In this document: positions 1-64,000 of the stretch, piece after piece
Numbering within the stretch: position 1 is the stretch's first letter
Layout: each line of letters starts with the position of its first letter
Program-made: the position numbers and the translations under genes
Notes under the pieces: generated by a model
Told to the model about the DNA's origin: nothing
Databases searched by the model: none
Seen by the model: only the letters and a program-made list of their open reading frames with translations
NCBI GenBank assembly: GCA_965216875.1
Contig: OZ244207.1
Location: forward strand, 7,072,001-7,136,000
Source: Rubripirellula sp.
GTDB taxonomy: Bacteria > Planctomycetota > Planctomycetia > Pirellulales > Pirellulaceae
Reading direction: 5' to 3'
DNA: 64,000 nucleotides

Positions 1-1622
1 CGCATGGGACTTCGGGGCCCTCGCCGCGCAACAAAAAGAAACCAAACTCGCCACATCAAACCGTGGGTCCCGGCCACATTGACGGACGCACTGTCTTGGC
101 GGCGACATCAAACGGTAAGCAACTCAAGACGGATGGCCCCGATGCCTACTTGCTAAACAAACTTGGTAGCCGGCACAGTGACCATGCGATCGAGTTCTTG
201 TCGGAGCATCTCGCGGGAGCCGCGCATGCTGCAAAGCCATTCTTTCTGTACTACCCGAGCAACTCGAATCATGGTCCTCATACACCTGACAAAGCGATCG
301 GCGGTGAACCTGTCGCAGGGGCTTCCAAAAGCGTCTCCGGAAAGTCGATGACCAACCGAAGCGACTACGTTTACGAGAACGATGTCGCGCTTGGTCGGCT
401 GATCGACTTCCTTTCCGACAACGATGATCCACGTCGCCCCGGTGAGAAACTGATCAGCAACACGATCGTGATCTTTACGAGTGACAACGGTGCAGAGATC
501 AAGGCGAAAACGGCGACCGGACCCTTTCGCAGCCATAAGGGATCGGTTTACGAAGGGGGCCATCGCGTGCCCTTTCTTGTCGCCTGGCCGCGCGGCGGTG
601 TCGGCGATGGGAATGGTGAAACGGAGGGTGGTTCAAGTGAAGTGTTGATCGGCTTGCAGGATATGTTCGCCACCTTTGCAGAAGTGGTTGGACGGCCCTT
701 GCCCGACCTTGCTGGCGGCGAGAAGGGAGGCGAAGACAGTGTTAGCGTTCTCGATGCGTGGCGCGGCAAACGTGTGGTGAACCGGCCGATGATGTACCAC
801 GACCATAACGAAGCAAAGGAAGATCGCGCAGTTTCGGCGATTCGTTTTGATGATCCGGTGATCAATGGAAAGACGGTTAGTGGCAAATGGAAACTGTTTC
901 TCGATCCGTCGCTCTTGCGTTCGGGGACGGTCAAGGCGATCGAGTTGTATGATTTGGCAACCGATTCGAGAGAAACCGTTGATCGCTTGAGTGACCGTGA
1001 AACGTTTGCCGTCGCGCGGCATTTGTCTGACCTTGCCAGATTGCATCGAACCGTCGGTGGTCATCGACTCGCGGCACTCGCATCAAACAAGCGTTTCCGC
1101 CTTGATTTTCGCGCCAAACGAGATTCCAACGGCCAAGCTCAGCAGATTGTTGGTTTGGCAACTCGGTTTTCTGGTGCAAGTGGCACCCAAACCGTTTCCT
1201 TTGGAAAGGGCGCCGACACGGTCACGGCAACGATTGTCGCAGCTCGCAACGGCGAACGTCTTGATCGGGCTACCTTCAACGTCAATCCACGCGGCTTGGG
1301 GATTGATGGCGGACAATTCGAACAAGTCGATTCGGGTGAGGCGATTGTTGTTTCGTTTGATCGCGATGTGATTGTTGAATCTGCGGCGATCGTCGCGGGC
1401 AACGGTTCGTGCGGTGGCTACTATCAAGTGGGCGAAGGGTCGCCCATGGCGATCTATTGCACCGACGCCGATATCGATGCGCAAGATCAGTCGGGCCAAC
1501 TGAGCGATATTGGTGTGATCAAAGTGGGTACCACACTGAGGTTGGACAGCCGGCCTCACTATGGTGTCGAAGAGCCAGGGGCCTGGCGACTCGAAGCGCT
1601 GACCGTTCGTTTGTTGAAATAG
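1..1622 (+). CDS. Sulfatase family protein with extra C-terminal beta-rich domain (5' truncated by window edge)
   Basis: Frame is open from position 3. Sulfatase motifs PFFLYY..HGPH, NTIVIFTSDNG, KGSVYEGGHRVPFLVAWP and ELYDLATD are present. The N-terminal CxPxR motif lies outside the window. Confidence 0.9.
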   Translation, partial: HGTSGPSPRNKKKPNSPHQTVGPGHIDGRTVLAATSNGKQLKTDGPDAYLLNKLGSRHSDHAIEFLSEHLAGAAHAAKPFFLYYPSNSNHGPHTPDKAIGGEPVAGASKSVSGKSMTNRSDYVYENDVALGRLIDFLSDNDDPRRPGEKLISNTIVIFTSDNGAEIKAKTATGPFRSHKGSVYEGGHRVPFLVAWPRGGVGDGNGETEGGSSEVLIGLQDMFATFAEVVGRPLPDLAGGEKGGEDSVSVLDAWRGKRVVNRPMMYHDHNEAKEDRAVSAIRFDDPVINGKTVSGKWKLFLDPSLLRSGTVKAIELYDLATDSRETVDRLSDRETFAVARHLSDLARLHRTVGGHRLAALASNKRFRLDFRAKRDSNGQAQQIVGLATRFSGASGTQTVSFGKGADTVTATIVAARNGERLDRATFNVNPRGLGIDGGQFEQVDSGEAIVVSFDRDVIVESAAIVAGNGSCGGYYQVGEGSPMAIYCTDADIDAQDQSGQLSDIGVIKVGTTLRLDSRPHYGVEEPGAWRLEALTVRLLK

Positions 1623-1647
1623 CAACCATCATTGGATAGGAAACACT

Positions 1648-3093
1648 ATGAGTCGTTGGAATGTCTTTGGGCGTGCCGTTGGGTTGGTTGCTTCCATCGT
1701 GGTCTCGCTCGCAGCAGTCACACAACAAGCCTCCGCCGCACAGCCAAACATCGTCTTGGTGTTTGTTGACGACATGGGATGGGGTGACTTCTCTTGCTTT
1801 GGCAACGAAACGGTCGAGACCGAGAATATCGACCGTTTGGCTGACGAAGGCATTCGGTTCGAGCAGTTCTATGTCAACTCACCGATCTGTTCGCCGTCAC
1901 GGGTAGCGATTTCGACGGGCCAGTACCCTCAGCGCTGGCGCATCACCTCGTATCTGAACAACCGCAAGAGCAACATCGAACGTGGAATGGCCCAGTGGCT
2001 TGATCCTTCGGCGCCGATGTTGGCAAGGTTTCTGCACAATGCCGGGTACGCAACCGGTCACTTCGGCAAGTGGCATATGGGCGGGCAACGGGATGTGGGC
2101 GAGGCGCCGTTGATTACGCAATATGGTTTCGACAAGTCGCTGACCAACTTTGAAGGACTTGGGCCGCGCGTGTTGGCGATTTGCGACGCGCACAATGGAT
2201 CACCCACGCGGCGCCACACTTTGGGATCAGACAAGTTGGGCCGGGGCGAGATCCTCTGGGAAGATCGCTCGTTAGTGACGCAGTCATTCACACACGCCGC
2301 GATTGATTTCGTCAAAGAGGCCGCTTCGGCAAACAAGCCCTTCTACGTCAATGTCTGGCCCGATGATGTCCACTCGCCTTTCTATCCGCCCGAGGCGCGG
2401 CGCGGTGATGGGTCAAAACGCAAACTGTACGAAGGCGTGCTCGACACGATGGATGAGCAACTTGGCGAGTTGTTCAACTTGATTCGAGAAGATGAGACGC
2501 TGCGAAAAAACACACTGATTCTCGTCTGTAGCGACAACGGGCCAGAGTTGGGTGCGGGATCGGCCGGTCCGTTTCGAGGCCACAAGACGAAGTTGTACGA
2601 AGGTGGCGTGCGGTCGTCGCTTGTCGTTTGGGGGCCTGGGCTGGTTCGCGGCGCCGGAACGGTGAACACACAATCGTACTTTTCAGCGATCGACTTGGTT
2701 CCCTCGTTGCTTGAGATCGCTGGTGTTGACGCGTTGGGTGTCAACTTCGACGGCGAATTGCTCGCCGACGTCGTGTTGGGCAAGTCGCAGGCGTCGCGAA
2801 GAGAGATGCTCTTTTTCCGACGCCCTCCCGATCGTGACGCGTTCTACGGCGATGACGATCTACCCGACTTGGCGGTCCGCGATGGCGATTGGAAACTTCT
2901 TTGCGAATACGATGGTTCGGATCGGCAACTCTATAACCTTGCGACCGATCGAGGTGAGACGACTAACGTTGCCACGGAGCATGCGGCCGTGGCCGACCGA
3001 CTGTCAAAGCGACTCCTCACTTGGCACAAAGAGATGCCGTCAGATCATGGGGCGACCTACCGATCGCCAAAGAAACGTCGCGGCAAAAAATGA
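1648..3093 (+). CDS. Arylsulfatase (formylglycine-dependent) with signal peptide
   Basis: PNIVLVFVDDMGWGD, CSPSR sulfatase signature, GYATGHFGKWHMG, SDNG, LYEGGVR. Confidence 0.95.
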   Translation: MSRWNVFGRAVGLVASIVVSLAAVTQQASAAQPNIVLVFVDDMGWGDFSCFGNETVETENIDRLADEGIRFEQFYVNSPICSPSRVAISTGQYPQRWRITSYLNNRKSNIERGMAQWLDPSAPMLARFLHNAGYATGHFGKWHMGGQRDVGEAPLITQYGFDKSLTNFEGLGPRVLAICDAHNGSPTRRHTLGSDKLGRGEILWEDRSLVTQSFTHAAIDFVKEAASANKPFYVNVWPDDVHSPFYPPEARRGDGSKRKLYEGVLDTMDEQLGELFNLIREDETLRKNTLILVCSDNGPELGAGSAGPFRGHKTKLYEGGVRSSLVVWGPGLVRGAGTVNTQSYFSAIDLVPSLLEIAGVDALGVNFDGELLADVVLGKSQASRREMLFFRRPPDRDAFYGDDDLPDLAVRDGDWKLLCEYDGSDRQLYNLATDRGETTNVATEHAAVADRLSKRLLTWHKEMPSDHGATYRSPKKRRGKK

Positions 3094-3153
3094 ACTCGTG
3101 CTGTTGGATTTCTTGGCGTGGTCGTTGACCAAGTTTGACGTCGATCATTTAGA

Positions 3154-4041
3154 ATGGGAGCGATGTCCAACAAAAACAACCAATCACTTGGCAATGGCGA
3201 CCGGCCGCGTGTCGTCATCTTAGGAGTCCCGGAGCGTGCACGGGTGCGATCCGAGTTGACGCGTTTGCGTCCCGCGATCGCCGAACACGCCGAAATCGTT
3301 GTTGAAGACCTGGAGTTTCAATACGACTTTTCTGATGAGGACATCGACCTGGTCATCGTGCTTGGTGGCGACGGGTCGATCCTGCAGTCGGCTCGTCAGA
3401 TGGGGACGCATCAAATTCCCGTGCTTGGCGTCAACTGTGGGCGACTTGGTTTTCTTGCCGCATTGTTGCCCGACGACTTCCTTCGAGTTTGGCCCGACGT
3501 GGTTGCTGGAAAGTACGGCATCGTCGATCACTTGATGTTGCAGACGACGTTGATTCGCGAAGGCGAGACGATTGGGAGTCAATTGGCTTTGAATGAAGCT
3601 GCGGTTTTGGGCGGTCCTCCCTTCAATATTCTCGGCATCGATTTGTATGCCGATGGACACCTTGCAACCCGCTACCGGTGTGATGGCTTGATCGTGGCGA
3701 CGCCTGTCGGATCGACAGCGCACAACCTGTCGGCGGGTGGACCGATCCTTCGCCACAACGTCGAAGCCATCGTCATTTCGCCCATCAGTCCACACACGTT
3801 GACCTATCGGCCGCTGGTCGATTCGGCCGATACCGTGCTGGAATTGATGGTGACCGAGCCCAATGCTTCGACCAGCATCGTGGTCGATGGACGAATGTTG
3901 GGGCAATTGATGTCGGGTGACCGCGTTCGGATTGAACGGGCCAATGAAGTGTTTCGAATGCTCTCTGTGCCGGGCCAAAATGACTATCGAGCACTACGCG
4001 AGAAACTTGGCTGGAGCGGAAGCGTCTCGGTGAAAGGTTGA
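3154..4041 (+). CDS. nadK: NAD(+) kinase
   Basis: LGGDGS, GVNCGRLGFL, ALNE and DGLIVATPVGSTAHNLSAGGP motifs. Confidence 0.95.
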   Translation: MGAMSNKNNQSLGNGDRPRVVILGVPERARVRSELTRLRPAIAEHAEIVVEDLEFQYDFSDEDIDLVIVLGGDGSILQSARQMGTHQIPVLGVNCGRLGFLAALLPDDFLRVWPDVVAGKYGIVDHLMLQTTLIREGETIGSQLALNEAAVLGGPPFNILGIDLYADGHLATRYRCDGLIVATPVGSTAHNLSAGGPILRHNVEAIVISPISPHTLTYRPLVDSADTVLELMVTEPNASTSIVVDGRMLGQLMSGDRVRIERANEVFRMLSVPGQNDYRALREKLGWSGSVSVKG

Positions 4042-4050
4042 TCTCCGTTG

Positions 4051-4452
4051 GGCCCGACGCTAGCGCGTTCGGCTCACACGTTGCACTCTCAGCCGCAGAG
4101 CGATAGCTCGCGGTTCCGAGGTGATCGAGAAAAGGTAGAAACCGCACGCTATCGCGTGGCGGCTCATGATTTGCCCTCGTTACCACGCTCGGCGTGGTAA
4201 CGCACTCACGGACGCTCCGCGTCCTCTCCGCCGACCGTAGCTTCGTTCGCCAGAAGGTGGTTCCATTGGCGGACCGCTTTGCGCGATTCCCACGCTCTGG
4301 CGAGCGTAGCTACGAAGCGTGGTGGCGGCGTTTGTAGTCCCGCCTTTAGGCGGAATGGGTGAAGATTCCGGCTAAAGCTCGGTACTACGAACGGGCAATT
4401 CGCAAGCGCAGTCATCGCTACCTTCCCTACGCTCTGGCGAGCGTCGCTACGA
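4051..4452. repeat. Mosaic cluster of palindromic REP-like elements (families A, E, D, B, C)
   Basis: GGCCCGACGCTAGCGCGTTCGGCTCAC (4051-4077); inverted pair CAGCCGCAGAGCGATAGCTCGCGGTT..AACCGCACGCTATCGCGTGGCGGCT; CTCGTTACCACGCTCGGCGTGGTAACG; CGTAGCTTCGTTCGCCAGAAGGTGG..CCACGCTCTGGCGAGCGTAGCTACG; GTAGTCCCGCCTTTAGGCGGAA..TTCCGGCTAAAGCTCGGTACTAC. All recur elsewhere in the window. Confidence 0.85.
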
Positions 4453-4555
4453 AGAAGATGGCTTTCGGCCCGACGCGATTACTGGTTTATCCCTGTTTTG
4501 CCGTGCGAAAAGTTCTGTTGTCGCATGTCGGCAAATCTGCCACCATCTTGCCGGT

Positions 4556-5455
4556 GTGAAACTCCGATCTTTGCCGCGTAAGGAGACCGTGATCGTGAAC
4601 CGCATTGCTTGGGTGATGATGCCCGCGTTGTTTTTGTTTGGGCAAACAACCGTCCGGTCTGATGAGGCTGCGCAAAAGTACCTGCTTCGCTATGACCTGA
4701 AAAAGGGCGAACAGATCCAGTACGAAGTGACGCACGTCGCCAAGACCAAGACGCGAGTCAACGGTACCGAAGAGGTTTCGCAGGTTCATACGACGAGTCA
4801 GCGGCACTGGGATGTGACCGGGCAAGACAAAGGGAAGATGACCTTTAGTCACGTGATCGACTCGGTCCAATTGACCCAGCAACAGGGCGATGCCGAAGAG
4901 GTCCGCTGGGACAGCGAGAAGGGTGATTCACCACCGCAGATTTTCGAACGCGTTGCGGAACAGATCGGTGATCCACTGGCCACAGTCACGATCAATCAAC
5001 GTGGTCAAGAAAAGAACCGCGAGGATCATGGCGGAACGAAAGCGAACTTGGGAATGGGCGCGTTGACGCTCGCTTTCCCTGAAGAGCCGATTGCGGTAGG
5101 CGATTCGTGGGCGGTGCCACGAGAGATCAAAGTTCGTGCGCCAGATGGCAGCGTGAAAGTGATCAAGATTCGCGAACTGTACACCCTGGAAAAGGTGAAA
5201 ACGGGCGTCGCGACGTTGACCATCAAAAGCCAACCACTTACCCCAGTCGATGAGGAATCGGTACAGGCTCAACTCGTTCAACAATTGAGCAAGGGTGAGA
5301 TTCGGTTCGACGTAGACAACGGACGGATGTTGAGCAAGCAGCTCGACTGGGATGAAACCGTCGTTGGGTTTCAGGGTGCGAATAGTTTGATGGAATACCG
5401 CGCTCGCTTAACCGAACGCATGGTCGACGGCATCAAACGAACAGCGCGCCGCTAG
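4556..5455 (+). CDS. Exported hypothetical protein (DUF6263-like); true start probably near 4595
   Basis: Signal-peptide-like N-terminus, LRYDLKKGEQIQY and FPEEPIAVGDSW motifs, beta-rich composition. Confidence 0.7.
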   Translation: MKLRSLPRKETVIVNRIAWVMMPALFLFGQTTVRSDEAAQKYLLRYDLKKGEQIQYEVTHVAKTKTRVNGTEEVSQVHTTSQRHWDVTGQDKGKMTFSHVIDSVQLTQQQGDAEEVRWDSEKGDSPPQIFERVAEQIGDPLATVTINQRGQEKNREDHGGTKANLGMGALTLAFPEEPIAVGDSWAVPREIKVRAPDGSVKVIKIRELYTLEKVKTGVATLTIKSQPLTPVDEESVQAQLVQQLSKGEIRFDVDNGRMLSKQLDWDETVVGFQGANSLMEYRARLTERMVDGIKRTARR

Positions 5456-5554
5456 TCCATCCATACGGCGTGCCGTTGCACGCAGGCCATTGTTTGGCAG
5501 GTTTTATTCGTGGGTTGGTGCGTGCGAACGCACACCCCTATTTAACCGCTGACA

Positions 5555-5872
5555 CTACCAGCCCACCGAACGTCGCCGATGCGGTTTGCTCGATCGGCGG
5601 CTCGGCTTCATTCGATCCGGATGACATTGATCAAGTCGGGTCGGTTCTCCGCGTAGGGCGTATCTGGCCCACGTGCCGTTGTTGATCGCGTGAACGGCTC
5701 GATCGACGGTGAATCCAAGTGGCACCGGCTGGCGTAGCGGAACGTCGTCGACGCTGACGACAAAGTAGCGGCCATCGTCTTGGGCTTCCATCGTGCGGAT
5801 TTGGCATTCCACACCAAGGCGGTGGGCTAACTCTTCAAGCCGTCGCGTCGTCATATCGGAATAGGCACGCAT
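5555..5872 (-). CDS. Small hypothetical protein (105 aa)
   Basis: ATG at 5872 preceded by a GAGGGGG SD-like sequence; globular-looking composition; occupies an otherwise empty gap. Confidence 0.6.
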   Translation of the reverse strand: MRAYSDMTTRRLEELAHRLGVECQIRTMEAQDDGRYFVVSVDDVPLRQPVPLGFTVDRAVHAINNGTWARYALRGEPTRLDQCHPDRMKPSRRSSKPHRRRSVGW

Positions 5873-6009
5873 GACATTTCCCCCTCGCACTCATCACAGT
5901 GCAAATGGGGTGCCCAGCCGGAAAAGGTGTCTTGGCGCCCTTTTGAGTGCGGATTCGCACGCGCGATGTGCCGCCTAGTCTCTCCTCGGACGCTCTGCGT
6001 CCTTATCCC

Positions 6010-6087
6010 GTGAGCCGAACGCGCTAGCGTCGGGCACCTCAAGATCAAAAGAGGGTGTAAGGCCCGACGCTAGCGCGTTCGGCTCAC
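6010..6087. repeat. Inverted doublet of REP family A
   Basis: GTGAGCCGAACGCGCTAGCGTCGGGC (6010-6035) and its reverse complement (6061-6087). Confidence 0.9.
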
Positions 6088-6165
6088 ATAAAATCACCGA
6101 CTCTCCCAAGGGCCAAGGGAGAGTGTTTTCGAAGCCCGATGGAAACGCAATTGCAATCCGCAGCA

Positions 6166-7194
6166 CTAGTCTCTGGGGATGCTCATCGGTTGCCCGCTCA
6201 TCGACAGGTAGACAACGGCGAGGACAACCGCGGTGTAGCCGCCAAACGCAACCATCGTTGCAATGACGCCGACGCACAACGCGAGCAAGCCTACGATAAA
6301 GGCCGCGATCCCTAATCCGAACATCATCAGAGACAGAATGAAGAGATTCCCTTTATTTCCATCGGTCAGTCGATACGACAATCGCATCGCTTCGATGGCG
6401 TTGACGCGGCGGTCGATGATGATTGGTTGGATCTGTGAGAACATGATCGAAACAATGATGATTGGGATGACGGCGAAGAGGAAACCACCAACGGCGCCGA
6501 CGGCAGCACCCTCACCCGCTTGCATCACGACGCCACCAACGACTGCCGGGATGCCAACCAAGCCAACCAGGATAGCCGAGATGAGCACCGTGATAAGGAA
6601 GGTCGCGATCAACGTGTGAAGCAGCATTGGACCACCGCCGAATACCTTGCCAATCTCAACCGGCCGACCTCGGACGATATCGAGCATCACGATCATTTGG
6701 CCAATCTGAACCCAAATGTTGAGCACCCAGAAGACAAGCCCAAATCCCATTTGCACAACAAATCCAAGCTCGGGCGCATTGAGACCTTCAACGAAGACGG
6801 CGTTCGCACCCGATTGGAGTACCTGCCCAACCGTGTTGATGGCGCCAACGATGATGACAACCACGATCACCATCGCCCAGTGCTTCTTAAAGACCGCCCA
6901 GGCATCGGCCAACACGTCACCAGCGTTGATCGTCTGAAGCGACCAATCGGCGGGAGCGTTCGGCTGGACGTCGGGAAAGGATGGGTTTGGCGCGTAAGGA
7001 TCGTTGCTTCGATACGACGCTGAAGGCCCAGCATCATTGAGGGAACTGGTCGGCGTCTGCGCTGCATCGGCGCCAGCCCCTGCGGTCTGTTGCGGGTCGA
7101 ATACGTGCGAGCAACTTGGGCAGCGGGCTTTGCGGGACAGGTCGGTGACTCGAAGCAGCGAGTCGCATTCGGGGCATCGTATCTCGACGGACAT
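6166..7194 (-). CDS. Integral membrane protein with N-terminal zinc ribbon
   Basis: CPEC...CPSC at the N-terminus, low-complexity linker, then multiple hydrophobic helices (DUF975-like layout). Confidence 0.85.
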   Translation of the reverse strand: MSVEIRCPECDSLLRVTDLSRKARCPSCSHVFDPQQTAGAGADAAQTPTSSLNDAGPSASYRSNDPYAPNPSFPDVQPNAPADWSLQTINAGDVLADAWAVFKKHWAMVIVVVIIVGAINTVGQVLQSGANAVFVEGLNAPELGFVVQMGFGLVFWVLNIWVQIGQMIVMLDIVRGRPVEIGKVFGGGPMLLHTLIATFLITVLISAILVGLVGIPAVVGGVVMQAGEGAAVGAVGGFLFAVIPIIIVSIMFSQIQPIIIDRRVNAIEAMRLSYRLTDGNKGNLFILSLMMFGLGIAAFIVGLLALCVGVIATMVAFGGYTAVVLAVVYLSMSGQPMSIPRD

Positions 7195-7474
7195 GATCAG
7201 TTTCTAAGTTGGATTGGGATGCACGGAGCGGCGAATTCACGGTAATCGTCAGCGTCAACACCGATGCGTCAGCGTAGCGGTTGTCATTGCGCGGTGCCAC
7301 GCCCACTTTGCCTACAATGGAGCCAAAAGGGGTGGCCTTTTCAGGCCAAAGACCGACGTCGGACAGGGCGCCAGAACCATCGAATCGGACCGATGTAACG
7401 CGCTAACGTTTTATTTCCTGAGCCAAACGCGCCGCATCCGCCAGTCAAACCAACTTTTTCCGAAAACGAATCGC

Positions 7475-8488
7475 ATGCAAGCCAAGAATCGAGACCTGTT
7501 GTCGAACACTCGCTGCAATCGTTTCCTGTTGGCGCCGGTTCTGGCGATGATGGTTTTTTCCAGTGCAAACGCCGCCTCGCCGGGGGCCAAGGCGAGTGTG
7601 TCGGCAGCGCTTCCGTATTTGCAACGCGAGGGCGTGGCGTGGATGGACAAGCGAGGCTGCGTGTCCTGTCATCAGATCCCCGCAATGCTATGGAGTCTTG
7701 ATGCGGCGGCTGCGCACGGATTCGACGTTGATGCGACGAAGTTGCAGGAGTGGAAAACGTGGTCCACCCAGCCGGTCAACTTTGTCAAACCAGCAGAGAA
7801 GAAAGAGGACTTGGACGTCGCAAAGACGTTGGCATCCAACATCGACACGATGAGTGCGTTGCTGCTGGCGATTTCCCCCAGCGCGGAATCTGAAGCGGAC
7901 GCTGACACGCAGTGGCGAAACCAATTTGTTAATGCTCTGGTCGCAAATCAGCGCGGTGACCATAGCTGGAAACCGTGTGGCCAGCTTCCCGCGCAAAAGC
8001 GTCCCGGCCGCGAGACAACGCAAGTCACGACCATGTGGACGCTTATCGCATTGGGACGCAATCAAGGTGACGCCAAATCACTGAAAGAAGCCCTTGCGTT
8101 TGTCGACAAGGGCGACGACCGCATCTCGATCGAATGGTGGGTCGCGCGCATGTTGCTTGCCCAGCAACAGGGTGAGCCGATGGATCGATACCGCGACGAG
8201 ATCGCCCAGCGTCAGCGTGACGATGGCGGGTGGGGGTGGCTTAACGAAGATGAAAGCGATGCGCTTGCTACCGGAATGGCACTCTACGCGCTCTCGACCT
8301 CCGGCCATTCAAAAGACGACGCGATTGAGCGAGCGACGAAGTGGCTTGTCGATACTCAGAAAGAGGATGGCTCCTGGGCTGTACCGGGAACAAAGAAGTC
8401 GACCAAAGACAAGCCAACCCCAACGGCTAACTACTGGGGGACGGCTTGGGCAGTGATCGGCATGTTGGAATCAGGGCACGCGGATTGA
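7475..8488 (+). CDS. Exported prenyltransferase/squalene-oxidase (QW) repeat protein with CxxCH motif
   Basis: Signal peptide, CVSCH, QW-like repeats QRGDHSW, QRDDGGW and QKEDGSW. No DxDD cyclase motif seen. Confidence 0.8.
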   Translation: MQAKNRDLLSNTRCNRFLLAPVLAMMVFSSANAASPGAKASVSAALPYLQREGVAWMDKRGCVSCHQIPAMLWSLDAAAAHGFDVDATKLQEWKTWSTQPVNFVKPAEKKEDLDVAKTLASNIDTMSALLLAISPSAESEADADTQWRNQFVNALVANQRGDHSWKPCGQLPAQKRPGRETTQVTTMWTLIALGRNQGDAKSLKEALAFVDKGDDRISIEWWVARMLLAQQQGEPMDRYRDEIAQRQRDDGGWGWLNEDESDALATGMALYALSTSGHSKDDAIERATKWLVDTQKEDGSWAVPGTKKSTKDKPTPTANYWGTAWAVIGMLESGHAD

Positions 8489-8532
8489 GCGGCGCCGGGA
8501 GAGCGAAAAAAAAGTGCGTGCAAGCGCACAGC

Positions 8533-9927
8533 CTACGAGCGCAGATGGATGGTGATCGAGACGATCAGCGCGGCGACAAGGGCTAGGAGGGCCACGAGCG
8601 CCAGGCCGGCGTTGTTCCGAACCGAGCGTTTCAGGCGATGGGCAAGTGGTTCGTCGTGGCAACGGACCGGCAGGTCAGCCAAATAGCGTCGCACATCATC
8701 AGCCAGCGCCGTCACCGAGCCATACCGCTGATGCGGCAACCGCGCCATCGCGCGTCGGCAAATTGCGTCCACTGGTGCGGGCAGCCCGTTTGCGAGGTTG
8801 AGATTGCCGTTTTGGACGTCGGCAACGTACGTCGCTGAAGCTGTATCAAATGGTGGCTTGCCAGAAACGATCGTGTGTAGCGTTGCGCCGAGCGCGAACA
8901 CGTCGCTGGCCTGCGAAAGTTCCGGACGACTACAGCAGGCCATTTCGGGGCTCATGTATTGAAGTCCCGGAATCGACGCGATGTCGTTGGCATAGGTGTC
9001 GAGCAAGCCCGGAACCAACGGCTGGAGCGGTTCGTGGGCTGCGGCGTGGTCAACCGCCAGGGTCGATGGTTCTGGCGTGACTTCGGGTTCGTCAGGATCG
9101 AGGAACGTTGCCAAGTCCCAGTCGATCACGATCGTTTCGCCATGTTCGCCCAGCATGATGCTTTCAGGTTTGATGCCACGATGCATGATGCCACGAAAAT
9201 GCGCGTACGCAATCGTGTCGCAGACGGAAAGGAAGCGGCGGAGTAGGTCGTCCATCTCCAATTGGTACTCTTCCTGAGAGTACCGCGACTTGTTCTCGTG
9301 GAAACGGGCGATCGCCAGGTTGAGAGGTTCGCCATCGATCAACCGACTTGCATAATAGGGACGGCCGTTGCTGTGGCCGAGGCTGTAGATCGGTGGAACG
9401 CCACTGTGTTCGAGCCGGCCGGCAATCTTCGCTTCACGAAGAAAGCGGACGCGCGTTCTCGCATTGTCCGAGTATTCGTCCAGCAGGTGTTTGTAGGCGA
9501 CGTGCCGCGGAAGTTCGCGGTCTTTTGCGATTGAGACTTGTCCGAGCCCCACATTCCCAAGTGATCGCGCAACGATGAAGCGTCGACCGTCTCCATTGTT
9601 CTGCTCGGGAATGACCCGTTTTACCTTTTGAGGTGGCGTGCTGTCGCTCGTTGCATCGATCGCCTGTTGTTCGACTTTGTCGATTTGTTCGCGGTCGGAT
9701 TCTGGTAGCGGTTCGGAATCGGACTTGAAGAATTGCCCGGCGACCCTGAGCTCGCGGTTGAGGTCTCGTTCTGACTTGTTGCACAACGAGCAAACCGAGG
9801 GCGCACCATGCTCACCACCGACTCGGGCCAGTTGGTTGAGAAGGCAATTGATGATCTCGGGTGATCCGCATTGGCGTTCACCAGAGAGAGGTTCGACCGG
9901 TTCTGATCCACTTTTTGGTTCGAGCAA
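8533..9927 (-). CDS. Hanks-type Ser/Thr kinase-like protein, probably catalytically inactive, with C-terminal TM helix
   Basis: VAYK, RFLREAKI, YMSPE and SDVFALG are present, but the catalytic loop reads HRGIKPES (D>G, N>S) and DWD replaces DWG/DFG. Start codon uncertain. Confidence 0.8.
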   Translation of the reverse strand: MLEPKSGSEPVEPLSGERQCGSPEIINCLLNQLARVGGEHGAPSVCSLCNKSERDLNRELRVAGQFFKSDSEPLPESDREQIDKVEQQAIDATSDSTPPQKVKRVIPEQNNGDGRRFIVARSLGNVGLGQVSIAKDRELPRHVAYKHLLDEYSDNARTRVRFLREAKIAGRLEHSGVPPIYSLGHSNGRPYYASRLIDGEPLNLAIARFHENKSRYSQEEYQLEMDDLLRRFLSVCDTIAYAHFRGIMHRGIKPESIMLGEHGETIVIDWDLATFLDPDEPEVTPEPSTLAVDHAAAHEPLQPLVPGLLDTYANDIASIPGLQYMSPEMACCSRPELSQASDVFALGATLHTIVSGKPPFDTASATYVADVQNGNLNLANGLPAPVDAICRRAMARLPHQRYGSVTALADDVRRYLADLPVRCHDEPLAHRLKRSVRNNAGLALVALLALVAALIVSITIHLRS

Positions 9928-10152
9928 CGGTGATCAGACTCATGTGGCAAAGTTTGTGAGTTCGACATCAGGCATGCGGCACAGCCAGCAGCGACGGCCC
10001 CCAAACGCCTCAGATCATGGAGCAATCATCACCAAGAAATGGCGGTTCCCACCTGGTGCCCGCTGTGGCTGTGCGAAAAGTGGAATTGGCATCTCAGACC
10101 AATTCCGCAGTCCCACAATCTATCAAGCGCGGGGGCGTTACGCGAAAATTGG

Positions 10153-10764
10153 TCAAATGAACCCAACAAATTCGCGAAGTCGCGCTAAAACGCGAAATTT
10201 TGCCTGTCGAACGGCAGCCGGGGTCATGTCGAGACGTTTGACAATCTCGGGTGTCGAGAGGTCCTCGACCGCCGAAAGCCAAAAGGCCTGCCAGGTGTGT
10301 TCTTCGAAATCGCCGCGAATCAGCTCTGCGGCTCGGCGAACCACCTCGGCTTCTGCCGAATCGTCGACAGGACATTCTTCGTCGTCGATCCAGTCAGGAA
10401 CCTGTGTCAGTAGTCCCTGGACGCCCGATCCGCCAAGTACGGCGGGACCCGAAACGCGTTTCTTGAAGAACTTGCTCAGTTCGTGTCGGGTGATCGTCCA
10501 CAACCAGCCACGAAAGCTGTGACCTTGGCCGCCAAACTTCAGCCCATCGACGCCAGCGGCCACGCAGCGAAAGACATCTTGAGTGACATCGGCCGCGTCA
10601 GCTTCTTGTAAGTGGGCCCGGCGGCACCACGAGTAAATCAAGGGTGTGTAGAGGTGAACGAAGCGCTTCCAGCCTTCAGAGTCGCCCTCCTTCATGTCCC
10701 GGAGCATTCCGATGGAAGTTTCCCATCCGGAAGATCCTGTCGATCGTGAACTCAAGTCACCCAT
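10153..10764 (-). CDS. ECF RNA polymerase sigma-70 factor (planctomycete kinase-associated type)
   Basis: Region 2: WKRFVHLYTPLIYSW..DAADVTQDVF..SFRGWLWTITR. Region 4 HTH: TWQAFW..TPEIVKRLDMTPAAVRQAKFRVLARLRE. Confidence 0.92.
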   Translation of the reverse strand: MGDLSSRSTGSSGWETSIGMLRDMKEGDSEGWKRFVHLYTPLIYSWCRRAHLQEADAADVTQDVFRCVAAGVDGLKFGGQGHSFRGWLWTITRHELSKFFKKRVSGPAVLGGSGVQGLLTQVPDWIDDEECPVDDSAEAEVVRRAAELIRGDFEEHTWQAFWLSAVEDLSTPEIVKRLDMTPAAVRQAKFRVLARLREFVGFI

Positions 10765-11174
10765 GCCCGTTCAGTAGAAGCTCCGTGGCTGCAAGTCTTG
10801 GATGGTTCGTAGGTTAGTGTCAAACAAGCCTGCTGGCAATCATGAAGAATGCTCGGGGGTGTTCGGCATCCCTACGGGGTTGGTGCGGGATAGCGACCGC
10901 AATTGCATTGGCGGACACATTCTTAAACGAAGTTACGTAGAACATCGCGTTTTACGAACAGAATTCCCGCGAGGGCTCGCCGCGAAAAACAAAGATTCGA
11001 TTTTTGCGTAACGCCCGTGCACTTATAGCTAGCGAGCGGAATTACTCACGACTGATGGGAGCGACCCGCGAGCGACCAGCCGAATCTGTGAAGCCAATTT
11101 CAGGCAGTGATTGGCGGCACAACCGAAGTTGGTCACACGCGCAGGCACCCATCTCCAGAGGATTCCTCATTAAG

Positions 11175-11240
11175 CCAGTGGCGATGGAACTGGTGGGTTT
11201 GCCCCACTCACCAAAACACCATCGTCCCTGGTTTTTTTTT
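11175..11240 (+). terminator. Long hairpin followed by T9 (intrinsic terminator-like)
   Basis: CCAGTGGCGATGG..TGGTGGGT/ACTCACCA..CCATCGTCCCTGG followed by TTTTTTTTT. Confidence 0.55.
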
Positions 11241-11354
11241 GCGCGGGCAACAGCTGTGCCGCCGGCCGTGAGGCCTCGGGATCAATAAGGGAAAGGCCCG
11301 ACCCGAACGCGTTTGGCTGGCAAAAAACTCCACAGCCTCGGCGCCGTGCTCATC

Positions 11355-11969
11355 CTACTGGGCATCGAGTAGCGGGAGTTCATCGTCGGTGCGGCGCGTC
11401 ATGCCCTGTTTGAAGTGGTGGCGACAAACCGAAAGGTAGCGTTCGTTCCCGCCAATCTGGACCTGCCGCCCATCCTTGATTGGGTTGCCGTCGGCATCGA
11501 TCCGCAGCACCATCGTCGCCTTGCGTCCGCAGTGGCAGATGGTTTTGATTTCGGTCAGCGTGTCGGCCCAAGCCAGCAGGTGTTGGCTGCCCTCGAAGAG
11601 GTTGCCTTGAAAATCGGTTCGCAGTCCGTAGGCGAGGACTGGAATCTCGTCGGCATCACAGACGTCGCTCAACTGGCGCACCTGCAACTTGGTCAAGAAT
11701 TGGGCTTCGTCAACGAGCACGCAGTGGACGGGTTGGCTTTCAGACTGCTCTCGGACAATCGAACGCAGGTTGTCGGCGGTGTTGAACGTGACCGCTTCGG
11801 CCTCGATACCGATGCGTGAGGTCACTTTGCCAGCTTTGTAGCGCACGTCGATCTCCGGAAGCAGGATCAAGGTGTTCATGCCGCGTTCGCGGTAGTTGTA
11901 GCTGGACTGAAGCAGGATCGTCGACTTACCGGCGTTCATCGCCGAATAGTAAAAGTAAAGCTTGGCCAT
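11355..11969 (-). CDS. tdk: Thymidine kinase
   Basis: [53 protein letters not shown]. Confidence 0.97.
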
Positions 11970-12117
11970 TTGCCTCGGGGAACGACGACGTTCCCGACGT
12001 CACGATTGGTTTGAGTTAGAATCTGAAATCTTTGCCGCTGGCTTGCTGTAGAGATTATCGAAAGAGCTCGGCGAACGATCGTTTTCACAGCGAACAAAGC
12101 AAGGGCTCGGTTTGCCT

Positions 12118-12174
12118 AAATGTAGCGGGCCAGCACAAATGTACCGGGCCAGCTCAAATGTACCGGGCAGGCCC
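12118..12174. repeat. 19-bp tandem repeat x3 in divergent intergenic region
   Basis: AAATGTAGCGGGCCAGCAC / AAATGTACCGGGCCAGCTC / AAATGTACCGGGCAGGCCC. Confidence 0.8.
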
Positions 12175-12210
12175 AATCGTCGCCAATCACCATACCGAGG
12201 GAAGTAGATC

Positions 12211-13356
12211 ATGCGGTTCGTCAATGTCATGTCTTCCGCCGCACTGGCCACCCTTCTAGCGACTTGCACGAGCCAATGCTTGGCCGAGGGCTGGAAAAAG
12301 CACGTGGTCTACGAAGGAAGTGAAACGCTGACCGCTGTGGGTGGTGACTTTACCGGCGATGGGATTCCTGACGTGATCGCCGATAGTGGAAGCGTGACAC
12401 GTTTGTTTGTCGCCCCCGATTGGGACGAAGTCGTCCTTGATGATCATGCGGAAGTCAAAACCTACATTCACAGCGAATTGTTCGACGTCGATGGTGATGG
12501 CGACCTTGATTACATCGGTGCACGCTACAACCCCGGTCTGATCGTTTGGTTGGAGCGTCCCGAAAAACCGCTGACGCAACGATGGAAGAAGCGTTTGGTT
12601 GATGATCAAGTTCACGGGATTCACGGCTTGATCAAGGGTGACATCGATGGCGATGGCAAGTTTGATTTGCTGGCGACAAGTGCTCAACCCAAACCGCCCC
12701 ACCCCGAGTCGCTCGCTTGGTTCCGCGTTCCCAGCAAGGTGAAAGCGGCTGAGCGCTGGGAGCGGCACGTGTTCGCAGGATCGGACGCGCCCGGATTGAC
12801 GCACTATCTTGGCGTCGGAGACGTTGATGGCGATGGGAAGATGGACGCTGCCACGGGCGCCAAGGGTGGGCCGTCAGCGACATCGACCGGAGAGTGGTTT
12901 GCGTGGTGGCGGCAGGGCGACAGTGAGCCGTGGGTCAAAGAAATGATCAGCGACAGCGAACCTGGTGCGACCAACATTCACCCCGCCGATGTCGATGGCG
13001 ATGGAAGGATGGACTTCATTGCCTCACGTGGTCATGGCAACGGAGTGATCTGGTTCGAGGCACCTGATTGGAAGCGTCACGACATTGATGCTGCGATCCA
13101 AGAACCGCACAGCCTGGTGGTGACTGACATGGATGGCGACGGTGACGTCGATGCGGCGACATGCGCCTTCGGCAGCGAGCGATGTTCGTGGTACGAAAAC
13201 GATGGCGACGGCAATTTCAAAATTCACGTCGTCGGTGAAAACCAACAAGCCTATGACATCCGTGCCGTCGACATGGACGTCGATGGAGACCTTGACCTTC
13301 TCGTTGCTGGCCGTCGAACAGGGAACGTTGTCTGGTACGCAAACCCGACGAAGTAG
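12211..13356 (+). CDS. Exported FG-GAP/VCBS-repeat beta-propeller protein
   Basis: Signal peptide and seven DxDGDGxxD-type repeats. Confidence 0.9.
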   Translation: MRFVNVMSSAALATLLATCTSQCLAEGWKKHVVYEGSETLTAVGGDFTGDGIPDVIADSGSVTRLFVAPDWDEVVLDDHAEVKTYIHSELFDVDGDGDLDYIGARYNPGLIVWLERPEKPLTQRWKKRLVDDQVHGIHGLIKGDIDGDGKFDLLATSAQPKPPHPESLAWFRVPSKVKAAERWERHVFAGSDAPGLTHYLGVGDVDGDGKMDAATGAKGGPSATSTGEWFAWWRQGDSEPWVKEMISDSEPGATNIHPADVDGDGRMDFIASRGHGNGVIWFEAPDWKRHDIDAAIQEPHSLVVTDMDGDGDVDAATCAFGSERCSWYENDGDGNFKIHVVGENQQAYDIRAVDMDVDGDLDLLVAGRRTGNVVWYANPTK

Positions 13357-13379
13357 GCGTTCAACGCGGCGACGACGAT

Positions 13380-13461
13380 CAGCCGCAACGCGATAGCGTG
13401 CGGTTACCACTCATCCCCATCACCGCTCGTCACGAAACCGCACGCTATCGCATTGCGGCTG
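13380..13461. repeat. Inverted doublet of REP family E between convergent genes
   Basis: CAGCCGCAACGCGATAGCGTGCGGTT ... AACCGCACGCTATCGCATTGCGGCTG. Confidence 0.85.
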
Positions 13462-13521
13462 ATGAGCAGCGGGGCGATTGGCAGAAGCCAGCCATCGAAT
13501 CACACCTTCTTCAAGCGACGA

Positions 13522-15612
13522 CTACTTCGCTTGAAGCCTGCGCATCACTTCTTTTCCATAAACTTCACTGGGGTCACCCGCGTTTGGAGGTAGAACAACC
13601 TGCACCTCGCCGACCTGCTGTGAGGCCATCAGCAACAGTTGCGGCATTTGAACGAATCGGCTGACGTTCAACAGATCGGGTGCGACTCGATTGCTGGTCG
13701 GTAGATTGACGAGCACAAGTTGGTTGATGTTCGGCTCAAACAGCGAAGCATGGAGTGCCCAGAATGCTGATTCGCCGTCGCCAAACAACACACGCGGAAC
13801 TTTTTCAAAACCGTCGAGCGAAGCGAGAGCTTGCATCGCTCGACGGACGTCCCAGATTTGCATCGTCGCCGCGGTCTGCCCCAACTGCATGAAACGGCGG
13901 CGGATATGCGTGTTGGCTCGCTCGTCATCATCCCACTGAGTCAATCCGACGCCGCGCGGCGCGAAATAGACGTACACGTTGTCGGTGTTGCGGACTTGAT
14001 TGGCGAGGCGTTGCCATGATTCGAAGTGATGGTCGCCAATGCCTAGGTGGTCAGTGGCTAGGTGGTCGGGCCAGACGGTGGCGAGCGTCCCAGCGGTTGG
14101 AGCCCAAACCTGTTGGTCCACGACCGTAAGAATGATCTGTTTGGGCTTTGCTTCTGAGTCTGCTTTGCGAAACGCATAGAGCGTCAAACGGTACGGTTCT
14201 TGGCTATCGAATTCGATCCGCTCGGCGATCACACCGTCGCGGCGAATCGTCGAGACGACCTTGGCATTGAGTGGCGTGACATCCGTTCCGCGCGGCCAAC
14301 CACCGTAGGTCTTTTCGGTAAGTTGATTGAGCCAAACCTCGCATTGCGACGCCAATTCGCTTTCATCAGGGACGAATGCAGGGTCGGCTTGTGGCACAAA
14401 TGTCTCGTGGACCTTGGTGACGATCTCATCCTCAGGCAGTTCGTTCTCAAAGACTTTCAGCTGCTTGGGTTCGAAGTACTTCCCGGCTGTCTTTTCCACC
14501 AGTGTGTCGTCATCACGCAGGTGCCGATTGAACCAGCGAAACGCATGAATGCGCAGTTCTTGAGTGTCTTTGTGGGGGCCTTCGGTGATGTGCAGTCCAA
14601 GCTTGCCCTGTTCTCCGTAAAGGTCGTACACCTTGCGGACCTTGGCATGGACATCGACGACGCCTTCGAGCGGGAAAATGCGGTCTTTGTCGGTGTTCGA
14701 AATCAGGAGTGGCCGCGGCGCGACGAGCGCCGCAACCATTGGGTAGTCCCAACGGAATGTGTTGACCATGAACATGCAGTCGCAGTGGCCTTCAACGCAG
14801 CCATCGACGACATGGTTTTCGAGGCTTGTGATCCCCGCGACGGGAACCGCGCATTTGACCCGTTCATCGAGCGCCGCGACCCACCACGAATAGGCCCCGC
14901 CCCCGCTGCGCCCGGTGACTCCGATCCGATCTTTGTCGACCTCGGGGCGCGATTCCAGGTAATCAATGGCGCGAATGCCGTTCCACGCTTCGACGCCAGC
15001 CGGAGTGTAGCCGCGGTTGTTCCACCACCACATCTTTTCGCGATAGGTGCCATGGTGCAGCCCTTCGATTTCGCCAAGTTGAATCGTGTCGATCGTCAGG
15101 CAAACGTACCCGTTTCGAGCGAACCAACTGCCGTGATGGTGGTAGTGCACCTTGTTGCCGTAGCTGACGCCATCTTCTTTGACCCGTCCGTGGCCACAAA
15201 CGTAAAGAATGGCGGGCAGGGGTTCGTCCTGTTTCTTGGGGCGATAGAGATTGCCGGTTACATAGAGTCCAGGGCGTGATTGAAAGTGCAGACGCTCAAC
15301 GACAAACGTGTCTTCTTCAGTCGTGCCTGTGATTGTCGCCTTGAGCGGCGTTCGCTTGGCCAGCGGATCGAGTCCGAGCATATCGAAGAGTTGTTCTCGA
15401 TATTGGCCGCGGCGTCGTTGCCAATCGTCAAGTGTATCGATGTCCGAGAAGGTGGTTTTGGTAATGGCTTCCGTTTGAGCGCGGAAGTATTCGGTCACCA
15501 GTTCGTCGCCCCGTGCTGTCGTGGGTGACGTTTGCGCGTGTGCGGTGAGACCCAGCAACAGGGTGATCGCGAAAGAAATGCCAGCAGTGGCGAGGTGGGA
15601 AATGCGACGCAT
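13522..15612 (-). CDS. Exported alpha/beta hydrolase (acetylxylan esterase/dienelactone hydrolase-like), two-domain
   Basis: Signal peptide, PAILYVCGH, nucleophile elbow IGVTGRSGGG, DRIFP, GPHKD. Confidence 0.88.
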   Translation of the reverse strand: MRRISHLATAGISFAITLLLGLTAHAQTSPTTARGDELVTEYFRAQTEAITKTTFSDIDTLDDWQRRRGQYREQLFDMLGLDPLAKRTPLKATITGTTEEDTFVVERLHFQSRPGLYVTGNLYRPKKQDEPLPAILYVCGHGRVKEDGVSYGNKVHYHHHGSWFARNGYVCLTIDTIQLGEIEGLHHGTYREKMWWWNNRGYTPAGVEAWNGIRAIDYLESRPEVDKDRIGVTGRSGGGAYSWWVAALDERVKCAVPVAGITSLENHVVDGCVEGHCDCMFMVNTFRWDYPMVAALVAPRPLLISNTDKDRIFPLEGVVDVHAKVRKVYDLYGEQGKLGLHITEGPHKDTQELRIHAFRWFNRHLRDDDTLVEKTAGKYFEPKQLKVFENELPEDEIVTKVHETFVPQADPAFVPDESELASQCEVWLNQLTEKTYGGWPRGTDVTPLNAKVVSTIRRDGVIAERIEFDSQEPYRLTLYAFRKADSEAKPKQIILTVVDQQVWAPTAGTLATVWPDHLATDHLGIGDHHFESWQRLANQVRNTDNVYVYFAPRGVGLTQWDDDERANTHIRRRFMQLGQTAATMQIWDVRRAMQALASLDGFEKVPRVLFGDGESAFWALHASLFEPNINQLVLVNLPTSNRVAPDLLNVSRFVQMPQLLLMASQQVGEVQVVLPPNAGDPSEVYGKEVMRRLQAK

Positions 15613-15699
15613 CTTGTCCGCCTGTCTTGGAGGTGGGGTTCAAAGACAAGCAAATATCATAGTCGTTGGTCATGGTCCGCATGACGTGCATTCGCAGCC

Positions 15700-15775
15700 C
15701 GTAGCTACCTTCGCCAGAAGGTGGTTGCCATTGGTGAACCACTTTCCGTCATCACCACGCTCTGGCGAGCGTAGG
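15700..15775. repeat. Inverted doublet of REP family B
   Basis: CGTAGCTACCTTCGCCAGAAGGTGGT ... ACCACGCTCTGGCGAGCGTAG. Confidence 0.85.
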
Positions 15776-15786
15776 AACGAGAGTGT

Positions 15787-17067
15787 TTACAGCTCGAGAA
15801 ACAGTCGCGCGGGGTCTTCGATGGTTTCTTTGATCGTTCGCAAGAAACCGACCGCTTCGCGTCCGTCGACAATGCGATGGTCGTAGGTCAATGCGACATA
15901 CATCATCGGTCGAATCACAACGTTGCCATCGATGGCAACGGGACGTTCTTGGATCGAATGCAGACCGAGGATCCCACTTTGTGGTGGATTGACGATAGGC
16001 GTGCTCAGCAGCGAACCGTAGACACCACCGTTGCTGATCGTGAACGTGCCACCGATCAAGTCTTCGGGTTGCAGTCGATTCTCGCCAGCTTGTCGCGCGA
16101 AGTCACTGATCGTCGCTTCGACATTTGCAAAGGACATGCGTTCGACGTTTCGCAAGACGGGGACCACGAGTCCCTTGCCGCCACCAATCGCGATTCCGAT
16201 GTCGTGGTAATGCCGATAGACGATGTTGTCATCTCGGATTTCGGCATTGACGGCGGGATAGCGACGCAGTGCTTCGACCGTGGCCTTGGCAAAGAACGAC
16301 ATGAAGCCAAGTTTGACGCCGTGTCGCTCGGCAAACTTGTCTTTGTATTTTTTCCGAATCGCCATGACTGGTTGCATGTCGATCTCGTTGAATGTGGTCA
16401 GCAACGCGGCAGTCTGCTGTGCTTGCACCAATCGGGATGCGATGGTGCGCCGCAACATGCTCAGCGGTTTGACCTCTTCGCTTCGCAGCGCCGATCCGTC
16501 GGTGACCAACGAAGTTTCGGCGACGGACCTTGCAGCGGGAGGTGCGGGGGCAGCCGGAGGTGCAGGCGCGGCTGCGGGTGGCGCTGATGTTTTTGGTTTG
16601 TTGGCCAAGAAGCGAAGCACATCTTCTTTGAGCAACCGTCCGCCGGGACCGGTCGCCGGAACGTCACTGGCGCTCAGCTGGTTCTCTTCGAGCAATCGTC
16701 GTGCGGCAGGCATCACCAAAGTTGCTTTGCCACCTGTCGGTGCTTCACTTGCCGCGGGAGCGTTGGACGCAGGTGCGGAGGCCGCCGGCGCAGGTGCGGA
16801 CGATTCGCCGCTTGCGGGTTGTTCTGCGACCTGGATGCTCGCGATCACATCTCCAACTGCCGCAAAGTCTTCTTCGTTTTTGGTGATCTGTTGTAGAAAG
16901 CCGGAAGCGGGCGACGGGATTTGGACGGAGGCCTTTTCGGTTTCGATCTCGACCAAGTCTTCGCCCGAGGCGACCCAGTCACCTTCGGATTTCAACCACG
17001 TGCCAATTTGAACTTCGCTGATCGATTCCCCTACGGTGGGAACTTCGACGGGAATGACTTCGCTCAC
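15787..17067 (-). CDS. sucB: 2-oxoglutarate dehydrogenase E2, dihydrolipoyllysine succinyltransferase
   Basis: Lipoyl domain [19 protein letters not shown]3-binding [21 protein letters not shown], catalytic [12 protein letters not shown] start at 17067. Confidence 0.95.
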
Positions 17068-17412
17068 GAGACTTTTTCGCTGCGTATTTTGATGAATGGG
17101 TTTTCGTTGGGCGTTCAAGATACCGCCAATTGGTTCACTCTGGCAGGGAGGCACTCGCAGAGAGCAGCTTGGCCCACAGAGACGCGATTTTCATAGGCAC
17201 AGGGGCAAGTTTGACGGGACGAGAAGATTTGCGGTTTTTGAGGTCTGGGGCAGCTGGCGCGAACACTCGACAGGCAACGGGGCAAACCGTCCGAATCTGG
17301 CGCAGCTGGCTGGCCCCCGCGCTGCCCCTTGATCGATTTCTACCAAGTGTGGACGACCCCAACGGGGCGTTCGAGAGGAATCGACCCGTAGATCACTCCG
17401 GTAAACAAACCG

Positions 17413-18501
17413 ATGTCAGAATCAGGCGAACGTGGCAATCCAATCCAGGCGGCAGTTGTCGTCCTGCTGTTGGTCGGCGGCGGCTGGTACTTCTTTCAGA
17501 ACTACAACATCAGCGGCCTCGATGGCGTTTCGGTCAGCCCCAAAGGTGAGGCCGCCGCGGAAGATCAGTCCTACATCAGCTATCGCGACAATTTCGACGA
17601 CTTTGCGTCGCAAGCCATCACCGCTAACTCCGATTCCGCGGCCCTCAGTCCAGAGAATCCGTTTACCGAAGCGAAGCAGAGCGGCGCAAGTCTCGTTGCG
17701 GCGACTCCCGTTGCCGCGCGGTCGTTCCAGCACATCAAGATCGCTTCCTGGGCGCTCGATGGTTTTGGACCAACCAAGTTGGCCAATCCGTCGGCACGAA
17801 AACACCTCGCTCAGGTCGTTCGTCAGTTCGACATCGTCGCGCTGCAACAGATTGCTTCGATCGAACGCGACCTTGTGCCACGTTTGGTCGACGCGATCAA
17901 CGAGGGTCAAAACAGGTACGACTACATACTTGGCAAATCGGTTGGTCCCAAAGATCGTCCCGAACAGCTGGCCTTCATTTTTGACACGACTTCCGTTCGA
18001 GTTGATCGACGCCAAACCTACACATTGGCGGATCCGAAGCAGCAGTTTGAATTTGATCCGCTTGTCGCTTGGTTCCGTGCGGCAAAACCCAATGCGGGTG
18101 AAGCTTGGACGTTTTCGCTGGTCAACGTTCGTATCGACCTTGCTCGCGCACCCGACGAAGTTGCGTTGTTGCCAAACATGATGGACGCAATTCGACAAGA
18201 TGGCCGCAATGAAGATGACGTCATCATGACGGGTTTGTTCCAGGCAGACGACTCCTACCTCGTGCCAACGATGGCGGATGAAGAAACCAAGGTCGCGGTA
18301 CGAAGTCTGCCGACCGACATCTTTGGCCGCTATCAAACCAGCAACATCCTTCTCGATGGTGCAACGACAAGCGAGTACCTTGGCCGTGGAGGCGCCTATG
18401 ACTTTCCACGCGTGTTGGGGCTGAACCTTGTCGAGGCCGAAACGGTGACCAGCCAATTGCCGGTCTATGCCGAGTTCACGGCCGTCGAAGGCGGACTATA
18501 A
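17413..18501 (+). CDS. Membrane-anchored endonuclease/exonuclease/phosphatase (DNase I-like) protein with degenerate active site
   Basis: N-terminal TM helix. EEP scaffold IKIASW.., FDIVALQQI, EQLAFIFD, EDDVIMTGLFQ and LPVYAEF, with the catalytic residues substituted. Confidence 0.8.
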   Translation: MSESGERGNPIQAAVVVLLLVGGGWYFFQNYNISGLDGVSVSPKGEAAAEDQSYISYRDNFDDFASQAITANSDSAALSPENPFTEAKQSGASLVAATPVAARSFQHIKIASWALDGFGPTKLANPSARKHLAQVVRQFDIVALQQIASIERDLVPRLVDAINEGQNRYDYILGKSVGPKDRPEQLAFIFDTTSVRVDRRQTYTLADPKQQFEFDPLVAWFRAAKPNAGEAWTFSLVNVRIDLARAPDEVALLPNMMDAIRQDGRNEDDVIMTGLFQADDSYLVPTMADEETKVAVRSLPTDIFGRYQTSNILLDGATTSEYLGRGGAYDFPRVLGLNLVEAETVTSQLPVYAEFTAVEGGL

Positions 18502-18528
18502 CCCTTCACGCGGGTCATCGGAAGCTGG

Positions 18529-19089
18529 TCAGCCTACACCGGCGACCTCGGCTGCTTTGTAAACGATGCGAGCACGTTTGAATCCGAGGCGCTCGTACAA
18601 CCGCACGGCACCGGTATTGTCGGTGGTCACTTCCAAGTGCATGCGTGTCATGCCCGCGATACGAAAACCGCGCGCCGCTTGAAACAGCAGGATCGATCCG
18701 AGCCCTCGGTCGCGATGGTTTCGGTCGACGCCAAGGTTCTGGATTGCGCCCCAGCCTTCGAGCTGCAATCCTTGAATCGTGCCCACGGGAAGCCAACGTC
18801 CGACTTCCGTATCGTGAAAGCGAAGCAGCCACGTTGCTTCGGGGACAAAGGCCGCTCGGGAGACGATCTCGCGCATTAGCCGCAGGCATCCGTCTCGGCG
18901 ACCGAGACAGGGAAACACGTTGGCGTCCAGCTCTTGTCGAAAGCTCTGATACTTGGCCGTTGCGTGTTCGCGAACCAAATGTTCCGAAAACGGGACCAGT
19001 TCGTACCCCTCGGGCAACGCTCGCTCGGAGGGCAGCGGTTGCGCCAAATCAAACTCCATTCGATATCGCTTGAAGTAGGTCAAGCCCAT
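18529..19089 (-). CDS. GNAT family N-acetyltransferase
   Basis: IQNLGVDRNHRDRGLG acetyl-CoA motif and LEVTTDNTGAVRLYERLGF. ATG at 19089. Confidence 0.92.
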   Translation of the reverse strand: MGLTYFKRYRMEFDLAQPLPSERALPEGYELVPFSEHLVREHATAKYQSFRQELDANVFPCLGRRDGCLRLMREIVSRAAFVPEATWLLRFHDTEVGRWLPVGTIQGLQLEGWGAIQNLGVDRNHRDRGLGSILLFQAARGFRIAGMTRMHLEVTTDNTGAVRLYERLGFKRARIVYKAAEVAGVG

Positions 19090-19440
19090 CGGTTGGTCCG
19101 TTCCGCGAAGTTGGGACTGAAAAGGGGGTAATACGGTAAGCCTAACATGTAGAGCCGAAAGGGCCAGTTTTTGGTTCGCGAAACCCCGATTTCGTCGGCT
19201 CGCGAATGGACGGGAATCTTGCCTTGACCGCCTCACACGGATGAAAACTGCCTGGGTAGCCGGGTCTGCTATAAACCCTCGGTCCTCAAACCTGCTAGCT
19301 CAAAGTATAAGTGCGTCAGAGTGTGGGGCCGACGAGGACCCTATTTCGGCGCGAGTACCCTCTTCCGGAGAACATCGCTGGTGAGAGTCCCGGCGGGATC
19401 GTGGCCTTCAGGACTCCTGTGAACTTAGCTTGTTTGAAAG

Positions 19441-20439
19441 ATGCACGAAGAGACAACGCCTTGCGACGAATCGAGTCAACTTGATGACCGGGAATCGTTC
19501 CCGGCCATCATCGACGACTGCGTCGTGCTGACTGGTCCGACGGCATCGGGAAAAAGCTCCGTCGCGATTTCACTTGCCAATCGTATCGACGGTGAGATCA
19601 TTTCGCTCGATTCGATTGCCGTTTATCGAATGATGGACATCGGAACGGCAAAGCCTAGCCTGGCGGAACAGCAAGCCGTTCCCCATCACATGATTGACGT
19701 GGTGGATGCCTGTGATGAGTACAGTGTTGCGATGTACCTCAAAGCGGCTCACGGAATCGTCAAAGAGATTCGTGACCGTGGCCGCAAGGCAATTTTCGTT
19801 GGCGGGACACCCATGTTCTTGAAGGGTGTCTTGCGAGGATTTGATCCCGGGCCGCCCGCCGATTGGGAGTTTCGCCAAGCGGTCGAGTCGGATGTTGAAA
19901 AGCACGGTGCCGAAGCGTTGCGTCGCCGACTTGAGCAGGTTGATCCGTTGGCTGCACATCGCATCGATCCCAACGACGTGCGGCGGATGATTCGCGCTTT
20001 GGAAGTCGCTCGTTCGACCGGAGTGCCAATGAGCCATCGTCAGATTCAGTTTGATCGTCAGCGTTCTGCCGACAGCTGTCATGTTTTCGCGATGGCTTGG
20101 CCGCGCGCGGAACTGCATGATCGGATCAACGAACGCGTCAAACGGATGTTCGACGATGGGTTGGTCGACGAGGTCAAGGGATTGCTTGACAAGTTTGGCA
20201 CCCTTTCAAGAACCGCGGCCCAAGCCGTCGGGTATCGCGAAGTCATCACCTATTTGAACGACGATGGTGATCTCGACCAGACCGTCGAAGAGGTCTCGGC
20301 ACACACTCGCCAGCTCGCGAGACGACAAGAAACCTGGTTTCGATCGTTCAGTGAGATTGAGCCGGTCGAGATTCAAGAGCCTATCGATGCGGAAGCGGTC
20401 GCCGACAAAATCGCTTCCCGTATCGAAGCTAAGTCATGA
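19441..20439 (+). CDS. miaA: tRNA (adenosine(37)-N6)-dimethylallyltransferase
   Basis: GPTASGKS, DSIAVYRMMDIGTAKP, VGGTPMF, RRMIRALEV, TRQLARRQETWF. Confidence 0.97.
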   Translation: MHEETTPCDESSQLDDRESFPAIIDDCVVLTGPTASGKSSVAISLANRIDGEIISLDSIAVYRMMDIGTAKPSLAEQQAVPHHMIDVVDACDEYSVAMYLKAAHGIVKEIRDRGRKAIFVGGTPMFLKGVLRGFDPGPPADWEFRQAVESDVEKHGAEALRRRLEQVDPLAAHRIDPNDVRRMIRALEVARSTGVPMSHRQIQFDRQRSADSCHVFAMAWPRAELHDRINERVKRMFDDGLVDEVKGLLDKFGTLSRTAAQAVGYREVITYLNDDGDLDQTVEEVSAHTRQLARRQETWFRSFSEIEPVEIQEPIDAEAVADKIASRIEAKS

Positions 20440-20835
20440 CGCCACTTCTTTGTGCCGCATCGACCGAATGAACGCGCCGATGGCCGCAACACTGTAGCTG
20501 GGGACCATCAAAAACAGCGCGGTGAGCGGGGCAAACATGGCGGTCGCGAAACCTGCCATCAGTTCAGCGGGTTTGGGCGTCGATCCGCTCATGGCCATGA
20601 CTTGCATCGATGCGATCATGCCTTGAAACGCAGCGAACAGTCCAATCATCAGAGGCACGTTCACGATCAGGACAAGCGCTGCGGCCGACATTGGTCCGCG
20701 GCCTCGAACCAAGATCACAATCGTCAGCACAAAGCTCACCAATGCTGCGAAAAACAAAGCAGCGGTGTAAAAGAATCCGAGTGACTGGAACGTCATCGAA
20801 AGGAACGACTGCGGGACTGCTTCGGAGGATGCCAT
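20434..20835 (-). CDS. Small membrane protein (MotA/TolQ/ExbB-like helices)
   Basis: Three hydrophobic helices; PLMIGLFAAFQGMIASM..LMAGFATAM resembles the ExbB/TolQ TM pattern. Confidence 0.6.
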   Translation of the reverse strand: MASSEAVPQSFLSMTFQSLGFFYTAALFFAALVSFVLTIVILVRGRGPMSAAALVLIVNVPLMIGLFAAFQGMIASMQVMAMSGSTPKPAELMAGFATAMFAPLTALFLMVPSYSVAAIGAFIRSMRHKEVAS

Positions 20836-20868
20836 GGTGGTGATTCCAGATGCTTCGGGTCGCGTGGC

Positions 20869-21795
20869 TTAGGTGACAAGCCCCTTGGTGACTGTCATGA
20901 AGACGTCTTCAAGTGTCGGGTCGCGATCATTAAAGGATCGCATCCGTACGCCTTCGCGAATGAGTTGTTCCATCAGTGCGGCCAAGCCTTCATCGTCGGT
21001 CTCCAACTCGGCGACCACGCCCGTTGGTTCCATTTCGAGCGAACGCAAGTCGGGGCTGCTGCGCAGAATCGACATTCCAGCTTCCTCGCCTGAGATGAAT
21101 TGGATCTCGACGATTCGGTTGCGACGAATCTGGCGATAGACGCTGTCGATGGGGCCGTGCATCAACAGTTGGCCGCGTTCGATGATGCCGATCGACGTAC
21201 AACAGTCGGCGAGTTCGGTCAAAATGTGACTGCTGATCAAGATGGTTTTGCCCATCTTGCGAAGTTCCTTCAACAGCGCTTTGACTTCGACACGTGCGCG
21301 TGGATCGAGGCCACTGGCAGGTTCGTCAAGGATCAGCACCGGTGGGTCATGGACAAGTGTCTTTGCCAAGCAGAGCCGTTGTTTCATCCCGCGCGACAAG
21401 CCGTTGACGAAGTCGTCGCGTTTGTGGGTGAGATCAAGCAACTCGAGAACGTTGTCAATGATCTGTTTGCGTTCGGTGCGTCCGATTCGATAGGCAACGG
21501 CAAAGAAGTCGAGGAATTCCCAGACTCGCATGCCGTCATAAACGCCAAAGTTGTCGGGCATGTACCCGACCGCTTGGCGAACGCCGACGGGATCGCCCAT
21601 CACATCGCATCCGGCAACGGTGCCATTGCCTCGACTCGCGCGCAGCAGCGTTGCCAGGAACCGAATCGTGGTGCTCTTCCCTGCACCATTGGGGCCGATG
21701 AAACCGAAGGTCTCACCCGCTTCGATGTTTAAGTCAATCGACTCGACCGCAGTGAAATCACCGTAGTCTTTTCCAAACCCGGTCAACGTGATCAT
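20869..21795 (-). CDS. ABC transporter ATP-binding protein
   Basis: Walker A GPNGAGKST, signature LSRGMKQR, Walker B LILDEP, ISSHIL. Confidence 0.96.
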   Translation of the reverse strand: MITLTGFGKDYGDFTAVESIDLNIEAGETFGFIGPNGAGKSTTIRFLATLLRASRGNGTVAGCDVMGDPVGVRQAVGYMPDNFGVYDGMRVWEFLDFFAVAYRIGRTERKQIIDNVLELLDLTHKRDDFVNGLSRGMKQRLCLAKTLVHDPPVLILDEPASGLDPRARVEVKALLKELRKMGKTILISSHILTELADCCTSIGIIERGQLLMHGPIDSVYRQIRRNRIVEIQFISGEEAGMSILRSSPDLRSLEMEPTGVVAELETDDEGLAALMEQLIREGVRMRSFNDRDPTLEDVFMTVTKGLVT

Positions 21796-24152
21796 TGACT
21801 GTCGTCCTGTTGCTCGTCGTCGAGTTCACGGCCAATCGCCGCGCGAAATTGCGAAATCAGATTCTTGTCTTTTTGTGGCTTGGCTGTGGGCGCGTGCTTC
21901 AGATGAGCCAGTACGACGGTTTGCGCGTCCACTTGGCTGGCGTCCGGTGTGACCGTCATGCCAGGCATCGAACCGTCAATGCGTCCCACCAGCCGCATTG
22001 AGTTGTCGGGCATCGCATCGGCGTTGCAAAGGCGCGTGATCGGACGAATCGTTTGCATCGGAGGTTCATCCAGGATCTGCGGAGCTTCAATGTCTTTGAA
22101 TCGCAACTTGGCTGTTGATCCTGGCGTGAATGCGCCGACCGTGGCAATCCGCAGTTTTCCGTCCGTCTTTTCGACCACAAACGCATCGAACAGTTCGTGG
22201 TTGGATTGGTTGATCAAATCGCCGTTGGCACTGATTTCAATCGAGCCACCGATGTCGATCATTTGCTCGGTGTGGATGACACGCGTTTTGTTTGAATCGA
22301 TCGCCAATCCGGCCAAGATCGGTCCCTCGGCAAACGACGTGCGAAACGTCGGTACGTTTTCGTCACCATCACTGATTGGGAGTGCGACGCCATCAATCGA
22401 ACCGAATTCAACGTCGTAGGTGCTCGACAACGAGTTGTAGATTGCCATCACGCGAGTGAGGTGGCCACGTTGGTAATTCGGTTGCAGTTCAAGCAAGGCG
22501 ATCTCGGTTTGCTTTCTCGCAAATCCGATATCAAGTCGTGCCGCTCGCGCAACCCAGACGGCACCACCGATCGCGATCAAAGGGACTGCCAACCAGGCGT
22601 ATTCAAGACGACCGAGCAGTCGGAACACCAGGTAGTTGATCGGCACCAGAATCAACAAGTAGTAACCGAGCGACCGCACGACCAGCGAAACATCGGGGAT
22701 CTCGATTCCCGATTCACTGCTGAGGATTTCGCGGCAGAGCAAGACCGCGTCGCTGCGCGGGTTCCAGCCGCCGATACCGGCGGCACCTTGAACGGATGAA
22801 AGCGGGTCGAGTCGGCTTGGGCTGGCATGGGTCGATGTTTGCCCGCGAATCTTTGATGGCAAGATGGCATCACGTGCCGCAATGCGAAACTTGGTGTTGA
22901 TGGCGGGGTCGGATCGCATCGCAGGAAAATCGCTGTAACGCTGCGCGATGATCGCGATTTCGGTGGCGTCTTCACTGCGTAGGAACTCGCGGCGCGGCCG
23001 TCCTAGGATCGCGCTGTTGATAAAACTGTCGTACGATTCCCAGCTCGCCATCCAATCACTGGTGATGTCGAACCGCGGCTGCATCACTCGGCCGCGTCCC
23101 ACACGCCGGGTCACAATCAATTGGCCGGTGTCGTCAATCGCGACAAGGTCGTCTGCGGGCGTCCCATCGACGGCGACGCGACTTGCTTGGCTCTTGAGCT
23201 GTGCGATCTGCTTTTCGGTCGACGAGTCCTCTTTGACGGCCCAGCTGTTCAACAATTCCGTAGCGGCATCGCTGTCCAATTCGATATTGCTGCTTGGTGT
23301 CAGTGGCAACAGGTCTGCGAGCGAGGTTTGCACAATCGAATTGCTGGCCGGTGCACCGTTGACGACAAGCAGACCGCCAAAGTGAACCCAATCGGCAAGT
23401 GCCTGTTGCTGGTCCGGAGTCAACGCGTCCGGTGAAAGGTCGTCCCAAAACACCACAGCGGTACTGGTCCAATCAAGCATCGTCTCCGAAAGTGGCAACA
23501 AGTCTTTTGTTGGTGGAAAGACAAGTCGATAGTTGATCGCCGGCCGATTACTGAACTCGAACGACTCGTCCCGAAAGGGTCTTGCCCAATAGGAGGTCTG
23601 GAATCGCGCGAACCGTTCGGGTCGCGACGTCAGGACGACAAAGAAATACTCTTCAGGCAGCATTGCGTTGATCGGTTGCTTACCCGTGTCGTAAAACACT
23701 GCCCGACCAGCCGAAACGAACCGGCTGCTCAAGAAGATGCGGCGCTGATCTTGGTTGCCGACGATTGGCGCCAACAGCCGATAGTCGAATCGCCTTTGTT
23801 GACCTTTCGGCAAGACGATCGGTCGCAGCGATTCGACGTCGCCGCGGACACCTTGTGTTTCGCCCGACTGGAAGTTGGAGCTCGATCCGGAAACCTGGCT
23901 TTGCAATTGGCCGCGCGCGTCGACCTTGTTGCTCTTGAGCGATTGTGATGCGGTCAGCCAGTGACCAGGTTTGACGCCATTGCCCGAAGGGGCCGAGTCA
24001 CCGGGAAAGGGAATCGCTGGACGTGATGAAAAGTCCTCAATCGGCGCATCAGGCTTGTTGGGATCTTCATCTTCAGAATCGCGACGGCATCCCTCGCAAC
24101 CAACCACAAGCGGCAAGCAAAGGAGCGCGAGCAAATAGGGGACGCGCGGCAT
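21792..24152 (-). CDS. Large membrane/lipoprotein, translationally coupled to the ABC ATPase
   Basis: Lipobox-like LVVG-C, two internal TM helices (YYLLILVPINYLVF; YAWLAVPLIAIGGAVW), ATGA overlap with the ATPase gene. Confidence 0.8.
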   Translation of the reverse strand: MPRVPYLLALLCLPLVVGCEGCRRDSEDEDPNKPDAPIEDFSSRPAIPFPGDSAPSGNGVKPGHWLTASQSLKSNKVDARGQLQSQVSGSSSNFQSGETQGVRGDVESLRPIVLPKGQQRRFDYRLLAPIVGNQDQRRIFLSSRFVSAGRAVFYDTGKQPINAMLPEEYFFVVLTSRPERFARFQTSYWARPFRDESFEFSNRPAINYRLVFPPTKDLLPLSETMLDWTSTAVVFWDDLSPDALTPDQQQALADWVHFGGLLVVNGAPASNSIVQTSLADLLPLTPSSNIELDSDAATELLNSWAVKEDSSTEKQIAQLKSQASRVAVDGTPADDLVAIDDTGQLIVTRRVGRGRVMQPRFDITSDWMASWESYDSFINSAILGRPRREFLRSEDATEIAIIAQRYSDFPAMRSDPAINTKFRIAARDAILPSKIRGQTSTHASPSRLDPLSSVQGAAGIGGWNPRSDAVLLCREILSSESGIEIPDVSLVVRSLGYYLLILVPINYLVFRLLGRLEYAWLAVPLIAIGGAVWVARAARLDIGFARKQTEIALLELQPNYQRGHLTRVMAIYNSLSSTYDVEFGSIDGVALPISDGDENVPTFRTSFAEGPILAGLAIDSNKTRVIHTEQMIDIGGSIEISANGDLINQSNHELFDAFVVEKTDGKLRIATVGAFTPGSTAKLRFKDIEAPQILDEPPMQTIRPITRLCNADAMPDNSMRLVGRIDGSMPGMTVTPDASQVDAQTVVLAHLKHAPTAKPQKDKNLISQFRAAIGRELDDEQQDDSQ

Positions 24153-24373
24153 TAGCAGGAATGTCGTTGGGGCAAAGGAGCAAACAAAAGAGGCCAATCA
24201 CGATGGATCTAGCATACGGCACCCACGGGGGGCTGTCGACTTTTCGGTCACCGGCATGCCACCAGTCCTAGCTTTCAAGCGTTTTGAAATTTGGGAAACC
24301 GGTGAACCCAAATTCTAAGGGCAAAGCCAAAGGAGGACGTAAAAAGTTGGTCACGTCTGGGACCGAGCAACAT

Positions 24374-24408
24374 TGGGTGTTGCGTGTTTTGCCGACTCGC
24401 AACACCCA
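24374..24408. terminator. Perfect 11-bp stem hairpin downstream of the 108-aa gene
   Basis: TGGGTGTTGCG-13 nt-CGCAACACCCA; no clear U-tract. Confidence 0.4.
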
Positions 24409-24476
24409 TATCGCGGCTCAGAAGAAAGAGCTTTTTGGGAGAATGAGAACGTGTGTTTGAGAAGAGGTCGCCGAGT

Positions 24477-24803
24477 CTACCAGCCCATCACCATGTTGGA
24501 TTCAATTGCTTTTCGAGCATGCTCGAGGTCGCTGCCCGTTTCCATTCGATAAAGACGAATCGCGTTGACTTTGTCACCAGCCGATTTGCTCAAGCATTCG
24601 CGAGCAACGGTGCATGGATCCATTTGCGTTGTGGTGAGTCCTAACGCGCCTTTGCTGATCACCCAGGTGTCACGCGGGCGTTTGGTTAACCGGACCACTT
24701 CGTCGTTCGGGTAGGAATCGAGCACCACCTCTCGCGCCGAAGATTCGTCTTCGGCCCAGGTGATGATGATGTGTGAATCGGTTTCAATTTCGTATAGCGG
24801 CAT
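24477..24803 (-). CDS. Conserved planctomycete small protein (DUF6793-like)
   Basis: GGAG SD upstream; MPLYEIETDSHIIITWA N-terminus; C-terminal KVNAIRLYRMETGSDLEHARKAIE resembles the L7/L12 C-terminal motif. Confidence 0.8.
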   Translation of the reverse strand: MPLYEIETDSHIIITWAEDESSAREVVLDSYPNDEVVRLTKRPRDTWVISKGALGLTTTQMDPCTVARECLSKSAGDKVNAIRLYRMETGSDLEHARKAIESNMVMGW

Positions 24804-25180
24804 GGCTCGACTCCTTCAATATGAATGGCGATAGAAGGCCGGCAGCTGGGCAGCCGCCAGCCCATCCAGCATACCGGGGTCCCCGATCGATGCAAAGTTT
24901 TTGGCTTGCTAGGGGGGCATATCTTTTCTGTGAGCCGAACACGCTCGCTTGGCTCACGAGAGTTCCAGTAATCACCCTCCCGCTTGTGGGAGGGTCGGAC
25001 GCAAAGTCCGGGGAGGGAATGAGCGGTAAAAGACAGACCCTCTCCGTGCCATCGAGCCAGGGTCAGAGAGTTCGGTTCTGCCCGGGGCTGCGGACTTCAG
25101 CAATGGCCGCACGTCTAGAAAAAGGCTGAGGGAGCACCGGCAGCGCCGATAGAGGCTCGGTTGCACCTGGTTGCCCAGTC

Positions 25181-25255
25181 CAAAGGGCTCAAGCGCAAAT
25201 GGATCCAATACAAAGGGATCCGGTGCAAATGGATCCAGTACAAATGGATCGGGCG
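25181..25255. repeat. 15-bp tandem repeat x5
   Basis: CAAAGGGCTCAAGCG / CAAATGGATCCAATA / CAAAGGGATCCGGTG / CAAATGGATCCAGTA / CAAATGGATCGGGCG. Confidence 0.8.
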
Positions 25256-25275
25256 GAAATCAATTCCGGGGGAGG

Positions 25276-25446
25276 TTATCGATTCAGCGCCGTGCCTTTG
25301 AGGCACAGGAAGCCGAAAGCGACCGCACAGGCCGAGACAACACCCCACTGGGTTGTGTCCATCGAATTGAAATAGCGGACCAGCTCTCCCCAGGCGGAGA
25401 AAAACCAGTCGGTAACCGAGAACCGTGCAAGGAGTTCGAATTGCAT
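25276..25446 (-). CDS. Small membrane protein (56 aa)
   Basis: ATG at 25446 with AGG upstream; single C-terminal hydrophobic helix (QWGVVSACAVAFGFLCLKG). Confidence 0.65.
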   Translation of the reverse strand: MQFELLARFSVTDWFFSAWGELVRYFNSMDTTQWGVVSACAVAFGFLCLKGTALNR

Positions 25447-25685
25447 GACGAACCTGTCTAAGGAATGAGTGTCATTCTTCAAGTGGACGGCGAAAATCGG
25501 CGCAGACACGCGCAGGATCTCCCGTCTGGCAAAGGTAGGTCGCAGTGGGGCGCCGTCATGCTTTTGACAGCGTTGTGGCGAAAAAGACCAACCGGAACGA
25601 ATTGTGAAGGCGGCACAGCCGTTACGACCGAATCGAACGGTCGTGAAAAAGTGCCGATTGCCGATCAATAAGGCTCAGGGCGGCC

Positions 25686-25713
25686 TTGCGGGCAAACCGA
25701 CTGTAGATATAAT
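25686..25713 (+). promoter_or_regulatory. Sigma-70-type promoter of tRNA-Asp
   Basis: TTGCGG-16 nt-TATAAT, ending 22 nt before the tRNA. Confidence 0.7.
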
Positions 25714-25735
25714 TCGCCCTCTCACATAGCCAAAA

Positions 25736-25809
25736 GGCGCGGTAGCTCAATTGGTTAGAGCCCCGGACTGTCGATCCGGAGGTTGCGGGTTCGAGTCCCG
25801 TCCGCGTCG
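25736..25809 (+). tRNA. tRNA-Asp (GTC), CCA not encoded
   Basis: Cloverleaf: acceptor GGCGCGG/CCGCGTC, D arm GCTC/GAGC, anticodon stem CCGGA-CTGTCGA-TCCGG, T arm GCGGG-TTCGAGT-CCCGT. Confidence 0.97.
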
Positions 25810-25815
25810 CTTTCG

Positions 25816-25852
25816 AAAAACCTCGTTGCATTCATTTGCGACGAGGTTTTTT
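25816..25852 (+). terminator. Rho-independent terminator after tRNA-Asp
   Basis: AAAAA-CCTCGTTGCA-loop-TGCGACGAGG-TTTTTT. Confidence 0.9.
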
Positions 25853-26044
25853 CGTTGTCTCGCACACACTTTTCTTGCGACGGACCTGAACAAGACCATC
25901 CGGGCCGCCAGGAATCGGCCGTTCCGCGCGCGGGCTGCAGGCCGTGCCCCTGGGGTTTCAACGCGGTGTCCCTCGTGATTCGACGCAGGGGCATCGTGAG
26001 TCAACGCAGGGGGAGCGGACCATCAATTCGGCGGACAGATTGCA

Positions 26045-26281
26045 GTGGCCAAAAGCAGCCTATTGACGACCGTCGGAATCGTATTGGTCCTGCTTTCGGG
26101 GGTCTGTTTTTTCACGCTCCTGGCCGTTCCCTTCTTTTCGTTGTCGGCTGCCAAAAAGGGAATGCTTGGCGGGGCACTCTTCGTCGGTGTCCAAACCTTT
26201 TGGTGGGTTGGCGTCGCGCTGATGGGGCCGGCTGCCGCCAAGAGGGTTCGTGCGTTCTTTCGCCGCACAACGGATGAGTGA
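26045..26281 (+). CDS. Small two-TM membrane protein (transporter-suffix-domain-like)
   Basis: Two hydrophobic helices, QTFWWVGVALMG motif, basic tail. Confidence 0.65.
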   Translation: MAKSSLLTTVGIVLVLLSGVCFFTLLAVPFFSLSAAKKGMLGGALFVGVQTFWWVGVALMGPAAAKRVRAFFRRTTDE

Positions 26282-26385
26282 GCCGAACGCGCTAGCGTCG
26301 GGCCTTACACTCTCTTCCCCAAATCGCTGGGCCGAATCTCGCTGGGCCCAATCTCGCTGGGCCCGACGCTAACGCGTGCGGCTCA
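26278..26385. repeat. REP family A inverted doublet enclosing a 15-bp tandem repeat
   Basis: A copy at 26278-26304; AATCTCGCTGGGCCC about x3 running into a second, inverted A copy at 26360-26385. Confidence 0.85.
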
Positions 26386-26404
26386 GGTGTTCGGATCGCA
26401 AAGG

Positions 26405-26953
26405 CTATTTGTTTGTGTGCCGAACCGGCATCGAAATCACCAATCCAGCCGTGCGGTCTCGGGTACTGTTGCGATTCTTGACGTGGCACTTGAGGCATTG
26501 TGATTTCAAGCGGATTGCACCGGCGAAACGATAACGGTCCCCGCTGATTTGCTCGTGAAACGTTTTGCCTGCCGCGAGCTGGTCGACCGCTTCGTTTTCA
26601 AAATCGTCCTCCGGCAAATGGTCGGCATTGAGCACATCCGTCTTGACGTTGAGCCACTTGATGTCGACTCGAAAGGATCTCGCCATTTCATGGAACACGT
26701 CTTCGAGGGAGGCCGAGGGGATCTCACGCGTTTTCTCGTCGTCAAAGAAGTCTCGGTGCACCACCTGAAGCGTCCCGTGAATCATCTCGTGCAACATCTG
26801 GGCGCGGCCGCGCGCTTCAGCAGCCGACGCGGGAGCTCGGAATGGTTTCTGCGCGAGTGACGGATCACTCGGCGATTCGCCACTGGAGAATGAGCACGTT
26901 GTGGCCATGACGACGGAAACCATGACGAACAACAACAAGGTTAGACGTTGCAT
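26405..26953 (-). CDS. Exported DUF3365-like c-type heme protein
   Basis: Signal peptide, NADHLPEDDFE, RFAGAIRL..CLKCH..AGLVISMP. Confidence 0.8.
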   Translation of the reverse strand: MQRLTLLLFVMVSVVMATTCSFSSGESPSDPSLAQKPFRAPASAAEARGRAQMLHEMIHGTLQVVHRDFFDDEKTREIPSASLEDVFHEMARSFRVDIKWLNVKTDVLNADHLPEDDFENEAVDQLAAGKTFHEQISGDRYRFAGAIRLKSQCLKCHVKNRNSTRDRTAGLVISMPVRHTNK

Positions 26954-27072
26954 GGAGAAGCTCTCGCACCAAGATCGCGACTTGTGGTTACGTGACGTTC
27001 ACCATGATAGGCCCGAGGCGGCTTGATCTCGATCGATAGTCCGAGCGACCGATCGTCGCAGCACACTTGCGG

Positions 27073-28515
27073 CTAGGCAAGGATTTCGTTGATCACCTTG
27101 CCCGCCACATCGGTCAGGCGATAGCTGCGACCGTTGTGGAAATAGGTGAGTCGCTCGTGGTCGATGCCGAGAAGGTGCAGCATGGTCGCGTGCAAGTCGT
27201 TGACGCTGACCGGGTTTTCAACCGCCTCATAACCGATCTCGTCAGTAGCGCCGTAGCTAACGCCCCCTTTGATTCCCGCACCGGCCATCCATTGCATGAA
27301 GCCCTTGGGGTTGTGATCACGGCCTTTGCCGTTTTGCGAGATCGGCATTCGGCCAAATTCGCCGCCCCATATCACGAGCGTCGAATCGAGCAAACCGCGG
27401 GCTTCGAGATCCGAGAGCAGGCCGGCAACAGGAACGTCGGTCGCCGCGCAGTGATGCGTATGGTTTTCTTCAAGATTGTCGTGGGCGTCCCATTCGCCGT
27501 CGCTATAAACCTGGACGAAACGGACGCCACTTTCGACGAGTCGCCGCGCCATCAAGCACTTGGATCCGAACGATTTTGATCGCGGTTGATCGATCCCGTA
27601 CAGCTTGTGGGTTTCTTTTGATTCGCGCGCTAGGTCGACGACTTCGGTGGCCTCTTTCTGCATGCGAAACGCGAGCTCGAACGATTGCATTCGGTTTGCG
27701 AACTCGGCATCGTCACGATGGCGCTGCATGTGTTGGTCATTCAGCTCGGCCATGAGGTCAAGTTGCGCTCGCTGGTCTTGTTTGGTGATCGTCGGTTGTC
27801 GGTTGAGATTCAGAACCGGTGTACCTTGCGATCGAAACAGCGTTCCCTGGAACGTCGACGGCAAAAAGCCAGCACCCCAGTTGTGCGGCCCACCCTTGGC
27901 ACCGTGTGTGTTCCCCATCACCACGTAGCCGGGCAAGTTCTGGTTCTCGCTGCCAAGCCCATAAGTCACCCACGCGCCTGCGGTCGGGAAACCGGGACGC
28001 GGTAGCCCACTGTTGATCTGGTAGATCGCGGGGACATGGTCATTCGATTCGCTGTAACACGATTTGATCATCGCCATCTTGTCGACGTGTTTGGCGACGT
28101 TGGTGTATTTGTCGCAAACCCACTGCCCGCATTCGCCGTACTGTTTGAACGAATACGGCGACTTCATCAACGGACCGGGATTGCCAAAGAAGGCTTGAAT
28201 GTCAGTCGATTGCCCATCACGTTTGTCGAGCGCAGGCTTGGGATCAAACATGTCGACGGCACTCGGCGCACCTTCCATGAAGAGCCAAATGATCGACTTT
28301 GCTTTGGCGGCAAAGTGACCCGGGCGTGGGCTTAGCGACGTGACAGGCTGGGATGTCGAATCCGTTTGCGGTGCTGCGAGCAAACCTTGGTCGGAAAGGA
28401 GCCCCGCGAGACCAATCATTCCTGCGCCACCGCCCGCGCGTCCGAGCCACTGGCGGCGACTAAGCAAATTGGCGACACGGCCACAAGGAAATGGGGAAGC
28501 GTTCTTTTTGGACAT
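27073..28515 (-). CDS. DUF1501 family protein (Tat signal)
   Basis: SRRQWL Tat motif, AKSIIWLFMEGAPSAVDMFDPKP, CLMARRLVESGVRFVQ, GEFGRMP, GRDHNP. Confidence 0.93.
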   Translation of the reverse strand: MSKKNASPFPCGRVANLLSRRQWLGRAGGGAGMIGLAGLLSDQGLLAAPQTDSTSQPVTSLSPRPGHFAAKAKSIIWLFMEGAPSAVDMFDPKPALDKRDGQSTDIQAFFGNPGPLMKSPYSFKQYGECGQWVCDKYTNVAKHVDKMAMIKSCYSESNDHVPAIYQINSGLPRPGFPTAGAWVTYGLGSENQNLPGYVVMGNTHGAKGGPHNWGAGFLPSTFQGTLFRSQGTPVLNLNRQPTITKQDQRAQLDLMAELNDQHMQRHRDDAEFANRMQSFELAFRMQKEATEVVDLARESKETHKLYGIDQPRSKSFGSKCLMARRLVESGVRFVQVYSDGEWDAHDNLEENHTHHCAATDVPVAGLLSDLEARGLLDSTLVIWGGEFGRMPISQNGKGRDHNPKGFMQWMAGAGIKGGVSYGATDEIGYEAVENPVSVNDLHATMLHLLGIDHERLTYFHNGRSYRLTDVAGKVINEILA

Positions 28516-28529
28516 GGTGGAAAAATCAC

Positions 28530-30887
28530 TCAGTCAACGTAGATGAATTCGTTGAGCCCGAAGAGGGACTGACAATAGTCGGCGAGCGCTTCGAGGCGCG
28601 GATCCGTTTCGTTTCGCTTGGTTCGTGCATTGGTCTGGGCATCAATAAATGCAACCGACGTCGCAATTTCTTGGTCGCTTGGCAGCCGTGCGAACGATGT
28701 TTCGAATGCGTCGCTGATGAAAGCGCGAAGGGGATCATCCGTTGCGGCTGAATCGTCGTCGTTTCGCTTTTCGAGTAGGGTCGCAAAATCACGTGCGACC
28801 GTGCGAACGAAGCGATCGTTCAAAATGACCATCGCCTGGGGAGCAACCGTGGTGTTCTGGCGGCGAGCACAACTGGTCATCAGGTCGGGGCGATCAAACG
28901 CCTGGAACATTGGGTACGGAATCAGCCGCTTGTGGAACATGTAAACGCTGCGTCGCCGCGTCGATGCATCGTCTTTAGCATCTTGAGGGTAACCTTCCCC
29001 TTTGATGTTCCTGGCAAGGTTGGCCTCTGGGGCGATGAAAGGTTTGAATCCTGGTCCGCCCGCTTGAAGGTTAAGTGTTTCGCTGACAGCCAACATGGCG
29101 TCGCGCATCGCCTCGACTTCCAATCGCTGGGGTGCCATTCGCCACAACAAAGCGTTTGACGGATCGACTTCCGCGCCACGTTCGTCCGACGCTTCGCGCG
29201 TGCTTGCTTGTTGCCAAACGGCGCTGTCTAGGATCTTGCGGTGCAATGCTTTCAGGTCCCAACCGCTGGCGACAAAGTCGTGCGTCAAGTACTCGAGCAG
29301 CATGGGGTGTGAGGGCGTGTCGCCGCGTACACCAAAGTCGCTTGTCGTTTCGACAAGGCCTTTGCCGAAGTGGTGGTGCCAAACGCGGTTGACCATGACG
29401 CGAGCCAGCAGCGCGCCGCCACCCTGCTGTGTGTCGGTGATCCAGTCGGCAAATGCGCGGCGTTGGAGTGTGCTTTTGGGGTCTCCGATTTCTCCAAAAG
29501 CCGTCTTTGCGTTTTGCCAATAATCCTTGGCTGTTGCCGTTGACGACAGCAACGCCGGAAATCCGATGTCGACCTCGATTTCGCGGTCGTAAAAATCGCT
29601 GCGGCGAAAGTGCCAAGTGGTGCGCCGCTTGTCGTCAAAGTCTTGGAAAAAGAACGCTTCTTTGCCGCTGGGTAGCTTTGCCGTGACACGGTCGCCCGAG
29701 TGGAAGACGCCAAGCAACTGGTAGTACTCTTTCGACGAGAAGGCATCGTACTTGTGGTCGTGACATCGAGCGCAGGCGACGGTGATGCCAAGCAGTCCCG
29801 ATCCAAGCGTCGAGATCACATCGTCCAATTCGTTGTAGCGATTCATCAAGCGTTCGCTTTCAAGGAACGAATCGGGCAACTTGAACGAGGGGCCGGCGGT
29901 CAAGAATCCGGTAGCAGACACGGCCGCGTCGTTGCTTGGTTGATATTCGTCGCCCGCGATTTGCCAACGAACAAATTGATCGTAAGGCATGTTGTCGTTG
30001 AGTGCCCCGATCACAAAATCGCGATAGGTGTAGGCGTGCGGACGATCCATGTCCGATTCTTGTCCGTCGCTGTCGGCATATCGGGCCAGGTCAAGCCAAT
30101 GCCGACCCCAACGTTCGCCGTACCGTGGCGAGTCGAGCAACTCGTCGACCAGGTTCTTGATTGCAGCTTCACGATCCATGACATGCGCCGCGATGAATCG
30201 GTTGATCTGCTCGGGGGTCGGCGGGAGTCCGGTCAAATCGAAGTAGAGTCGACGAACGATCGTGCGGGCGCTGGCGGTCTTTGAAGGCTTCAAGCCGGCT
30301 CGCTGAAGTCGGCGAAGCACGAATTGGTCGATTGCCCCTTTCGACCAATTGTCGTGTGACTGGCGAACGGGAGCATCGACATTCTCTAAACGCTGAAACG
30401 CCCAATGTGATTTAGCTTGATCCAGTTTTGGATCAACGATGTCGGCGTCTGCTGGCCATGTCGCCCCTTGGTCGATCCAATCGCGGATCGCGCCGATCTG
30501 TTGTTTGGTAAGTGGTTCGTTTCCCTCGGGCGGCATCAACCGATCGTTGTCTTCCCCTGAGATCAATTGAACCAGCAAACTCTCGCCACTGTTGCCTGGA
30601 AGGATCGCCGATTCACTGTCGCCGCCACGCATCGCTTTGGTTTTTACACCAAGGTTGAGTCCACCTTCTTCGGTAGTTCCCGCATGACACTCGAAACAGT
30701 GTTCACGCAGGATCGGTTGGATGTCACTGACGAAGTCGACCGAGTTCGCATCTCTTGGTTGCCGTCGATCGGTCGCGGCTTTGTGACCATCCTGCTGTGC
30801 GTTCACTGTGCCGTTGGAAACCGATACTAAGATCGCCAACAGCGCGGCCCGTAATCGAAGCGGCAAGGAAAGAGGAAGGGCATTCAT
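28530..30887 (-). CDS. PSD1 (DUF1549/DUF1553) and planctomycete cytochrome c domain protein
   Basis: Signal peptide, CFECH, HWAF, RRLYFDLTGLPPT, YGERWGRHWLD, CARCHDHK, ARVMVNRVW, PSHP..L, RRSVY. ATG at 30887. Confidence 0.93.
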   Translation of the reverse strand: MNALPLSLPLRLRAALLAILVSVSNGTVNAQQDGHKAATDRRQPRDANSVDFVSDIQPILREHCFECHAGTTEEGGLNLGVKTKAMRGGDSESAILPGNSGESLLVQLISGEDNDRLMPPEGNEPLTKQQIGAIRDWIDQGATWPADADIVDPKLDQAKSHWAFQRLENVDAPVRQSHDNWSKGAIDQFVLRRLQRAGLKPSKTASARTIVRRLYFDLTGLPPTPEQINRFIAAHVMDREAAIKNLVDELLDSPRYGERWGRHWLDLARYADSDGQESDMDRPHAYTYRDFVIGALNDNMPYDQFVRWQIAGDEYQPSNDAAVSATGFLTAGPSFKLPDSFLESERLMNRYNELDDVISTLGSGLLGITVACARCHDHKYDAFSSKEYYQLLGVFHSGDRVTAKLPSGKEAFFFQDFDDKRRTTWHFRRSDFYDREIEVDIGFPALLSSTATAKDYWQNAKTAFGEIGDPKSTLQRRAFADWITDTQQGGGALLARVMVNRVWHHHFGKGLVETTSDFGVRGDTPSHPMLLEYLTHDFVASGWDLKALHRKILDSAVWQQASTREASDERGAEVDPSNALLWRMAPQRLEVEAMRDAMLAVSETLNLQAGGPGFKPFIAPEANLARNIKGEGYPQDAKDDASTRRRSVYMFHKRLIPYPMFQAFDRPDLMTSCARRQNTTVAPQAMVILNDRFVRTVARDFATLLEKRNDDDSAATDDPLRAFISDAFETSFARLPSDQEIATSVAFIDAQTNARTKRNETDPRLEALADYCQSLFGLNEFIYVD

Positions 30888-31062
30888 GCCATTTCGATCC
30901 GGTGAGTGAAGAAGTAGATGGGAAAGGCTGGTGTCGATCACGGGGGGGGAGCAAAGATCGGCTTGAGATGTCGCCGAACCGATGCATCCTACAGCGTACG
31001 TAAACGACAGCCGACAACAATTCGCCGATGCGCAAATCGGTTTCGATTTTTGCTCGCCATCA

Positions 31063-32220
31063 CTATTTTGTGCGGTTTTGCTGGCGGTATTCGCCTGGTG
31101 TTGTACCAAAGTATTGTCGGAAAGCTTGTGACAATGACGCGCCGGTGGAGAAACCTGCGTCGGATGCGATCGTGGCGACAGGTTTGTCGGAATCGAGCAA
31201 CATCCGACCGACGTAGGCCATTCGAACCCGGCGGATTTCTTCGGCAGGACTGCGATTGAGCTCTGCGCGGAAACGTTGTTCCAGTCGGCGCCGCGAAATT
31301 GGGAATGCCTTTAGCAGGTCGGCCACCGTGATGCCTCGCGGAGCTCGGTCGCGAATATACTCGAGTACTCCCGCAATTTCGCTGTCAGGCATTGCGAGGA
31401 TATCCGTCGAGTGCCTTGCTCGAACGCGAAGCGGTGGCACGAGTGTCTCGCGTTTGGGGGCTACACCACCGCTCATCATTTTGGCCAATAGCTTGGCTGC
31501 GGTTTCACCGATTCGGTGACTGGCGAGTTCGACCGCCGAAATCTGAGGGGAGGCAACGTTGCACAACAATTCGTCATCGTCCCCCGAAAGCACAGCGACT
31601 TCGTCGGGAATCCCAATCGACTCGGCTGAACAGATTTCGATAAGTTGTCGCGCCGGATAAGGATCAGCTGCAAAAACACCCAACGGACGCGGTAACGTAC
31701 TGAGCCAACGTCTTACTGACGAGTAGTTCGTCAACCATCCCGATTCATCATCACCGGCGGCATCGTACATCGCACATTGATATCCGCCGGAGGCAACCGC
31801 ATTTGCGAACGCGGCCGGACGCACGTCGGAGTACCGACCGATCGGGGGCGCATAGCAGGCAAAGTGTTTGAGGCCTCGATCACGGAAATGCTCGAACGCC
31901 ATTTTTCCGCGGACCGCGTCATCCGTTGCCACGCGCGCAAGCCAGTCATGCTTGGGCACCATGATGCCTACGTCGACCACCGGCAGTCTCAGGTTTTTGA
32001 CATGACGCACAGAAGGCGCATTCTTTAAGGACGCGATCACGCCATCGCCATTCCAGACATTGGGTAGGCGTAGCCTGCCCTGTGAGTCACGCGGCGAGAT
32101 CAGCAGTGTCCACCCATTGGCGCTTCCGAACTTACAGACCGCTTCAACGATGTTGCGGCCCCACGAATCGTCGGTTTCGACCAAAATGCCGACATGTCGG
32201 GGGCGCTTGCTGAGTGACAC
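31063..32220 (-). CDS. XylR-like transcriptional regulator (periplasmic-binding-like sensor + AraC HTH)
   Basis: GDGVIA, EHFRDRGLKHFA, IPDEVAVLSGDDD, ISRRRLEQRF, IASDAGFS..FRQYFGTTPGEYR. GTG start inferred. Confidence 0.92.
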   Translation of the reverse strand: MSLSKRPRHVGILVETDDSWGRNIVEAVCKFGSANGWTLLISPRDSQGRLRLPNVWNGDGVIASLKNAPSVRHVKNLRLPVVDVGIMVPKHDWLARVATDDAVRGKMAFEHFRDRGLKHFACYAPPIGRYSDVRPAAFANAVASGGYQCAMYDAAGDDESGWLTNYSSVRRWLSTLPRPLGVFAADPYPARQLIEICSAESIGIPDEVAVLSGDDDELLCNVASPQISAVELASHRIGETAAKLLAKMMSGGVAPKRETLVPPLRVRARHSTDILAMPDSEIAGVLEYIRDRAPRGITVADLLKAFPISRRRLEQRFRAELNRSPAEEIRRVRMAYVGRMLLDSDKPVATIASDAGFSTGASLSQAFRQYFGTTPGEYRQQNRTK

Positions 32221-32391
32221 AGAGAATCGTCCGAGGTGGATCGTCCCGTAAATTGGAGGGTGCGCAGTATAGTAAGTCTTGTGCGCAGCTGCGCACGACG
32301 GCTTTGCGACAAGTCTCGTCGTAAGCGGCGTGCTAGAATCGCAAGCACTTGGGAACGCGCTCAAAGGCCTTAAGAATCAGGAGTCCGTGCC

Positions 32392-33426
32392 ATGTCGGTA
32401 CGAACCGCGGACTGTTTTCGAAGCGTTTGCTTCTGTCTGGCGACTTGCATGACAGCGGTGGTTGCTCCAGTGACTTCGGCAGCGGCCGACGAAACCCTTG
32501 ATCTCGATTCAAACAAGCCGAGCCGAATGATCTTGCATGTTTGCAAAGCTGACGGGACGCCACTTCGTCCGTTGGTTGCCGATGCGAAGATGCGCGACCA
32601 ATTTGATCGACAGGGTACGCCCGATGTCTCGGCGGACGGCAAACGGGTCGCCTTTGATGCTTGGTCGAACGACGGTGGCGTTTGGCAGGATGCTCGCATC
32701 ATCGTCGTCGACTTTGACGGTAAGAACGCGCGCGATATCTCCGACGGGGTGATGCCCTGCTTTTCACCCGATGGAAAACGGTTGGTCGTGAGTCGCCCAG
32801 GCAAGCAGACCAAAGATGAAGGTGCGAAAGGGATGTCGATTTGGGTGATGAACATTGACGGCACCGAGAAAAAGATGATTGCCGATCAAGGCGCTTGGGG
32901 CGCTCGCTGGTCAGGCGATGGCAGGACGCTCGTCTTTCATGGTGGACTAGATGCCGATGGAAAAAAGGTCAACAAGAACTGTCTGCGTGTCTATGACTTC
33001 GAGTCGGGTGAAACTCGTAACGTGTTTGAGCCCAAAGAATCGCCCTTCAAACAATTGAGTTTCCATTTTGACTGGGCAAAAGGCGACAAACGACTTGTAG
33101 CGTTTGGCGGACAACTCAAGGCTGGATCGTCGGCTTCAGCAATCGTGAATGTTGATGAAGGAGTCGATTCGATCGAGATCATCGTTGATGCCGAGCAGAA
33201 CGACTTGCAAATGTTTCACGGTACGTCGATGGACTGGCATCCGTCGAGCGAATCGATCTTGGTCACGGCGAGGCAAGGTCGACGCACCGTGCTGCACCTT
33301 TTGCCCTTGGACTACGAGGCGGAGACCGAGCAATTTGATGGTCTTCCCGACACCGTTTCAGTACGTGATCCAATCATCACACCTGACGGTAAGCACGTGA
33401 TCGCGTCACTGAGCGCGGTACGGTAA
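32392..33426 (+). CDS. Exported TolB-like/PD40 beta-propeller protein
   Basis: Signal peptide; repeats PDVSADGKRVAF, PCFSPDGKRL, RWSGDGRTL, PIITPDGKHV. Confidence 0.85.
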   Translation: MSVRTADCFRSVCFCLATCMTAVVAPVTSAAADETLDLDSNKPSRMILHVCKADGTPLRPLVADAKMRDQFDRQGTPDVSADGKRVAFDAWSNDGGVWQDARIIVVDFDGKNARDISDGVMPCFSPDGKRLVVSRPGKQTKDEGAKGMSIWVMNIDGTEKKMIADQGAWGARWSGDGRTLVFHGGLDADGKKVNKNCLRVYDFESGETRNVFEPKESPFKQLSFHFDWAKGDKRLVAFGGQLKAGSSASAIVNVDEGVDSIEIIVDAEQNDLQMFHGTSMDWHPSSESILVTARQGRRTVLHLLPLDYEAETEQFDGLPDTVSVRDPIITPDGKHVIASLSAVR

Positions 33427-33430
33427 CGAA

Positions 33431-33871
33431 TTGGCAACGTCGCATGACAAACTGAGGTTTAGTCTTGGCAAGGCAATGCTGATCGTGGCGTCGTATGCGG
33501 CGCTGATGGCTCTCATGCAGTCTCGCGGAACGCTCGCTCTAACGTTCGCTGCAATTGCCGGGACCAGTTGGGCAGGAATTCTTCTGCTTGCGACGCGCCA
33601 CGATGTGAGACGCATCGCGATTGTCAGTTCGGGATCACTTTTCGGGCTGTTCGTTTCCTTTAGCTGCTGTGCGCCGGTGGTACGGAGCGCCAGTCACTCC
33701 ATCGTCACCTACAGTGTTTTGGGCATTGTGATCGGCGGCCTGTTGGCATCATCGCTGGCCAGCGTGCAAAATGCGGTGGATCCGGACGCGGAAACCAACA
33801 ATAAGTGCAACGATGAACATGATGAGCAGGACAACGAAATGCATGACGAGCAGTACGGCAAAGAGGGGTGA
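33431..33871 (+). CDS. Hypothetical membrane protein with acidic tail
   Basis: RFSLGKAML start typical of planctomycete membrane proteins; about four hydrophobic helices. Confidence 0.65.
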   Translation: MATSHDKLRFSLGKAMLIVASYAALMALMQSRGTLALTFAAIAGTSWAGILLLATRHDVRRIAIVSSGSLFGLFVSFSCCAPVVRSASHSIVTYSVLGIVIGGLLASSLASVQNAVDPDAETNNKCNDEHDEQDNEMHDEQYGKEG

Positions 33872-34365
33872 GTGGGCCCGTGGTTGATGACAATTCGAGA
33901 TCGGAGCAAAGCGAAGCTGAGGATCAGGATTCGTCGCAGCCTCAGAATTTGCTGACGCGAGAGTTCGCGATGCCTCTGCGGATCAAGTTCCAGTTGAAGG
34001 ATCTATGCGAGATCATTGTGGGAGCTTCCGTGCTTGCGATTCCGGTGGCCTATACCGAAGAGGTTTGGAGACTTGGTGAGCAGCTGCCGGCTGCAAATGT
34101 CGCAGCAGTCGTTGTGACTTCCATTTCGATCTGTTCACTGTTCGTCTATTACATCTACTACCAGCACAAGCTTGCGGCCAACTTTCTGCAGTTCCTACTG
34201 CGGGTGGTCGCTTGCTATGGAGTCACGCTGTTGGTGGTCGCGTCGATCCTGGCGATGTTTCAGAAGTTGCCGATCGACACGGACCCCGCGATTGCAATCC
34301 GCCGAATCATCCTGGTCGGCTTCCCGGCCTGCTTTAGCGCAACGGTTGTCGATTCGCTGAAGTGA
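33868..34365 (+). CDS. DUF2391-like membrane protein
   Basis: DLCEIIVGASVLAIPVAYTEEVW and FPACFSATVVDSLK motifs. Confidence 0.8.
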   Translation: MSGPVVDDNSRSEQSEAEDQDSSQPQNLLTREFAMPLRIKFQLKDLCEIIVGASVLAIPVAYTEEVWRLGEQLPAANVAAVVVTSISICSLFVYYIYYQHKLAANFLQFLLRVVACYGVTLLVVASILAMFQKLPIDTDPAIAIRRIILVGFPACFSATVVDSLK

Positions 34366-34437
34366 TCACAGCTAGTTCGTGCGGCGCCGGCCGTTAGGTC
34401 TCGGCCGCTTGCCCCAAGGGAGACGCAGTGATTCTTT

Positions 34438-34532
34438 GTGAGCCGAACGCGCTAGCGTCGGGCCCTTCGAGATAGATATAGAGTGTACGGCCCGACGCTG
34501 TGTACGGCCCGACGCTAGCGCGTACGGCTCAC
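34438..34532. repeat. REP family A inverted doublet with internal 17-bp duplication
   Basis: A copies at 34438-34464 and 34506-34532; GTGTACGGCCCGACGCT occurs twice in tandem. Confidence 0.85.
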
Positions 34533-34546
34533 GGGCCAGGCGAGAA

Positions 34547-35290
34547 TCAACGGCCGTAGTTGGACCAAAAGAGACTTGCCAGCATCAGACGTAGGTCGGA
34601 CGGCCATTCGGTCGGCAACAGAACGATCATGCCTTGGAAGGTGATGCCTTCGTGAATGTGGACCATTCCAATTGGTTCGTCGTCAAGGTAAAGGAACGAG
34701 CGAGTTGGGAATCGTTTGTCCGCTTCGGGAACGACCTTCAATCGCATCTTGTCCCCTACTTCAATTTCGTATTCGCGTCCGAATTGATGCGGCACGGTTG
34801 CTTGCACAATCGGATCACCGCCCAGTGGCAAGTGATCGATGGCAACATGATGGCGTAGGTGGCCTCGCGTCTTGGTCAACTTGTAGCCTTGTCCCCCAAT
34901 CGCGATGTTGACCGGATGGTGATGGTGGCGTGGAATCGTGGCTTGTGCGTTCCCGTCGATGTCGACGATGTCAATGTCTTTGGCAAAGTAGCCGCAAAGT
35001 GGCAGTGCCAAGAATGCATCTTGCGAGAACGCATCGCTGTATTCATCTCGCCAAAACCGCTCGCGAACGGGGATGTCGGCCAAACGCTTGCTCGTTTGAT
35101 TGCCAGCGAACGCGGTAAAGAAGATGCCACCAAATCCGACGAAGGTGACAAGGATGGCAAGATTCAATCCGGCGCTACCATCACCAGCACTTGCAAGCGG
35201 GATGATCAGAAAGGGCATCGCAAAGGCGATCCCGAGGCTGGCAAAAAAGTACCGGCTCATTTTCTGTTTGAGAGCTTGCTGGTCAGCCAT
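34547..35290 (-). CDS. Hypothetical membrane protein (two N-terminal TMs, beta-rich C-domain)
   Basis: Two hydrophobic helices followed by a soluble domain; 247-aa ORF filling the gap. Confidence 0.7.
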   Translation of the reverse strand: MADQQALKQKMSRYFFASLGIAFAMPFLIIPLASAGDGSAGLNLAILVTFVGFGGIFFTAFAGNQTSKRLADIPVRERFWRDEYSDAFSQDAFLALPLCGYFAKDIDIVDIDGNAQATIPRHHHHPVNIAIGGQGYKLTKTRGHLRHHVAIDHLPLGGDPIVQATVPHQFGREYEIEVGDKMRLKVVPEADKRFPTRSFLYLDDEPIGMVHIHEGITFQGMIVLLPTEWPSDLRLMLASLFWSNYGR

Positions 35291-35647
35291 TGGATTGACG
35301 TTCTTGCTGTGGTGGGGAGCGATTGTTGGTCGTACCGCCTTCAGGCGGACGGATAGGCCGGCTAAAGCCGGTACTACGAACGGGCGGATGGATAGGCCGG
35401 CGAAAGCAGATGGCGGCTCGGCGGGAGCCTCGCCCTCCCGATCATTGGGATGGTCCGCAAAGATAGCTCACGATGGGTCGCCAAGACGTCGATTGGCGTA
35501 ACCCGATCAACCGGCACAACGCGAACGGTGTCTGCGGTGGTCCACCGGCTTTCAAGTTGATGACCTGTCGATCGCTTCCGGTCATGCTTCTACGACCCAT
35601 GTTTCTGTGAGTCTCATTCGTGGCCACCCGTATGCGCTGACCAACAC

Positions 35648-37945
35648 ATGTCCGACCTCCCACCCGATGGAATCACGCCAAACTTGCGTTCAACTGCGCA
35701 GGGTGATGTGCCGCTGGCCGCCCAGTTGCCGGAAGGCAGGCAAACACCGCCAGCTGGTGGGGAAACGGTCGATCTGCGAAAGGGGCAACCTGAAGAGCCT
35801 TGCCAGGACGCGGGCCAAGTTCTGGAGCAACTTGAGCAAGTCGAAGCACTTGTCGAAACGGCCAACCAATCGCCCTCCGACTCTTCGGATGCCAATGGAT
35901 CGATCTCGGGAGAGACCGCGGACCCGATGATTGGTCGCCAGATCGCGAGCTACAAGATTTGCGAGCGGCTTGGCCAAGGTGGGATGGGGACGGTTTACCG
36001 CGCGTTTCAAACCGATCCGGTCAAACGCGATGTGGCGCTCAAGGTCTTAAGTCTCGATCTCGATGACCATCGCAATACCTCAACGCGGGCTCGCGAGCAG
36101 TTCATCAGCGAAGGCCAAGTGCTCGCCACACTCTCGCATCCTGAGATTGCAATGGTGTTGGATGCCGACGTGACCGAATCGGGTAATCCCTTTTTTGTGA
36201 TGGAATTGGTCGAGGGCAAGCGGCTGGATCAATTTGCCCGCGAACACAAACTCACCACACGCGACCGCATTCAATTGGTGCAGCGGATTTGTCGCGCCGT
36301 CCATCATGCTCATCAGCAAGGCGTTGTCCATCGAGATTTGAAACCGCCCAATATCTTGGTCGGCGGGACGCCCGAGTCGCCTGTGGTGAAAGTGATCGAC
36401 TTTGGAATCGCCAAGGTGCTTGAAGGCAACCAGATCCTTCCCGCGAGTGAAACGGTCGAGAATCGTCTGATTGGAACGCCTGGCTACATGAGTCCTGAGC
36501 AGGCGTCCTGTGGCGACATCGATGCGCGAGCCGATGTCTACTCGCTCGGCGCGATCCTCTTTCAATTGCTCTGCGATGCCCCGCCGATCAACCGACAAGA
36601 CACACCCTACGAATCTCTCGATGAATTGCTGCAATTGAGCAGGACTTTTTCGATACCACGACCAAGCCAACGATTGATGGGCAAGTCGCCAGAGCGGCGC
36701 GCTGAATTGGCATCAACACAGCAGTGCACGGTTTCGGAACTTGTGCGTCAATGCAAAGTCGATCTCGATTGGGTCGTATTGAAGGCGCTCGAAAAGGATC
36801 GGCGACAGCGGTACGCAACGGCGAACGATTTTGCAGATGACCTGCAACGTGTGCTTGACCAAGAACCGACACACGCCGCCGCGCCGACGTTGCTCTATCG
36901 CGCCCGCAAATTGGCGGCGCGGCATCCGATCTCGGCGATCGCAGGATCAGGCCTTCTCGTGGTCGCCGTATTGATCGCCACGCAGTGGAAACAGGCGCAA
37001 GACCAACATGCTGCGCAACACGCCTTCGCCATCCATCAGAGCGATCGATGGATGGATCAAGCAGACACACTGCGGCGATCGGTCGATGCAGGCGACGAGC
37101 GCCCTCAACACAAACTCAACCAAGCGACCACGCTCCTTGAACGGACGCGATTCTTGCTGGCCTTCGAGACGGATCTCCAGGAGGCCGAGCGACGACGAAA
37201 ACGGATTGCCGAACAGATTGAATCGGATGAGCGGGCGTTCGACTTTGTTGCCCAAGTCGACCATGCACGGCACCTGGCGTTCTTTCCCGAAGGGACCGAA
37301 CGCGGCTCCAGTGAACGCGATTCTGTTTCGCGTTCCTCCGTGACGCGGGCGCTGTGTGGATTTGGCGTGTATCCAGGCGAAACGAAGCCCGAGGTTGCGG
37401 TCGAGGCGTTCGGCGGCATGCCCTCGGGATTGGCCGAGCATGTCGTGGAAGCATTCGATTTTGTCATCGCGCAAACGCTCGCCAAACCTGGTCGGGATGT
37501 CGATGCTGGTTGGCACTACGAAGTGGTTCGTTGTCTCGACCGAAACGAAATCCGCAACGAACTTCGACGCGCGATCATCGCAAAGGATTGGGATGCGATC
37601 AACAGAGTGGCTCAGCTCGATTGCGATGGCGATCAATTGCCGTACAGTCGCATCCAGCTCGCAGTAGCGTTGAGCGAACTGGGAAAACGGTCCCACTCAA
37701 CCAACGTCTTGCGCAAGGCGGCTCAAACGCATCCAGAAAACTATTGGGTGAATTTGCATCTTGGCATTCATCTGGCAGAGGATGACGCGTCACGCGTAGA
37801 GGCGCTTCGGTACCTGACCGCCGCGGCCGCACTACGCCCCGATTCGCCCACACCGCCAGCTCATTTGGCAAACGTGCTCGAGTCGCTTGGACGGGACGAG
37901 GAAGCGAAGATGCAGCGCCACCGTGCGAAACGATTGCAGTTTTAG
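35648..37945 (+). CDS. Ser/Thr protein kinase with TM helix and C-terminal helical/TPR-like region
   Basis: LGQGGMGTVY, VALK, HRDLKPPN, DFG, GTPGYMSPE and DVYSLG all intact; TPR-like C-terminus (AAQTHPENYWVN..ALRPDSP). Confidence 0.93.
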   Translation: MSDLPPDGITPNLRSTAQGDVPLAAQLPEGRQTPPAGGETVDLRKGQPEEPCQDAGQVLEQLEQVEALVETANQSPSDSSDANGSISGETADPMIGRQIASYKICERLGQGGMGTVYRAFQTDPVKRDVALKVLSLDLDDHRNTSTRAREQFISEGQVLATLSHPEIAMVLDADVTESGNPFFVMELVEGKRLDQFAREHKLTTRDRIQLVQRICRAVHHAHQQGVVHRDLKPPNILVGGTPESPVVKVIDFGIAKVLEGNQILPASETVENRLIGTPGYMSPEQASCGDIDARADVYSLGAILFQLLCDAPPINRQDTPYESLDELLQLSRTFSIPRPSQRLMGKSPERRAELASTQQCTVSELVRQCKVDLDWVVLKALEKDRRQRYATANDFADDLQRVLDQEPTHAAAPTLLYRARKLAARHPISAIAGSGLLVVAVLIATQWKQAQDQHAAQHAFAIHQSDRWMDQADTLRRSVDAGDERPQHKLNQATTLLERTRFLLAFETDLQEAERRRKRIAEQIESDERAFDFVAQVDHARHLAFFPEGTERGSSERDSVSRSSVTRALCGFGVYPGETKPEVAVEAFGGMPSGLAEHVVEAFDFVIAQTLAKPGRDVDAGWHYEVVRCLDRNEIRNELRRAIIAKDWDAINRVAQLDCDGDQLPYSRIQLAVALSELGKRSHSTNVLRKAAQTHPENYWVNLHLGIHLAEDDASRVEALRYLTAAAALRPDSPTPPAHLANVLESLGRDEEAKMQRHRAKRLQF

Positions 37946-38036
37946 AGGCGTGTTTGTCGTCGCGCCTTCAGGCGGATGAGCCGGAGGATTGTGAGGCCCG
38001 ACGCGACGCGTTCGGCGCAGAGCCGCGGAGCCTTTC

Positions 38037-38116
38037 GTAGGGTGTGTGCTTGCACGCACCACCGATGCATATTGGAGGTTGTGAGGCGATTTGGTGCGTG
38101 CAAGCACACACCCTAC
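38037..38116. repeat. GTAG-type REP inverted doublet (REPIN-like)
   Basis: GTAGGGTGTGTGCTTGCACGCACCA and its exact reverse complement ending at 38116; related half copies near 5517 and 8514. Confidence 0.9.
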
Positions 38117-38119
38117 TGT

Positions 38120-39592
38120 TTAGTGTGACAGTCGGAGGTCGATGACGAATCGGGAGTCGAACCAGTTTCCGTCTCCCGCGGTGACGCCTCCGGCAAAGCC
38201 GAGTTCCCACAACCCGATGTCACTTTCCGGGCCGAGCACAAAACGTGCTCCCGGATAAATCTCGACGGCGGTCTTGCCGTCGACTCGACCGATCGTGGAT
38301 GGGTTGGCGATCGTTTCGCCGCCACTGAGGAACGAAAGTAGGCGCACCTCGAGTGTTGGGATGAATGCGAAGACATCGCTTTCGGCCGCGATCGTGCTGA
38401 CGCCCAAACCGGTCGTCAAAACTTCACCACTGGTGTCGGCGTTGCCTTTCAGCGGCACCCAATACTTCAGCTCGCCAAACCAATAGGTTTCGGGAGAGCG
38501 ACAGTGGCGAATCAAAATGCCAGGTTCGATCGCTGTGTTGCCTGTGCCAAGACCGCGACTCGTGTTCCCTTTGGCGATGTGTGTGCGAAAGATCGTCGCC
38601 ACTTTGGTGCGTTTTCCGTCAACGACAAGTCCCTGAGCACCGATCACGATATCACCCATGCCCGTTGTGTTGCCGGCCAACTCAGGATCAAGCGATCGCA
38701 TCGTGTACTCGGTGATTGCCATCACCCTTTCATTGCCCAGTGCCAAACGACAGTGAACGTCTTGGACGTTGACATTCGGATCGTGACCTGGACCGGCTGA
38801 ATCGGAGGCCCAAAAGTACTCGGCGCGGTCGGGCCGATTGAGCCCACTATCGATCTGGTAGCGGATTCCGTAGTGGGGCACCGTGATTGCCGTGTCGAGA
38901 ACGGTGGGGGCATACATGACTCGCTCATAACCAATCCCGCGGTCATGGGTTCGGCGACGTCGAAACCGCTTGCCGAGCATGAAGCGATCGAGGTCGGCTT
39001 GTCGAAACCGCTGGCGAAGTCGTCGCCAAGGTGACCAGTGGTTGGCAACCGATTGCCGTGTTCCCGAGGAGCAGTTTCCATCGCAACTGCCGATGCAGTC
39101 ACATGTCGCGGGCTGGGGGTGGAATGGTGTGTCGACTGCAAACCCTTGCGAAGGCGTCTCAATCGGAACGTTCACGCCCGGTGTCATCGGCTGCATGACT
39201 GAAGTTCCCGATCCGCTCGACATTTGCGGCTGAACTTTTTCGCCACTCGCGGGTGCGTCATTTGAAATTGGCCCATTCGGTTTCACACCCGCGGGCGGAG
39301 CGATTGATTCAACTTCGTTGCTAGCATTCGGTTTGATGCTAGCGTTGGCTGGTGGGTTGATCGCCGGTGCTGGCAGCGGCTCGATCGGCGGCGGCAGTGG
39401 TGTCGCCTCGATCAACTGAGGATCGGTGAGCGGAAGGATTGGCTCGGGCTTTGGCGGGGTTTCAGGCGGTGGTGTGTCGGCGCGTACCGATAGCGGTTCG
39501 CTTGCCGCTTTGTTGTTTTCCGATTGCGGAGCCGAACTTGCAGTGGAAGCGAGCAGCGTGGAGATCAGCAGGATCCAAGCTGTTCTGGTCAC
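38120..39592 (-). CDS. Exported protein: Pro-rich linker, Cys-rich patch and putative outer-membrane beta-barrel C-domain
   Basis: Signal peptide, PPPETPPKPEP linker, CDCIGSCDGNC. GMGDIVIG..GLGTG..EPG pattern resembles MetA-pathway/COG4313 barrels; amphipathic terminal strand SRFVIDLRLSH. Confidence 0.65.
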   Translation of the reverse strand: MTRTAWILLISTLLASTASSAPQSENNKAASEPLSVRADTPPPETPPKPEPILPLTDPQLIEATPLPPPIEPLPAPAINPPANASIKPNASNEVESIAPPAGVKPNGPISNDAPASGEKVQPQMSSGSGTSVMQPMTPGVNVPIETPSQGFAVDTPFHPQPATCDCIGSCDGNCSSGTRQSVANHWSPWRRLRQRFRQADLDRFMLGKRFRRRRTHDRGIGYERVMYAPTVLDTAITVPHYGIRYQIDSGLNRPDRAEYFWASDSAGPGHDPNVNVQDVHCRLALGNERVMAITEYTMRSLDPELAGNTTGMGDIVIGAQGLVVDGKRTKVATIFRTHIAKGNTSRGLGTGNTAIEPGILIRHCRSPETYWFGELKYWVPLKGNADTSGEVLTTGLGVSTIAAESDVFAFIPTLEVRLLSFLSGGETIANPSTIGRVDGKTAVEIYPGARFVLGPESDIGLWELGFAGGVTAGDGNWFDSRFVIDLRLSH

Positions 39593-39769
39593 ATTTTTGC
39601 TTAGTCGAACCTTTGCTTTGTGGTCTGTGGTTGTTTGACTTCGTGAAACGAAGCGCGTGCAACAGCTAGCGACATTATCGTCTGGAATTTGATTGGCAAA
39701 TTAGCTAATCTCCGCCTCGGTCGGCGATAGGAATTGGCCCTCTTAACGCCGAGATTGGAAAGGAATCTG

Positions 39770-41233
39770 ATGCAAAATCTCGCGGTACACTGGCACGAAG
39801 GACTGTTTCTTCGACCGCACCATCTGCAGGCATGGGATCGTCATTGGCACGAACACCAAACTGCGTCGGAGCGGTGGGAGAGTCCGTATAGCTATGGCGT
39901 TGCGAGTGTGCGCATCAATCCCGACGCGCTTGCTGCAGGTTTCTTTCAGCTCGATTCGATTCGCGCGAAGATGCCTGAAGGGACACTGGTCGAACTCAGC
40001 AGTGGCGAACCGACCGAGCGCGTTGACTTGCGTGGTGGTCTATCCGAAAACGATTCAACGGCCGCCTCGATTCCGATGCAGGGCGGACGCAGTGTCGATG
40101 TTTTCTTAGCGGTGCCGAGGTTGCAACTCGGCGCAGCAAACGTTGCTGAAAACGAAACAACAGCGGCGCGTTATCGCCCACTTCAGGTCCATGTTCCCGA
40201 TGAGTCGGACGGCTCGAGCGTGGAGCCAATTCTGTTTCGGCGGATGAACGTCAAGTTGATGCTGTCGACAGACGACTTGGCCGGCTACGACACACTGCGT
40301 ATCGCGCGGCTTCGACGCGGGACGACTGGTGGCGCGATCGCGGAACTCGATGATCAATACATTCCGCCACTACTTGATTGTGGTGCGTGGCCTCAGATGC
40401 GACACCGAATGTTGTCGCCGATCCACGACCTACTGATGCGCAAAGCAGAGACGTTAGCACAGCTTGTCAACGACCAGAACGCACAACTCGATGCCACTCA
40501 GCCGGGAGATTTGCAACGAATCTTGATGCTGCAAGCACTCAATCGCGGCACGGCGATTGCCGGTGTTTTGAACCAATCCGGAGGGCTGCATCCTTGGTTA
40601 GCTTATCTGGAGCTTGCACGCATCGCCGCCGAGCTCGACCTGTTCACACCCCAACGCGCGGCACAGCCGATCGCCCCTTACGACCACGATGCGCTCGGCC
40701 CCTTGTTCCATTCCTTACGAATGCGGATCGAATCACGCATCGCATCGATCGGCCAGAACGCGTACCAACAACGTCTGCTCATTGGATCGGGAATGGGCAT
40801 GCAGGTGACGCTCGATCCACAGTGGTTGATGCCCAATTGGCGATTGGTCTTGGGTGTACGACGCGGATCGATTTCCGTTTCGACGCTTGAGTCGCTCCTG
40901 GCGCCGGGACGTTTGGATTGGAAGTGGGGTAGCGCTCGTCAGGTGGAAATGTTGTACAGCCGCCGGGCCGCTGGGGTCTCACTGACGCGCATGCAAGATA
41001 TTCCTCGATCACTACCCTCGCAGTCTGATTGGACTTACTACGAGTTTGGCGAGCGCGGTCCCGCTTGGAACGATGTCCTTGAAAGTGGAACGATCGCGAT
41101 CCGTTTGCCTGAGGAGTACGTCGACAACCGCAGCGAGTTGACGGGGAATCAAACCTTGCGTGTTCGCATCGACGATGAAATCATGCCGTTGCAATTTGCG
41201 GTCTTCGCTTTGGATCAATCGGCTCAAGAATGA
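39770..41233 (+). CDS. tssK: T6SS baseplate subunit TssK
   Basis: VHWHEGLFLRPHHLQ, YGV, MPEGT, YIPPLL, HPWLAYLEL, YDHDAL. Confidence 0.93.
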   Translation: MQNLAVHWHEGLFLRPHHLQAWDRHWHEHQTASERWESPYSYGVASVRINPDALAAGFFQLDSIRAKMPEGTLVELSSGEPTERVDLRGGLSENDSTAASIPMQGGRSVDVFLAVPRLQLGAANVAENETTAARYRPLQVHVPDESDGSSVEPILFRRMNVKLMLSTDDLAGYDTLRIARLRRGTTGGAIAELDDQYIPPLLDCGAWPQMRHRMLSPIHDLLMRKAETLAQLVNDQNAQLDATQPGDLQRILMLQALNRGTAIAGVLNQSGGLHPWLAYLELARIAAELDLFTPQRAAQPIAPYDHDALGPLFHSLRMRIESRIASIGQNAYQQRLLIGSGMGMQVTLDPQWLMPNWRLVLGVRRGSISVSTLESLLAPGRLDWKWGSARQVEMLYSRRAAGVSLTRMQDIPRSLPSQSDWTYYEFGERGPAWNDVLESGTIAIRLPEEYVDNRSELTGNQTLRVRIDDEIMPLQFAVFALDQSAQE

Positions 41234-41868
41234 ACGTCGCAGCACTCGATCGATACGCAGATCGCTACCTCGAATCGGTGATGAACCTGTTCGAGCGGTT
41301 GCAGCGCGATGAGTCGGTCGACTGCCAGACGGTCCACAAACAGCTTGCGGACCAACTGCGCCGTGGGATCGGCGAAGTCTCTTTGCGTGAAGACTGGCAG
41401 CATGTCACCTACGCGCTGGCGGCACTCACCGACGAACTCATGGTCGAGTTGCCTTGGCCTGGGCGCAATTGGTGGAACGACAACGTCTTGGAAGCCAACT
41501 TGTTCGGAACACGCATGTGCAGTGAGCGGTTTTATGCCATCGCCAAAGAGACCATGCGTGATCGGCCCGAAGTCTTGCGAGTTTTCCACGATTGCGTGCT
41601 ACTTGGTTTTCGCGGCTTTTACGCTATGGAAGCTTCGGCACCGGCAATCGCATCGGAACTCGACGTCCCACCGACGCTCGAACAATGGGTGGCGGAGGTA
41701 CAGGATCGACTTTCCAATCCCGACACGCCCAAGTCGGCAATCCAACGCCACCAAAAACTCAGTGGTGCACCTCCGCTGCGAGGTGGACGCAATGCCGTTT
41801 GGTGGTCGGTCGCGTCGGGCACGTTGGTAGCGCTCAACATCACGATCTACACGTTATTGCTTCGTTAG
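41230..41868 (+). CDS. tssL: T6SS DotU/TssL inner-membrane protein (no OmpA extension)
   Basis: YALAALTDE, W..NVLEANLFG..ERFY, CVLLGFRGFY, C-terminal TM helix; overlaps the tssK stop. Confidence 0.9.
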   Translation: MNVAALDRYADRYLESVMNLFERLQRDESVDCQTVHKQLADQLRRGIGEVSLREDWQHVTYALAALTDELMVELPWPGRNWWNDNVLEANLFGTRMCSERFYAIAKETMRDRPEVLRVFHDCVLLGFRGFYAMEASAPAIASELDVPPTLEQWVAEVQDRLSNPDTPKSAIQRHQKLSGAPPLRGGRNAVWWSVASGTLVALNITIYTLLLR

Positions 41869-41889
41869 CAGGAAGAGATAGGTGTCGTC

Positions 41890-43599
41890 GTGGCTGACGA
41901 GCAACCGCCAACCCTTCAACAGAAACTTGCCGCCAAGCTTCGCTTTTCCATTGCGACGTGGGCATCGATCGTCGTCGGCGCGACACTCCTTGCGCTTTTG
42001 TTGGTGACGTGGGGACTGTATTCACTTGATGCGTCGCGCGTGGCGTGGGGCATCTACATGACCCCAACACGCGCGATCAGTCTGTTCCTACTCTGGTCGG
42101 CAGCGATCGGCGTGACTTATGTGACCGTTCGCGTATGGATGCACGACGTGCCACTGTCGGATCATCGCATCAGCAGCGGTTGGAACGCTGGCACCGATGT
42201 GTTGGCCAAGCACGGTGTCTCGATCACCGACCTGCCCTGCTTTGTCGTCCTGGGGTGTCCGTCGCGTTTTGAGCAGGACTTGCTTGTAGGTCAGCGCGGT
42301 TACAGTCCAGTGCATGACACGACCGAAGCGACACCGGCAATCGATTGGCATCTGACCAAGGAATACGTGCTGCTGTTTTGCCGCGATGTTGGCGTTTATG
42401 GACGCCTGCTTCAGCAGTCGGAGGCGTTGCTCCAGCAAACTGCCACGCAAGATCCGTCGGTGACATCAAGGCAATCAGACGCGGTTGCGGCGACACCAGT
42501 CGTCAACAACATCGGCGCGGAACAACCGGCGGGCGGTTCGGAGAGCCTTCGCGCCGTCGAGAGCGCCGGTGCACCCGACGCCGAGAATCAGCAGACAGAG
42601 ACAGCGCTACAGCCCGAAACCGCAGTGGCGACGGAAACGGCAATCGAACCTGCCGCGGAAGGTTCGCCAGAGGGTGAACCGGCCCCACAACCCGACGCGA
42701 CAAGCGAACTGCTGCGATCAATCGACCGGGCAAGTCAGCTGGTCAGCGACGCTCAGCGTGTTGATCACCATTGGAACGATGTCGGCCATCAAGACGGCGA
42801 CTTTGACCCCTCACTACTTTCGTCGGCTGAGACGGCCGAGTCCCAGGAACAGCTCGCACAGCTTTGCAATCGATTGCGAAGTCAACGATTTCCCAACTGT
42901 GCCATCAACGGCACGCTGGTGATGGTTGATTCGCGGTACTTGAGCCTGTCGGACAAAATGGCTCGCAACATGGGACATGCGATTCGCGATGACTTGCAAA
43001 TGCTAAGCAGTCAACTTGGCGCATCGAGTCCCGTGACCATGGTCGTTTGCGAAACCGAATCGGAAGCGGACTACGCCGAGTTGTTTCGCCGGACGGCACT
43101 CCAGCCAAACAACACGGATGACCCGTTGTTGGGGCAAGTGTTCGATCCCGAGACGACGCCCGACGCGCCGCAGTTGAGTACCCTTGCTGATCAGACGATC
43201 CAGCAATTGCAGAGCAAGATTCAAACACTCTTTCGAGTTCCGGGGACACTCGCCCAGCCGCGCAACCATCACCTCGTTCGGTTGTTGATTCGCGGTCGCA
43301 AGTGGCGTCAATCACTGCGTACGGTGATCGTCGAAAGTTGCAGCGACGATGACTCGAGTGATGACGGCCGATCGATCGTCAGTGGTCTGTTTATTGCAGC
43401 CCTGGGACGTTCGCCCATGGTCCGCCCGCATCTCGACGCGGTTTTCAAACGCATGCTGGCTCAACAGCATTTTGTCGGCTGGACACCGGCAGCACTGGCA
43501 CAGGAAAAGATGAGTCGCCGAGTCGTCACGACACTAATGGCGACCACCCTCATGCTTGTGATCGTGTTGTTGATCCAGTTGCTGTTGATTGCGTTTTAG
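41890..43599 (+). CDS. tssM: Short TssM/IcmF-like protein: N-terminal TMs + cytoplasmic domain + terminal TM only
   Basis: LPCFVVLG (cf. LPWYLVIG), IDWHLTKEYVLL (cf. CDWWFT.EAVL), RSQRFPNCAINGTLV (cf. R.RRPINGV), LGASSPVTMVV, VSGLFIAA. ORF ends right after a TM helix at 569 aa. Confidence 0.8.
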   Translation: MADEQPPTLQQKLAAKLRFSIATWASIVVGATLLALLLVTWGLYSLDASRVAWGIYMTPTRAISLFLLWSAAIGVTYVTVRVWMHDVPLSDHRISSGWNAGTDVLAKHGVSITDLPCFVVLGCPSRFEQDLLVGQRGYSPVHDTTEATPAIDWHLTKEYVLLFCRDVGVYGRLLQQSEALLQQTATQDPSVTSRQSDAVAATPVVNNIGAEQPAGGSESLRAVESAGAPDAENQQTETALQPETAVATETAIEPAAEGSPEGEPAPQPDATSELLRSIDRASQLVSDAQRVDHHWNDVGHQDGDFDPSLLSSAETAESQEQLAQLCNRLRSQRFPNCAINGTLVMVDSRYLSLSDKMARNMGHAIRDDLQMLSSQLGASSPVTMVVCETESEADYAELFRRTALQPNNTDDPLLGQVFDPETTPDAPQLSTLADQTIQQLQSKIQTLFRVPGTLAQPRNHHLVRLLIRGRKWRQSLRTVIVESCSDDDSSDDGRSIVSGLFIAALGRSPMVRPHLDAVFKRMLAQQHFVGWTPAALAQEKMSRRVVTTLMATTLMLVIVLLIQLLLIAF

Positions 43600-43636
43600 A
43601 GATACCGTTTGTCGCCACAGGCTCGCGGTTTTTGGG

Positions 43637-44086
43637 GTGAGCCGAACGCGCTAGCGTCGGGCCGAACATCCTGAGCCGTTGTTCGTCAGATCCGGGTCTT
43701 TGCACTCGTTCGTAGTACCGCCTTCAGGCGGAAAGCGAGAGGATTCCGCCTGAAGGCGGGACTACGAACGGAGTGTGGTCACGAGGTAGGATCATCAGCC
43801 GAAACGCGATAGCGTGCGGTTTTCATCTCGAAAAAACCGCGAGCTATCGCTCAACGGCTGATGTTGCTGTGGGGACGTGTGAGCCGCGATCGCGTAAGCG
43901 GCCGGGCCTTTCGCTCGACCGCATGAATGCTAACGCTCGTCATGCGGAGCATGACCTACAAAGGGGACGCGGAGCGTCCGGAGAGTATGTGACCACGCGG
44001 AGCGTGGTCACGAGGGGAGGTGGGTTGTTTCGGAGTGCTCTCAGCCCTCCCCGCTCGTTCCTCGCGACCCTCCCGGAGGGAGGGTG
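43637..44086. repeat. Mosaic REP cluster between tssM and tssA
   Basis: Family A (43637-43663), C doublet (about 43709-43769), E doublet (43796-43860), G (GTCATGCGGAGCATGACCTAC), D (about 43964-44014) and CCCTCCC..GGGAGGG element (44045-44086). Confidence 0.85.
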
Positions 44087-44301
44087 TTATTGGGCGAGTC
44101 CCTTCGGCAACCCCCTCCTTTTCAAGGAGTGGGGAGCATTCCGCGCGTGGTCACGTGGGCGGAGCCACGACGCTGTAATTCTTGAAAGATTTCGGGGAAA
44201 GTCGGCAACTAGATTTAGCCGTCGAATCACAAAAGTCGATCCAACGGTTAAGGCTGTGCAAATCGGCGCAGTCGATAACGCGTGAAACTCGATTCCCCTT
44301 C

Positions 44302-45369
44302 ATGGCTACGACGGAAACCACAATCGATCGTTTGCGATCGCCGGTTGCTTCCGATTCGCCTGCTGGAGCGAACCTGGAATACGATCCAAGGTTCGTTGAA
44401 ATGCAGCGGTTGGCCGAGGGTACGCGCGAACAACAATACGGCGAAACCATCGTACCGGCTCAACCGCCTGATTGGCGGACGATTGCCGAACTTGCAGAAC
44501 AGATCAGTGCTGAAACACGCGACCTGCGCGTCGCGACGGCGTTGATCGAATCAAAGTCGGCGACGGACGGATTGCCGGGTCTAGCCGAGGGGATGGATGT
44601 CCTCAAGCACTGGGTGTGTGACTACTGGGATAGTCTCCATCCTGAGCTCGACGAGGAAGATGGCCGCGATCCATTCGTTCGCATCAACGCACTGAATCAG
44701 CTTTGCCAGCCTGAGCGACTGCCAACCATCATCAACCAAATGACGCTTGTCGAAGCGCCACCGCACACGACCGTGTTGATGGAAGACGCGCTTTGCAACT
44801 TGGGCGATGCCAAACCTTCCACCGATGTCGAGCGTCCGACCGCATCGGAAGTCGAAGCCGCACTACTGACATTGACGGTCGAGGAGTTGCGTCAGCGATG
44901 TCAATGCACCGAAACCGCCGAGTCGTCGCTGATCGAGGTCTTGCAGTTCCTTGACGACGCGGCCGGTTCGGGAGCATGGGATGCATCGAACCTGGTCCAA
45001 CAACTCAGCAGTTGCAATGCAATCATGCAAAACCAACTTCATTCGCGATTGGCCGCATCCGATTCGGTCGTTGCGGCGGTCGCCAATGGGTCGACCAATG
45101 ATGGAGCCACGACATCTTGGGAAGATGTCAAAGTGGATCAATCGGTCCGCGACCTGAGCAAGATTCGCGTCGACACACGCGAGCAAGCTGCGGAAGTGCT
45201 CGAAGCCGCCATGAAGTACTTCGAGCGGTATGAACCGTCGAGTCCGGTGCCATTGTTGTTGCGCCGAGCGAAGCGATTGATCAACCAAGACTTTGTCGAC
45301 ATCCTGCGTGATCTAGCGCCGGATGCTTTGATTCAAGCAAAAAACCTGGCGGGAGAAATCGAATCGTAG
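44302..45369 (+). CDS. tssA: T6SS TssA (short ImpA-type)
   Basis: PAGANLEYDP.F, PPDW, TRDLRV, YWDSLHP, RINAL, YFERYEPSSPVPLLLRRAKRL. Confidence 0.93.
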   Translation: MATTETTIDRLRSPVASDSPAGANLEYDPRFVEMQRLAEGTREQQYGETIVPAQPPDWRTIAELAEQISAETRDLRVATALIESKSATDGLPGLAEGMDVLKHWVCDYWDSLHPELDEEDGRDPFVRINALNQLCQPERLPTIINQMTLVEAPPHTTVLMEDALCNLGDAKPSTDVERPTASEVEAALLTLTVEELRQRCQCTETAESSLIEVLQFLDDAAGSGAWDASNLVQQLSSCNAIMQNQLHSRLAASDSVVAAVANGSTNDGATTSWEDVKVDQSVRDLSKIRVDTREQAAEVLEAAMKYFERYEPSSPVPLLLRRAKRLINQDFVDILRDLAPDALIQAKNLAGEIES

Positions 45370-45427
45370 GTCCGACCGACACGCACGATTTGTTCGCCAG
45401 AAAACGTCACTGAAGAAAGGTAGATAG

Positions 45428-45952
45428 ATGTCCGAGAGCAGCCAGAAATTCATCGCACGCAATCGGCCGCCACGCGTCCAGATTGAATACGACGTTGAAA
45501 CGTACGGTGCCGAAAAGAAGGTGCAACTTCCATTTGTGATGGGCGTGTTGGCTGACCTTTCGGGCAATCCCGCCGAGCCGCTCGAGGATGTCGCTGATCG
45601 CAAGTTCTTGGAAACGGATATCGACAACTTTGACGATCGCATGAAGTCGATGAAGCCGCGAGCGTCGTTTCGCGTGAAAAACACGTTGACTGGCGAAGGC
45701 GAGCTCGGTGTCGACTTGACCTTTGAATCGATGGACGACTTTTCGCCCGGCCGCGTGGCACAACGCGTCGAAGTGCTCGAAAAGCTGCTCAACGCTCGGA
45801 CTCACCTTTCGCAGTTGGCAACCTACATGGATGGCAAAACGGGCGCCGAGGAATTGGTCGCGCGCTTGATTAGCGATCCCGATCTGTTGAAAGAGCTCGC
45901 GGAAAAGCCACTCGACGTCGGGTCGGATGATTCGGAAGCCGAAGCCGCCTAG
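45428..45952 (+). CDS. tssB: T6SS contractile sheath small subunit
   Basis: SSQKFIARNRPPRVQIEYDVE..LPFVMGVLADLSG, DNFD, FESMDDFSP. Confidence 0.97.
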   Translation: MSESSQKFIARNRPPRVQIEYDVETYGAEKKVQLPFVMGVLADLSGNPAEPLEDVADRKFLETDIDNFDDRMKSMKPRASFRVKNTLTGEGELGVDLTFESMDDFSPGRVAQRVEVLEKLLNARTHLSQLATYMDGKTGAEELVARLISDPDLLKELAEKPLDVGSDDSEAEAA

Positions 45953-46034
45953 CCGGCGCGACTCGGACACGAGACGAACACACTTAGCCAACACAAAATA
46001 GCAAGACAATCACCTACCAATCGGGGACTCAAGG

Positions 46035-47534
46035 ATGAGTGATACCAAAGCCGAATCGAACACGGACGCAGAACCACAGGCTGCCGTGACGCTGGATAAT
46101 CTCGCCGAGATGATCGAGGCTGAGTTCCGTCCACGCAGCAGCGAAGCAACAAATGCGGTCGCCACTGCGGTCAACACGCTCGCCGAGCAGCTTGTGACCA
46201 GCGAGATGGTTGTCAACGAAGACGCCATCAAGACCATCGAAGCTTTGGTCGCTGAGATTGATCGCAAGATCGGCGAGCAAATGAACGAGATCTTGCATCA
46301 CGACGAGTTCCAGAAACTCGAAGGTGCCTGGCGCGGTCTGTCGCACTTGGTCAACAACACCGAGACCGACGAGATGTTGAAGATTCGTGTCTTGAATATC
46401 TCGAAAAAGGACCTGCACAAGACGCTCAAGAAGTTCAAAGGCACGGCTTGGGATCAAAGCCCCATCTTCAAGAAACTTTACGAAGAAGAGTACGGCCAAT
46501 TTGGTGGCGAGCCCTATGGCGCACTCATTGGCGACTACTACTTTGACCACACGCCAGTGGATGTTGAATTGTTGGGCGAAATCGCGAAGGTCGCCGCGGC
46601 GGCTCACGCGCCTTTCATCGCCTCAGCCGGTCCTTCGCTGATGCACATGGAATCATGGCAAGAATTGAGCAATCCGCGCGACTTGACCAAGATCTTCCAA
46701 ACCGCCGAGTACGCGTCGTGGCGTTCGCTGCGTGATGACGAAGATTCGCGTTACGTCGGTTTGGCCATGCCACGTTTCTTGGCACGGCAACCTTATGGTG
46801 CATCGAGCAATCCCGTTGAAGAGTTTGCTTTTGAAGAGGACACCGCAGGTCCGGATCACAGTCGCTACGTTTGGTCCAACTCGGCCTACGCGTTTGCGGT
46901 CAACGTGAATCGCTCGTTCAAACTGCACGGTTGGTGCTCGCGCATTCGCGGCATCGAATCGGGCGGTTCGGTCGAAAAACTGCCTGTGCATGTCTTCCCC
47001 ACCGACGATGGTGGCGTCGACATGAAGTGTCCGACCGAGATCGCAATTAGCGACCGTCGCGAAGCGGAATTGGCCAAGAACGGCCTGATGCCGTTGGTGT
47101 TCCGCAAGAACAGTGACCTTGCGTCGTTCATCGGTGCTCAATCATTGAACAACCCGACGATCTTCGAAGATGACGACGCGTCGGCGAATGCTCAGTTGTC
47201 GGGGCGTTTGCCTTATCTGTTTGCAGTTTGCCGATTTGCTCACTACCTCAAGTGCATCGTTCGCGACAAAGTCGGTTCGTTCAAAGAACGTAACGACATG
47301 CAAATCTGGTTGAACAACTGGATCAGCCAATACGTCGACACGAACCCAGCGACCGCCTCGGAACTCGACAAGGCCCGTCGGCCTCTCGCGGGCGCCGAAG
47401 TGGTGGTTGAAGAGATCCCAGGAAACCCAGGCTACTACAGCGCCAAGTTCTTCCTGCGACCTCACTACCAACTCGAAGGTTTGACCGTTTCGCTTCGCTT
47501 GGTCAGCAAGCTGCCGTCGGCAAAGGCCGCCTAG
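46035..47534 (+). CDS. tssC: T6SS contractile sheath large subunit
   Basis: FQKLEGAWRGL, EEEYGQFGGEPYG, AHAPFI, PRFLAR.PYG, CPTEIAISDRREAELA, RPHYQLEGL. Confidence 0.97.
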   Translation: MSDTKAESNTDAEPQAAVTLDNLAEMIEAEFRPRSSEATNAVATAVNTLAEQLVTSEMVVNEDAIKTIEALVAEIDRKIGEQMNEILHHDEFQKLEGAWRGLSHLVNNTETDEMLKIRVLNISKKDLHKTLKKFKGTAWDQSPIFKKLYEEEYGQFGGEPYGALIGDYYFDHTPVDVELLGEIAKVAAAAHAPFIASAGPSLMHMESWQELSNPRDLTKIFQTAEYASWRSLRDDEDSRYVGLAMPRFLARQPYGASSNPVEEFAFEEDTAGPDHSRYVWSNSAYAFAVNVNRSFKLHGWCSRIRGIESGGSVEKLPVHVFPTDDGGVDMKCPTEIAISDRREAELAKNGLMPLVFRKNSDLASFIGAQSLNNPTIFEDDDASANAQLSGRLPYLFAVCRFAHYLKCIVRDKVGSFKERNDMQIWLNNWISQYVDTNPATASELDKARRPLAGAEVVVEEIPGNPGYYSAKFFLRPHYQLEGLTVSLRLVSKLPSAKAA

Positions 47535-47624
47535 CACCAAGTTCGATTCATAGCGCCGGTCGCCATGGGCCGGCTTTCATGTAAGCCAATCCAATCGAAA
47601 AAACACACCGTACGGAGTTGAACG

Positions 47625-48104
47625 ATGATCTTGTTGAAATTCAAAAAGGAAATCAAAGGTGACGCAAGTGCCTCTGGTTTTGAGGGTCAAATTAAGCTCA
47701 TGTCGGCTTCGTTTACCGCATCGCGAATGGTTTCGGTTGCCGCCGGCAGCGAGGCGCGTGAGACGGGAACACCTGTGTTTTCGGAAGTGACGTGTGCGAA
47801 GGATTTTGACATCGCATCGACCGAGCTTTTCATGCAGAGCGTCTCGGGTGCAAGTTTGGAAGAGGCGACCTTGACCTACTTGCAAACCGACACGGAAGGA
47901 AACCCACAGGTCTTCTTGGAAGTCACGCTGACCGACCCGATCGTTACGAGCTACTCACACAGCGGGTCGGCGAATGACAAGCCGGGCGAGACGTTCACTT
48001 TGAACTTCACGCAAATCAAACTGGCTTACACCCAGTACACTGGCGAAAAAGCAACCTCGGCATCGCCGAAGGGTTGGAACCTGCTTAGTGCTTCGGCAGC
48101 GTAG
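47625..48104 (+). CDS. hcp: T6SS tube protein Hcp
   Basis: IKGDA, SEVTCAKDFDIAS, LEVTLTDPIVTSYS, ETFTLNFTQI..Y, GWNL; located after tssC. Confidence 0.92.
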   Translation: MILLKFKKEIKGDASASGFEGQIKLMSASFTASRMVSVAAGSEARETGTPVFSEVTCAKDFDIASTELFMQSVSGASLEEATLTYLQTDTEGNPQVFLEVTLTDPIVTSYSHSGSANDKPGETFTLNFTQIKLAYTQYTGEKATSASPKGWNLLSASAA

Positions 48105-48113
48105 TGACGGACG

Positions 48114-48668
48114 ATGGATCGCGATGTGCCTATGGCGCTGGCTGAGTCGTCACTGTTTGATCGGCTGACCACCCGGGATGCCGCCTCGACCGATCATCCT
48201 CCGCGATTTGTGGTGGATGCGGTGAGTGCGTCGCCGGACCAGGGCAGCGCAAAGATCAGCCGACGTGAACGCCTTCGTCAAATGGCAGTCATTCGTGGCC
48301 AGATTCGTCGCGACCTTCTGTTGTTGATGGGGACGCGACGGTTGCCGGTTGACGCCGACGTCCAACGTTGGCCGCAAGTCGAACAAAGCGTGCTGAACTT
48401 TGGTATCCCCGATGTGACCGGCGTGACATCGAGTGGCATCGATCTCAATAAGTTCTCGGCCGAGATTCGGCGCGTCGTGCAAAGGTACGAACCGCGACTG
48501 CATCGCAAATCAGTCGAAGTGACGAGTCGATTGGGCGAGCCCCCGACACGCGACTTGCAAGTCTGTATCGAAGGTTTGTTTGGTCCACCCGACGCCATTG
48601 AATCGTTTCGTCTTGGCGTTTCGATTTGCTTGAACACGGGCCAATGCGTCGCCATGGAACTTTCCTAG
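48114..48668 (+). CDS. tssE: T6SS baseplate TssE (gp25-like)
   Basis: SLFDRL, IRRDLLLLMGTR, SVLNFGIPD, YEPRL. Confidence 0.92.
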   Translation: MDRDVPMALAESSLFDRLTTRDAASTDHPPRFVVDAVSASPDQGSAKISRRERLRQMAVIRGQIRRDLLLLMGTRRLPVDADVQRWPQVEQSVLNFGIPDVTGVTSSGIDLNKFSAEIRRVVQRYEPRLHRKSVEVTSRLGEPPTRDLQVCIEGLFGPPDAIESFRLGVSICLNTGQCVAMELS

Positions 48669-48710
48669 GCAGCGAGACAGCCAAAGAAGAGTGCGGAAGA
48701 GACCAATCGC

Positions 48711-50612
48711 ATGGAAGCGCAATTCCTGGATCACTACAACCGAGAACTTAGTTACCTGCGAGAGCTGGGGACGGAGTTCGCCCAGGAATACCCGTCGGTC
48801 GCTGGACGCTTGGGCATGGGCGAGTTCGCTTGTGCCGATCCCTACGTCGAACGGTTACTCGAAGGCTTTGCGTTTCTCGCAGCTCGCGTTCACCGGCGAC
48901 TCGATGCAGAGTTTCCGCAGTTCACACGTGGCCTGCTCGAGTCAATCTACCCGCATTACACGCGGCCGATCCCGTCGGCGGCGATGATTGCAGTGCACCC
49001 CGATCCCGATGAAGGTTCCCTTGCATCGGGGTATCGTTTGCCACGCGGTACTCGCCTGAGTGGACCGACGAGTCAAAGCAGTCCTACACCCTGCCGATTC
49101 GAAACGACCCAGGATATCGACCTTTGGCCCATCCGCATCACGGGGGTTGAACTGGCCGATCGCGAGTCGGCGTATCGTAATCCATTGCCAGACGTGATCG
49201 ATGGCGGCCAAGCCAAGTCGTGTTTGCGTCTTCGGTTGGAGACGACCGCAGGCTTGCAGATGTCGGCGCTCGACCTGGACCGGTTGACATTGCATTTGCG
49301 CGGCGGCGAGGTTGCCGTTGAGCTATTGGAAATGCTCGTTGCCCACGCAACCCAGATTGCCGCTGGCGATCCGGTGTCGGATCAATGGTCACGAGTGAAT
49401 ACTACTGAGTTGACAGCGGGTGGCTTTGCATCGGACGAGGCGCTTTTGCCGGACGAGCCGCGTTCCTTTAGCGGGTATCGTCTTCTGCAAGAGTACTTTT
49501 TGCTTCCCGAAAAGTTCTTGTTCGTTCATTTGGGTGGGCTTGGTCCGGCCATCAAACGCACAAGCGACAAGCAATTCGAAATTGTGATTGGCCTCGATGC
49601 GCCGGCTCGAGACCTGGTGGGACGCGTGAGTGCGGATCACTTTGCCTTGCATTGTGTGCCGGCGGTCAACTTGTTCAAGCGTCGTGCGGATCGTGTCCAA
49701 ATATCGGATGCATCGCACGAGCATCACCTTGTGGTCGACCGCAGTCGCCCAATGGATTTCGAGATCTGGTCGGTCGAGGAGTTGGCAGGGCACGGGCAAA
49801 CGCCACAGCAGGAAATCGAGTTCCTGCCGCTCTACGCAACGCCAGCGAAGACGGCGGCGCGGCGTCAGCAGTCGACCTTCTTCACGATTGATCGTCGGCC
49901 GCGACAGCCTTCGGCGAATCAACGCGAATACGGTCATCGTTCCAATTACCTAGGCAGCGAAGTCTTTGTCACGCTCACCGACTCGCGCCAGCAACCGGCG
50001 CGGCATTTGATCCGGCAACTCTCATCGACGGTGTATTGCACCAATCGCGATCTGCCGTTGATCGCACCGGCATCAGGTTGGCGCGACGCATTCAAGCTCG
50101 ATGGTCCTGGACCGGTTGCGGCGCTGGAGTGTTTGAGCGGGCCAACTGTTCCGCGCGCACCGCTGACCACCGACGATGGCGAAACCTGCTGGCGGATTGT
50201 GAACCATCTCAACGCGAACCTGTTGTCGCTTGCTTCGCCGACGCACAACGGCGAATCGCATGATCCATCGGCGACCGCGTTGCTGCGCGAGATGCTTTAC
50301 CTCTATTGCCCCACTGACTTGCCGGCAACGAGTCGTCAAGTCGACGGGATTCTATCGCTGCGTCACGAGCATGTGACGAGACAGTTGCCGTTCGACGGAC
50401 CGATCGTCCATGGTCGCGGCGTTCACGTGAACATCGAATTTGACGAACTCGCCTTTGAAGGTAGCGGCGTCTTTTTGTTGGGCAGCGTGTTGGACCAGTT
50501 CATGTCGCGGTTTGTCAACTTGAATGGCTTCACACAGACCTCGATCCGTACGCCAGTTCGTGGGCCGGTTCACCGCTGGCCCGTGCGTGTCGGCCAAGGC
50601 CAATTGATTTAA
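48711..50612 (+). CDS. tssF: T6SS baseplate TssF
   Basis: YNRELSYLRELG.EFA, DPYVERLLEGFAFLAAR, YRLLQEYF..PEKFLF, CTNRDLP, GRG. Confidence 0.96.
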   Translation: MEAQFLDHYNRELSYLRELGTEFAQEYPSVAGRLGMGEFACADPYVERLLEGFAFLAARVHRRLDAEFPQFTRGLLESIYPHYTRPIPSAAMIAVHPDPDEGSLASGYRLPRGTRLSGPTSQSSPTPCRFETTQDIDLWPIRITGVELADRESAYRNPLPDVIDGGQAKSCLRLRLETTAGLQMSALDLDRLTLHLRGGEVAVELLEMLVAHATQIAAGDPVSDQWSRVNTTELTAGGFASDEALLPDEPRSFSGYRLLQEYFLLPEKFLFVHLGGLGPAIKRTSDKQFEIVIGLDAPARDLVGRVSADHFALHCVPAVNLFKRRADRVQISDASHEHHLVVDRSRPMDFEIWSVEELAGHGQTPQQEIEFLPLYATPAKTAARRQQSTFFTIDRRPRQPSANQREYGHRSNYLGSEVFVTLTDSRQQPARHLIRQLSSTVYCTNRDLPLIAPASGWRDAFKLDGPGPVAALECLSGPTVPRAPLTTDDGETCWRIVNHLNANLLSLASPTHNGESHDPSATALLREMLYLYCPTDLPATSRQVDGILSLRHEHVTRQLPFDGPIVHGRGVHVNIEFDELAFEGSGVFLLGSVLDQFMSRFVNLNGFTQTSIRTPVRGPVHRWPVRVGQGQLI

Positions 50613-50655
50613 ACCGCAAATTGAAAGCACCGTTTTAGCAAAGCAGTTACGAATC

Positions 50656-50699
50656 ACCCTCCTGCTTGCGGGAGGTTTGGACGCAAAGTCTGGCGAGGG
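50656..50699. repeat. CCCTCC..GGAGG palindromic element (also at 24975-25017)
   Basis: CCCTCCTGCTTGCGGGAGGTTTGGACGCAAAGTCTGGCGAGGG versus CCCTCCCGCTTGTGGGAGGGTCGGACGCAAAGTCCGGGGAGGG. Confidence 0.8.
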
Positions 50700-50753
50700 C
50701 GCGAATTGTGCTCATCCGCGCAGTGTCGATGCCTGGCCCGAGAGAAACATGAG

Positions 50754-51803
50754 ATGAATCCGACCGCACCAAGCCAACAAGACCGTGTCGACTGGAATCA
50801 TCAGGTTGCGGTTGAGATGAATCAGCTTGCCAACCAGTTCGACTTCTTTCAAGCGATTCGCCGAGTCGAGACGTTGTCGCAAGAGTTGCCCCGTGTTGGG
50901 CATGCGCAACAAGCCAACCAGGAAGCAGTGCGAATCAAGCAGTCGCCGGCAGTCGATTTCGCACCCTCGACGATCGATGAAATCGAACCCGATTCGTCGG
51001 GCCGCGTCGTCTTGAAACAACGCTTTTTTGGTTTGCTAGGTCCCAGCGGCCCCATGCCGTTGCACGTCACCGAACAAGTTCGCAATCAAACTCGCCACGA
51101 AGATGATGCAACGATCGAACAGTTCTTGAACCTGTTCCATCATCGAATGGGAACCCTTTTCTATCGTGCCTGGAGCAGCAGTCGGGGGGCGGTCCAGCGT
51201 GATCGGCCCGACCAGGATCGCTTTGCAGACTACTTGGCTGCGCTCTCCGGTGTGATGGCGAATCAGGACGCGGCGGAGACACCACCCACGTCGGCGGTCA
51301 CCATTCAAAACCGCTGGCACTTTACCGGACGGTTCGCTTCGTCGCACCGTAACGCCGAAGGCTTGCAAGCGGTGGTGTCATCCGTTGTGGACGCAAAGAC
51401 CCAGGTCTACAGTTTCGTGCTTCGCCAATTGCGTTTGCAAGAAGAGGATCGGACACGGTTGACCAAGCAGCCAACGGCCGCCGGTCGCGGCGGACGTCTC
51501 GGCCGTAGCGTTGTGCTCGGCCGGAGTGTTGCCGATCGTCGGTCAACGATTGGGTTGTGCATTGGGCCGGTCAAGTTCCAACTCTTCCGCGCGCTCCTTC
51601 CTGGCGGGCAGTTGCACGATTCGATTCGCAAGTTGATTCGAAGTTACATCGACCCTTCGCTTGCGTGTCAGGTACGGTTGATCCTTGACCGCACCAGTGT
51701 GCCGCGGATGTCGCTTGGACGCGAAGGGGCACTTGGGCAAAACGCTTGGATGTTCAGCTCCGCACCACGCACCGACCTTGGTGATTGCCAATACATGATC
51801 TGA
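50754..51803 (+). CDS. tssG: T6SS baseplate TssG
   Basis: FDFFQAIRRVE, FFGLLGPSGPMPLH, FLNLFHHR..LFYRAW, RNAEGL, LGQNAW. Confidence 0.95.
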   Translation: MNPTAPSQQDRVDWNHQVAVEMNQLANQFDFFQAIRRVETLSQELPRVGHAQQANQEAVRIKQSPAVDFAPSTIDEIEPDSSGRVVLKQRFFGLLGPSGPMPLHVTEQVRNQTRHEDDATIEQFLNLFHHRMGTLFYRAWSSSRGAVQRDRPDQDRFADYLAALSGVMANQDAAETPPTSAVTIQNRWHFTGRFASSHRNAEGLQAVVSSVVDAKTQVYSFVLRQLRLQEEDRTRLTKQPTAAGRGGRLGRSVVLGRSVADRRSTIGLCIGPVKFQLFRALLPGGQLHDSIRKLIRSYIDPSLACQVRLILDRTSVPRMSLGREGALGQNAWMFSSAPRTDLGDCQYMI

Positions 51804-51810
51804 GGTTCCG

Positions 51811-53808
51811 ATGACGCTTTCGCAATCATCTCGTTCGATTCAGTTTTCATCACCGATCGGTGACGACGGCGTGGTCGCCGAACGCGTCCATTGGAAAGAA
51901 CAATTGGGACGTCCGTTCGAAGGGCTTGTCGAACTTGCGTGTGATGCGGGCGATATCGATCCCGCCGACATCATTCGCCAACCTGCGTCGATTCGAATTG
52001 GCGATCCCGACGAAAGCCCAAGCTATTTGCACGGCTACGTTTCCGAATTTGGGATGACCGGATTCGACAAGGGTTTGTACCGCTATCGAGTCAAGCTTGT
52101 GCCCTGGTTTGCGTTGATGGCGCATGTGGGTGGTTCGCAAATCTTTCAAAACGAAACCGCGATCACGATCGCGCAAGCCATGATCGACCTGCGCGGTTTT
52201 TCGGGCGAACTCGAGGACAAGACTTCGGGCACACCGCGGACACGAGCCTATTGTGTTCAGTACAACGAGTCCGACTTTCGCTTTTTGAGTCGGTTGTTCG
52301 AAGAGGAAGGCATCTACTACTACTTTTCCTACAGCGAAAACCAGCACCAAATGGTCTTGTGCGATGACGTTGGCGCTCACGTTGCTGCCGATGGGCTCGA
52401 TACGTTGCCCTACCATCCGCAAGAAACGTTTGCCGTCGAAGCTTGCGTGTCGCGGTGGGCGAGCTATCGACGATTTGCGACGGCGTCCCACGTGATGAGC
52501 GACTATGACTTTCAGAAACCCTCCTCCGACATGACGGTTCGACAAAACGCGTCGGATTCGGAGAGCGATTGGCAGTGGTATCAACACCCCGGTCGGTACT
52601 TCGAAACCGACGACGGCCAATATTACGCGCGCGTACGCACCGAATCGGTGGCGGCAAATCAACAACGCTACGAGGTTGACGTTTCGACTCACGGCGTTCA
52701 GTGTGGCAATCTGCTGACCGTCAAGGATCATCCAACCGACGAACTGAACCGCGAATACTTGGTGGTGAGTGCCGAACTGACCGCGACGGCACCCGACGTC
52801 GCGGCGGGAAGTGACAGCACCGACGGCGGGTTCAAGTTTAAATCGCGATTGTCGATTCAATCGTCGGATGTGCCCTATCGAAGTGCTCGGACGACACGTC
52901 GTCGCATTATGCCGGGACCGCAGATCGCGACGGTCGTCGGTCCCGATGGCGAAGAGATTTGGACTGACGCGTACGGGCGGATCAAAGTTCAGTTTGCCTG
53001 GGATTTGGATGCGCCGGGCGACGACAGCAGTTCCTGCTGGATTCGCGTCTCGCAGCCGTGGACCGGAAATGGTTGGGGCGCGGTTTCGATCCCACGCGTG
53101 GGCCAAGAAGTGATCGTCGAGTTTCTTGATGGCGACGTCGATCGCCCGATCGTTACCGGACGCGTTTACAACGACGAATTGTCGCCGCCGGAAGCGCTCG
53201 CTGATAATCAGGCCAAGACCGTCTTGAGGACTCGAAGCACCAAAGGTGGCGACGTCGAGTCGTATCACGAGTTGACCTTTGATGACACAAAGGATGCGGA
53301 ACAGATTCTGCTGCACAGCGAACGCGATTTTGTGCGCGAGGTCGAAAACAACGACACCTTGAAGGTTGGCTTCGACAAATCGGATCCGGGTGATCAATCG
53401 ATCGAAATCTACAACGACCAAAACGTGCAAGTGGGCGTCGGCAGCGGTTCGGGTTCGCAGACTATCGACGTCGGCCAGGATCGTAGCGTTACGATTGATG
53501 CTGGTGACGACACGATCGTCGTCAAGAGTGGTGATCGAAATGTGTCGGCTGAACAAGGTGCGATCACGATCGAGGCCGCAACTTCGATCCAACTCAAGTG
53601 CGGCGACTCGGTGATTGAATTGACGCCGTCGGGGATTTCGATCAAAGCGGCTCAGGTCGATGTGCAGGCCGACACCACACTCAACCTAGGCGGTACCGAG
53701 GTCAACATCAGTGCCGACGCGGCGCTGACCGCACAAGGATCCGCATCAGCAGAACTGAGTAGTTCGGGCACGGCGACGATCAAAGGCGCGATGGTGATGA
53801 TCAATTAG
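51811..53808 (+). CDS. vgrG: T6SS spike protein VgrG (no evolved C-terminal extension)
   Basis: YCVQYNESDF.F.SRL.EEEGIYY, GPQIATVVG, DAYGRIKVQF.W, SCWIRVSQ, PRVGQEVIVEFLDGD.DRP, terminal beta-helix repeats. Confidence 0.96.
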   Translation: MTLSQSSRSIQFSSPIGDDGVVAERVHWKEQLGRPFEGLVELACDAGDIDPADIIRQPASIRIGDPDESPSYLHGYVSEFGMTGFDKGLYRYRVKLVPWFALMAHVGGSQIFQNETAITIAQAMIDLRGFSGELEDKTSGTPRTRAYCVQYNESDFRFLSRLFEEEGIYYYFSYSENQHQMVLCDDVGAHVAADGLDTLPYHPQETFAVEACVSRWASYRRFATASHVMSDYDFQKPSSDMTVRQNASDSESDWQWYQHPGRYFETDDGQYYARVRTESVAANQQRYEVDVSTHGVQCGNLLTVKDHPTDELNREYLVVSAELTATAPDVAAGSDSTDGGFKFKSRLSIQSSDVPYRSARTTRRRIMPGPQIATVVGPDGEEIWTDAYGRIKVQFAWDLDAPGDDSSSCWIRVSQPWTGNGWGAVSIPRVGQEVIVEFLDGDVDRPIVTGRVYNDELSPPEALADNQAKTVLRTRSTKGGDVESYHELTFDDTKDAEQILLHSERDFVREVENNDTLKVGFDKSDPGDQSIEIYNDQNVQVGVGSGSGSQTIDVGQDRSVTIDAGDDTIVVKSGDRNVSAEQGAITIEAATSIQLKCGDSVIELTPSGISIKAAQVDVQADTTLNLGGTEVNISADAALTAQGSASAELSSSGTATIKGAMVMIN

Positions 53809-53820
53809 GAAATCGACCCA

Positions 53821-54756
53821 ATGCCACTTCTATTGACCACAACGCGAGACGACCTGCCATCGCAGCGATTGATGCTGCGATCGGGTCAGTGCGCGCATGT
53901 TGGGCGAAGTGAGCTCGCAGAATTCAGCGTTCCGAACGATCGTGAACTCGCAGATAGTCATTTTGTGGTGCAATGCCGCGCCTCGGCGATCATCGAATCG
54001 CTTGGCGAAGAACTGGCATTGGTTTGTGACGGTGAATCGACCAGTCGAATTGAGTTTTCGGATCCGATGCATCAGCCCGCGCGCTTTATCGCCGGAAGCA
54101 CCGAATTCAATTTGCTGTGGACACCCGACGTTGCGATCCAATCGACTCGCGAAACCGACGACGATTCAGAATCGGACACTGAGCCGGTCGACGACAGCGA
54201 ACGTATTGGGATGGTGGCCGAGAAGCTCAAGTTGTCCGCCGATGCGATCGCTTTGATCCAAACACCTGACGTTGCAAGTGACTTTGTTTCGCGATTGATC
54301 CAACAAGGATGCGTTGACGATGCACTCGTTTCGGTTGCCGGGCTTTTGCCAGTGGTCGACGCTGTGGTTTGGGCATCCGAACTTCAAGCGTCAGGCGAGT
54401 TGCCGTCGGGCGAGTTGCCGTCGGGCGCGTTGCCGTCGGGCGCGTTGATCGATGCGGTGCGAACATGGACCGGCGATGTTACGGAAGAGTCCCGCTTGGC
54501 CGTTAAGCAGATCGTCGAGGGGGATGCCACGGACGATGGCCGCTTGAAGTGGATCGCGATGGCGGTCGTCTACAGCGGCGGGAGTCTCGCTCCTGAGGGT
54601 CAAGCGGTTGTGCCGCCGCCGGAACACTTGTCGGCGATTGCTGTCTCGTCGTCGGTTCGCTTCGCACTCGCGGCGCAGGAGGACCGAGAGGAGGCCAAGT
54701 TGGCTTGGGCGACGGCTGGCTTGGATCGCTTGCGTTCACGGATCTCCAACGAGTAA
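53821..54756 (+). CDS. Degenerate FHA domain fused to DUF6931-like domain
   Basis: N-terminal VGRS..PNDRELADSHF (FHA-like); C-terminal AVVWA..VRTW..WIAMAVVYSGGSLAP..VPPP.HL; sits between vgrG and PAAR. Confidence 0.7.
   Translation: MPLLLTTTRDDLPSQRLMLRSGQCAHVGRSELAEFSVPNDRELADSHFVVQCRASAIIESLGEELALVCDGESTSRIEFSDPMHQPARFIAGSTEFNLLWTPDVAIQSTRETDDDSESDTEPVDDSERIGMVAEKLKLSADAIALIQTPDVASDFVSRLIQQGCVDDALVSVAGLLPVVDAVVWASELQASGELPSGELPSGALPSGALIDAVRTWTGDVTEESRLAVKQIVEGDATDDGRLKWIAMAVVYSGGSLAPEGQAVVPPPEHLSAIAVSSSVRFALAAQEDREEAKLAWATAGLDRLRSRISNE
54391..54447. repeat. In-frame 15-bp tandem repeat (SGELP/SGALP, about x4)
   Basis: TCAGGCGAGTTGCCG TCGGGCGAGTTGCCG TCGGGCGCGTTGCCG TCGGGCGCGTTG. Confidence 0.85.
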
Positions 54757-54773
54757 TAAGGGAACTGAGAATA

Positions 54774-55064
54774 ATGCCTCCAGCAGCTCGAGTTGGTGAC
54801 ATGCACACCTGCACGTCGGTCACGGGAGTCGTGCCGCACGTTGGTGGTGCGATCATTGGACCCGGAGCACCGACGGTGATGTTGGAAGGGATGCCGGCGG
54901 CCGTTGTCGGCGATGAAGCGAGCTGCAACGGGCCGGCCGACGCACTCACGATGGGATCGGGAACGGTCATGATCGAAGGCAAACCTTCGGTCAGGGTTGG
55001 AGACGAAACGGCTCATGGCGGCTCGATTGCAGCGGGCGCGCCGACGGTGATGGTCGGCGACTGA
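54774..55064 (+). CDS. PAAR domain spike-tip protein (96 aa)
   Basis: MPPAARVGDMHTC, PHVGG, PAAVVGD, PSVRVGD.TAHGG; AAGGGA SD upstream. Confidence 0.95.
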   Translation: MPPAARVGDMHTCTSVTGVVPHVGGAIIGPGAPTVMLEGMPAAVVGDEASCNGPADALTMGSGTVMIEGKPSVRVGDETAHGGSIAAGAPTVMVGD

Positions 55065-55097
55065 GCGAAAACAAAAAGGGACGGCTAGCAAGCAAGG

Positions 55098-58000
55098 ATG
55101 CGACGGTCGCGAAACACGAACGACCACCAAAGTTGGAGACCTATCCAGCGTTGGCGACAAACCGCGGCAAGTGCCAAGCGGTTAATGATCGCGCGCGCCG
55201 CGCTTGCCACGTTCTTGGGGATCTTCTTGGTCGGTTTCTTGGTGATCGCGTTTCGTCCGATGGTTCGACCAAACGCGGTCTTGGTCACGATCGGACCCAA
55301 GCTTGAAACCGACCTTAGCGAGTCAGTGCAGGTCGCGAACCAATCCATCCAGTCCATTTGGAACGCGACCGAGCCATTGCACTCGATCGAGGCCGCGTCG
55401 CCATTGGTGTTGGGCGACGCCCAGCATGTCAATCAATTCGTTGCCAACCACACACGGCGCGGACCGCGGTTGATCTACCTTGCCGGCGTCGCAAGTCCGG
55501 TCGCTGGCAAAGCGATGTTGGTATCGGGGCAATCGGGCGGCGCGACGGGCCAGTCTAGAGACGCGATGGGCCAATCGCTTGACGTTGGCGAGGTGATTCA
55601 AAGTTGTGCCAAGTCAATGCAGCCTTCGGTGATCGTCGTTGATGCCGTTCAGTCGCGACGATTGAAAGTCGGCGAGACGCCTGAGTTGACGGCGCTCGAA
55701 TTCGTGCGGAGTGTTAGCGAATCGATCGAACAACAAGGGCAAGCTCCCATTGCTGTCGTCGTCTGTCAAAGCGAACCAGAGCAACAGAGATCTCAAGCGA
55801 CAGGAACGCGATGCTCCGAGACTCTGGTCGCCGCACTCGGTAAGGCTGCCGACAACAAGTTGCCTGCCACGGACAAGGATGGAGACGGCGTGGTGACCGG
55901 CGGCGAAATGATTGACAAGTTGACTGCCCTGCCACGTCGCCGAGCCTACGCAGGAATTCCCCGCTTGCTGAGCAATCGGCCTCCGAACTATTGGCATGGC
56001 GTCTCGCTTTGGCCCGTTCATTCGATCGATTCGTCATCGACCGAAACCGCTCAATCGATCGCAGAGGTTGGAGCGAAGCCGACCGACGAAGAATCGAATG
56101 CCGACTCGGCGCCGCAACAGGCCGATGAGCTTCTGCAGGTCGAAGTCACCGCGCCGACACTCGCGCTTGCGATCAAGCTCCGCAAACTTGGCTACGACAC
56201 TCGTCGCTCGGAGGAATGCCAAGCGATCACGGATCAGTTGCGTGTCTTTTTGGATGATGACGCAGTCGAGGCTGATGTCATCAAGTGGTTAGCAGAACCG
56301 AAGATTGCAGACGCGAGATGGGACGAGCTTGTTTGGATGCGGTTTGTTTGCGGGCAATCCCATTCTTGGCCGCTCAAACAATCGTTGATCCAATGCCGCG
56401 TGCTCGCCAATCGCGTTGCCGTTGAAACATCGAAGCACAAATTCCTTGCTCAGCGCGTCGGCAAGGCTCAGTGGATGCGACTCGACGCGGAACGAAGTTT
56501 GGCCAGTCCCGTTCGCGGCAATCACCTTGAATACGCTGCTGGCTCCGTCAGCGATGCTCTAGCGAGGTTCCGGTTGATTCTTGACGATGCGATGGTGATT
56601 CAACAGGCCGAAAGAATCGTCGAACGCGATCGTCGCCGCGCCGAAGAGTTGCTTTCGATGCCAGTTCGAGCAAAGTCGCCACGATATGACTACGTTTGTC
56701 AGCGGCTCGCCGATGTCGTGGGCTTGCAAACTTGCTTGAATCGTGACCATGAAGACATGATTCGCGACTGTCGCCTGCTGGTGGAATCCATTCAACGTCG
56801 CAGTGACATGCGGCAAACGGAAGTCGCCCGAACCGTTCGCACCGCAACCGACTCGGCACCCCAAGGAAGTGACGTCGACAGCAACTTCCAGCTTTTCGAG
56901 ACGACGCAAATACGTGTCGCACGCTCGGCGCTGGTGACGGAACTCTTGACCGGGAACAAGATCGGAGCTGTCGAAAAGAAGTCATGCGAGGCAACGCGAT
57001 GTCTTGCTCACCCCGAAGCACATTTCGACCAAGTGGCATCGGCGGTGGTTGATTTTCGCAGTGCCATTGGCCAAGCAATGCGGCATCGGGGGCGGATGGT
57101 CGCACGGTCGAACCAGCAACGTGCACTCGACAAGCTGCGCCGCATCGCCTTGGATGCCCAGCGGTATAGCGTCGATGCAACCCGCACTCAACGCGACTTG
57201 CAAATTGGCAACGCCCGGCGCGCGATCCGCATCGCCGCCAAGCTTGACGAAACAATCATTGCCAACCTTTCCAGCGGCCCCGAAATCGATGTCCAGCTCC
57301 ACGGGTCGCTGGCTCGCACCGACAATGCCTGGCTTGATGTCACCGTTCGTCATCAAACGCAAACGCCCGCGCCGGGTTGGATTGAGATTGAATACGACAG
57401 CGCGGTGGTTGCGGTCGCGCCGATCACGGCGCCAGCGGTCCGAGCGTCGCGGATCGGCGAGGCTCGGTATCAGACGGTGATCCAACAGTCCCGACAGAAT
57501 GTCGATCCGAATCATGCAAGCGACGATCGTTTGCAACAGGTTCGAATTGATTTGCAACGAATCGGCGGCGCGTACGAATCAGCGGCGATCAACGTTCGTT
57601 GGGTGACCAAGGAAAACGTTTATCGGCGATCCGTGCCGCTCGAGCTGCCACTGCCGCAACTCGCTACCGTCGCCTTGGGAATGATCGGCGAGAATGCGGG
57701 TGACACCCAAGTTTGGCGTATGCGTGCCAATGACGATCGATTTCAAACATTGAACCTTCGTGCCACCGATGACTCGAGTGACACGCTTGCGGTTCGTTTG
57801 CTCGCCTGGAAAACGCCAGGTATGAAACCTCCGTCGACCTTGTCGTCACGGGCGGCCAATGAGTGGTTGTCTCAAGTCGCACCACCGGTTGAACTGGCCA
57901 AACAAGAATCGGTATTCGTCAAAGCGGGTGAATATGTGCCGGTCCGCTTCAAACCGCACAAGCTGAAACCCGCAGCGGAACCGATCACGGTGGGTACATT

Positions 58001-59465
58001 GCTGTGCGAAGTGACCGATCCAGTTGCCAAACGAGTTCAGTACATTGATCTGGGCCCCGCCGTTGTTCGTCCTTCGGCAGTGATCACACCCAAGGTTGCG
58101 TTCGACGCTGCCGCACGCCGTTTAACGCTTTCGATGGACGCACACGCGAGCAGCGTCGTGGGTGGGCCTAAGACTTGGGTTCAAGTCGAAGTGCGTGATG
58201 CGTCTACCAATCAATTGATTGCCGAAGACGATGTGGTGCTCCAGCGCGGCGGCCAGGTTGCCAAGGTTTACAGTACAGCGGCAAGCAATGGTCGCCCGGT
58301 CCGAATGCGTTTGAAAGTCGACGGCTGGCCAAGCGGGTATGTGTACGACATTGATACGGCGCGTTCCGATTCCGGCGTCGCATCGGCTGCTGCCAAGCCG
58401 CGTGTCGCCATCGTCGATCCCGCTCGAGAGCTTGTTATCCGTTCAAAGACGGGACAGATCGATGCGCATGTAGCGGTCGACCTGAGTGATCGATGGTTTC
58501 GCTACGGCCAAGACGAGATCGCGGTCGGACTCGATTTGAACCATGATCGCTACCTGCGCGACGAGCCAACCGTGTCATCCAAGCATCCTGTCTCAATTCA
58601 GTTCGCTTGGGCAGGAGTGAATGAACAAGGACAACTTGGAATCAGTAACCGCGTCGGGCACGTGCAACTTCATTTGCCCGTGCGTGGTCAAGCTCGCAAC
58701 CAACGGACGCAATTGATCGCGCAGTTGCGCCGAGGCGCGGAGATCACGTGGAGCCAACCGGTGACGGTCGTTTTCGATGATGAGCCGCCGGTGATCGAGG
58801 ACGTTCAAATCACGTCGGCGATTCCCGCGTCACTGGCCGGGCCACTGCAGATTCGGGTGAGCGTTGACGACGCTGGCTTGAGCGGCGCTGCGGTGGTTCG
58901 AGCCGGATGGGCAACGCTCGGTCAGACCGAATTTACGCCTGAAGTGACAGCAATGGAGGCCCAGCGGATGCAGGATGATCGGTGGGCGGTCGATGTCCCG
59001 GTTGATGGACTTGTGCCAGGCGTCCACACATTGCTAGTACAGGCAACGGACCGCGCCGGGAATGTTGGGAAGACAAAAAGCCTTGCGGTGCAGTTGTATT
59101 CCGCCGAGCAGTTGGCGGAACTGAAAAGCCAGCAAACAACGGCTGTTCACGGCAAGGTTGCCTACGTGAAACGTCCGTTAAAAGGGATCACGGTCAAACT
59201 GCGAAAAGTGATTCCGCCGAACGAGGAATCAGAAGGCGACGCCGATCCACCAGCAGCCAACACGGCACTCGAAACGGTCAGTGACGAGGTGGCTCATCAA
59301 GCCACGACGGCGGTCGATGGCTCGTTTTGGATCAAGGATGTTCGTGCGGGAGATTACGAGCTGCAGGTCGAAGGGCTCTATCGAGGGATGCGGCAACGCA
59401 AGACGATCAAGATCGCCGTGAAACCGCCGCAACCTGCTTCAGTCGATACGATTCGCGTGGATTGA
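55098..59465 (+). CDS. Large membrane-anchored protein: TM, inactive caspase-like domain with EF-hand loop, helical region, Ig-like domains, C-terminal carboxypeptidase-regulatory-like domain
   Basis: TM FLGIFLVGFLVIAF; LIYLAGVA, VIVVDAVQS, AAD..DKDGDGVVTGGEM; DDEPPVI..HTLLVQATDRAGN; VHGKV..TTAVDGSFWIKDV.AGDYEL. Confidence 0.75.
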   Translation: MRRSRNTNDHQSWRPIQRWRQTAASAKRLMIARAALATFLGIFLVGFLVIAFRPMVRPNAVLVTIGPKLETDLSESVQVANQSIQSIWNATEPLHSIEAASPLVLGDAQHVNQFVANHTRRGPRLIYLAGVASPVAGKAMLVSGQSGGATGQSRDAMGQSLDVGEVIQSCAKSMQPSVIVVDAVQSRRLKVGETPELTALEFVRSVSESIEQQGQAPIAVVVCQSEPEQQRSQATGTRCSETLVAALGKAADNKLPATDKDGDGVVTGGEMIDKLTALPRRRAYAGIPRLLSNRPPNYWHGVSLWPVHSIDSSSTETAQSIAEVGAKPTDEESNADSAPQQADELLQVEVTAPTLALAIKLRKLGYDTRRSEECQAITDQLRVFLDDDAVEADVIKWLAEPKIADARWDELVWMRFVCGQSHSWPLKQSLIQCRVLANRVAVETSKHKFLAQRVGKAQWMRLDAERSLASPVRGNHLEYAAGSVSDALARFRLILDDAMVIQQAERIVERDRRRAEELLSMPVRAKSPRYDYVCQRLADVVGLQTCLNRDHEDMIRDCRLLVESIQRRSDMRQTEVARTVRTATDSAPQGSDVDSNFQLFETTQIRVARSALVTELLTGNKIGAVEKKSCEATRCLAHPEAHFDQVASAVVDFRSAIGQAMRHRGRMVARSNQQRALDKLRRIALDAQRYSVDATRTQRDLQIGNARRAIRIAAKLDETIIANLSSGPEIDVQLHGSLARTDNAWLDVTVRHQTQTPAPGWIEIEYDSAVVAVAPITAPAVRASRIGEARYQTVIQQSRQNVDPNHASDDRLQQVRIDLQRIGGAYESAAINVRWVTKENVYRRSVPLELPLPQLATVALGMIGENAGDTQVWRMRANDDRFQTLNLRATDDSSDTLAVRLLAWKTPGMKPPSTLSSRAANEWLSQVAPPVELAKQESVFVKAGEYVPVRFKPHKLKPAAEPITVGTLLCEVTDPVAKRVQYIDLGPAVVRPSAVITPKVAFDAAARRLTLSMDAHASSVVGGPKTWVQVEVRDASTNQLIAEDDVVLQRGGQVAKVYSTAASNGRPVRMRLKVDGWPSGYVYDIDTARSDSGVASAAAKPRVAIVDPARELVIRSKTGQIDAHVAVDLSDRWFRYGQDEIAVGLDLNHDRYLRDEPTVSSKHPVSIQFAWAGVNEQGQLGISNRVGHVQLHLPVRGQARNQRTQLIAQLRRGAEITWSQPVTVVFDDEPPVIEDVQITSAIPASLAGPLQIRVSVDDAGLSGAAVVRAGWATLGQTEFTPEVTAMEAQRMQDDRWAVDVPVDGLVPGVHTLLVQATDRAGNVGKTKSLAVQLYSAEQLAELKSQQTTAVHGKVAYVKRPLKGITVKLRKVIPPNEESEGDADPPAANTALETVSDEVAHQATTAVDGSFWIKDVRAGDYELQVEGLYRGMRQRKTIKIAVKPPQPASVDTIRVD

Positions 59466-59473
59466 GCGTACGG

Positions 59474-60280
59474 ATGAGCGACACGAAAACCAATCACAGG
59501 ACTCACCCGCTTCGGCGTCATCAGGTTTGCATGCTGGTCGCTGCCGTCGCGCTGTTGTGTTCGGGGTGCGCCGGATTCGCAAGGCTTGATCGTGAAGCGA
59601 ACCCACACGCCCACCTTCCGCAAGGCCATCTGGTTGGCGTGAAACAGCCGATGACACTGCCCCGGTTTTTGGGGATCGACGCGTGCGCTCGCAAACTCGG
59701 TTCCTGCGGGCGCGGCGCTGTGCTTTATTGTCAAGCGACGGGTGAGAAGATTGCGGCCGTGGTTCCTGCGCTCGAGCCACCCGCGCCGCCACTGCCGATG
59801 TCGCATCCCGCCAACGCCGAGTCGCCATCGCCGGCAGTCGCTGCCGCACACAAGATGAAAAAAGCCAAGGCCGCCAAGGCCGCCAAGATCAAAGCTGTTG
59901 CGTTCTTGGGGAGCGAAGGTTGTCTTGAAAACCCGCTCGTCGAAGAAGGCATCCTCGCCGCACTCGATGACATTTCAGCCGACGTTCGGATCGCTGCGGT
60001 CGAGGCGGTCGTCAAATCGGCCCAGCGTGGTTGCGACGACAATTGCGTTGAGTGTTCGGACGGTTGCTGTAGCGAGCTGATTCGTTGCAAGTTGACCGCG
60101 ATGGTTTTTGAAATGCGAGACAACGGGTGCTATGTCGAGCCGAGTTCCAAGGCGCGGCGACTGGCACGTTTGGCACTCGATCTGTGCGGCGGCCCCATCG
60201 ATTGCTCACCGGTAACCGTTGTCGATGGCCCCACCGAAGTCCCACCGCCCGCCGTGATGAAAGCGGTCGGAAGCGAATAG
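59474..60280 (+). CDS. Cys-rich putative lipoprotein with HEAT-like repeat
   Basis: Hydrophobic stretch ending LCSG-C (lipobox-like), AALDDISADVRIAAVEAV, EPSSKARRLARLAL, many Cys; begins 8 nt after the previous stop. Confidence 0.75.
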   Translation: MSDTKTNHRTHPLRRHQVCMLVAAVALLCSGCAGFARLDREANPHAHLPQGHLVGVKQPMTLPRFLGIDACARKLGSCGRGAVLYCQATGEKIAAVVPALEPPAPPLPMSHPANAESPSPAVAAAHKMKKAKAAKAAKIKAVAFLGSEGCLENPLVEEGILAALDDISADVRIAAVEAVVKSAQRGCDDNCVECSDGCCSELIRCKLTAMVFEMRDNGCYVEPSSKARRLARLALDLCGGPIDCSPVTVVDGPTEVPPPAVMKAVGSE

Positions 60281-60291
60281 CGTGTGTCGTT

Positions 60292-60809
60292 CTCGCTACC
60301 CCGCTCCGTGTGGTAACGCACACTTGTGACGCTTTGCGTCCTCTTCGTAGGTCATGCTCCGCATGACGGGAATTCGGGCGTAATGCCCGACGCTCGGTGC
60401 ACAGGTCGTAGCTACCTTCGCCAGAAGGTGGTTTCCAACGGTCGAACGCTTTCCACTCGCACCACGCTCTGGCGAGCGTAGCTACGTCGATGGAAAGGCC
60501 CGACGCAAGCGTGTTCGTCTCACGGAAGAGCCTGAAGATTCCGGCTAAAGCTCGGTACTACGAACCTACCTCCTCCCTCGTTACCCCGCTCCGCGTGGTA
60601 ACGCACACTTGTGACGCTCCGCGTCCTCTTCGTAGGTCATGCTCCGCACGACTTGAATTCGGGCGTAATACCCGACGCTCGGTGCACAGGTCGTAGCTAC
60701 CTTCGTCAGAAGGTGGTTTCCAACGGGCGAACGCTTTCCACTCGCACCACCCTCTGGCGAGCGTAGCTACGTCGACAGAAAGGCCCGACGCTAGCGCGTT
60801 CGGCTCACG
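60292..60809. repeat. Direct duplication (285-bp period, about 233 bp matched) of a composite REP block
   Basis: 60292-60524 aligns to 60577-60809 with scattered substitutions. Each copy has families D, G, a B doublet and A, with a family C half-site between copies. Confidence 0.9.
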
Positions 60810-60995
60810 TTTGTACCCCGGAGAATTCGGGCGTAAAGGTCGATGCTAGGTCCGCGTAGCAACTTGCTAGCAAAACCGCTGAGCTGTTTTGGTTCGATTG
60901 CGGATGGCTGAGGGCACAAACGCATCAGATTGACGGGGAGATTGGTCGATCATAACGAGGCGTGAACCACTCGAAACCGTTGACGGATCATTGGC

Positions 60996-61649
60996 ATGAC
61001 TTCCAAAGCTGAAAATCGCCACACGAAACTGAAGAAGGTTGGTAACGTCGGGACGACGGTTGCCAAACACGCGATCTCGGTCACGACGCGTGTTTCCGAT
61101 ATCAAAGAGCTGGGTGTGATCGCCGCGGGCGCGGGGGCTGCCGTCTCGGCCACGGGTGGTGGTTTGGTCATCGCGGGCGGTGTCTTGCAAGTGATTGGCA
61201 TCGGCAAGAACAGCGTTGCCGCGGTCAAGTCACATAATCACATGAAGGGACTCGAAGACATCCAAGCGCGCGCCTCATCGCTAAACGTTTCCTGCAACGG
61301 CGAAGCGATGAAGCATCAGGCGATTGTGGCGAGCATCCTGCCCTACTTGATCGAACAAAAGAAAACCAAGCGGGATCGTCGCGTGCAGAAAGCGATTCCT
61401 TGCGTTGGGTTGCTCGAATCGATTCGCGCGGTTGGCAATTGGGCTTGGAAGAAGCACAAAGGTGAGCTTGGAAAGAAACGCTATGAGTTCGCGGAAATCC
61501 TCGCGTCCCATCTGACGGTAAGTGGTTGCGCATTGGCCGCCGAAATCGTTGCGGAACTGTACGACTTCGAATCGATGGTGTGGTTGCAATCGGCTTGCGA
61601 GCCTGGACTGGCGACCGAATTGATTGCTTCGAAGATGAAGTCGGTTTAA
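60996..61649 (+). CDS. Hypothetical protein with Gly/Ala-rich hydrophobic segment (candidate effector)
   Basis: No signal peptide; LGVIAAGAGAAVSATGGGLVIAGGVLQVIGIG segment; Lys-rich helical remainder. Confidence 0.7.
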   Translation: MTSKAENRHTKLKKVGNVGTTVAKHAISVTTRVSDIKELGVIAAGAGAAVSATGGGLVIAGGVLQVIGIGKNSVAAVKSHNHMKGLEDIQARASSLNVSCNGEAMKHQAIVASILPYLIEQKKTKRDRRVQKAIPCVGLLESIRAVGNWAWKKHKGELGKKRYEFAEILASHLTVSGCALAAEIVAELYDFESMVWLQSACEPGLATELIASKMKSV

Positions 61650-61654
61650 CGCAG

Positions 61655-64000
61655 TTACCGTGTTGCCGACACTTCTGCAACTTCCGCATGAATGCTGCCG
61701 ACGATCGGCTGGTTCTTTTCGGTACGCATCGCACTCTGTTTCATTTCGGAAACCGGGCACACCCAGAACGTGACTCGGTCTTGAGTCGCTGTTTGATCAC
61801 GAGTGGGCTCTTGCGTGTGGCTGAGTTTGCGACGGAAGAAAGTGTGCACACTTGTGTGCCGCTTGGCGTCGTACCAATGAGTCTCGTCGCAGTGGTCGTC
61901 GTTCCCTGCTTTTACGATCAGCATTGAATCGGGCGTTGCACTGGCCGCGTATCGCAGGCGTAGTTGGAACCCGTCTTGGATCGGTTCGATTCGATACTCT
62001 ATGCCCGCAAGCGACGCGAGTGGTTTGTATTGATCGTTGCGGGTTTCGAGTTCGATCGTCATGCCGGTTGGTCGCTGGTCGCAAGTCCAAGCCTTCACTT
62101 CGTATTGCAACGCCTCTTCAGGCCAACGGCGACATTCAAATTGGCCAACGGGACAGACCGTCTCGTCAAGCCAAGCGACCGACCCGGTTCGGTAGACCGA
62201 AGTCGCATCGTTGACCCATGAATGGGCATTCTTTTGCGGTGTGACTTCGAGCCAAATCAGCTCGGGACGCCGCGCTACACGATGGTCTGTTCGTTGCAGC
62301 GAAAGTTGAAGACTGAGGTTGTTTCCGATGAGCTTGGGATGATGGATGGCCAACCGTCGCATCGAAGGTGTTTCGCTGGGATGGACCAACATCGAATCGG
62401 CGGACCAGCCCGAAAGGTAACGCTCCGCGATCGGCATGCCGCCAGCAGGGTCGGTATGCAATCGAATGTGGCTACCGGGTGAAACCGGCGCGATGATGGA
62501 TTGCGTCCCAATCGAAATGTTGACCAGCTCGTTTTCTTGTTCGATTCCGCTCACGGTGATGGTCTTGCCAATTGCGGCGGTGCTCCGCGAAGTGTTGGTT
62601 TCGACTTGGTAGGCGTGGGCGCTTGCAATCTGTTGTAGTTGGCCAAGCAAGTGATTCGCTTCGGTTGCGTCAACGCAAGCCTGCCCGCCAGTTCCTCGCG
62701 CGATCGCGTCAAACTGCTCGATCGCCTCGCGGTCGTTCTTGTCCAGTCCAAAGCCGATCACATGGACTCGAACATGGTTGGCGTTGGCGAGATTGACAAC
62801 CGAATCGAGAGAGACGTCGGCGTCGGGTCTCGGGTTGAATTGATAGTTCTTGCCGTCCGACACAACAACAACATCTTTGATGACGCCATCACCCAATCGA
62901 GTGACATCGTTGATGGCGGTGGTGATGGCAAGCAGCAGCGGAGTTTGCCCCCAGGGGGCGGTCGCAGCCAGGTGCTGACGCGCCTGGCTGAATTGTTCCG
63001 CGGCGAAGCGACCGGTTGGCAATGCAACTTCGACGTCTTCGAAGGGTTGCAGCGTGGGCGGGAATGGGAACTGTTTGTGGTAACGATTCTGAAGGATGAG
63101 TTCTTTGTCTTTGCCAAGTGCCATGCGATGGCCATAAAGGACGACGCCCACGTCGGTGTTGTCGAGCGTCAGTTGCCGGAGCATTTCGATCATGGCGGAT
63201 CGCGCGGCATCAAGCTTCGTTGCACCGAGTCCCGTCGCATGGCGGGCGATCTCGGGGTTGACCGGATCGTTCATCGATGCGGAGCAATCAAACACGAACG
63301 TGACGGCGCGACCGCGGGCAACGCCATCGACAAGGGTGACCTTTGCCGACCGGGGCGCAGCACGATTGTTGGCCGAAACGCCTCGCGAAGTGTCGGTAAT
63401 CGTGACGGGAGCCCAATAGGTGTGGCCGCGAAATCGGAAGGCTGCCTCGGCAGGGTCGCCGTTCCAAGACTTCATCGCGATGTGAGATTTGCGCGGCGCG
63501 TCGTCTTTATCCGACACGGCAAGACTGCGACCATCGGTCGTGTTGTGTTGGGTGACCGTCGCAATTCCCAACCCGACTGGCACTCGGCCTGAATTGGCTG
63601 CCAACTCAATCGAGATTTTGGCAGCTTTCACACCGCCGTCTGAATAGGAGGGGTCACTCGATGCCGACAACGAGAGACCGTGATCGGCACCCTTTACGTG
63701 CTCATTGAGTTGTTTTTCGATGTTTCGCTTGCGCGACGTCCATTGGTTGGAGTCAGGCAGGATCGCGTCGGCGGCATCGAGGAGTCGCGTTGCGGCGACG
63801 GCAAAGTGAGGTTTGTCAGCATCGCGGTCGGTGCGCCAAAAACCTTCCAATGCAACTTCGGCGCGGTCAGCCAATCGGAAGCGGCGCATTCGGTTTTGCG
63901 ATTGCGCGACGGTTTCGGAAAAGGAGCCATCGAGAGTGATGGCAACAACCCGTCGCCATTGCTGTGACGCAAGGTGGACTTCGATTTCAGGCGATGCCAA
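61655..64000 (-). CDS. Large von Willebrand factor A (vWA) domain protein (5' part outside window)
   Basis: MIDAS motif FVFDCSASM, GQTPL, VVVSDG, VHVIGF; ORF open to the window edge. Confidence 0.88.
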   Translation of the reverse strand: MASPEIEVHLASQQWRRVVAITLDGSFSETVAQSQNRMRRFRLADRAEVALEGFWRTDRDADKPHFAVAATRLLDAADAILPDSNQWTSRKRNIEKQLNEHVKGADHGLSLSASSDPSYSDGGVKAAKISIELAANSGRVPVGLGIATVTQHNTTDGRSLAVSDKDDAPRKSHIAMKSWNGDPAEAAFRFRGHTYWAPVTITDTSRGVSANNRAAPRSAKVTLVDGVARGRAVTFVFDCSASMNDPVNPEIARHATGLGATKLDAARSAMIEMLRQLTLDNTDVGVVLYGHRMALGKDKELILQNRYHKQFPFPPTLQPFEDVEVALPTGRFAAEQFSQARQHLAATAPWGQTPLLLAITTAINDVTRLGDGVIKDVVVVSDGKNYQFNPRPDADVSLDSVVNLANANHVRVHVIGFGLDKNDREAIEQFDAIARGTGGQACVDATEANHLLGQLQQIASAHAYQVETNTSRSTAAIGKTITVSGIEQENELVNISIGTQSIIAPVSPGSHIRLHTDPAGGMPIAERYLSGWSADSMLVHPSETPSMRRLAIHHPKLIGNNLSLQLSLQRTDHRVARRPELIWLEVTPQKNAHSWVNDATSVYRTGSVAWLDETVCPVGQFECRRWPEEALQYEVKAWTCDQRPTGMTIELETRNDQYKPLASLAGIEYRIEPIQDGFQLRLRYAASATPDSMLIVKAGNDDHCDETHWYDAKRHTSVHTFFRRKLSHTQEPTRDQTATQDRVTFWVCPVSEMKQSAMRTEKNQPIVGSIHAEVAEVSATR

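Follow-up and report, generated by a model that had tools for sequence, protein, structure and literature searches.

A type VI secretion system of Rubripirellula and its relatives with a truncated TssM and a putative lineage-specific envelope module

The window analyzed here, a stretch of 64,000 nucleotides from Rubripirellula sp. (assembly GCA_965216875.1, contig OZ244207.1, positions 7,072,001 to 7,136,000), belongs to a genome that consists of one closed contig of 8.26 Mb and is 99% complete. Pfam searches place tssK, tssL, tssM, tssA, tssB, tssC, hcp, tssE, tssF, tssG, vgrG and a PAAR gene within positions 39734–55064, in agreement with the initial annotation, which had reported the full tail and baseplate set plus tssL at this place. 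By BLASTP against 72,912 six-frame open reading frames, each T6SS gene is single-copy in the genome. All of these genes lie on the + strand. The gene for TssK (39734..41233; PF05936) is followed by genes for a short form of TssL that stops at a hydrophobic C-terminus (41230..41868; DotU, PF09850), for a short TssM (41890..43599; PF14331, IcmF-related_N only), for TssA (44302..45369; ImpA_N, TIGR03363 above cut-off), and for the sheath subunits TssB and TssC (45428..47534; PF05591, PF05943). Then come hcp, tssE, tssF and tssG (47625..51803; Pfam); tagJ does not follow hcp, nor does clpV follow tssG. The VgrG (51811..53808; Pfam, NCBIfam) has no C-terminal effector extension, and a gene for an FHA-like protein with a DUF6931 domain (53821..54756, + strand), which recurs right behind vgrG in neighbourhoods, separates it from PAAR (54705..55064; PF05488). 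We saw no Rhs gene at this locus. An open reading frame of 170 aa at 43773-44285, without Pfam match and not seen in relatives, was dismissed as a T6SS part.

Four accessory genes, all with envelope-targeting N-termini, flank this core as had been claimed, with details mended for two of them. Upstream of tssK, on the - strand, lies the gene for a predicted 12-stranded outer-membrane beta-barrel with a signal peptide and a low-complexity N-terminal half (38120..39592; AF2 model and Foldseek). Behind PAAR, on the + strand, follows a giant of 1455 aa (55098..59465) with an N-terminal membrane anchor, a caspase-like domain without catalytic dyad and Ig-like domains at its C-terminal end, and then a Cys-rich, HEAT-like lipoprotein (59474..60280) with signal peptide and lipobox, which probably starts at the ATG at 59474 (268 aa). 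The fourth gene, on the - strand, has its C-terminal part in the window (61655..64000) and extends 2.2 kb past the window end, to genome position 7138217. It encodes a vWA giant of 1520 aa that comprises a membrane anchor, a caspase-like domain, a long middle part and a vWA domain with intact MIDAS motif (DxSxS, T and D conserved). An orphan gene for a protein of 217 aa with a hydrophobic segment rich in Gly and Ala (60996..61649, + strand) separates the lipoprotein gene from the vWA gene. It has 7 matches counting itself, sits near the two giants and the lipoprotein (from here on, the trio) in G316, G360, L102 and L121 (G and L numbers are our own handles), is otherwise sporadic, and is a candidate cargo. 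The locus also holds a Ser/Thr kinase with a TPR-like end (35648..37945, + strand; Pkinase, E 6e-44), whose link to the T6SS is uncertain; its orthologue adjoins the barrel and tssK genes in G316 and is not at the corresponding place in G360, G495, G480 and G406.

In T6SS-i, the channel and its anchor in the outer membrane are built by TssJ and the periplasmic domain of TssM. The TssM of the window is, as had been noticed at once, only 569 aa long. Hydrophobic segments occupy residues 21-39, 62-80 and 549-567, and two residues later the protein stops. It thus has two N-terminal helices, a cytoplasmic domain and a third helix at the C-terminus, and, as it ends there, no periplasmic domain. The cytoplasmic domain aligns to that of full-length TssM (HHalign 98%), whereas its Walker A motif is degenerate in alignments in which long TssMs carry GxxGxGKT. 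A PDB sequence search with the short TssM found nothing credible. A hidden periplasmic domain behind tssM is excluded because the distance from the tssM stop to tssA is too small (702 nt here, 86-321 nt in four relatives, with no homopolymer run of 7 or more).

Profile searches of the closed genome gave no match for IcmF_C (E. coli as positive control) and none for TssJ/SciN (positive controls G297, G152 and E. coli). The reported absence of tssJ beside tssK is therefore borne out genome-wide, and the search for a full-length tssM plus tssJ that might serve this cluster from elsewhere in the genome came back empty. The IcmF_C result is weaker proof than the end of the reading frame, since the Pfam model overlooked some long TssMs. 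A profile built from six TssM periplasmic domains matched nothing among the 72,912 genome ORFs at E<=10; its reach is limited, since of the long TssMs kept out of its construction it recovered four but overlooked the ones in G187 and G172. As this profile is blank in the genome and the giants are unlike TssM, a split or relocated periplasmic domain was rejected.

The truncation is lineage-wide. In a sample of 201 genomes of the family, 79 are TssC-positive (78 besides the genome studied here) and 122 are TssC-negative; about 40% (79/201) thus carry a T6SS, nearly all of the short-TssM form. The relatives include Rhodopirellula, Rubripirellula, Pirellula, Blastopirellula and Anatilimnocola. A short-TssM profile matches 76/78 of the other TssC-positive genomes, in open frames that do not exceed 782 aa, with the exception of G337 (1045 aa); it finds no tssM in G377 or G399, the latter of which still carries the trio. 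By a hydropathy threshold, a hydrophobic segment ends TssM in 20 of 21 complete short ORFs, and also in 7/7 further unsplit ones. IcmF_C and TssJ are each matched in 1/78 genomes, both times in G337, where they are part of an extra canonical-type gene set besides the short TssM. A second family of the same class has TssM frames of 545-580 aa in three genomes and of 556 aa in a fourth. The idea of a planctomycete subtype consequently holds for this family and class but not for the phylum: other classes keep TssMs of 1,050-1,500 aa, plus TssJ where checked, 21/62 of their VipB-positive genomes match IcmF_C, mostly in frames of 1,050-1,380 aa, and two of them (G297 and G152) have tssJ, K, L and M in order.

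The lack of clpV, also listed among the atypical features, is real in this genome but does not define the subtype. No protein scores above the ClpV cut-off; the best one reaches 824 bits against 885 and reads as ClpB, and the two best read as ClpB and ClpC. ClpV is absent genome-wide in 5/5 closest relatives too. Most relatives have ClpV after tssG: a Clp ATPase is present in 25/40 core stretches, and 6/6 of those tested score 1,265-1,288 on the ClpV model. The genome and its closest relatives also lack the TagJ/ImpE gene that others have between hcp and tssE. The absence of ClpV is a loss in a subclade, and its use as a subtype marker was rejected because most other relatives keep the gene.

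The two giants share the domain just behind their single N-terminal hydrophobic helix (HHalign 98.5%). This domain weakly matches Peptidase_C14 (PF00656), in 4/16 and 1/14 members and for most of them below the Pfam cut-off, and its profile finds a D-A-C caspase in the same genome at E 2e-11. The D-x-C motif occurs in 0/32 giant rows, and 32/32 have no Cys at the canonical catalytic position. We read the domain as inactive, with activity possible given a Cys one position earlier in 8/32 rows; His-Gly is present in 11/17 vWA giants. A PDB sequence search with the caspase-like domain yielded nothing credible, the ESM Atlas offered no usable match for a homologue of the 1455-aa protein, and HHalign detects no likeness of either giant to TssM (probability 0.05 and 0.2). 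ORF 1323670 of the same genome was rejected as a paralogue of the giants; it is an Ig-repeat protein. Neither giant has a signalling domain. In both, only a short, positively charged stretch precedes the membrane helix, which suggests that the bulk of each protein is periplasmic.

The lipoprotein has a lipobox, 16 Cys residues and a HEAT-like sequence, and the ESM Atlas returns only HEAT-like hypothetical planctomycete clusters for it. By eye, at least 8 of 29 homologues have a signal peptide without lipobox, and 6/29 add a PPIase domain, which points to a foldase role; the PPIase/SurA domains sit on the long forms. No resemblance to TssJ was found, and the proposal that the lipoprotein is a diverged TssJ was rejected. 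AF2 predicts 12 long strands of the barrel with high confidence and the N-terminal half with low confidence. Its best Foldseek match is FapF (5o68, E 2e-8), and 4rl8 matches as well (E 5e-5), at 11-13% identity; with no Pfam, NCBIfam or PDB sequence match, it falls outside the FapF/COG4313 sequence family. In its dimensions, a 12-stranded barrel is far narrower than an Hcp tube. The outer-membrane barrel of the initial annotation hence stands as a predicted barrel with signal peptide, but judging by the model it is probably too narrow for the needle to leave through.

The accessory genes follow the T6SS through the family. The lipoprotein profile matches 75/79 TssC-positive and 3/122 TssC-negative genomes, and the vWA giant (E<=1e-10) is present in 76/79 and 13/122, respectively. 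For the 1455-aa giant the counts are 67/79 and 5/122 at E<=1e-14, a cut-off picked after the scores were seen; at E<=1e-5 they become 78/79 and 37/122 via generic caspase domains, since the profile also matches generic caspases and the N-terminus of the vWA giant. The barrel, for which only 6 candidates per genome were scored, occurs in 47/79 and 14/122. The TssC-negative genomes with strong accessory matches (G410, G459, G466) are fragmented assemblies, 82-89% complete. Because related genomes are not independent samples, these counts are given without p-value. In a phylum sample of 301 genomes, 69 of them VipB-positive, the lipoprotein profile matches all 6 VipB-positive genomes of its own class and 0 of the other 295 (0/13 VipB-negative genomes of the class, 0/63 VipB-positive genomes of other classes); as it was built from 8 family members, distant homologues may escape it. 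Planctomycete systems whose TssM is long gave no match for the trio.

Gene order tells the same story. The succession of giant, lipoprotein and vWA giant recurs as an operon beside vgrG-DUF6931-PAAR or barrel-tssKLM, even far from tssBC, and in G492 and G318 tssL, the N-terminal half of tssM and the giant are consecutive co-oriented genes. The barrel gene adjoins tssK, tssA or the lipoprotein gene in relatives. Had the accessory genes been unconserved near T6SS loci of related genomes, the proposed subtype would have lost its basis; instead, the trio tracks TssC across the family, and three of the four accessory families accompany the short TssM almost universally. The barrel is found near the T6SS as well but is the less universal member of the set. 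Genes of the vWA and caspase families also flank two canonical proteobacterial T6SS loci.

TssK and TssC have different relationships. Trees were computed from the same 31 rows (21 short-TssM systems, 6 planctomycete systems of other classes, 4 canonical proteobacterial systems), limited to systems with TssK in hand; they are quick versions (LG+G4) with few references, G297 and G187 sit on long branches, and we paired by hand the TssK and TssC of G454 and of G446, which lie on different stretches. The TssK proteins of short-TssM systems form one side of one branch (SH-aLRT 100), a clade specific to these systems. Their TssC proteins, for which a phylogeny had been asked for at the outset, do not form one clade: they fall into three lineages mixed with canonical systems, and a single grouping is rejected (p-AU 7.7e-25). 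The TssC of the window is 67% identical to Burkholderia TssC and 45-51% to those of five family members; for TssK the values are 24% and 31-39%. The best PDB match of this TssC is 5n8n, which we take to be the P. aeruginosa H1 sheath. One TssK clade together with three TssC lineages suggests that one envelope module likely serves different tails. The two modules are likely to have different histories, with the envelope module carrying tails of at least three T6SS lineages.

Together, our data suggest that the periplasmic half that the membrane complex lacks was probably rebuilt from the two pseudo-caspase giants and the Cys-rich HEAT lipoprotein, with the small barrel as a likely extra anchor. 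A structural role of the trio is suggested by the complementarity of gene content, the giants being unlike TssM and the lipoprotein unlike TssJ; co-occurrence alone does not tell structural from regulatory or adhesive roles. In the original proposal of a replaced trans-envelope complex, the subtype is therefore well supported by gene content, truncation, co-occurrence and gene order, while the physical complex is something we infer. Short TssL and the cytoplasmic domain of TssM would dock the baseplate through the lineage-specific TssK. Each giant would insert by its one N-terminal helix beside TssL and TssM, with the inactive caspase folds forming an assembly platform on the periplasmic face and the long middle parts and the Ig and vWA ends reaching the cell wall and the outer membrane. 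The metal site of the vWA domain, for which a conserved PGLEPKPP segment is a candidate ligand, and the lipoprotein could then provide the distal contact for which other systems use TssJ, and the barrel, rather than letting the needle out, may pin this distal end or help assemble it. Contraction would push Hcp, VgrG and PAAR outward, and in this subclade the sheath would either be recycled by ClpB or stay unrecycled. The envelope module would be inherited as a unit. More tentatively, and with somewhat less confidence than doubt, we suggest a third membrane-complex architecture. In it, a TssK of its own, the short forms of TssL and TssM, both pseudo-caspase giants, the HEAT lipoprotein and the FapF-like barrel would make up a lineage-specific socket that joins the two membranes over a variable periplasm, and contractile tails from at least three T6SS-i lineages would have been grafted onto this socket. 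An enlarged periplasm is described for planctomycetes in the available part of PMC5394234; the link of the subtype with it that was first proposed stays conjectural, since other classes of the phylum keep a long TssM.

The main rival, which we regard as unlikely though deserving attention, is an anchor of TssL and short TssM in the inner membrane only, which fires without a channel, perhaps at membrane contact sites, while the trio is a required or helpful, not structural, module for sensing, positioning or folding. The intact MIDAS motif, the PPIase/SurA domains on long lipoprotein forms, the kinase and FHA-like gene within the locus, and the vWA and caspase-family genes beside canonical T6SSs would all suit such a module, and press-stud-like membrane contacts in planctomycetes (PMC5394234, in the part available) would suit the contact sites. 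The giants, however, have only short N-terminal tails and no signalling domain, and the trio is not detected with the long-TssM systems of the phylum. It is moreover near-universal in the subtype, whereas regulatory accessory genes are usually patchy in distribution. No needle-sized outer-membrane pore protein was identified, and neither this anchor nor a rebuilt complex yet explains that. The same gap speaks for a machine that stays inside the outer membrane and fires into the enlarged periplasm of its own cell or works on that cell's inner membrane, with the trio receiving or limiting the needle, as do the lack of a visible Rhs gene in the locus, the VgrG without extension, and the single copies of Hcp, VgrG and PAAR. 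We consider this improbable, as related loci hold candidate cargo beside PAAR (e.g., a lipase in G429), the sheath is close to those of canonical export systems, and the locus comes with a lipoprotein and a barrel of the outer membrane.

The Ig-like and vWA domains resemble parts of adhesins, and FapF, the best structural match of the barrel, secretes amyloid subunits. On this view, the giants would be adhesins of the cell surface or subunits of a fibre, which the barrel exports or displays and which are co-inherited with the T6SS because they hold target cells. This seems quite improbable to us: folded multi-domain proteins of 1,500 aa with an N-terminal hydrophobic anchor are presumably poor substrates for a 12-stranded barrel, the barrel occurs in fewer genomes than the giants, and the missing TssM domain is left unexplained. 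Least credible of all, and largely refuted, is a decayed locus, or a tssM read through by frameshifting, with incidental neighbours. Citrobacter rodentium reportedly has a prematurely interrupted tssM, and the relative G414 has many broken frames. The small gap to tssA without long homopolymer run, the lack of periplasmic-domain sequence in the genome or in another frame behind the tssM stop, and the TssM end point kept across the family nevertheless argue against decay.

If the rebuilt periplasmic half is confirmed, a hybrid that kept the cytoplasmic docking half and swapped the periplasmic one would show where the membrane complex divides. It would also mean that tails evolve independently of envelope modules and that inactive caspase folds have gained a structural role. 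With a T6SS in 79/201 sampled family genomes, the system bears on how these environmental bacteria compete. The short-TssM form is apparently undescribed so far: our literature search, whose coverage of subscription journals and supplements is thin, found no paper that deals with the membrane complex of a T6SS in planctomycetes. For Rhodopirellula baltica, a T6SS locus was recorded in 2009, in the available part of the text without comment on missing envelope parts (PMC2660368), and the terms "planctomyc", "caspase" and "von Willebrand" do not occur in the available text of a 2026 review of T6SS accessory factors (PMC13584744).

Among known systems, the closest is T6SS-i, specifically its H1-like sheath group, to which the tail, the baseplate, TssA, TssK, TssL and the cytoplasmic domain of TssM are homologous. 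It differs by its TssM periplasmic domain, its TssJ, its intact Walker A motif and a TssK outside the clade found here, and, from the subclade of the window, by ClpV and TagJ. The barrel has the same predicted fold as the 12-stranded FapF/COG4313 barrels but stands in a T6SS context, and the giants have a weak PF00656 likeness to bacterial C14 caspase-like peptidases but are membrane-anchored, predicted periplasmic and without canonical Cys. TssJ is also lacking in a T6SS of Acinetobacter, where accessory proteins, among them TsmK, and a C-terminal linker or extension of TssM are described as compensating (PMC13584744, in the part available); TssM is thus extended C-terminally there, whereas here it has no periplasmic part at all. 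Genome searches for TssN and TssR gave no match, in control genomes as little as in ours, and none of the Pfam TssN-R families matches the four accessory proteins. The only wholesale replacement of TssJ and the periplasmic part of TssM that we know of is that in Bacteroidota. The T6SS-iii membrane complex of these bacteria consists, according to the available part of PMC10781749, of periplasmic proteins held in the inner membrane by a single helix and equipped with PKD (Ig-like) domains, plus a vWA lipoprotein. The canonical periplasmic channel is absent from T6SS-iii (TssNOPQR) as it is here, but T6SS-iii has no homologues of TssL and TssM, both of which are kept here, and its vWA domain is on a lipoprotein rather than on a membrane-anchored giant. 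The system is a variant of T6SS-i and not a member of T6SS-iii, although in the periplasm it is likely to work in a T6SS-iii-like manner.

The source genome and its closest relatives jointly lack TagJ/ImpE and ClpV, and the corresponding sites in the window lie at 47625-48668 and 51803-51811. Away from the T6SS locus, three long tandem open reading frames of the source genome (G000:C1:6228775-6237276) give partial matches to the ClpV model, which fall on AAA domains.

Across loci, a gene for an FHA-like and DUF6931 protein (window 53821-54756) repeatedly lies directly after vgrG, and its product is possibly a spike adaptor. The 217-aa orphan (window 60996-61649), with a hydrophobic Gly/Ala-rich segment, has only seven matches, itself included; its insertion near the accessory trio (the 1455-aa giant, the Cys-rich lipoprotein and the 1520-aa vWA giant) is sporadic, and it is a candidate cargo protein. 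Long forms of the lipoprotein (6 of 29 homologues: L081, L084, L090, L091, L092 and one further) end in a PpiC-type rotamase domain.

Several relatives (G313, G497, G437, G319 and G399) encode a divergent second TssC-like protein of 570-640 aa near vgrG or the trio (L083:1-1755, the L023:11306-13259 region and L153:6184-7929); some of these proteins also weakly resemble TssB. The source genome has no such second gene.

Two relatives, G492 (L143:10911-15680) and G318 (L144:5275-10054), split tssM into two genes: the N-terminal piece, of 202 aa with two helices, is flanked by tssL and the large giant, and the C-terminal piece adjoins tssK and the barrel gene. The locus of G414 (L035-L036) contains many broken frames, which affect tssC, F, G, M and clpV as well as the two giants and reflect either decay or assembly error.

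In one family genome, G337, a long TssM that contains IcmF_C is additionally encoded (L150:401-3307, contig C263), with TssJ on a different contig; these genes either belong to a further, canonical system or result from faulty binning. Two canonical proteobacterial T6SS loci have comparable neighbours: a caspase-family gene flanks the one in Leisingera (L130:11654-13171), and a vWA gene behind a kinase gene flanks the one in Tistrella (L133:41330-41356).

Follow-up and report, generated by a model that had tools for sequence, protein, structure and literature searches.

A membrane-anchored, predicted pseudo-caspase protein that accompanies type VI secretion systems with a short TssM in Planctomycetia

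The crossing of the cell envelope by type VI secretion systems (T6SSs) is known for TssJLM in Proteobacteria and TssNQOPR in Bacteroidota. The canonical T6SS-i relies on the periplasmic domain of TssM and the lipoprotein TssJ. The T6SS-i membrane complex is given as TssJ-TssL-TssM, and the T6SS-iii complex of Bacteroidota is described as TssN-Q-O-P-R, with single-pass inner-membrane proteins that carry periplasmic domains (Bongiovanni et al. 2024, PMC10781749). Among these, TssP has PKD (beta-sandwich) domains, and the lipoprotein TssR has a vWA domain. Caspase folds without a catalytic dyad have also been described in bacteria. About 90% of the published pseudo-orthocaspases are alphaproteobacterial or cyanobacterial, and most are Tyr-Ser variants (PMC6426788); the words 'secretion' and 'transmembrane' do not occur in the main text of that paper.

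The window analyzed here is a 64,000-nucleotide stretch of Rubripirellula sp. DNA (GCA_965216875.1 OZ244207.1:7072001-7136000). It holds a T6SS gene cluster with a gene for a giant membrane protein, here called X, and a neighbouring gene for its paralogue, V. The genes of the cluster, in window positions, are:

35648-37945, Ser/Thr kinase, in the same cluster
38120..39592, minus strand, exported 490-aa protein, candidate outer-membrane barrel, divergent from tssK and recurring in such clusters
39734..41868, plus strand, tssK and tssL (Pfam); TssL ends in its own TM helix
41890..43599, plus strand, short TssM of 569 aa that ends in its third TM helix, with no periplasmic part
44182..55064, plus strand, tssA, tssB, tssC, hcp, tssE, tssF, tssG, vgrG, an FHA-like/DUF6931 gene and PAAR (Pfam)
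55098..59465, plus strand, gene X, a 1455-aa single-pass membrane protein directly after PAAR in the T6SS gene run
59474..60280, plus strand, Cys-rich HEAT-like predicted lipoprotein of 268 aa with a lipobox-like LCSGC, 8 bp after X
61655..64000, minus strand, 3' half of the gene for paralogue V (1520 aa), convergent; the gene runs to window position 66217

TssA, B, C, Hcp, E, F, G, K, L, VgrG and PAAR all score above the Pfam cut-off. The X locus shares with T6SS-i TssK, TssL and, of TssM, the membrane and cytoplasmic portions; X, predicted to pass from an inner-membrane anchor by way of a helical stretch to beta domains, and the lipoprotein after it are reminiscent of TssM-TssJ. Unlike T6SS-i, TssM stops at its third helix here, X is a polypeptide of its own that carries a pseudo-caspase domain along with tandem Ig-like folds, and its lipoprotein neighbour is HEAT-like. 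No TssJ was found with two profiles in the 99%-complete genome, where a very divergent TssJ may escape; an E. coli control was detected. The IcmF_C profile has no match in the genome, and X is therefore not a sequence-level member of the TssM periplasmic domain family. The best ClpV match in the genome is below the cut-off and far from the cluster, and no dedicated ClpV was recognised. The T6SS-iii complex is a precedent for an envelope complex other than TssJLM with single-pass proteins, beta-sandwiches and a vWA domain, and its likeness to the X locus is drawn by analogy. In the available part of PMC10781749, TssL and TssM are wholly replaced in T6SS-iii, whereas they are kept in short form in Rubripirellula sp.; the vWA domain sits on the lipoprotein TssR there and on the TM-anchored V here, and a caspase-like domain is not mentioned for TssNQOPR.

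A T6SS is present in over a third of the sampled Planctomycetia genomes (46/120). This class sample of 120 genomes yielded no full-length TssM, and all 50 matches to PF14331, in 45 of the 120 genomes, sit in frames of at most 718 aa. Within the order, the short-TssM profile matches 102 of 110 TssC-positive genomes, always in frames of at most 822 aa. X accompanies these planctomycete T6SSs with a short TssM. A link between X homologues and T6SS had been predicted originally, and genome counts upheld it: within the order, the C-terminal profile of X matches 78/110 genomes positive for TssC against 3/291 negative ones, and an ORF of at least 1300 aa with the N-terminal domain is found in 42/46 TssM-positive versus 3/74 TssM-negative genomes of the class sample, counts that are not independent since the genomes are related. 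Two of the three TssC-negative genomes with a C-terminal match also match the short-TssM profile. For the 32 TssC-positive genomes without a C-terminal match, large ORFs with the N-terminal domain are present in all 15 examined, and these apparent exceptions carry a diverged X copy. Four of the 46 TssM-positive class genomes have no large match. The absence of X from one genus (g3) was considered and ruled out, as two large ORFs with the domain occur in 5/5 genomes tested.

The neighbours of X were compared at 60 loci by BLAST with the window proteins, using stretches of up to 20 kb, some on short contigs. A T6SS core gene lies in the fetched stretch at 40 loci; no core gene was detected at the other 20, and neither core gene, lipoprotein nor V at 16 of the 60. 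The nearest upstream T6SS gene varies (tssK 9, PAAR 8, FHA-like 7, tssA 6, vgrG 3, others 4), which links X to the machine as a whole and to no single subunit. In genome G145, some 500 kb separate the X-V pair, which has a vgrG next to it, from the core, and in genome G243 the run X-lipoprotein-V-hcp-vgrG-PAAR lies about 40 kb from tssC.

Frequent company of X, absent from the original prediction, consists of the lipoprotein and the paralogous pseudo-caspase/vWA giant V, detected in 33/60 and 22/60 X loci, respectively. HEAT_2 is matched in 24 of 32 members of the lipoprotein family, and some relatives add a PPIC-type rotamase domain. V is composed of a TM helix, a pseudo-caspase domain, a helical region and a vWA domain. 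The candidate barrel gene was detected in 8/60 X loci, and PF13557, a barrel family, is matched by two of the four homologues tested.

Gene X occurs as one copy in the Rubripirellula sp. genome, and its ORF stands on the plus strand with the predicted ends and length. The motif LIYLAGVA is located where it had been placed (55470-55493, aa 125-132). VIVVDAVQS (aa 178-186) is also present, at 55629-55655 and not at the predicted 55630-55656, one position off. LVAALGKAAD (aa 243-252) lies at 55824-55853, and the positions originally given near it, 55872-55910, hold DKDGDGVVTGGEM (aa 259-271), six residues on. The parts of X, all on the plus strand, are:

55197..55253, TM helix (about aa 34-52) after an Arg/Lys-rich N-tail, from hydropathy; predicted N-in, C-out
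55266..56021, pseudo-caspase domain (aa 57-308), predicted caspase/hemoglobinase fold
55488-55490, Val131 at the catalytic His position, from the family alignment
55647-55649, Val184 at the catalytic Cys position, from the family alignment
55872..55907, single unpaired EF-hand-like (DxDxD..E) loop (aa 259-270), from sequence
56160..57242, all-helical region (aa 355-715), from the model; homologous to the matching region of V
57276..59111, about five tandem Ig/FnIII-like beta-sandwiches (aa 727-1338), from model, fold search and Pfam
59136..59462, transthyretin-like/carboxypeptidase-regulatory domain (aa 1347-1455), from fold match and Pfam

This copy of X is very diverged: in a 15-sequence test set, a profile built without X scores X at E 0.0097 and its close relatives down to E 2.6e-12. 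With the pseudo-caspase domain profile, 909 representatives (50% identity) reach E 1e-30 or better, and the best 150 of these were inspected for the residue counts out of 150 given below. The family mostly has one copy per genome and a conserved architecture, with an X-type C-terminus in 116 of 117 long top matches, as would be expected of a core part. Several rows were left out: L046 and L078 (domain incomplete) from the N-terminal alignments, L034 (contains X) from the fold alignment, L051 (truncated) from alignment A6, L072 from A9, L069/L066 from A8, and L076/L077 (split gene) from the TssM profile.

The caspase-like fold proposed for the N-terminal domain was tested by modelling aa 57-308 (pLDDT 84.8, pTM 0.87; input alignment mostly relatives). 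The best structural match of this model is MALT1 (3v4o_A, Z 15.2, rmsd 3.7, 203 aligned), and c-FLIP-L (Z 13.8) and Raptor (Z 10.1) are also among the matches. In the VIA fold search, the best 24 rows are all clan CD folds, and the first unrelated row has Z 8.7; Foldseek returned a caspase, MALT1 or GSU0716 in all matches listed. The Pfam search gave no caspase family match for X itself, and Peptidase_C14 is matched by 9 of 37 aligned N-terminal domains (best E 9.7e-6). Because these relatives match Peptidase_C14 and the model matches clan CD structures, the assignment exceeds chance, and the caspase/hemoglobinase fold predicted for aa 57-308 is a confident model. Fainter signals came from a PDB sequence search with the N-terminal profile (E 0.028 or worse, nearly all on the EF-like loop), from one X relative matching NF047832 at E 7.8e-10, far below the cut-off, and, as leads only, from a protein atlas (best score 0.86, CarboxypepD_reg and Peptidase_C14 clusters). 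The domain shares motif order and the GL.G.AD.D.D..V...EL loop with prokaryotic C14 proteins (orthocaspases, EACC1-associated caspases), and its fold with these and with MALT1/caspases; unlike the prokaryotic C14 proteins, X has no His-Cys dyad, is anchored by an N-terminal helix and continues into a helical and beta-sandwich portion of more than 1100 aa.

Val at both catalytic positions had been noted, and the family alignment agrees. The dead dyad thus stands for X; across the family, the Cys is almost always lost, but the His is mostly kept. The catalytic Cys position holds Gly in 121/150 and Cys in 2/150 top relatives, and the His is kept in 106/150 and in 37 of 56 aligned rows. It is missing in X and its five closest aligned relatives, and losing both His and Cys is typical of the diverged clade of X. 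Most family members retain the His-Gly motif, and likewise the Asp that precedes the Cys site. V proteins keep the His in 20/26 cases and the canonical Cys in 1/26; in 10/26, V of Rubripirellula sp. included, a Cys that is not conserved sits one residue before the canonical site. In a quick tree, X and V domains separate from 11 control C14 domains (support 91), with the clade of the Rubripirellula sp. protein on a long branch; the X family is not shown as one clade, and therefore no order of events is claimed. Dyad-less caspase folds are also known from pseudo-orthocaspases (PMC6426788), c-FLIP-L and the Raptor N-terminal domain. The X family differs from the published pseudo-orthocaspases in being His/Gly, planctomycete and T6SS-linked.

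The original prediction also singled out an EF-hand loop, and DKDGDGVVTGGE does follow the 12-residue loop pattern (D1, D/N3, D/N5, E12). These positions are conserved (D1 143/150, D/N3 143/150, D/N5 147/150, E12 148/150; Gly6 43/150), but the loop is not distinctive. Catalytically intact C14 controls carry it too, and the loop is therefore a poor indicator of a special Ca2+ role; it is an inherited standard element of this prokaryotic C14 domain type. X has one such loop only, within the caspase domain, and no paired helix-loop-helix EF-hand domain; the preceding helix ends 12 residues before D1 in the model. Pfam EF-hand families match at most 4 of 37 members each, at E 0.026 or worse. A second DxNxD-like loop at aa 1146-1156 was rejected as an EF-hand, being partly conserved (D-x-D/N-x-D-R) with no conserved E12.

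The bulk of X is predicted to be periplasmic, comprising a helical bundle, Ig-like sandwiches and a transthyretin-like tip. This location had been proposed and is favoured by prediction over a cytoplasmic alternative: 113 of 116 family members have one TM helix (a further TM-like stretch occurs in 1/116), and K/R are more numerous before than after it in 100 of the 113, a positive-inside bias. The helical regions of X and V are related in profile-profile comparison (96% probability, E 1.6e-9), by which their likeness beyond the caspase domain is seen, and not by single-sequence comparison. The Ig-like and carboxypeptidase-regulatory C-terminus claimed for X was borne out by fold matches and Pfam. 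The C-terminal domain matches 1qmu_A (Z 11.8, rmsd 1.5, 76 aligned), and Pfam gives CarboxypepD_reg at aa 1386-1450 (E 2.4e-6), Big_13 at aa 1284-1331 (E 4.4e-4) and a weak EMC7 beta-sandwich match, all below cut-off. Conservation within the family is among the highest at aa 950-1340. Beyond the N-terminal domain, the model of X has pTM 0.69 and is compatible with a compact shape. Foldseek on aa 345-1455 (1111-residue model) gave only generic tandem Ig-domain proteins (TM about 0.1), and no TssM or TssJ chain is among the listed fold matches of X, in which the helical region is barely covered and a distant resemblance may be missed.

The earlier interpretation was thus sustained in its fold, dead dyad, predicted topology, C-terminus and T6SS linkage, with adjustments for the His, which most of the family keeps, and for the loop, which is not distinctive. 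On balance, we lean towards X being a periplasmic, structural component of a T6SS membrane complex not yet described. Co-occurrence, and analogy with the known complexes, make it somewhat probable that X belongs to a periplasmic scaffold that replaces the missing periplasmic half of TssM and TssJ. In such a scaffold, TssK-L-M would still dock the baseplate on the cytoplasmic face, with X and V anchored beside them in the inner membrane. The pseudo-caspase domains of X and V would serve, close to the membrane, in assembly or in peptide binding; they might pair like the caspase-8/c-FLIP domains, with Ca2+ in the loop lending stiffness. The arms, helical and Ig-like, together with the vWA domain of V, could span the periplasm as far as the lipoprotein and possibly the barrel protein, resulting in a tether or cage for the tube. 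A more specific proposal can be made only tentatively, namely a third kind of T6SS membrane complex in Planctomycetia, in which a short TssL-TssM docks the baseplate and X and V, paired by their dead caspase domains, build a periplasmic channel to the HEAT lipoprotein and an outer-membrane barrel. X, V, the lipoprotein and the barrel protein are named, conserved candidate genes for the missing envelope part, and with these in hand, the question of this part becomes testable by deletion and cryo-tomography. With X also comes a large family of membrane-anchored bacterial pseudo-caspases in a context unlike that of the published ones; a full-text literature search, with most subscription journals outside its reach, found no paper describing the X family. 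If the third kind of complex exists, a caspase fold would have been recruited for a structural role in a bacterial secretion machine, one suited to a wide, variable periplasm.

Other readings are less probable. It is unlikely that X and V, instead of being channel parts, sense or regulate T6SS assembly from the periplasm, with the pseudo-caspase domain binding a peptide or sensing the envelope state and signalling through the membrane, for example to a Ser/Thr kinase-FHA pathway. The cluster does contain a Ser/Thr kinase and an FHA-like/DUF6931 gene, and an FHA-like gene is nearest upstream in 7/60 loci, but the kinase was detected in few fetched X loci, and the cytoplasmic tail of X is short (about 30-60 aa), without a recognised output domain. 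The mostly kept His-Gly motif and Asp would fit a retained binding pocket, and X is sometimes encoded far from the T6SS core; yet its near-universal presence is more in keeping with a core part than with a lineage-specific regulator, and the lack of TssJ and of half of TssM would find no explanation. Slightly less credible still is a role in which X positions or supports the machine and forms no conduit, joining inner and outer membrane, placing the T6SS at contact sites or acting as an adhesin-like accessory, with the short TssK-L-M anchor being enough for firing. This would agree with the C-terminal half of X, which resembles domains found in adhesins and pilins (tandem Ig/FnIII, CnaB/transthyretin-like), and with the enlarged, variable periplasm and inner-outer membrane contact sites reported for planctomycetes (PMC5394234). 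However, domain searches recognised neither a peptidoglycan-binding nor an outer-membrane domain in X, and the restriction of X to T6SS genomes (3/291 otherwise) argues against a general envelope role.

The kept His in X relatives and V proteins, and the shifted Cys of some V proteins, could also be taken as signs of a protease or peptide ligase with a non-canonical nucleophile or an active site shared between X and V. This is the most improbable reading, given the rarity of the canonical Cys in both families, the poor conservation of the shifted Cys and the loss of the His in X and its closest aligned relatives. That X is cargo, a large membrane-bearing effector or a spike-loading factor delivered with VgrG/PAAR, is only marginally easier to accept and very unlikely. 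X directly follows PAAR here, PAAR, vgrG or an FHA-like gene is nearest upstream in 18/60 loci, and the X-V genes of G145 and G243 sit with vgrG, away from the core. Against cargo, the architecture is conserved class-wide, mostly as a single copy, with an N-in signal-anchor topology and no catalytic dyad, and X adjoins tssK or tssA as often.

The open reading frame claimed in the original prediction for the 1455-aa single-pass membrane protein X (also P0001) is real, and it ends a type VI secretion (T6SS) gene run with the order tssK-L-M-A-B-C-hcp-E-F-G-vgrG-FHA-like/DUF6931-PAAR. The host genome contains a single T6SS gene set. The features in and around this set are as follows.

Features of the window around the T6SS genes and X
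35648-37945, + strand: Ser/Thr kinase with a TPR-like stretch at the C-terminus, just beyond the T6SS cluster edge
38120-39592, - strand: barrel candidate, an exported protein divergent from tssK
41890-43599, + strand: short TssM
53821-54756, + strand: weak FHA-like (YscD cytoplasmic) N-terminal match fused to DUF6931
55098-59465, + strand: X, 1455 aa, at the end of the T6SS gene run
58533-58565 (P0001 aa 1146-1156): second acidic loop of X, DLNHDRYL
59474-60280, + strand: predicted lipoprotein gene
60996-61649, + strand: 217-aa ORF between the lipoprotein gene and V
61655-64000, - strand: V (3' half), a paralogue of X

The closest database proteins share 33-35% identity with X, come from Rhodopirellula, Rubripirellula and Neorhodopirellula, and carry no more specific names than 'carboxypeptidase regulatory-like' or 'EF-hand domain-containing'; these relatives point to a Pirellulaceae planctomycete as the most likely source of the window. 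Genome searches gave approximately 60 loci with X homologues, most of 1450-2000 aa. The FHA-like/DUF6931 gene between vgrG and PAAR/X is kept in many loci.

The predicted linkage of X to T6SS is borne out by its distribution in the order, where TssC is present in 110 of 401 genomes. A first X profile matched 46 genomes, all among the 110 TssC-positive ones (read from tables), and a better profile matched 78/110 TssC-positive genomes versus 3/291 others, counts that include kin and are thus not independent. Two of the three X-positive genomes without TssC have a short-TssM match. Of the 32 TssC-positive genomes without an X match, 15 were examined, and all 15 have large ORFs with the X domain. 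In a class sample of 120 genomes, an ORF of at least 1300 aa with this domain was found in 42/46 TssM-positive versus 3/74 TssM-negative genomes; these counts, too, include kin. A T6SS in Rhodopirellula baltica was noted in 2009 (PMC2660368), and a list of T6SS phyla in PMC9113992 includes Planctomycetes. A term search of PMC3482391 gave nothing on the X family, and full-text literature searches brought up no description of it. The family is real, widely conserved, T6SS-associated and pseudo-caspase in type, and apparently undescribed.

The N-terminal part of X was predicted to be a catalytically dead caspase-like domain. Peptidase_C14 was matched by 9 of 37 aligned N-terminal domains of the family, X itself not being among them. 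For aa 57-308, 56 sequences yielded a model of high confidence (pLDDT 84.8, pTM 0.87). It resembles MALT1, caspases, legumains, metacaspases, c-FLIP and Raptor, in agreement with the predicted caspase fold; the best structural row has Z 15.2 (rmsd 3.7, 203 aligned), the first unrelated row has Z 8.7, and Foldseek is in agreement. A family profile built without the X row scores X weakly, and therefore the fold model leans on the relatives. The quoted motifs are present in X, although the coordinates given for them contained small slips, and Val131 and Val184 indeed occupy the dyad positions. Of the 150 top-scoring sequences among 1.84 billion representatives, 106 retain the His; at the Cys position, 121 have Gly and 2 have Cys. 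His is also lost in X and its five nearest aligned relatives, which form a long branch in the tree. Elsewhere in the host genome, two adjacent caspase-like genes (G000:C1:2737749-2742091, outside the window) are unrelated to T6SS. The His-Cys motifs are intact in one of them, and the other carries Ile at the Cys position; judging from these motifs, they may be a caspase/pseudo-caspase pair. In another genome, 11 Peptidase_C14 matches lie inside approximately 46 kb of one contig (G618:C25).

The EF-hand-like loop described for X is present and conserved but is not a separate domain. Of the 150 top-scoring family sequences, 143 keep D1 and 148 keep E12, and this high conservation suggests a metal site. 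From 30 control C14 loci, 24 segments were aligned with a profile that favours loop-bearing proteins, and 11 of them contain the same loop; four of the loop-bearing control proteins keep an intact His-Cys dyad. Prokaryotic caspase homologues with EF-hand motifs are mentioned in PMC6426788. The DLNHDRYL loop, inside a beta-sandwich, is kept as D-x-D/N-x-D-R in most relatives and may be a second metal site.

One TM helix is found in 113 of 116 long X relatives, and in 100 of these 113 Lys/Arg are richer before the helix than after it; the bulk of X is therefore predicted to be periplasmic, as had been proposed. The model of aa 345-1455 (pLDDT 88.6, pTM 0.69) consists of a helical region (aa 355-715), then approximately five sandwiches of the Ig/FnIII type and, at the tip, a transthyretin-like domain. 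Both types of predicted beta sandwich, Ig-like and carboxypeptidase-regulatory-like, are seen in it. The tip matches carboxypeptidase D with Z 11.8; no solved structure matched this model as a whole.

The Cys-rich, HEAT-like predicted lipoprotein is encoded 8 bases downstream of X. Longer versions carry a PPIC-type rotamase domain (L046:13222-15150, L083:7732-9558), and several other relatives apparently have an ordinary signal peptide and not a lipobox, as judged by eye from their N-termini. V is a convergent gene of 1520 aa that runs past the window edge; it shares the TM helix, pseudo-caspase and helical start with X, followed by a vWA domain. A search of the 60 X loci for neighbours recovered a T6SS core gene in 40, the lipoprotein in 33 and V in 22; in 16 loci none of the three was recovered. 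The barrel candidate recurs in 8/60 X loci, some of its homologues match PF13557 weakly, and a homologue adjoins the lipoprotein in two genomes (G221 and G352); it is a candidate for the outer-membrane exit of this T6SS. For the 217-aa ORF, homologues were confined to two loci that are closely related.

The TssM of the window stops at its third helix, and so does each of 12 TssM proteins from related loci. A short-TssM profile matched 102/110 TssC-positive genomes, with frames always of at most 822 aa. In the class sample, PF14331 gave 50 matches, none of them in a frame longer than 718 aa. TssJ and IcmF_C were not detectable in the host genome. At L076:12913-17676 and L077:2278-7051, TssM is apparently split into two separate genes, of which one encodes a 202-aa part with two helices and the other a part of 521-605 aa; tssL and the barrel candidate lie between the two.

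The most likely reading, held with somewhat better than even confidence, is that X and V, together with the lipoprotein, make up the periplasmic portion of the T6SS membrane complex. It draws on observed co-occurrence, gene order and sequence features and on predicted folds and topology, and we infer every contact. The short TssL-TssM pair would dock TssK and the baseplate, X and V would rise from the inner membrane, using their dead caspase domains as modules for assembly, and their helical, Ig-like and vWA arms would reach outward. If extended, six sandwiches at approximately 4 nm apiece could reach across a periplasm. The Bacteroidota complex (PMC10781749) is a precedent in which the same job falls to single-pass proteins with beta-sandwiches and to a vWA domain. 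The planctomycete periplasm is described as variable in PMC5394234, which would give the long arms a reason.

The main weaknesses of placing X in the periplasmic complex are that the physical linkage to T6SS is incomplete and that the comparison was made among short-TssM genomes only. X could instead be a sensor or regulator, which we regard as rather unlikely, or a positioning or adhesin-like accessory, which seems slightly less probable again. A role as cargo is very improbable, and a cryptic protease is the least credible of these alternatives.

A dedicated ClpV is seemingly absent from the host genome, as the best TIGR03345 match is below the cut-off. The two Clp matches lie outside the window (G000:C1:1594163-1596718 and 6387493-6390057). 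Because the best one scores below the cut-off and comes after a DnaK-like gene, it is probably ClpB; the second presumably resembles ClpC. In the T6SS cluster of another genome, G243, a Clp ATPase follows tssG.
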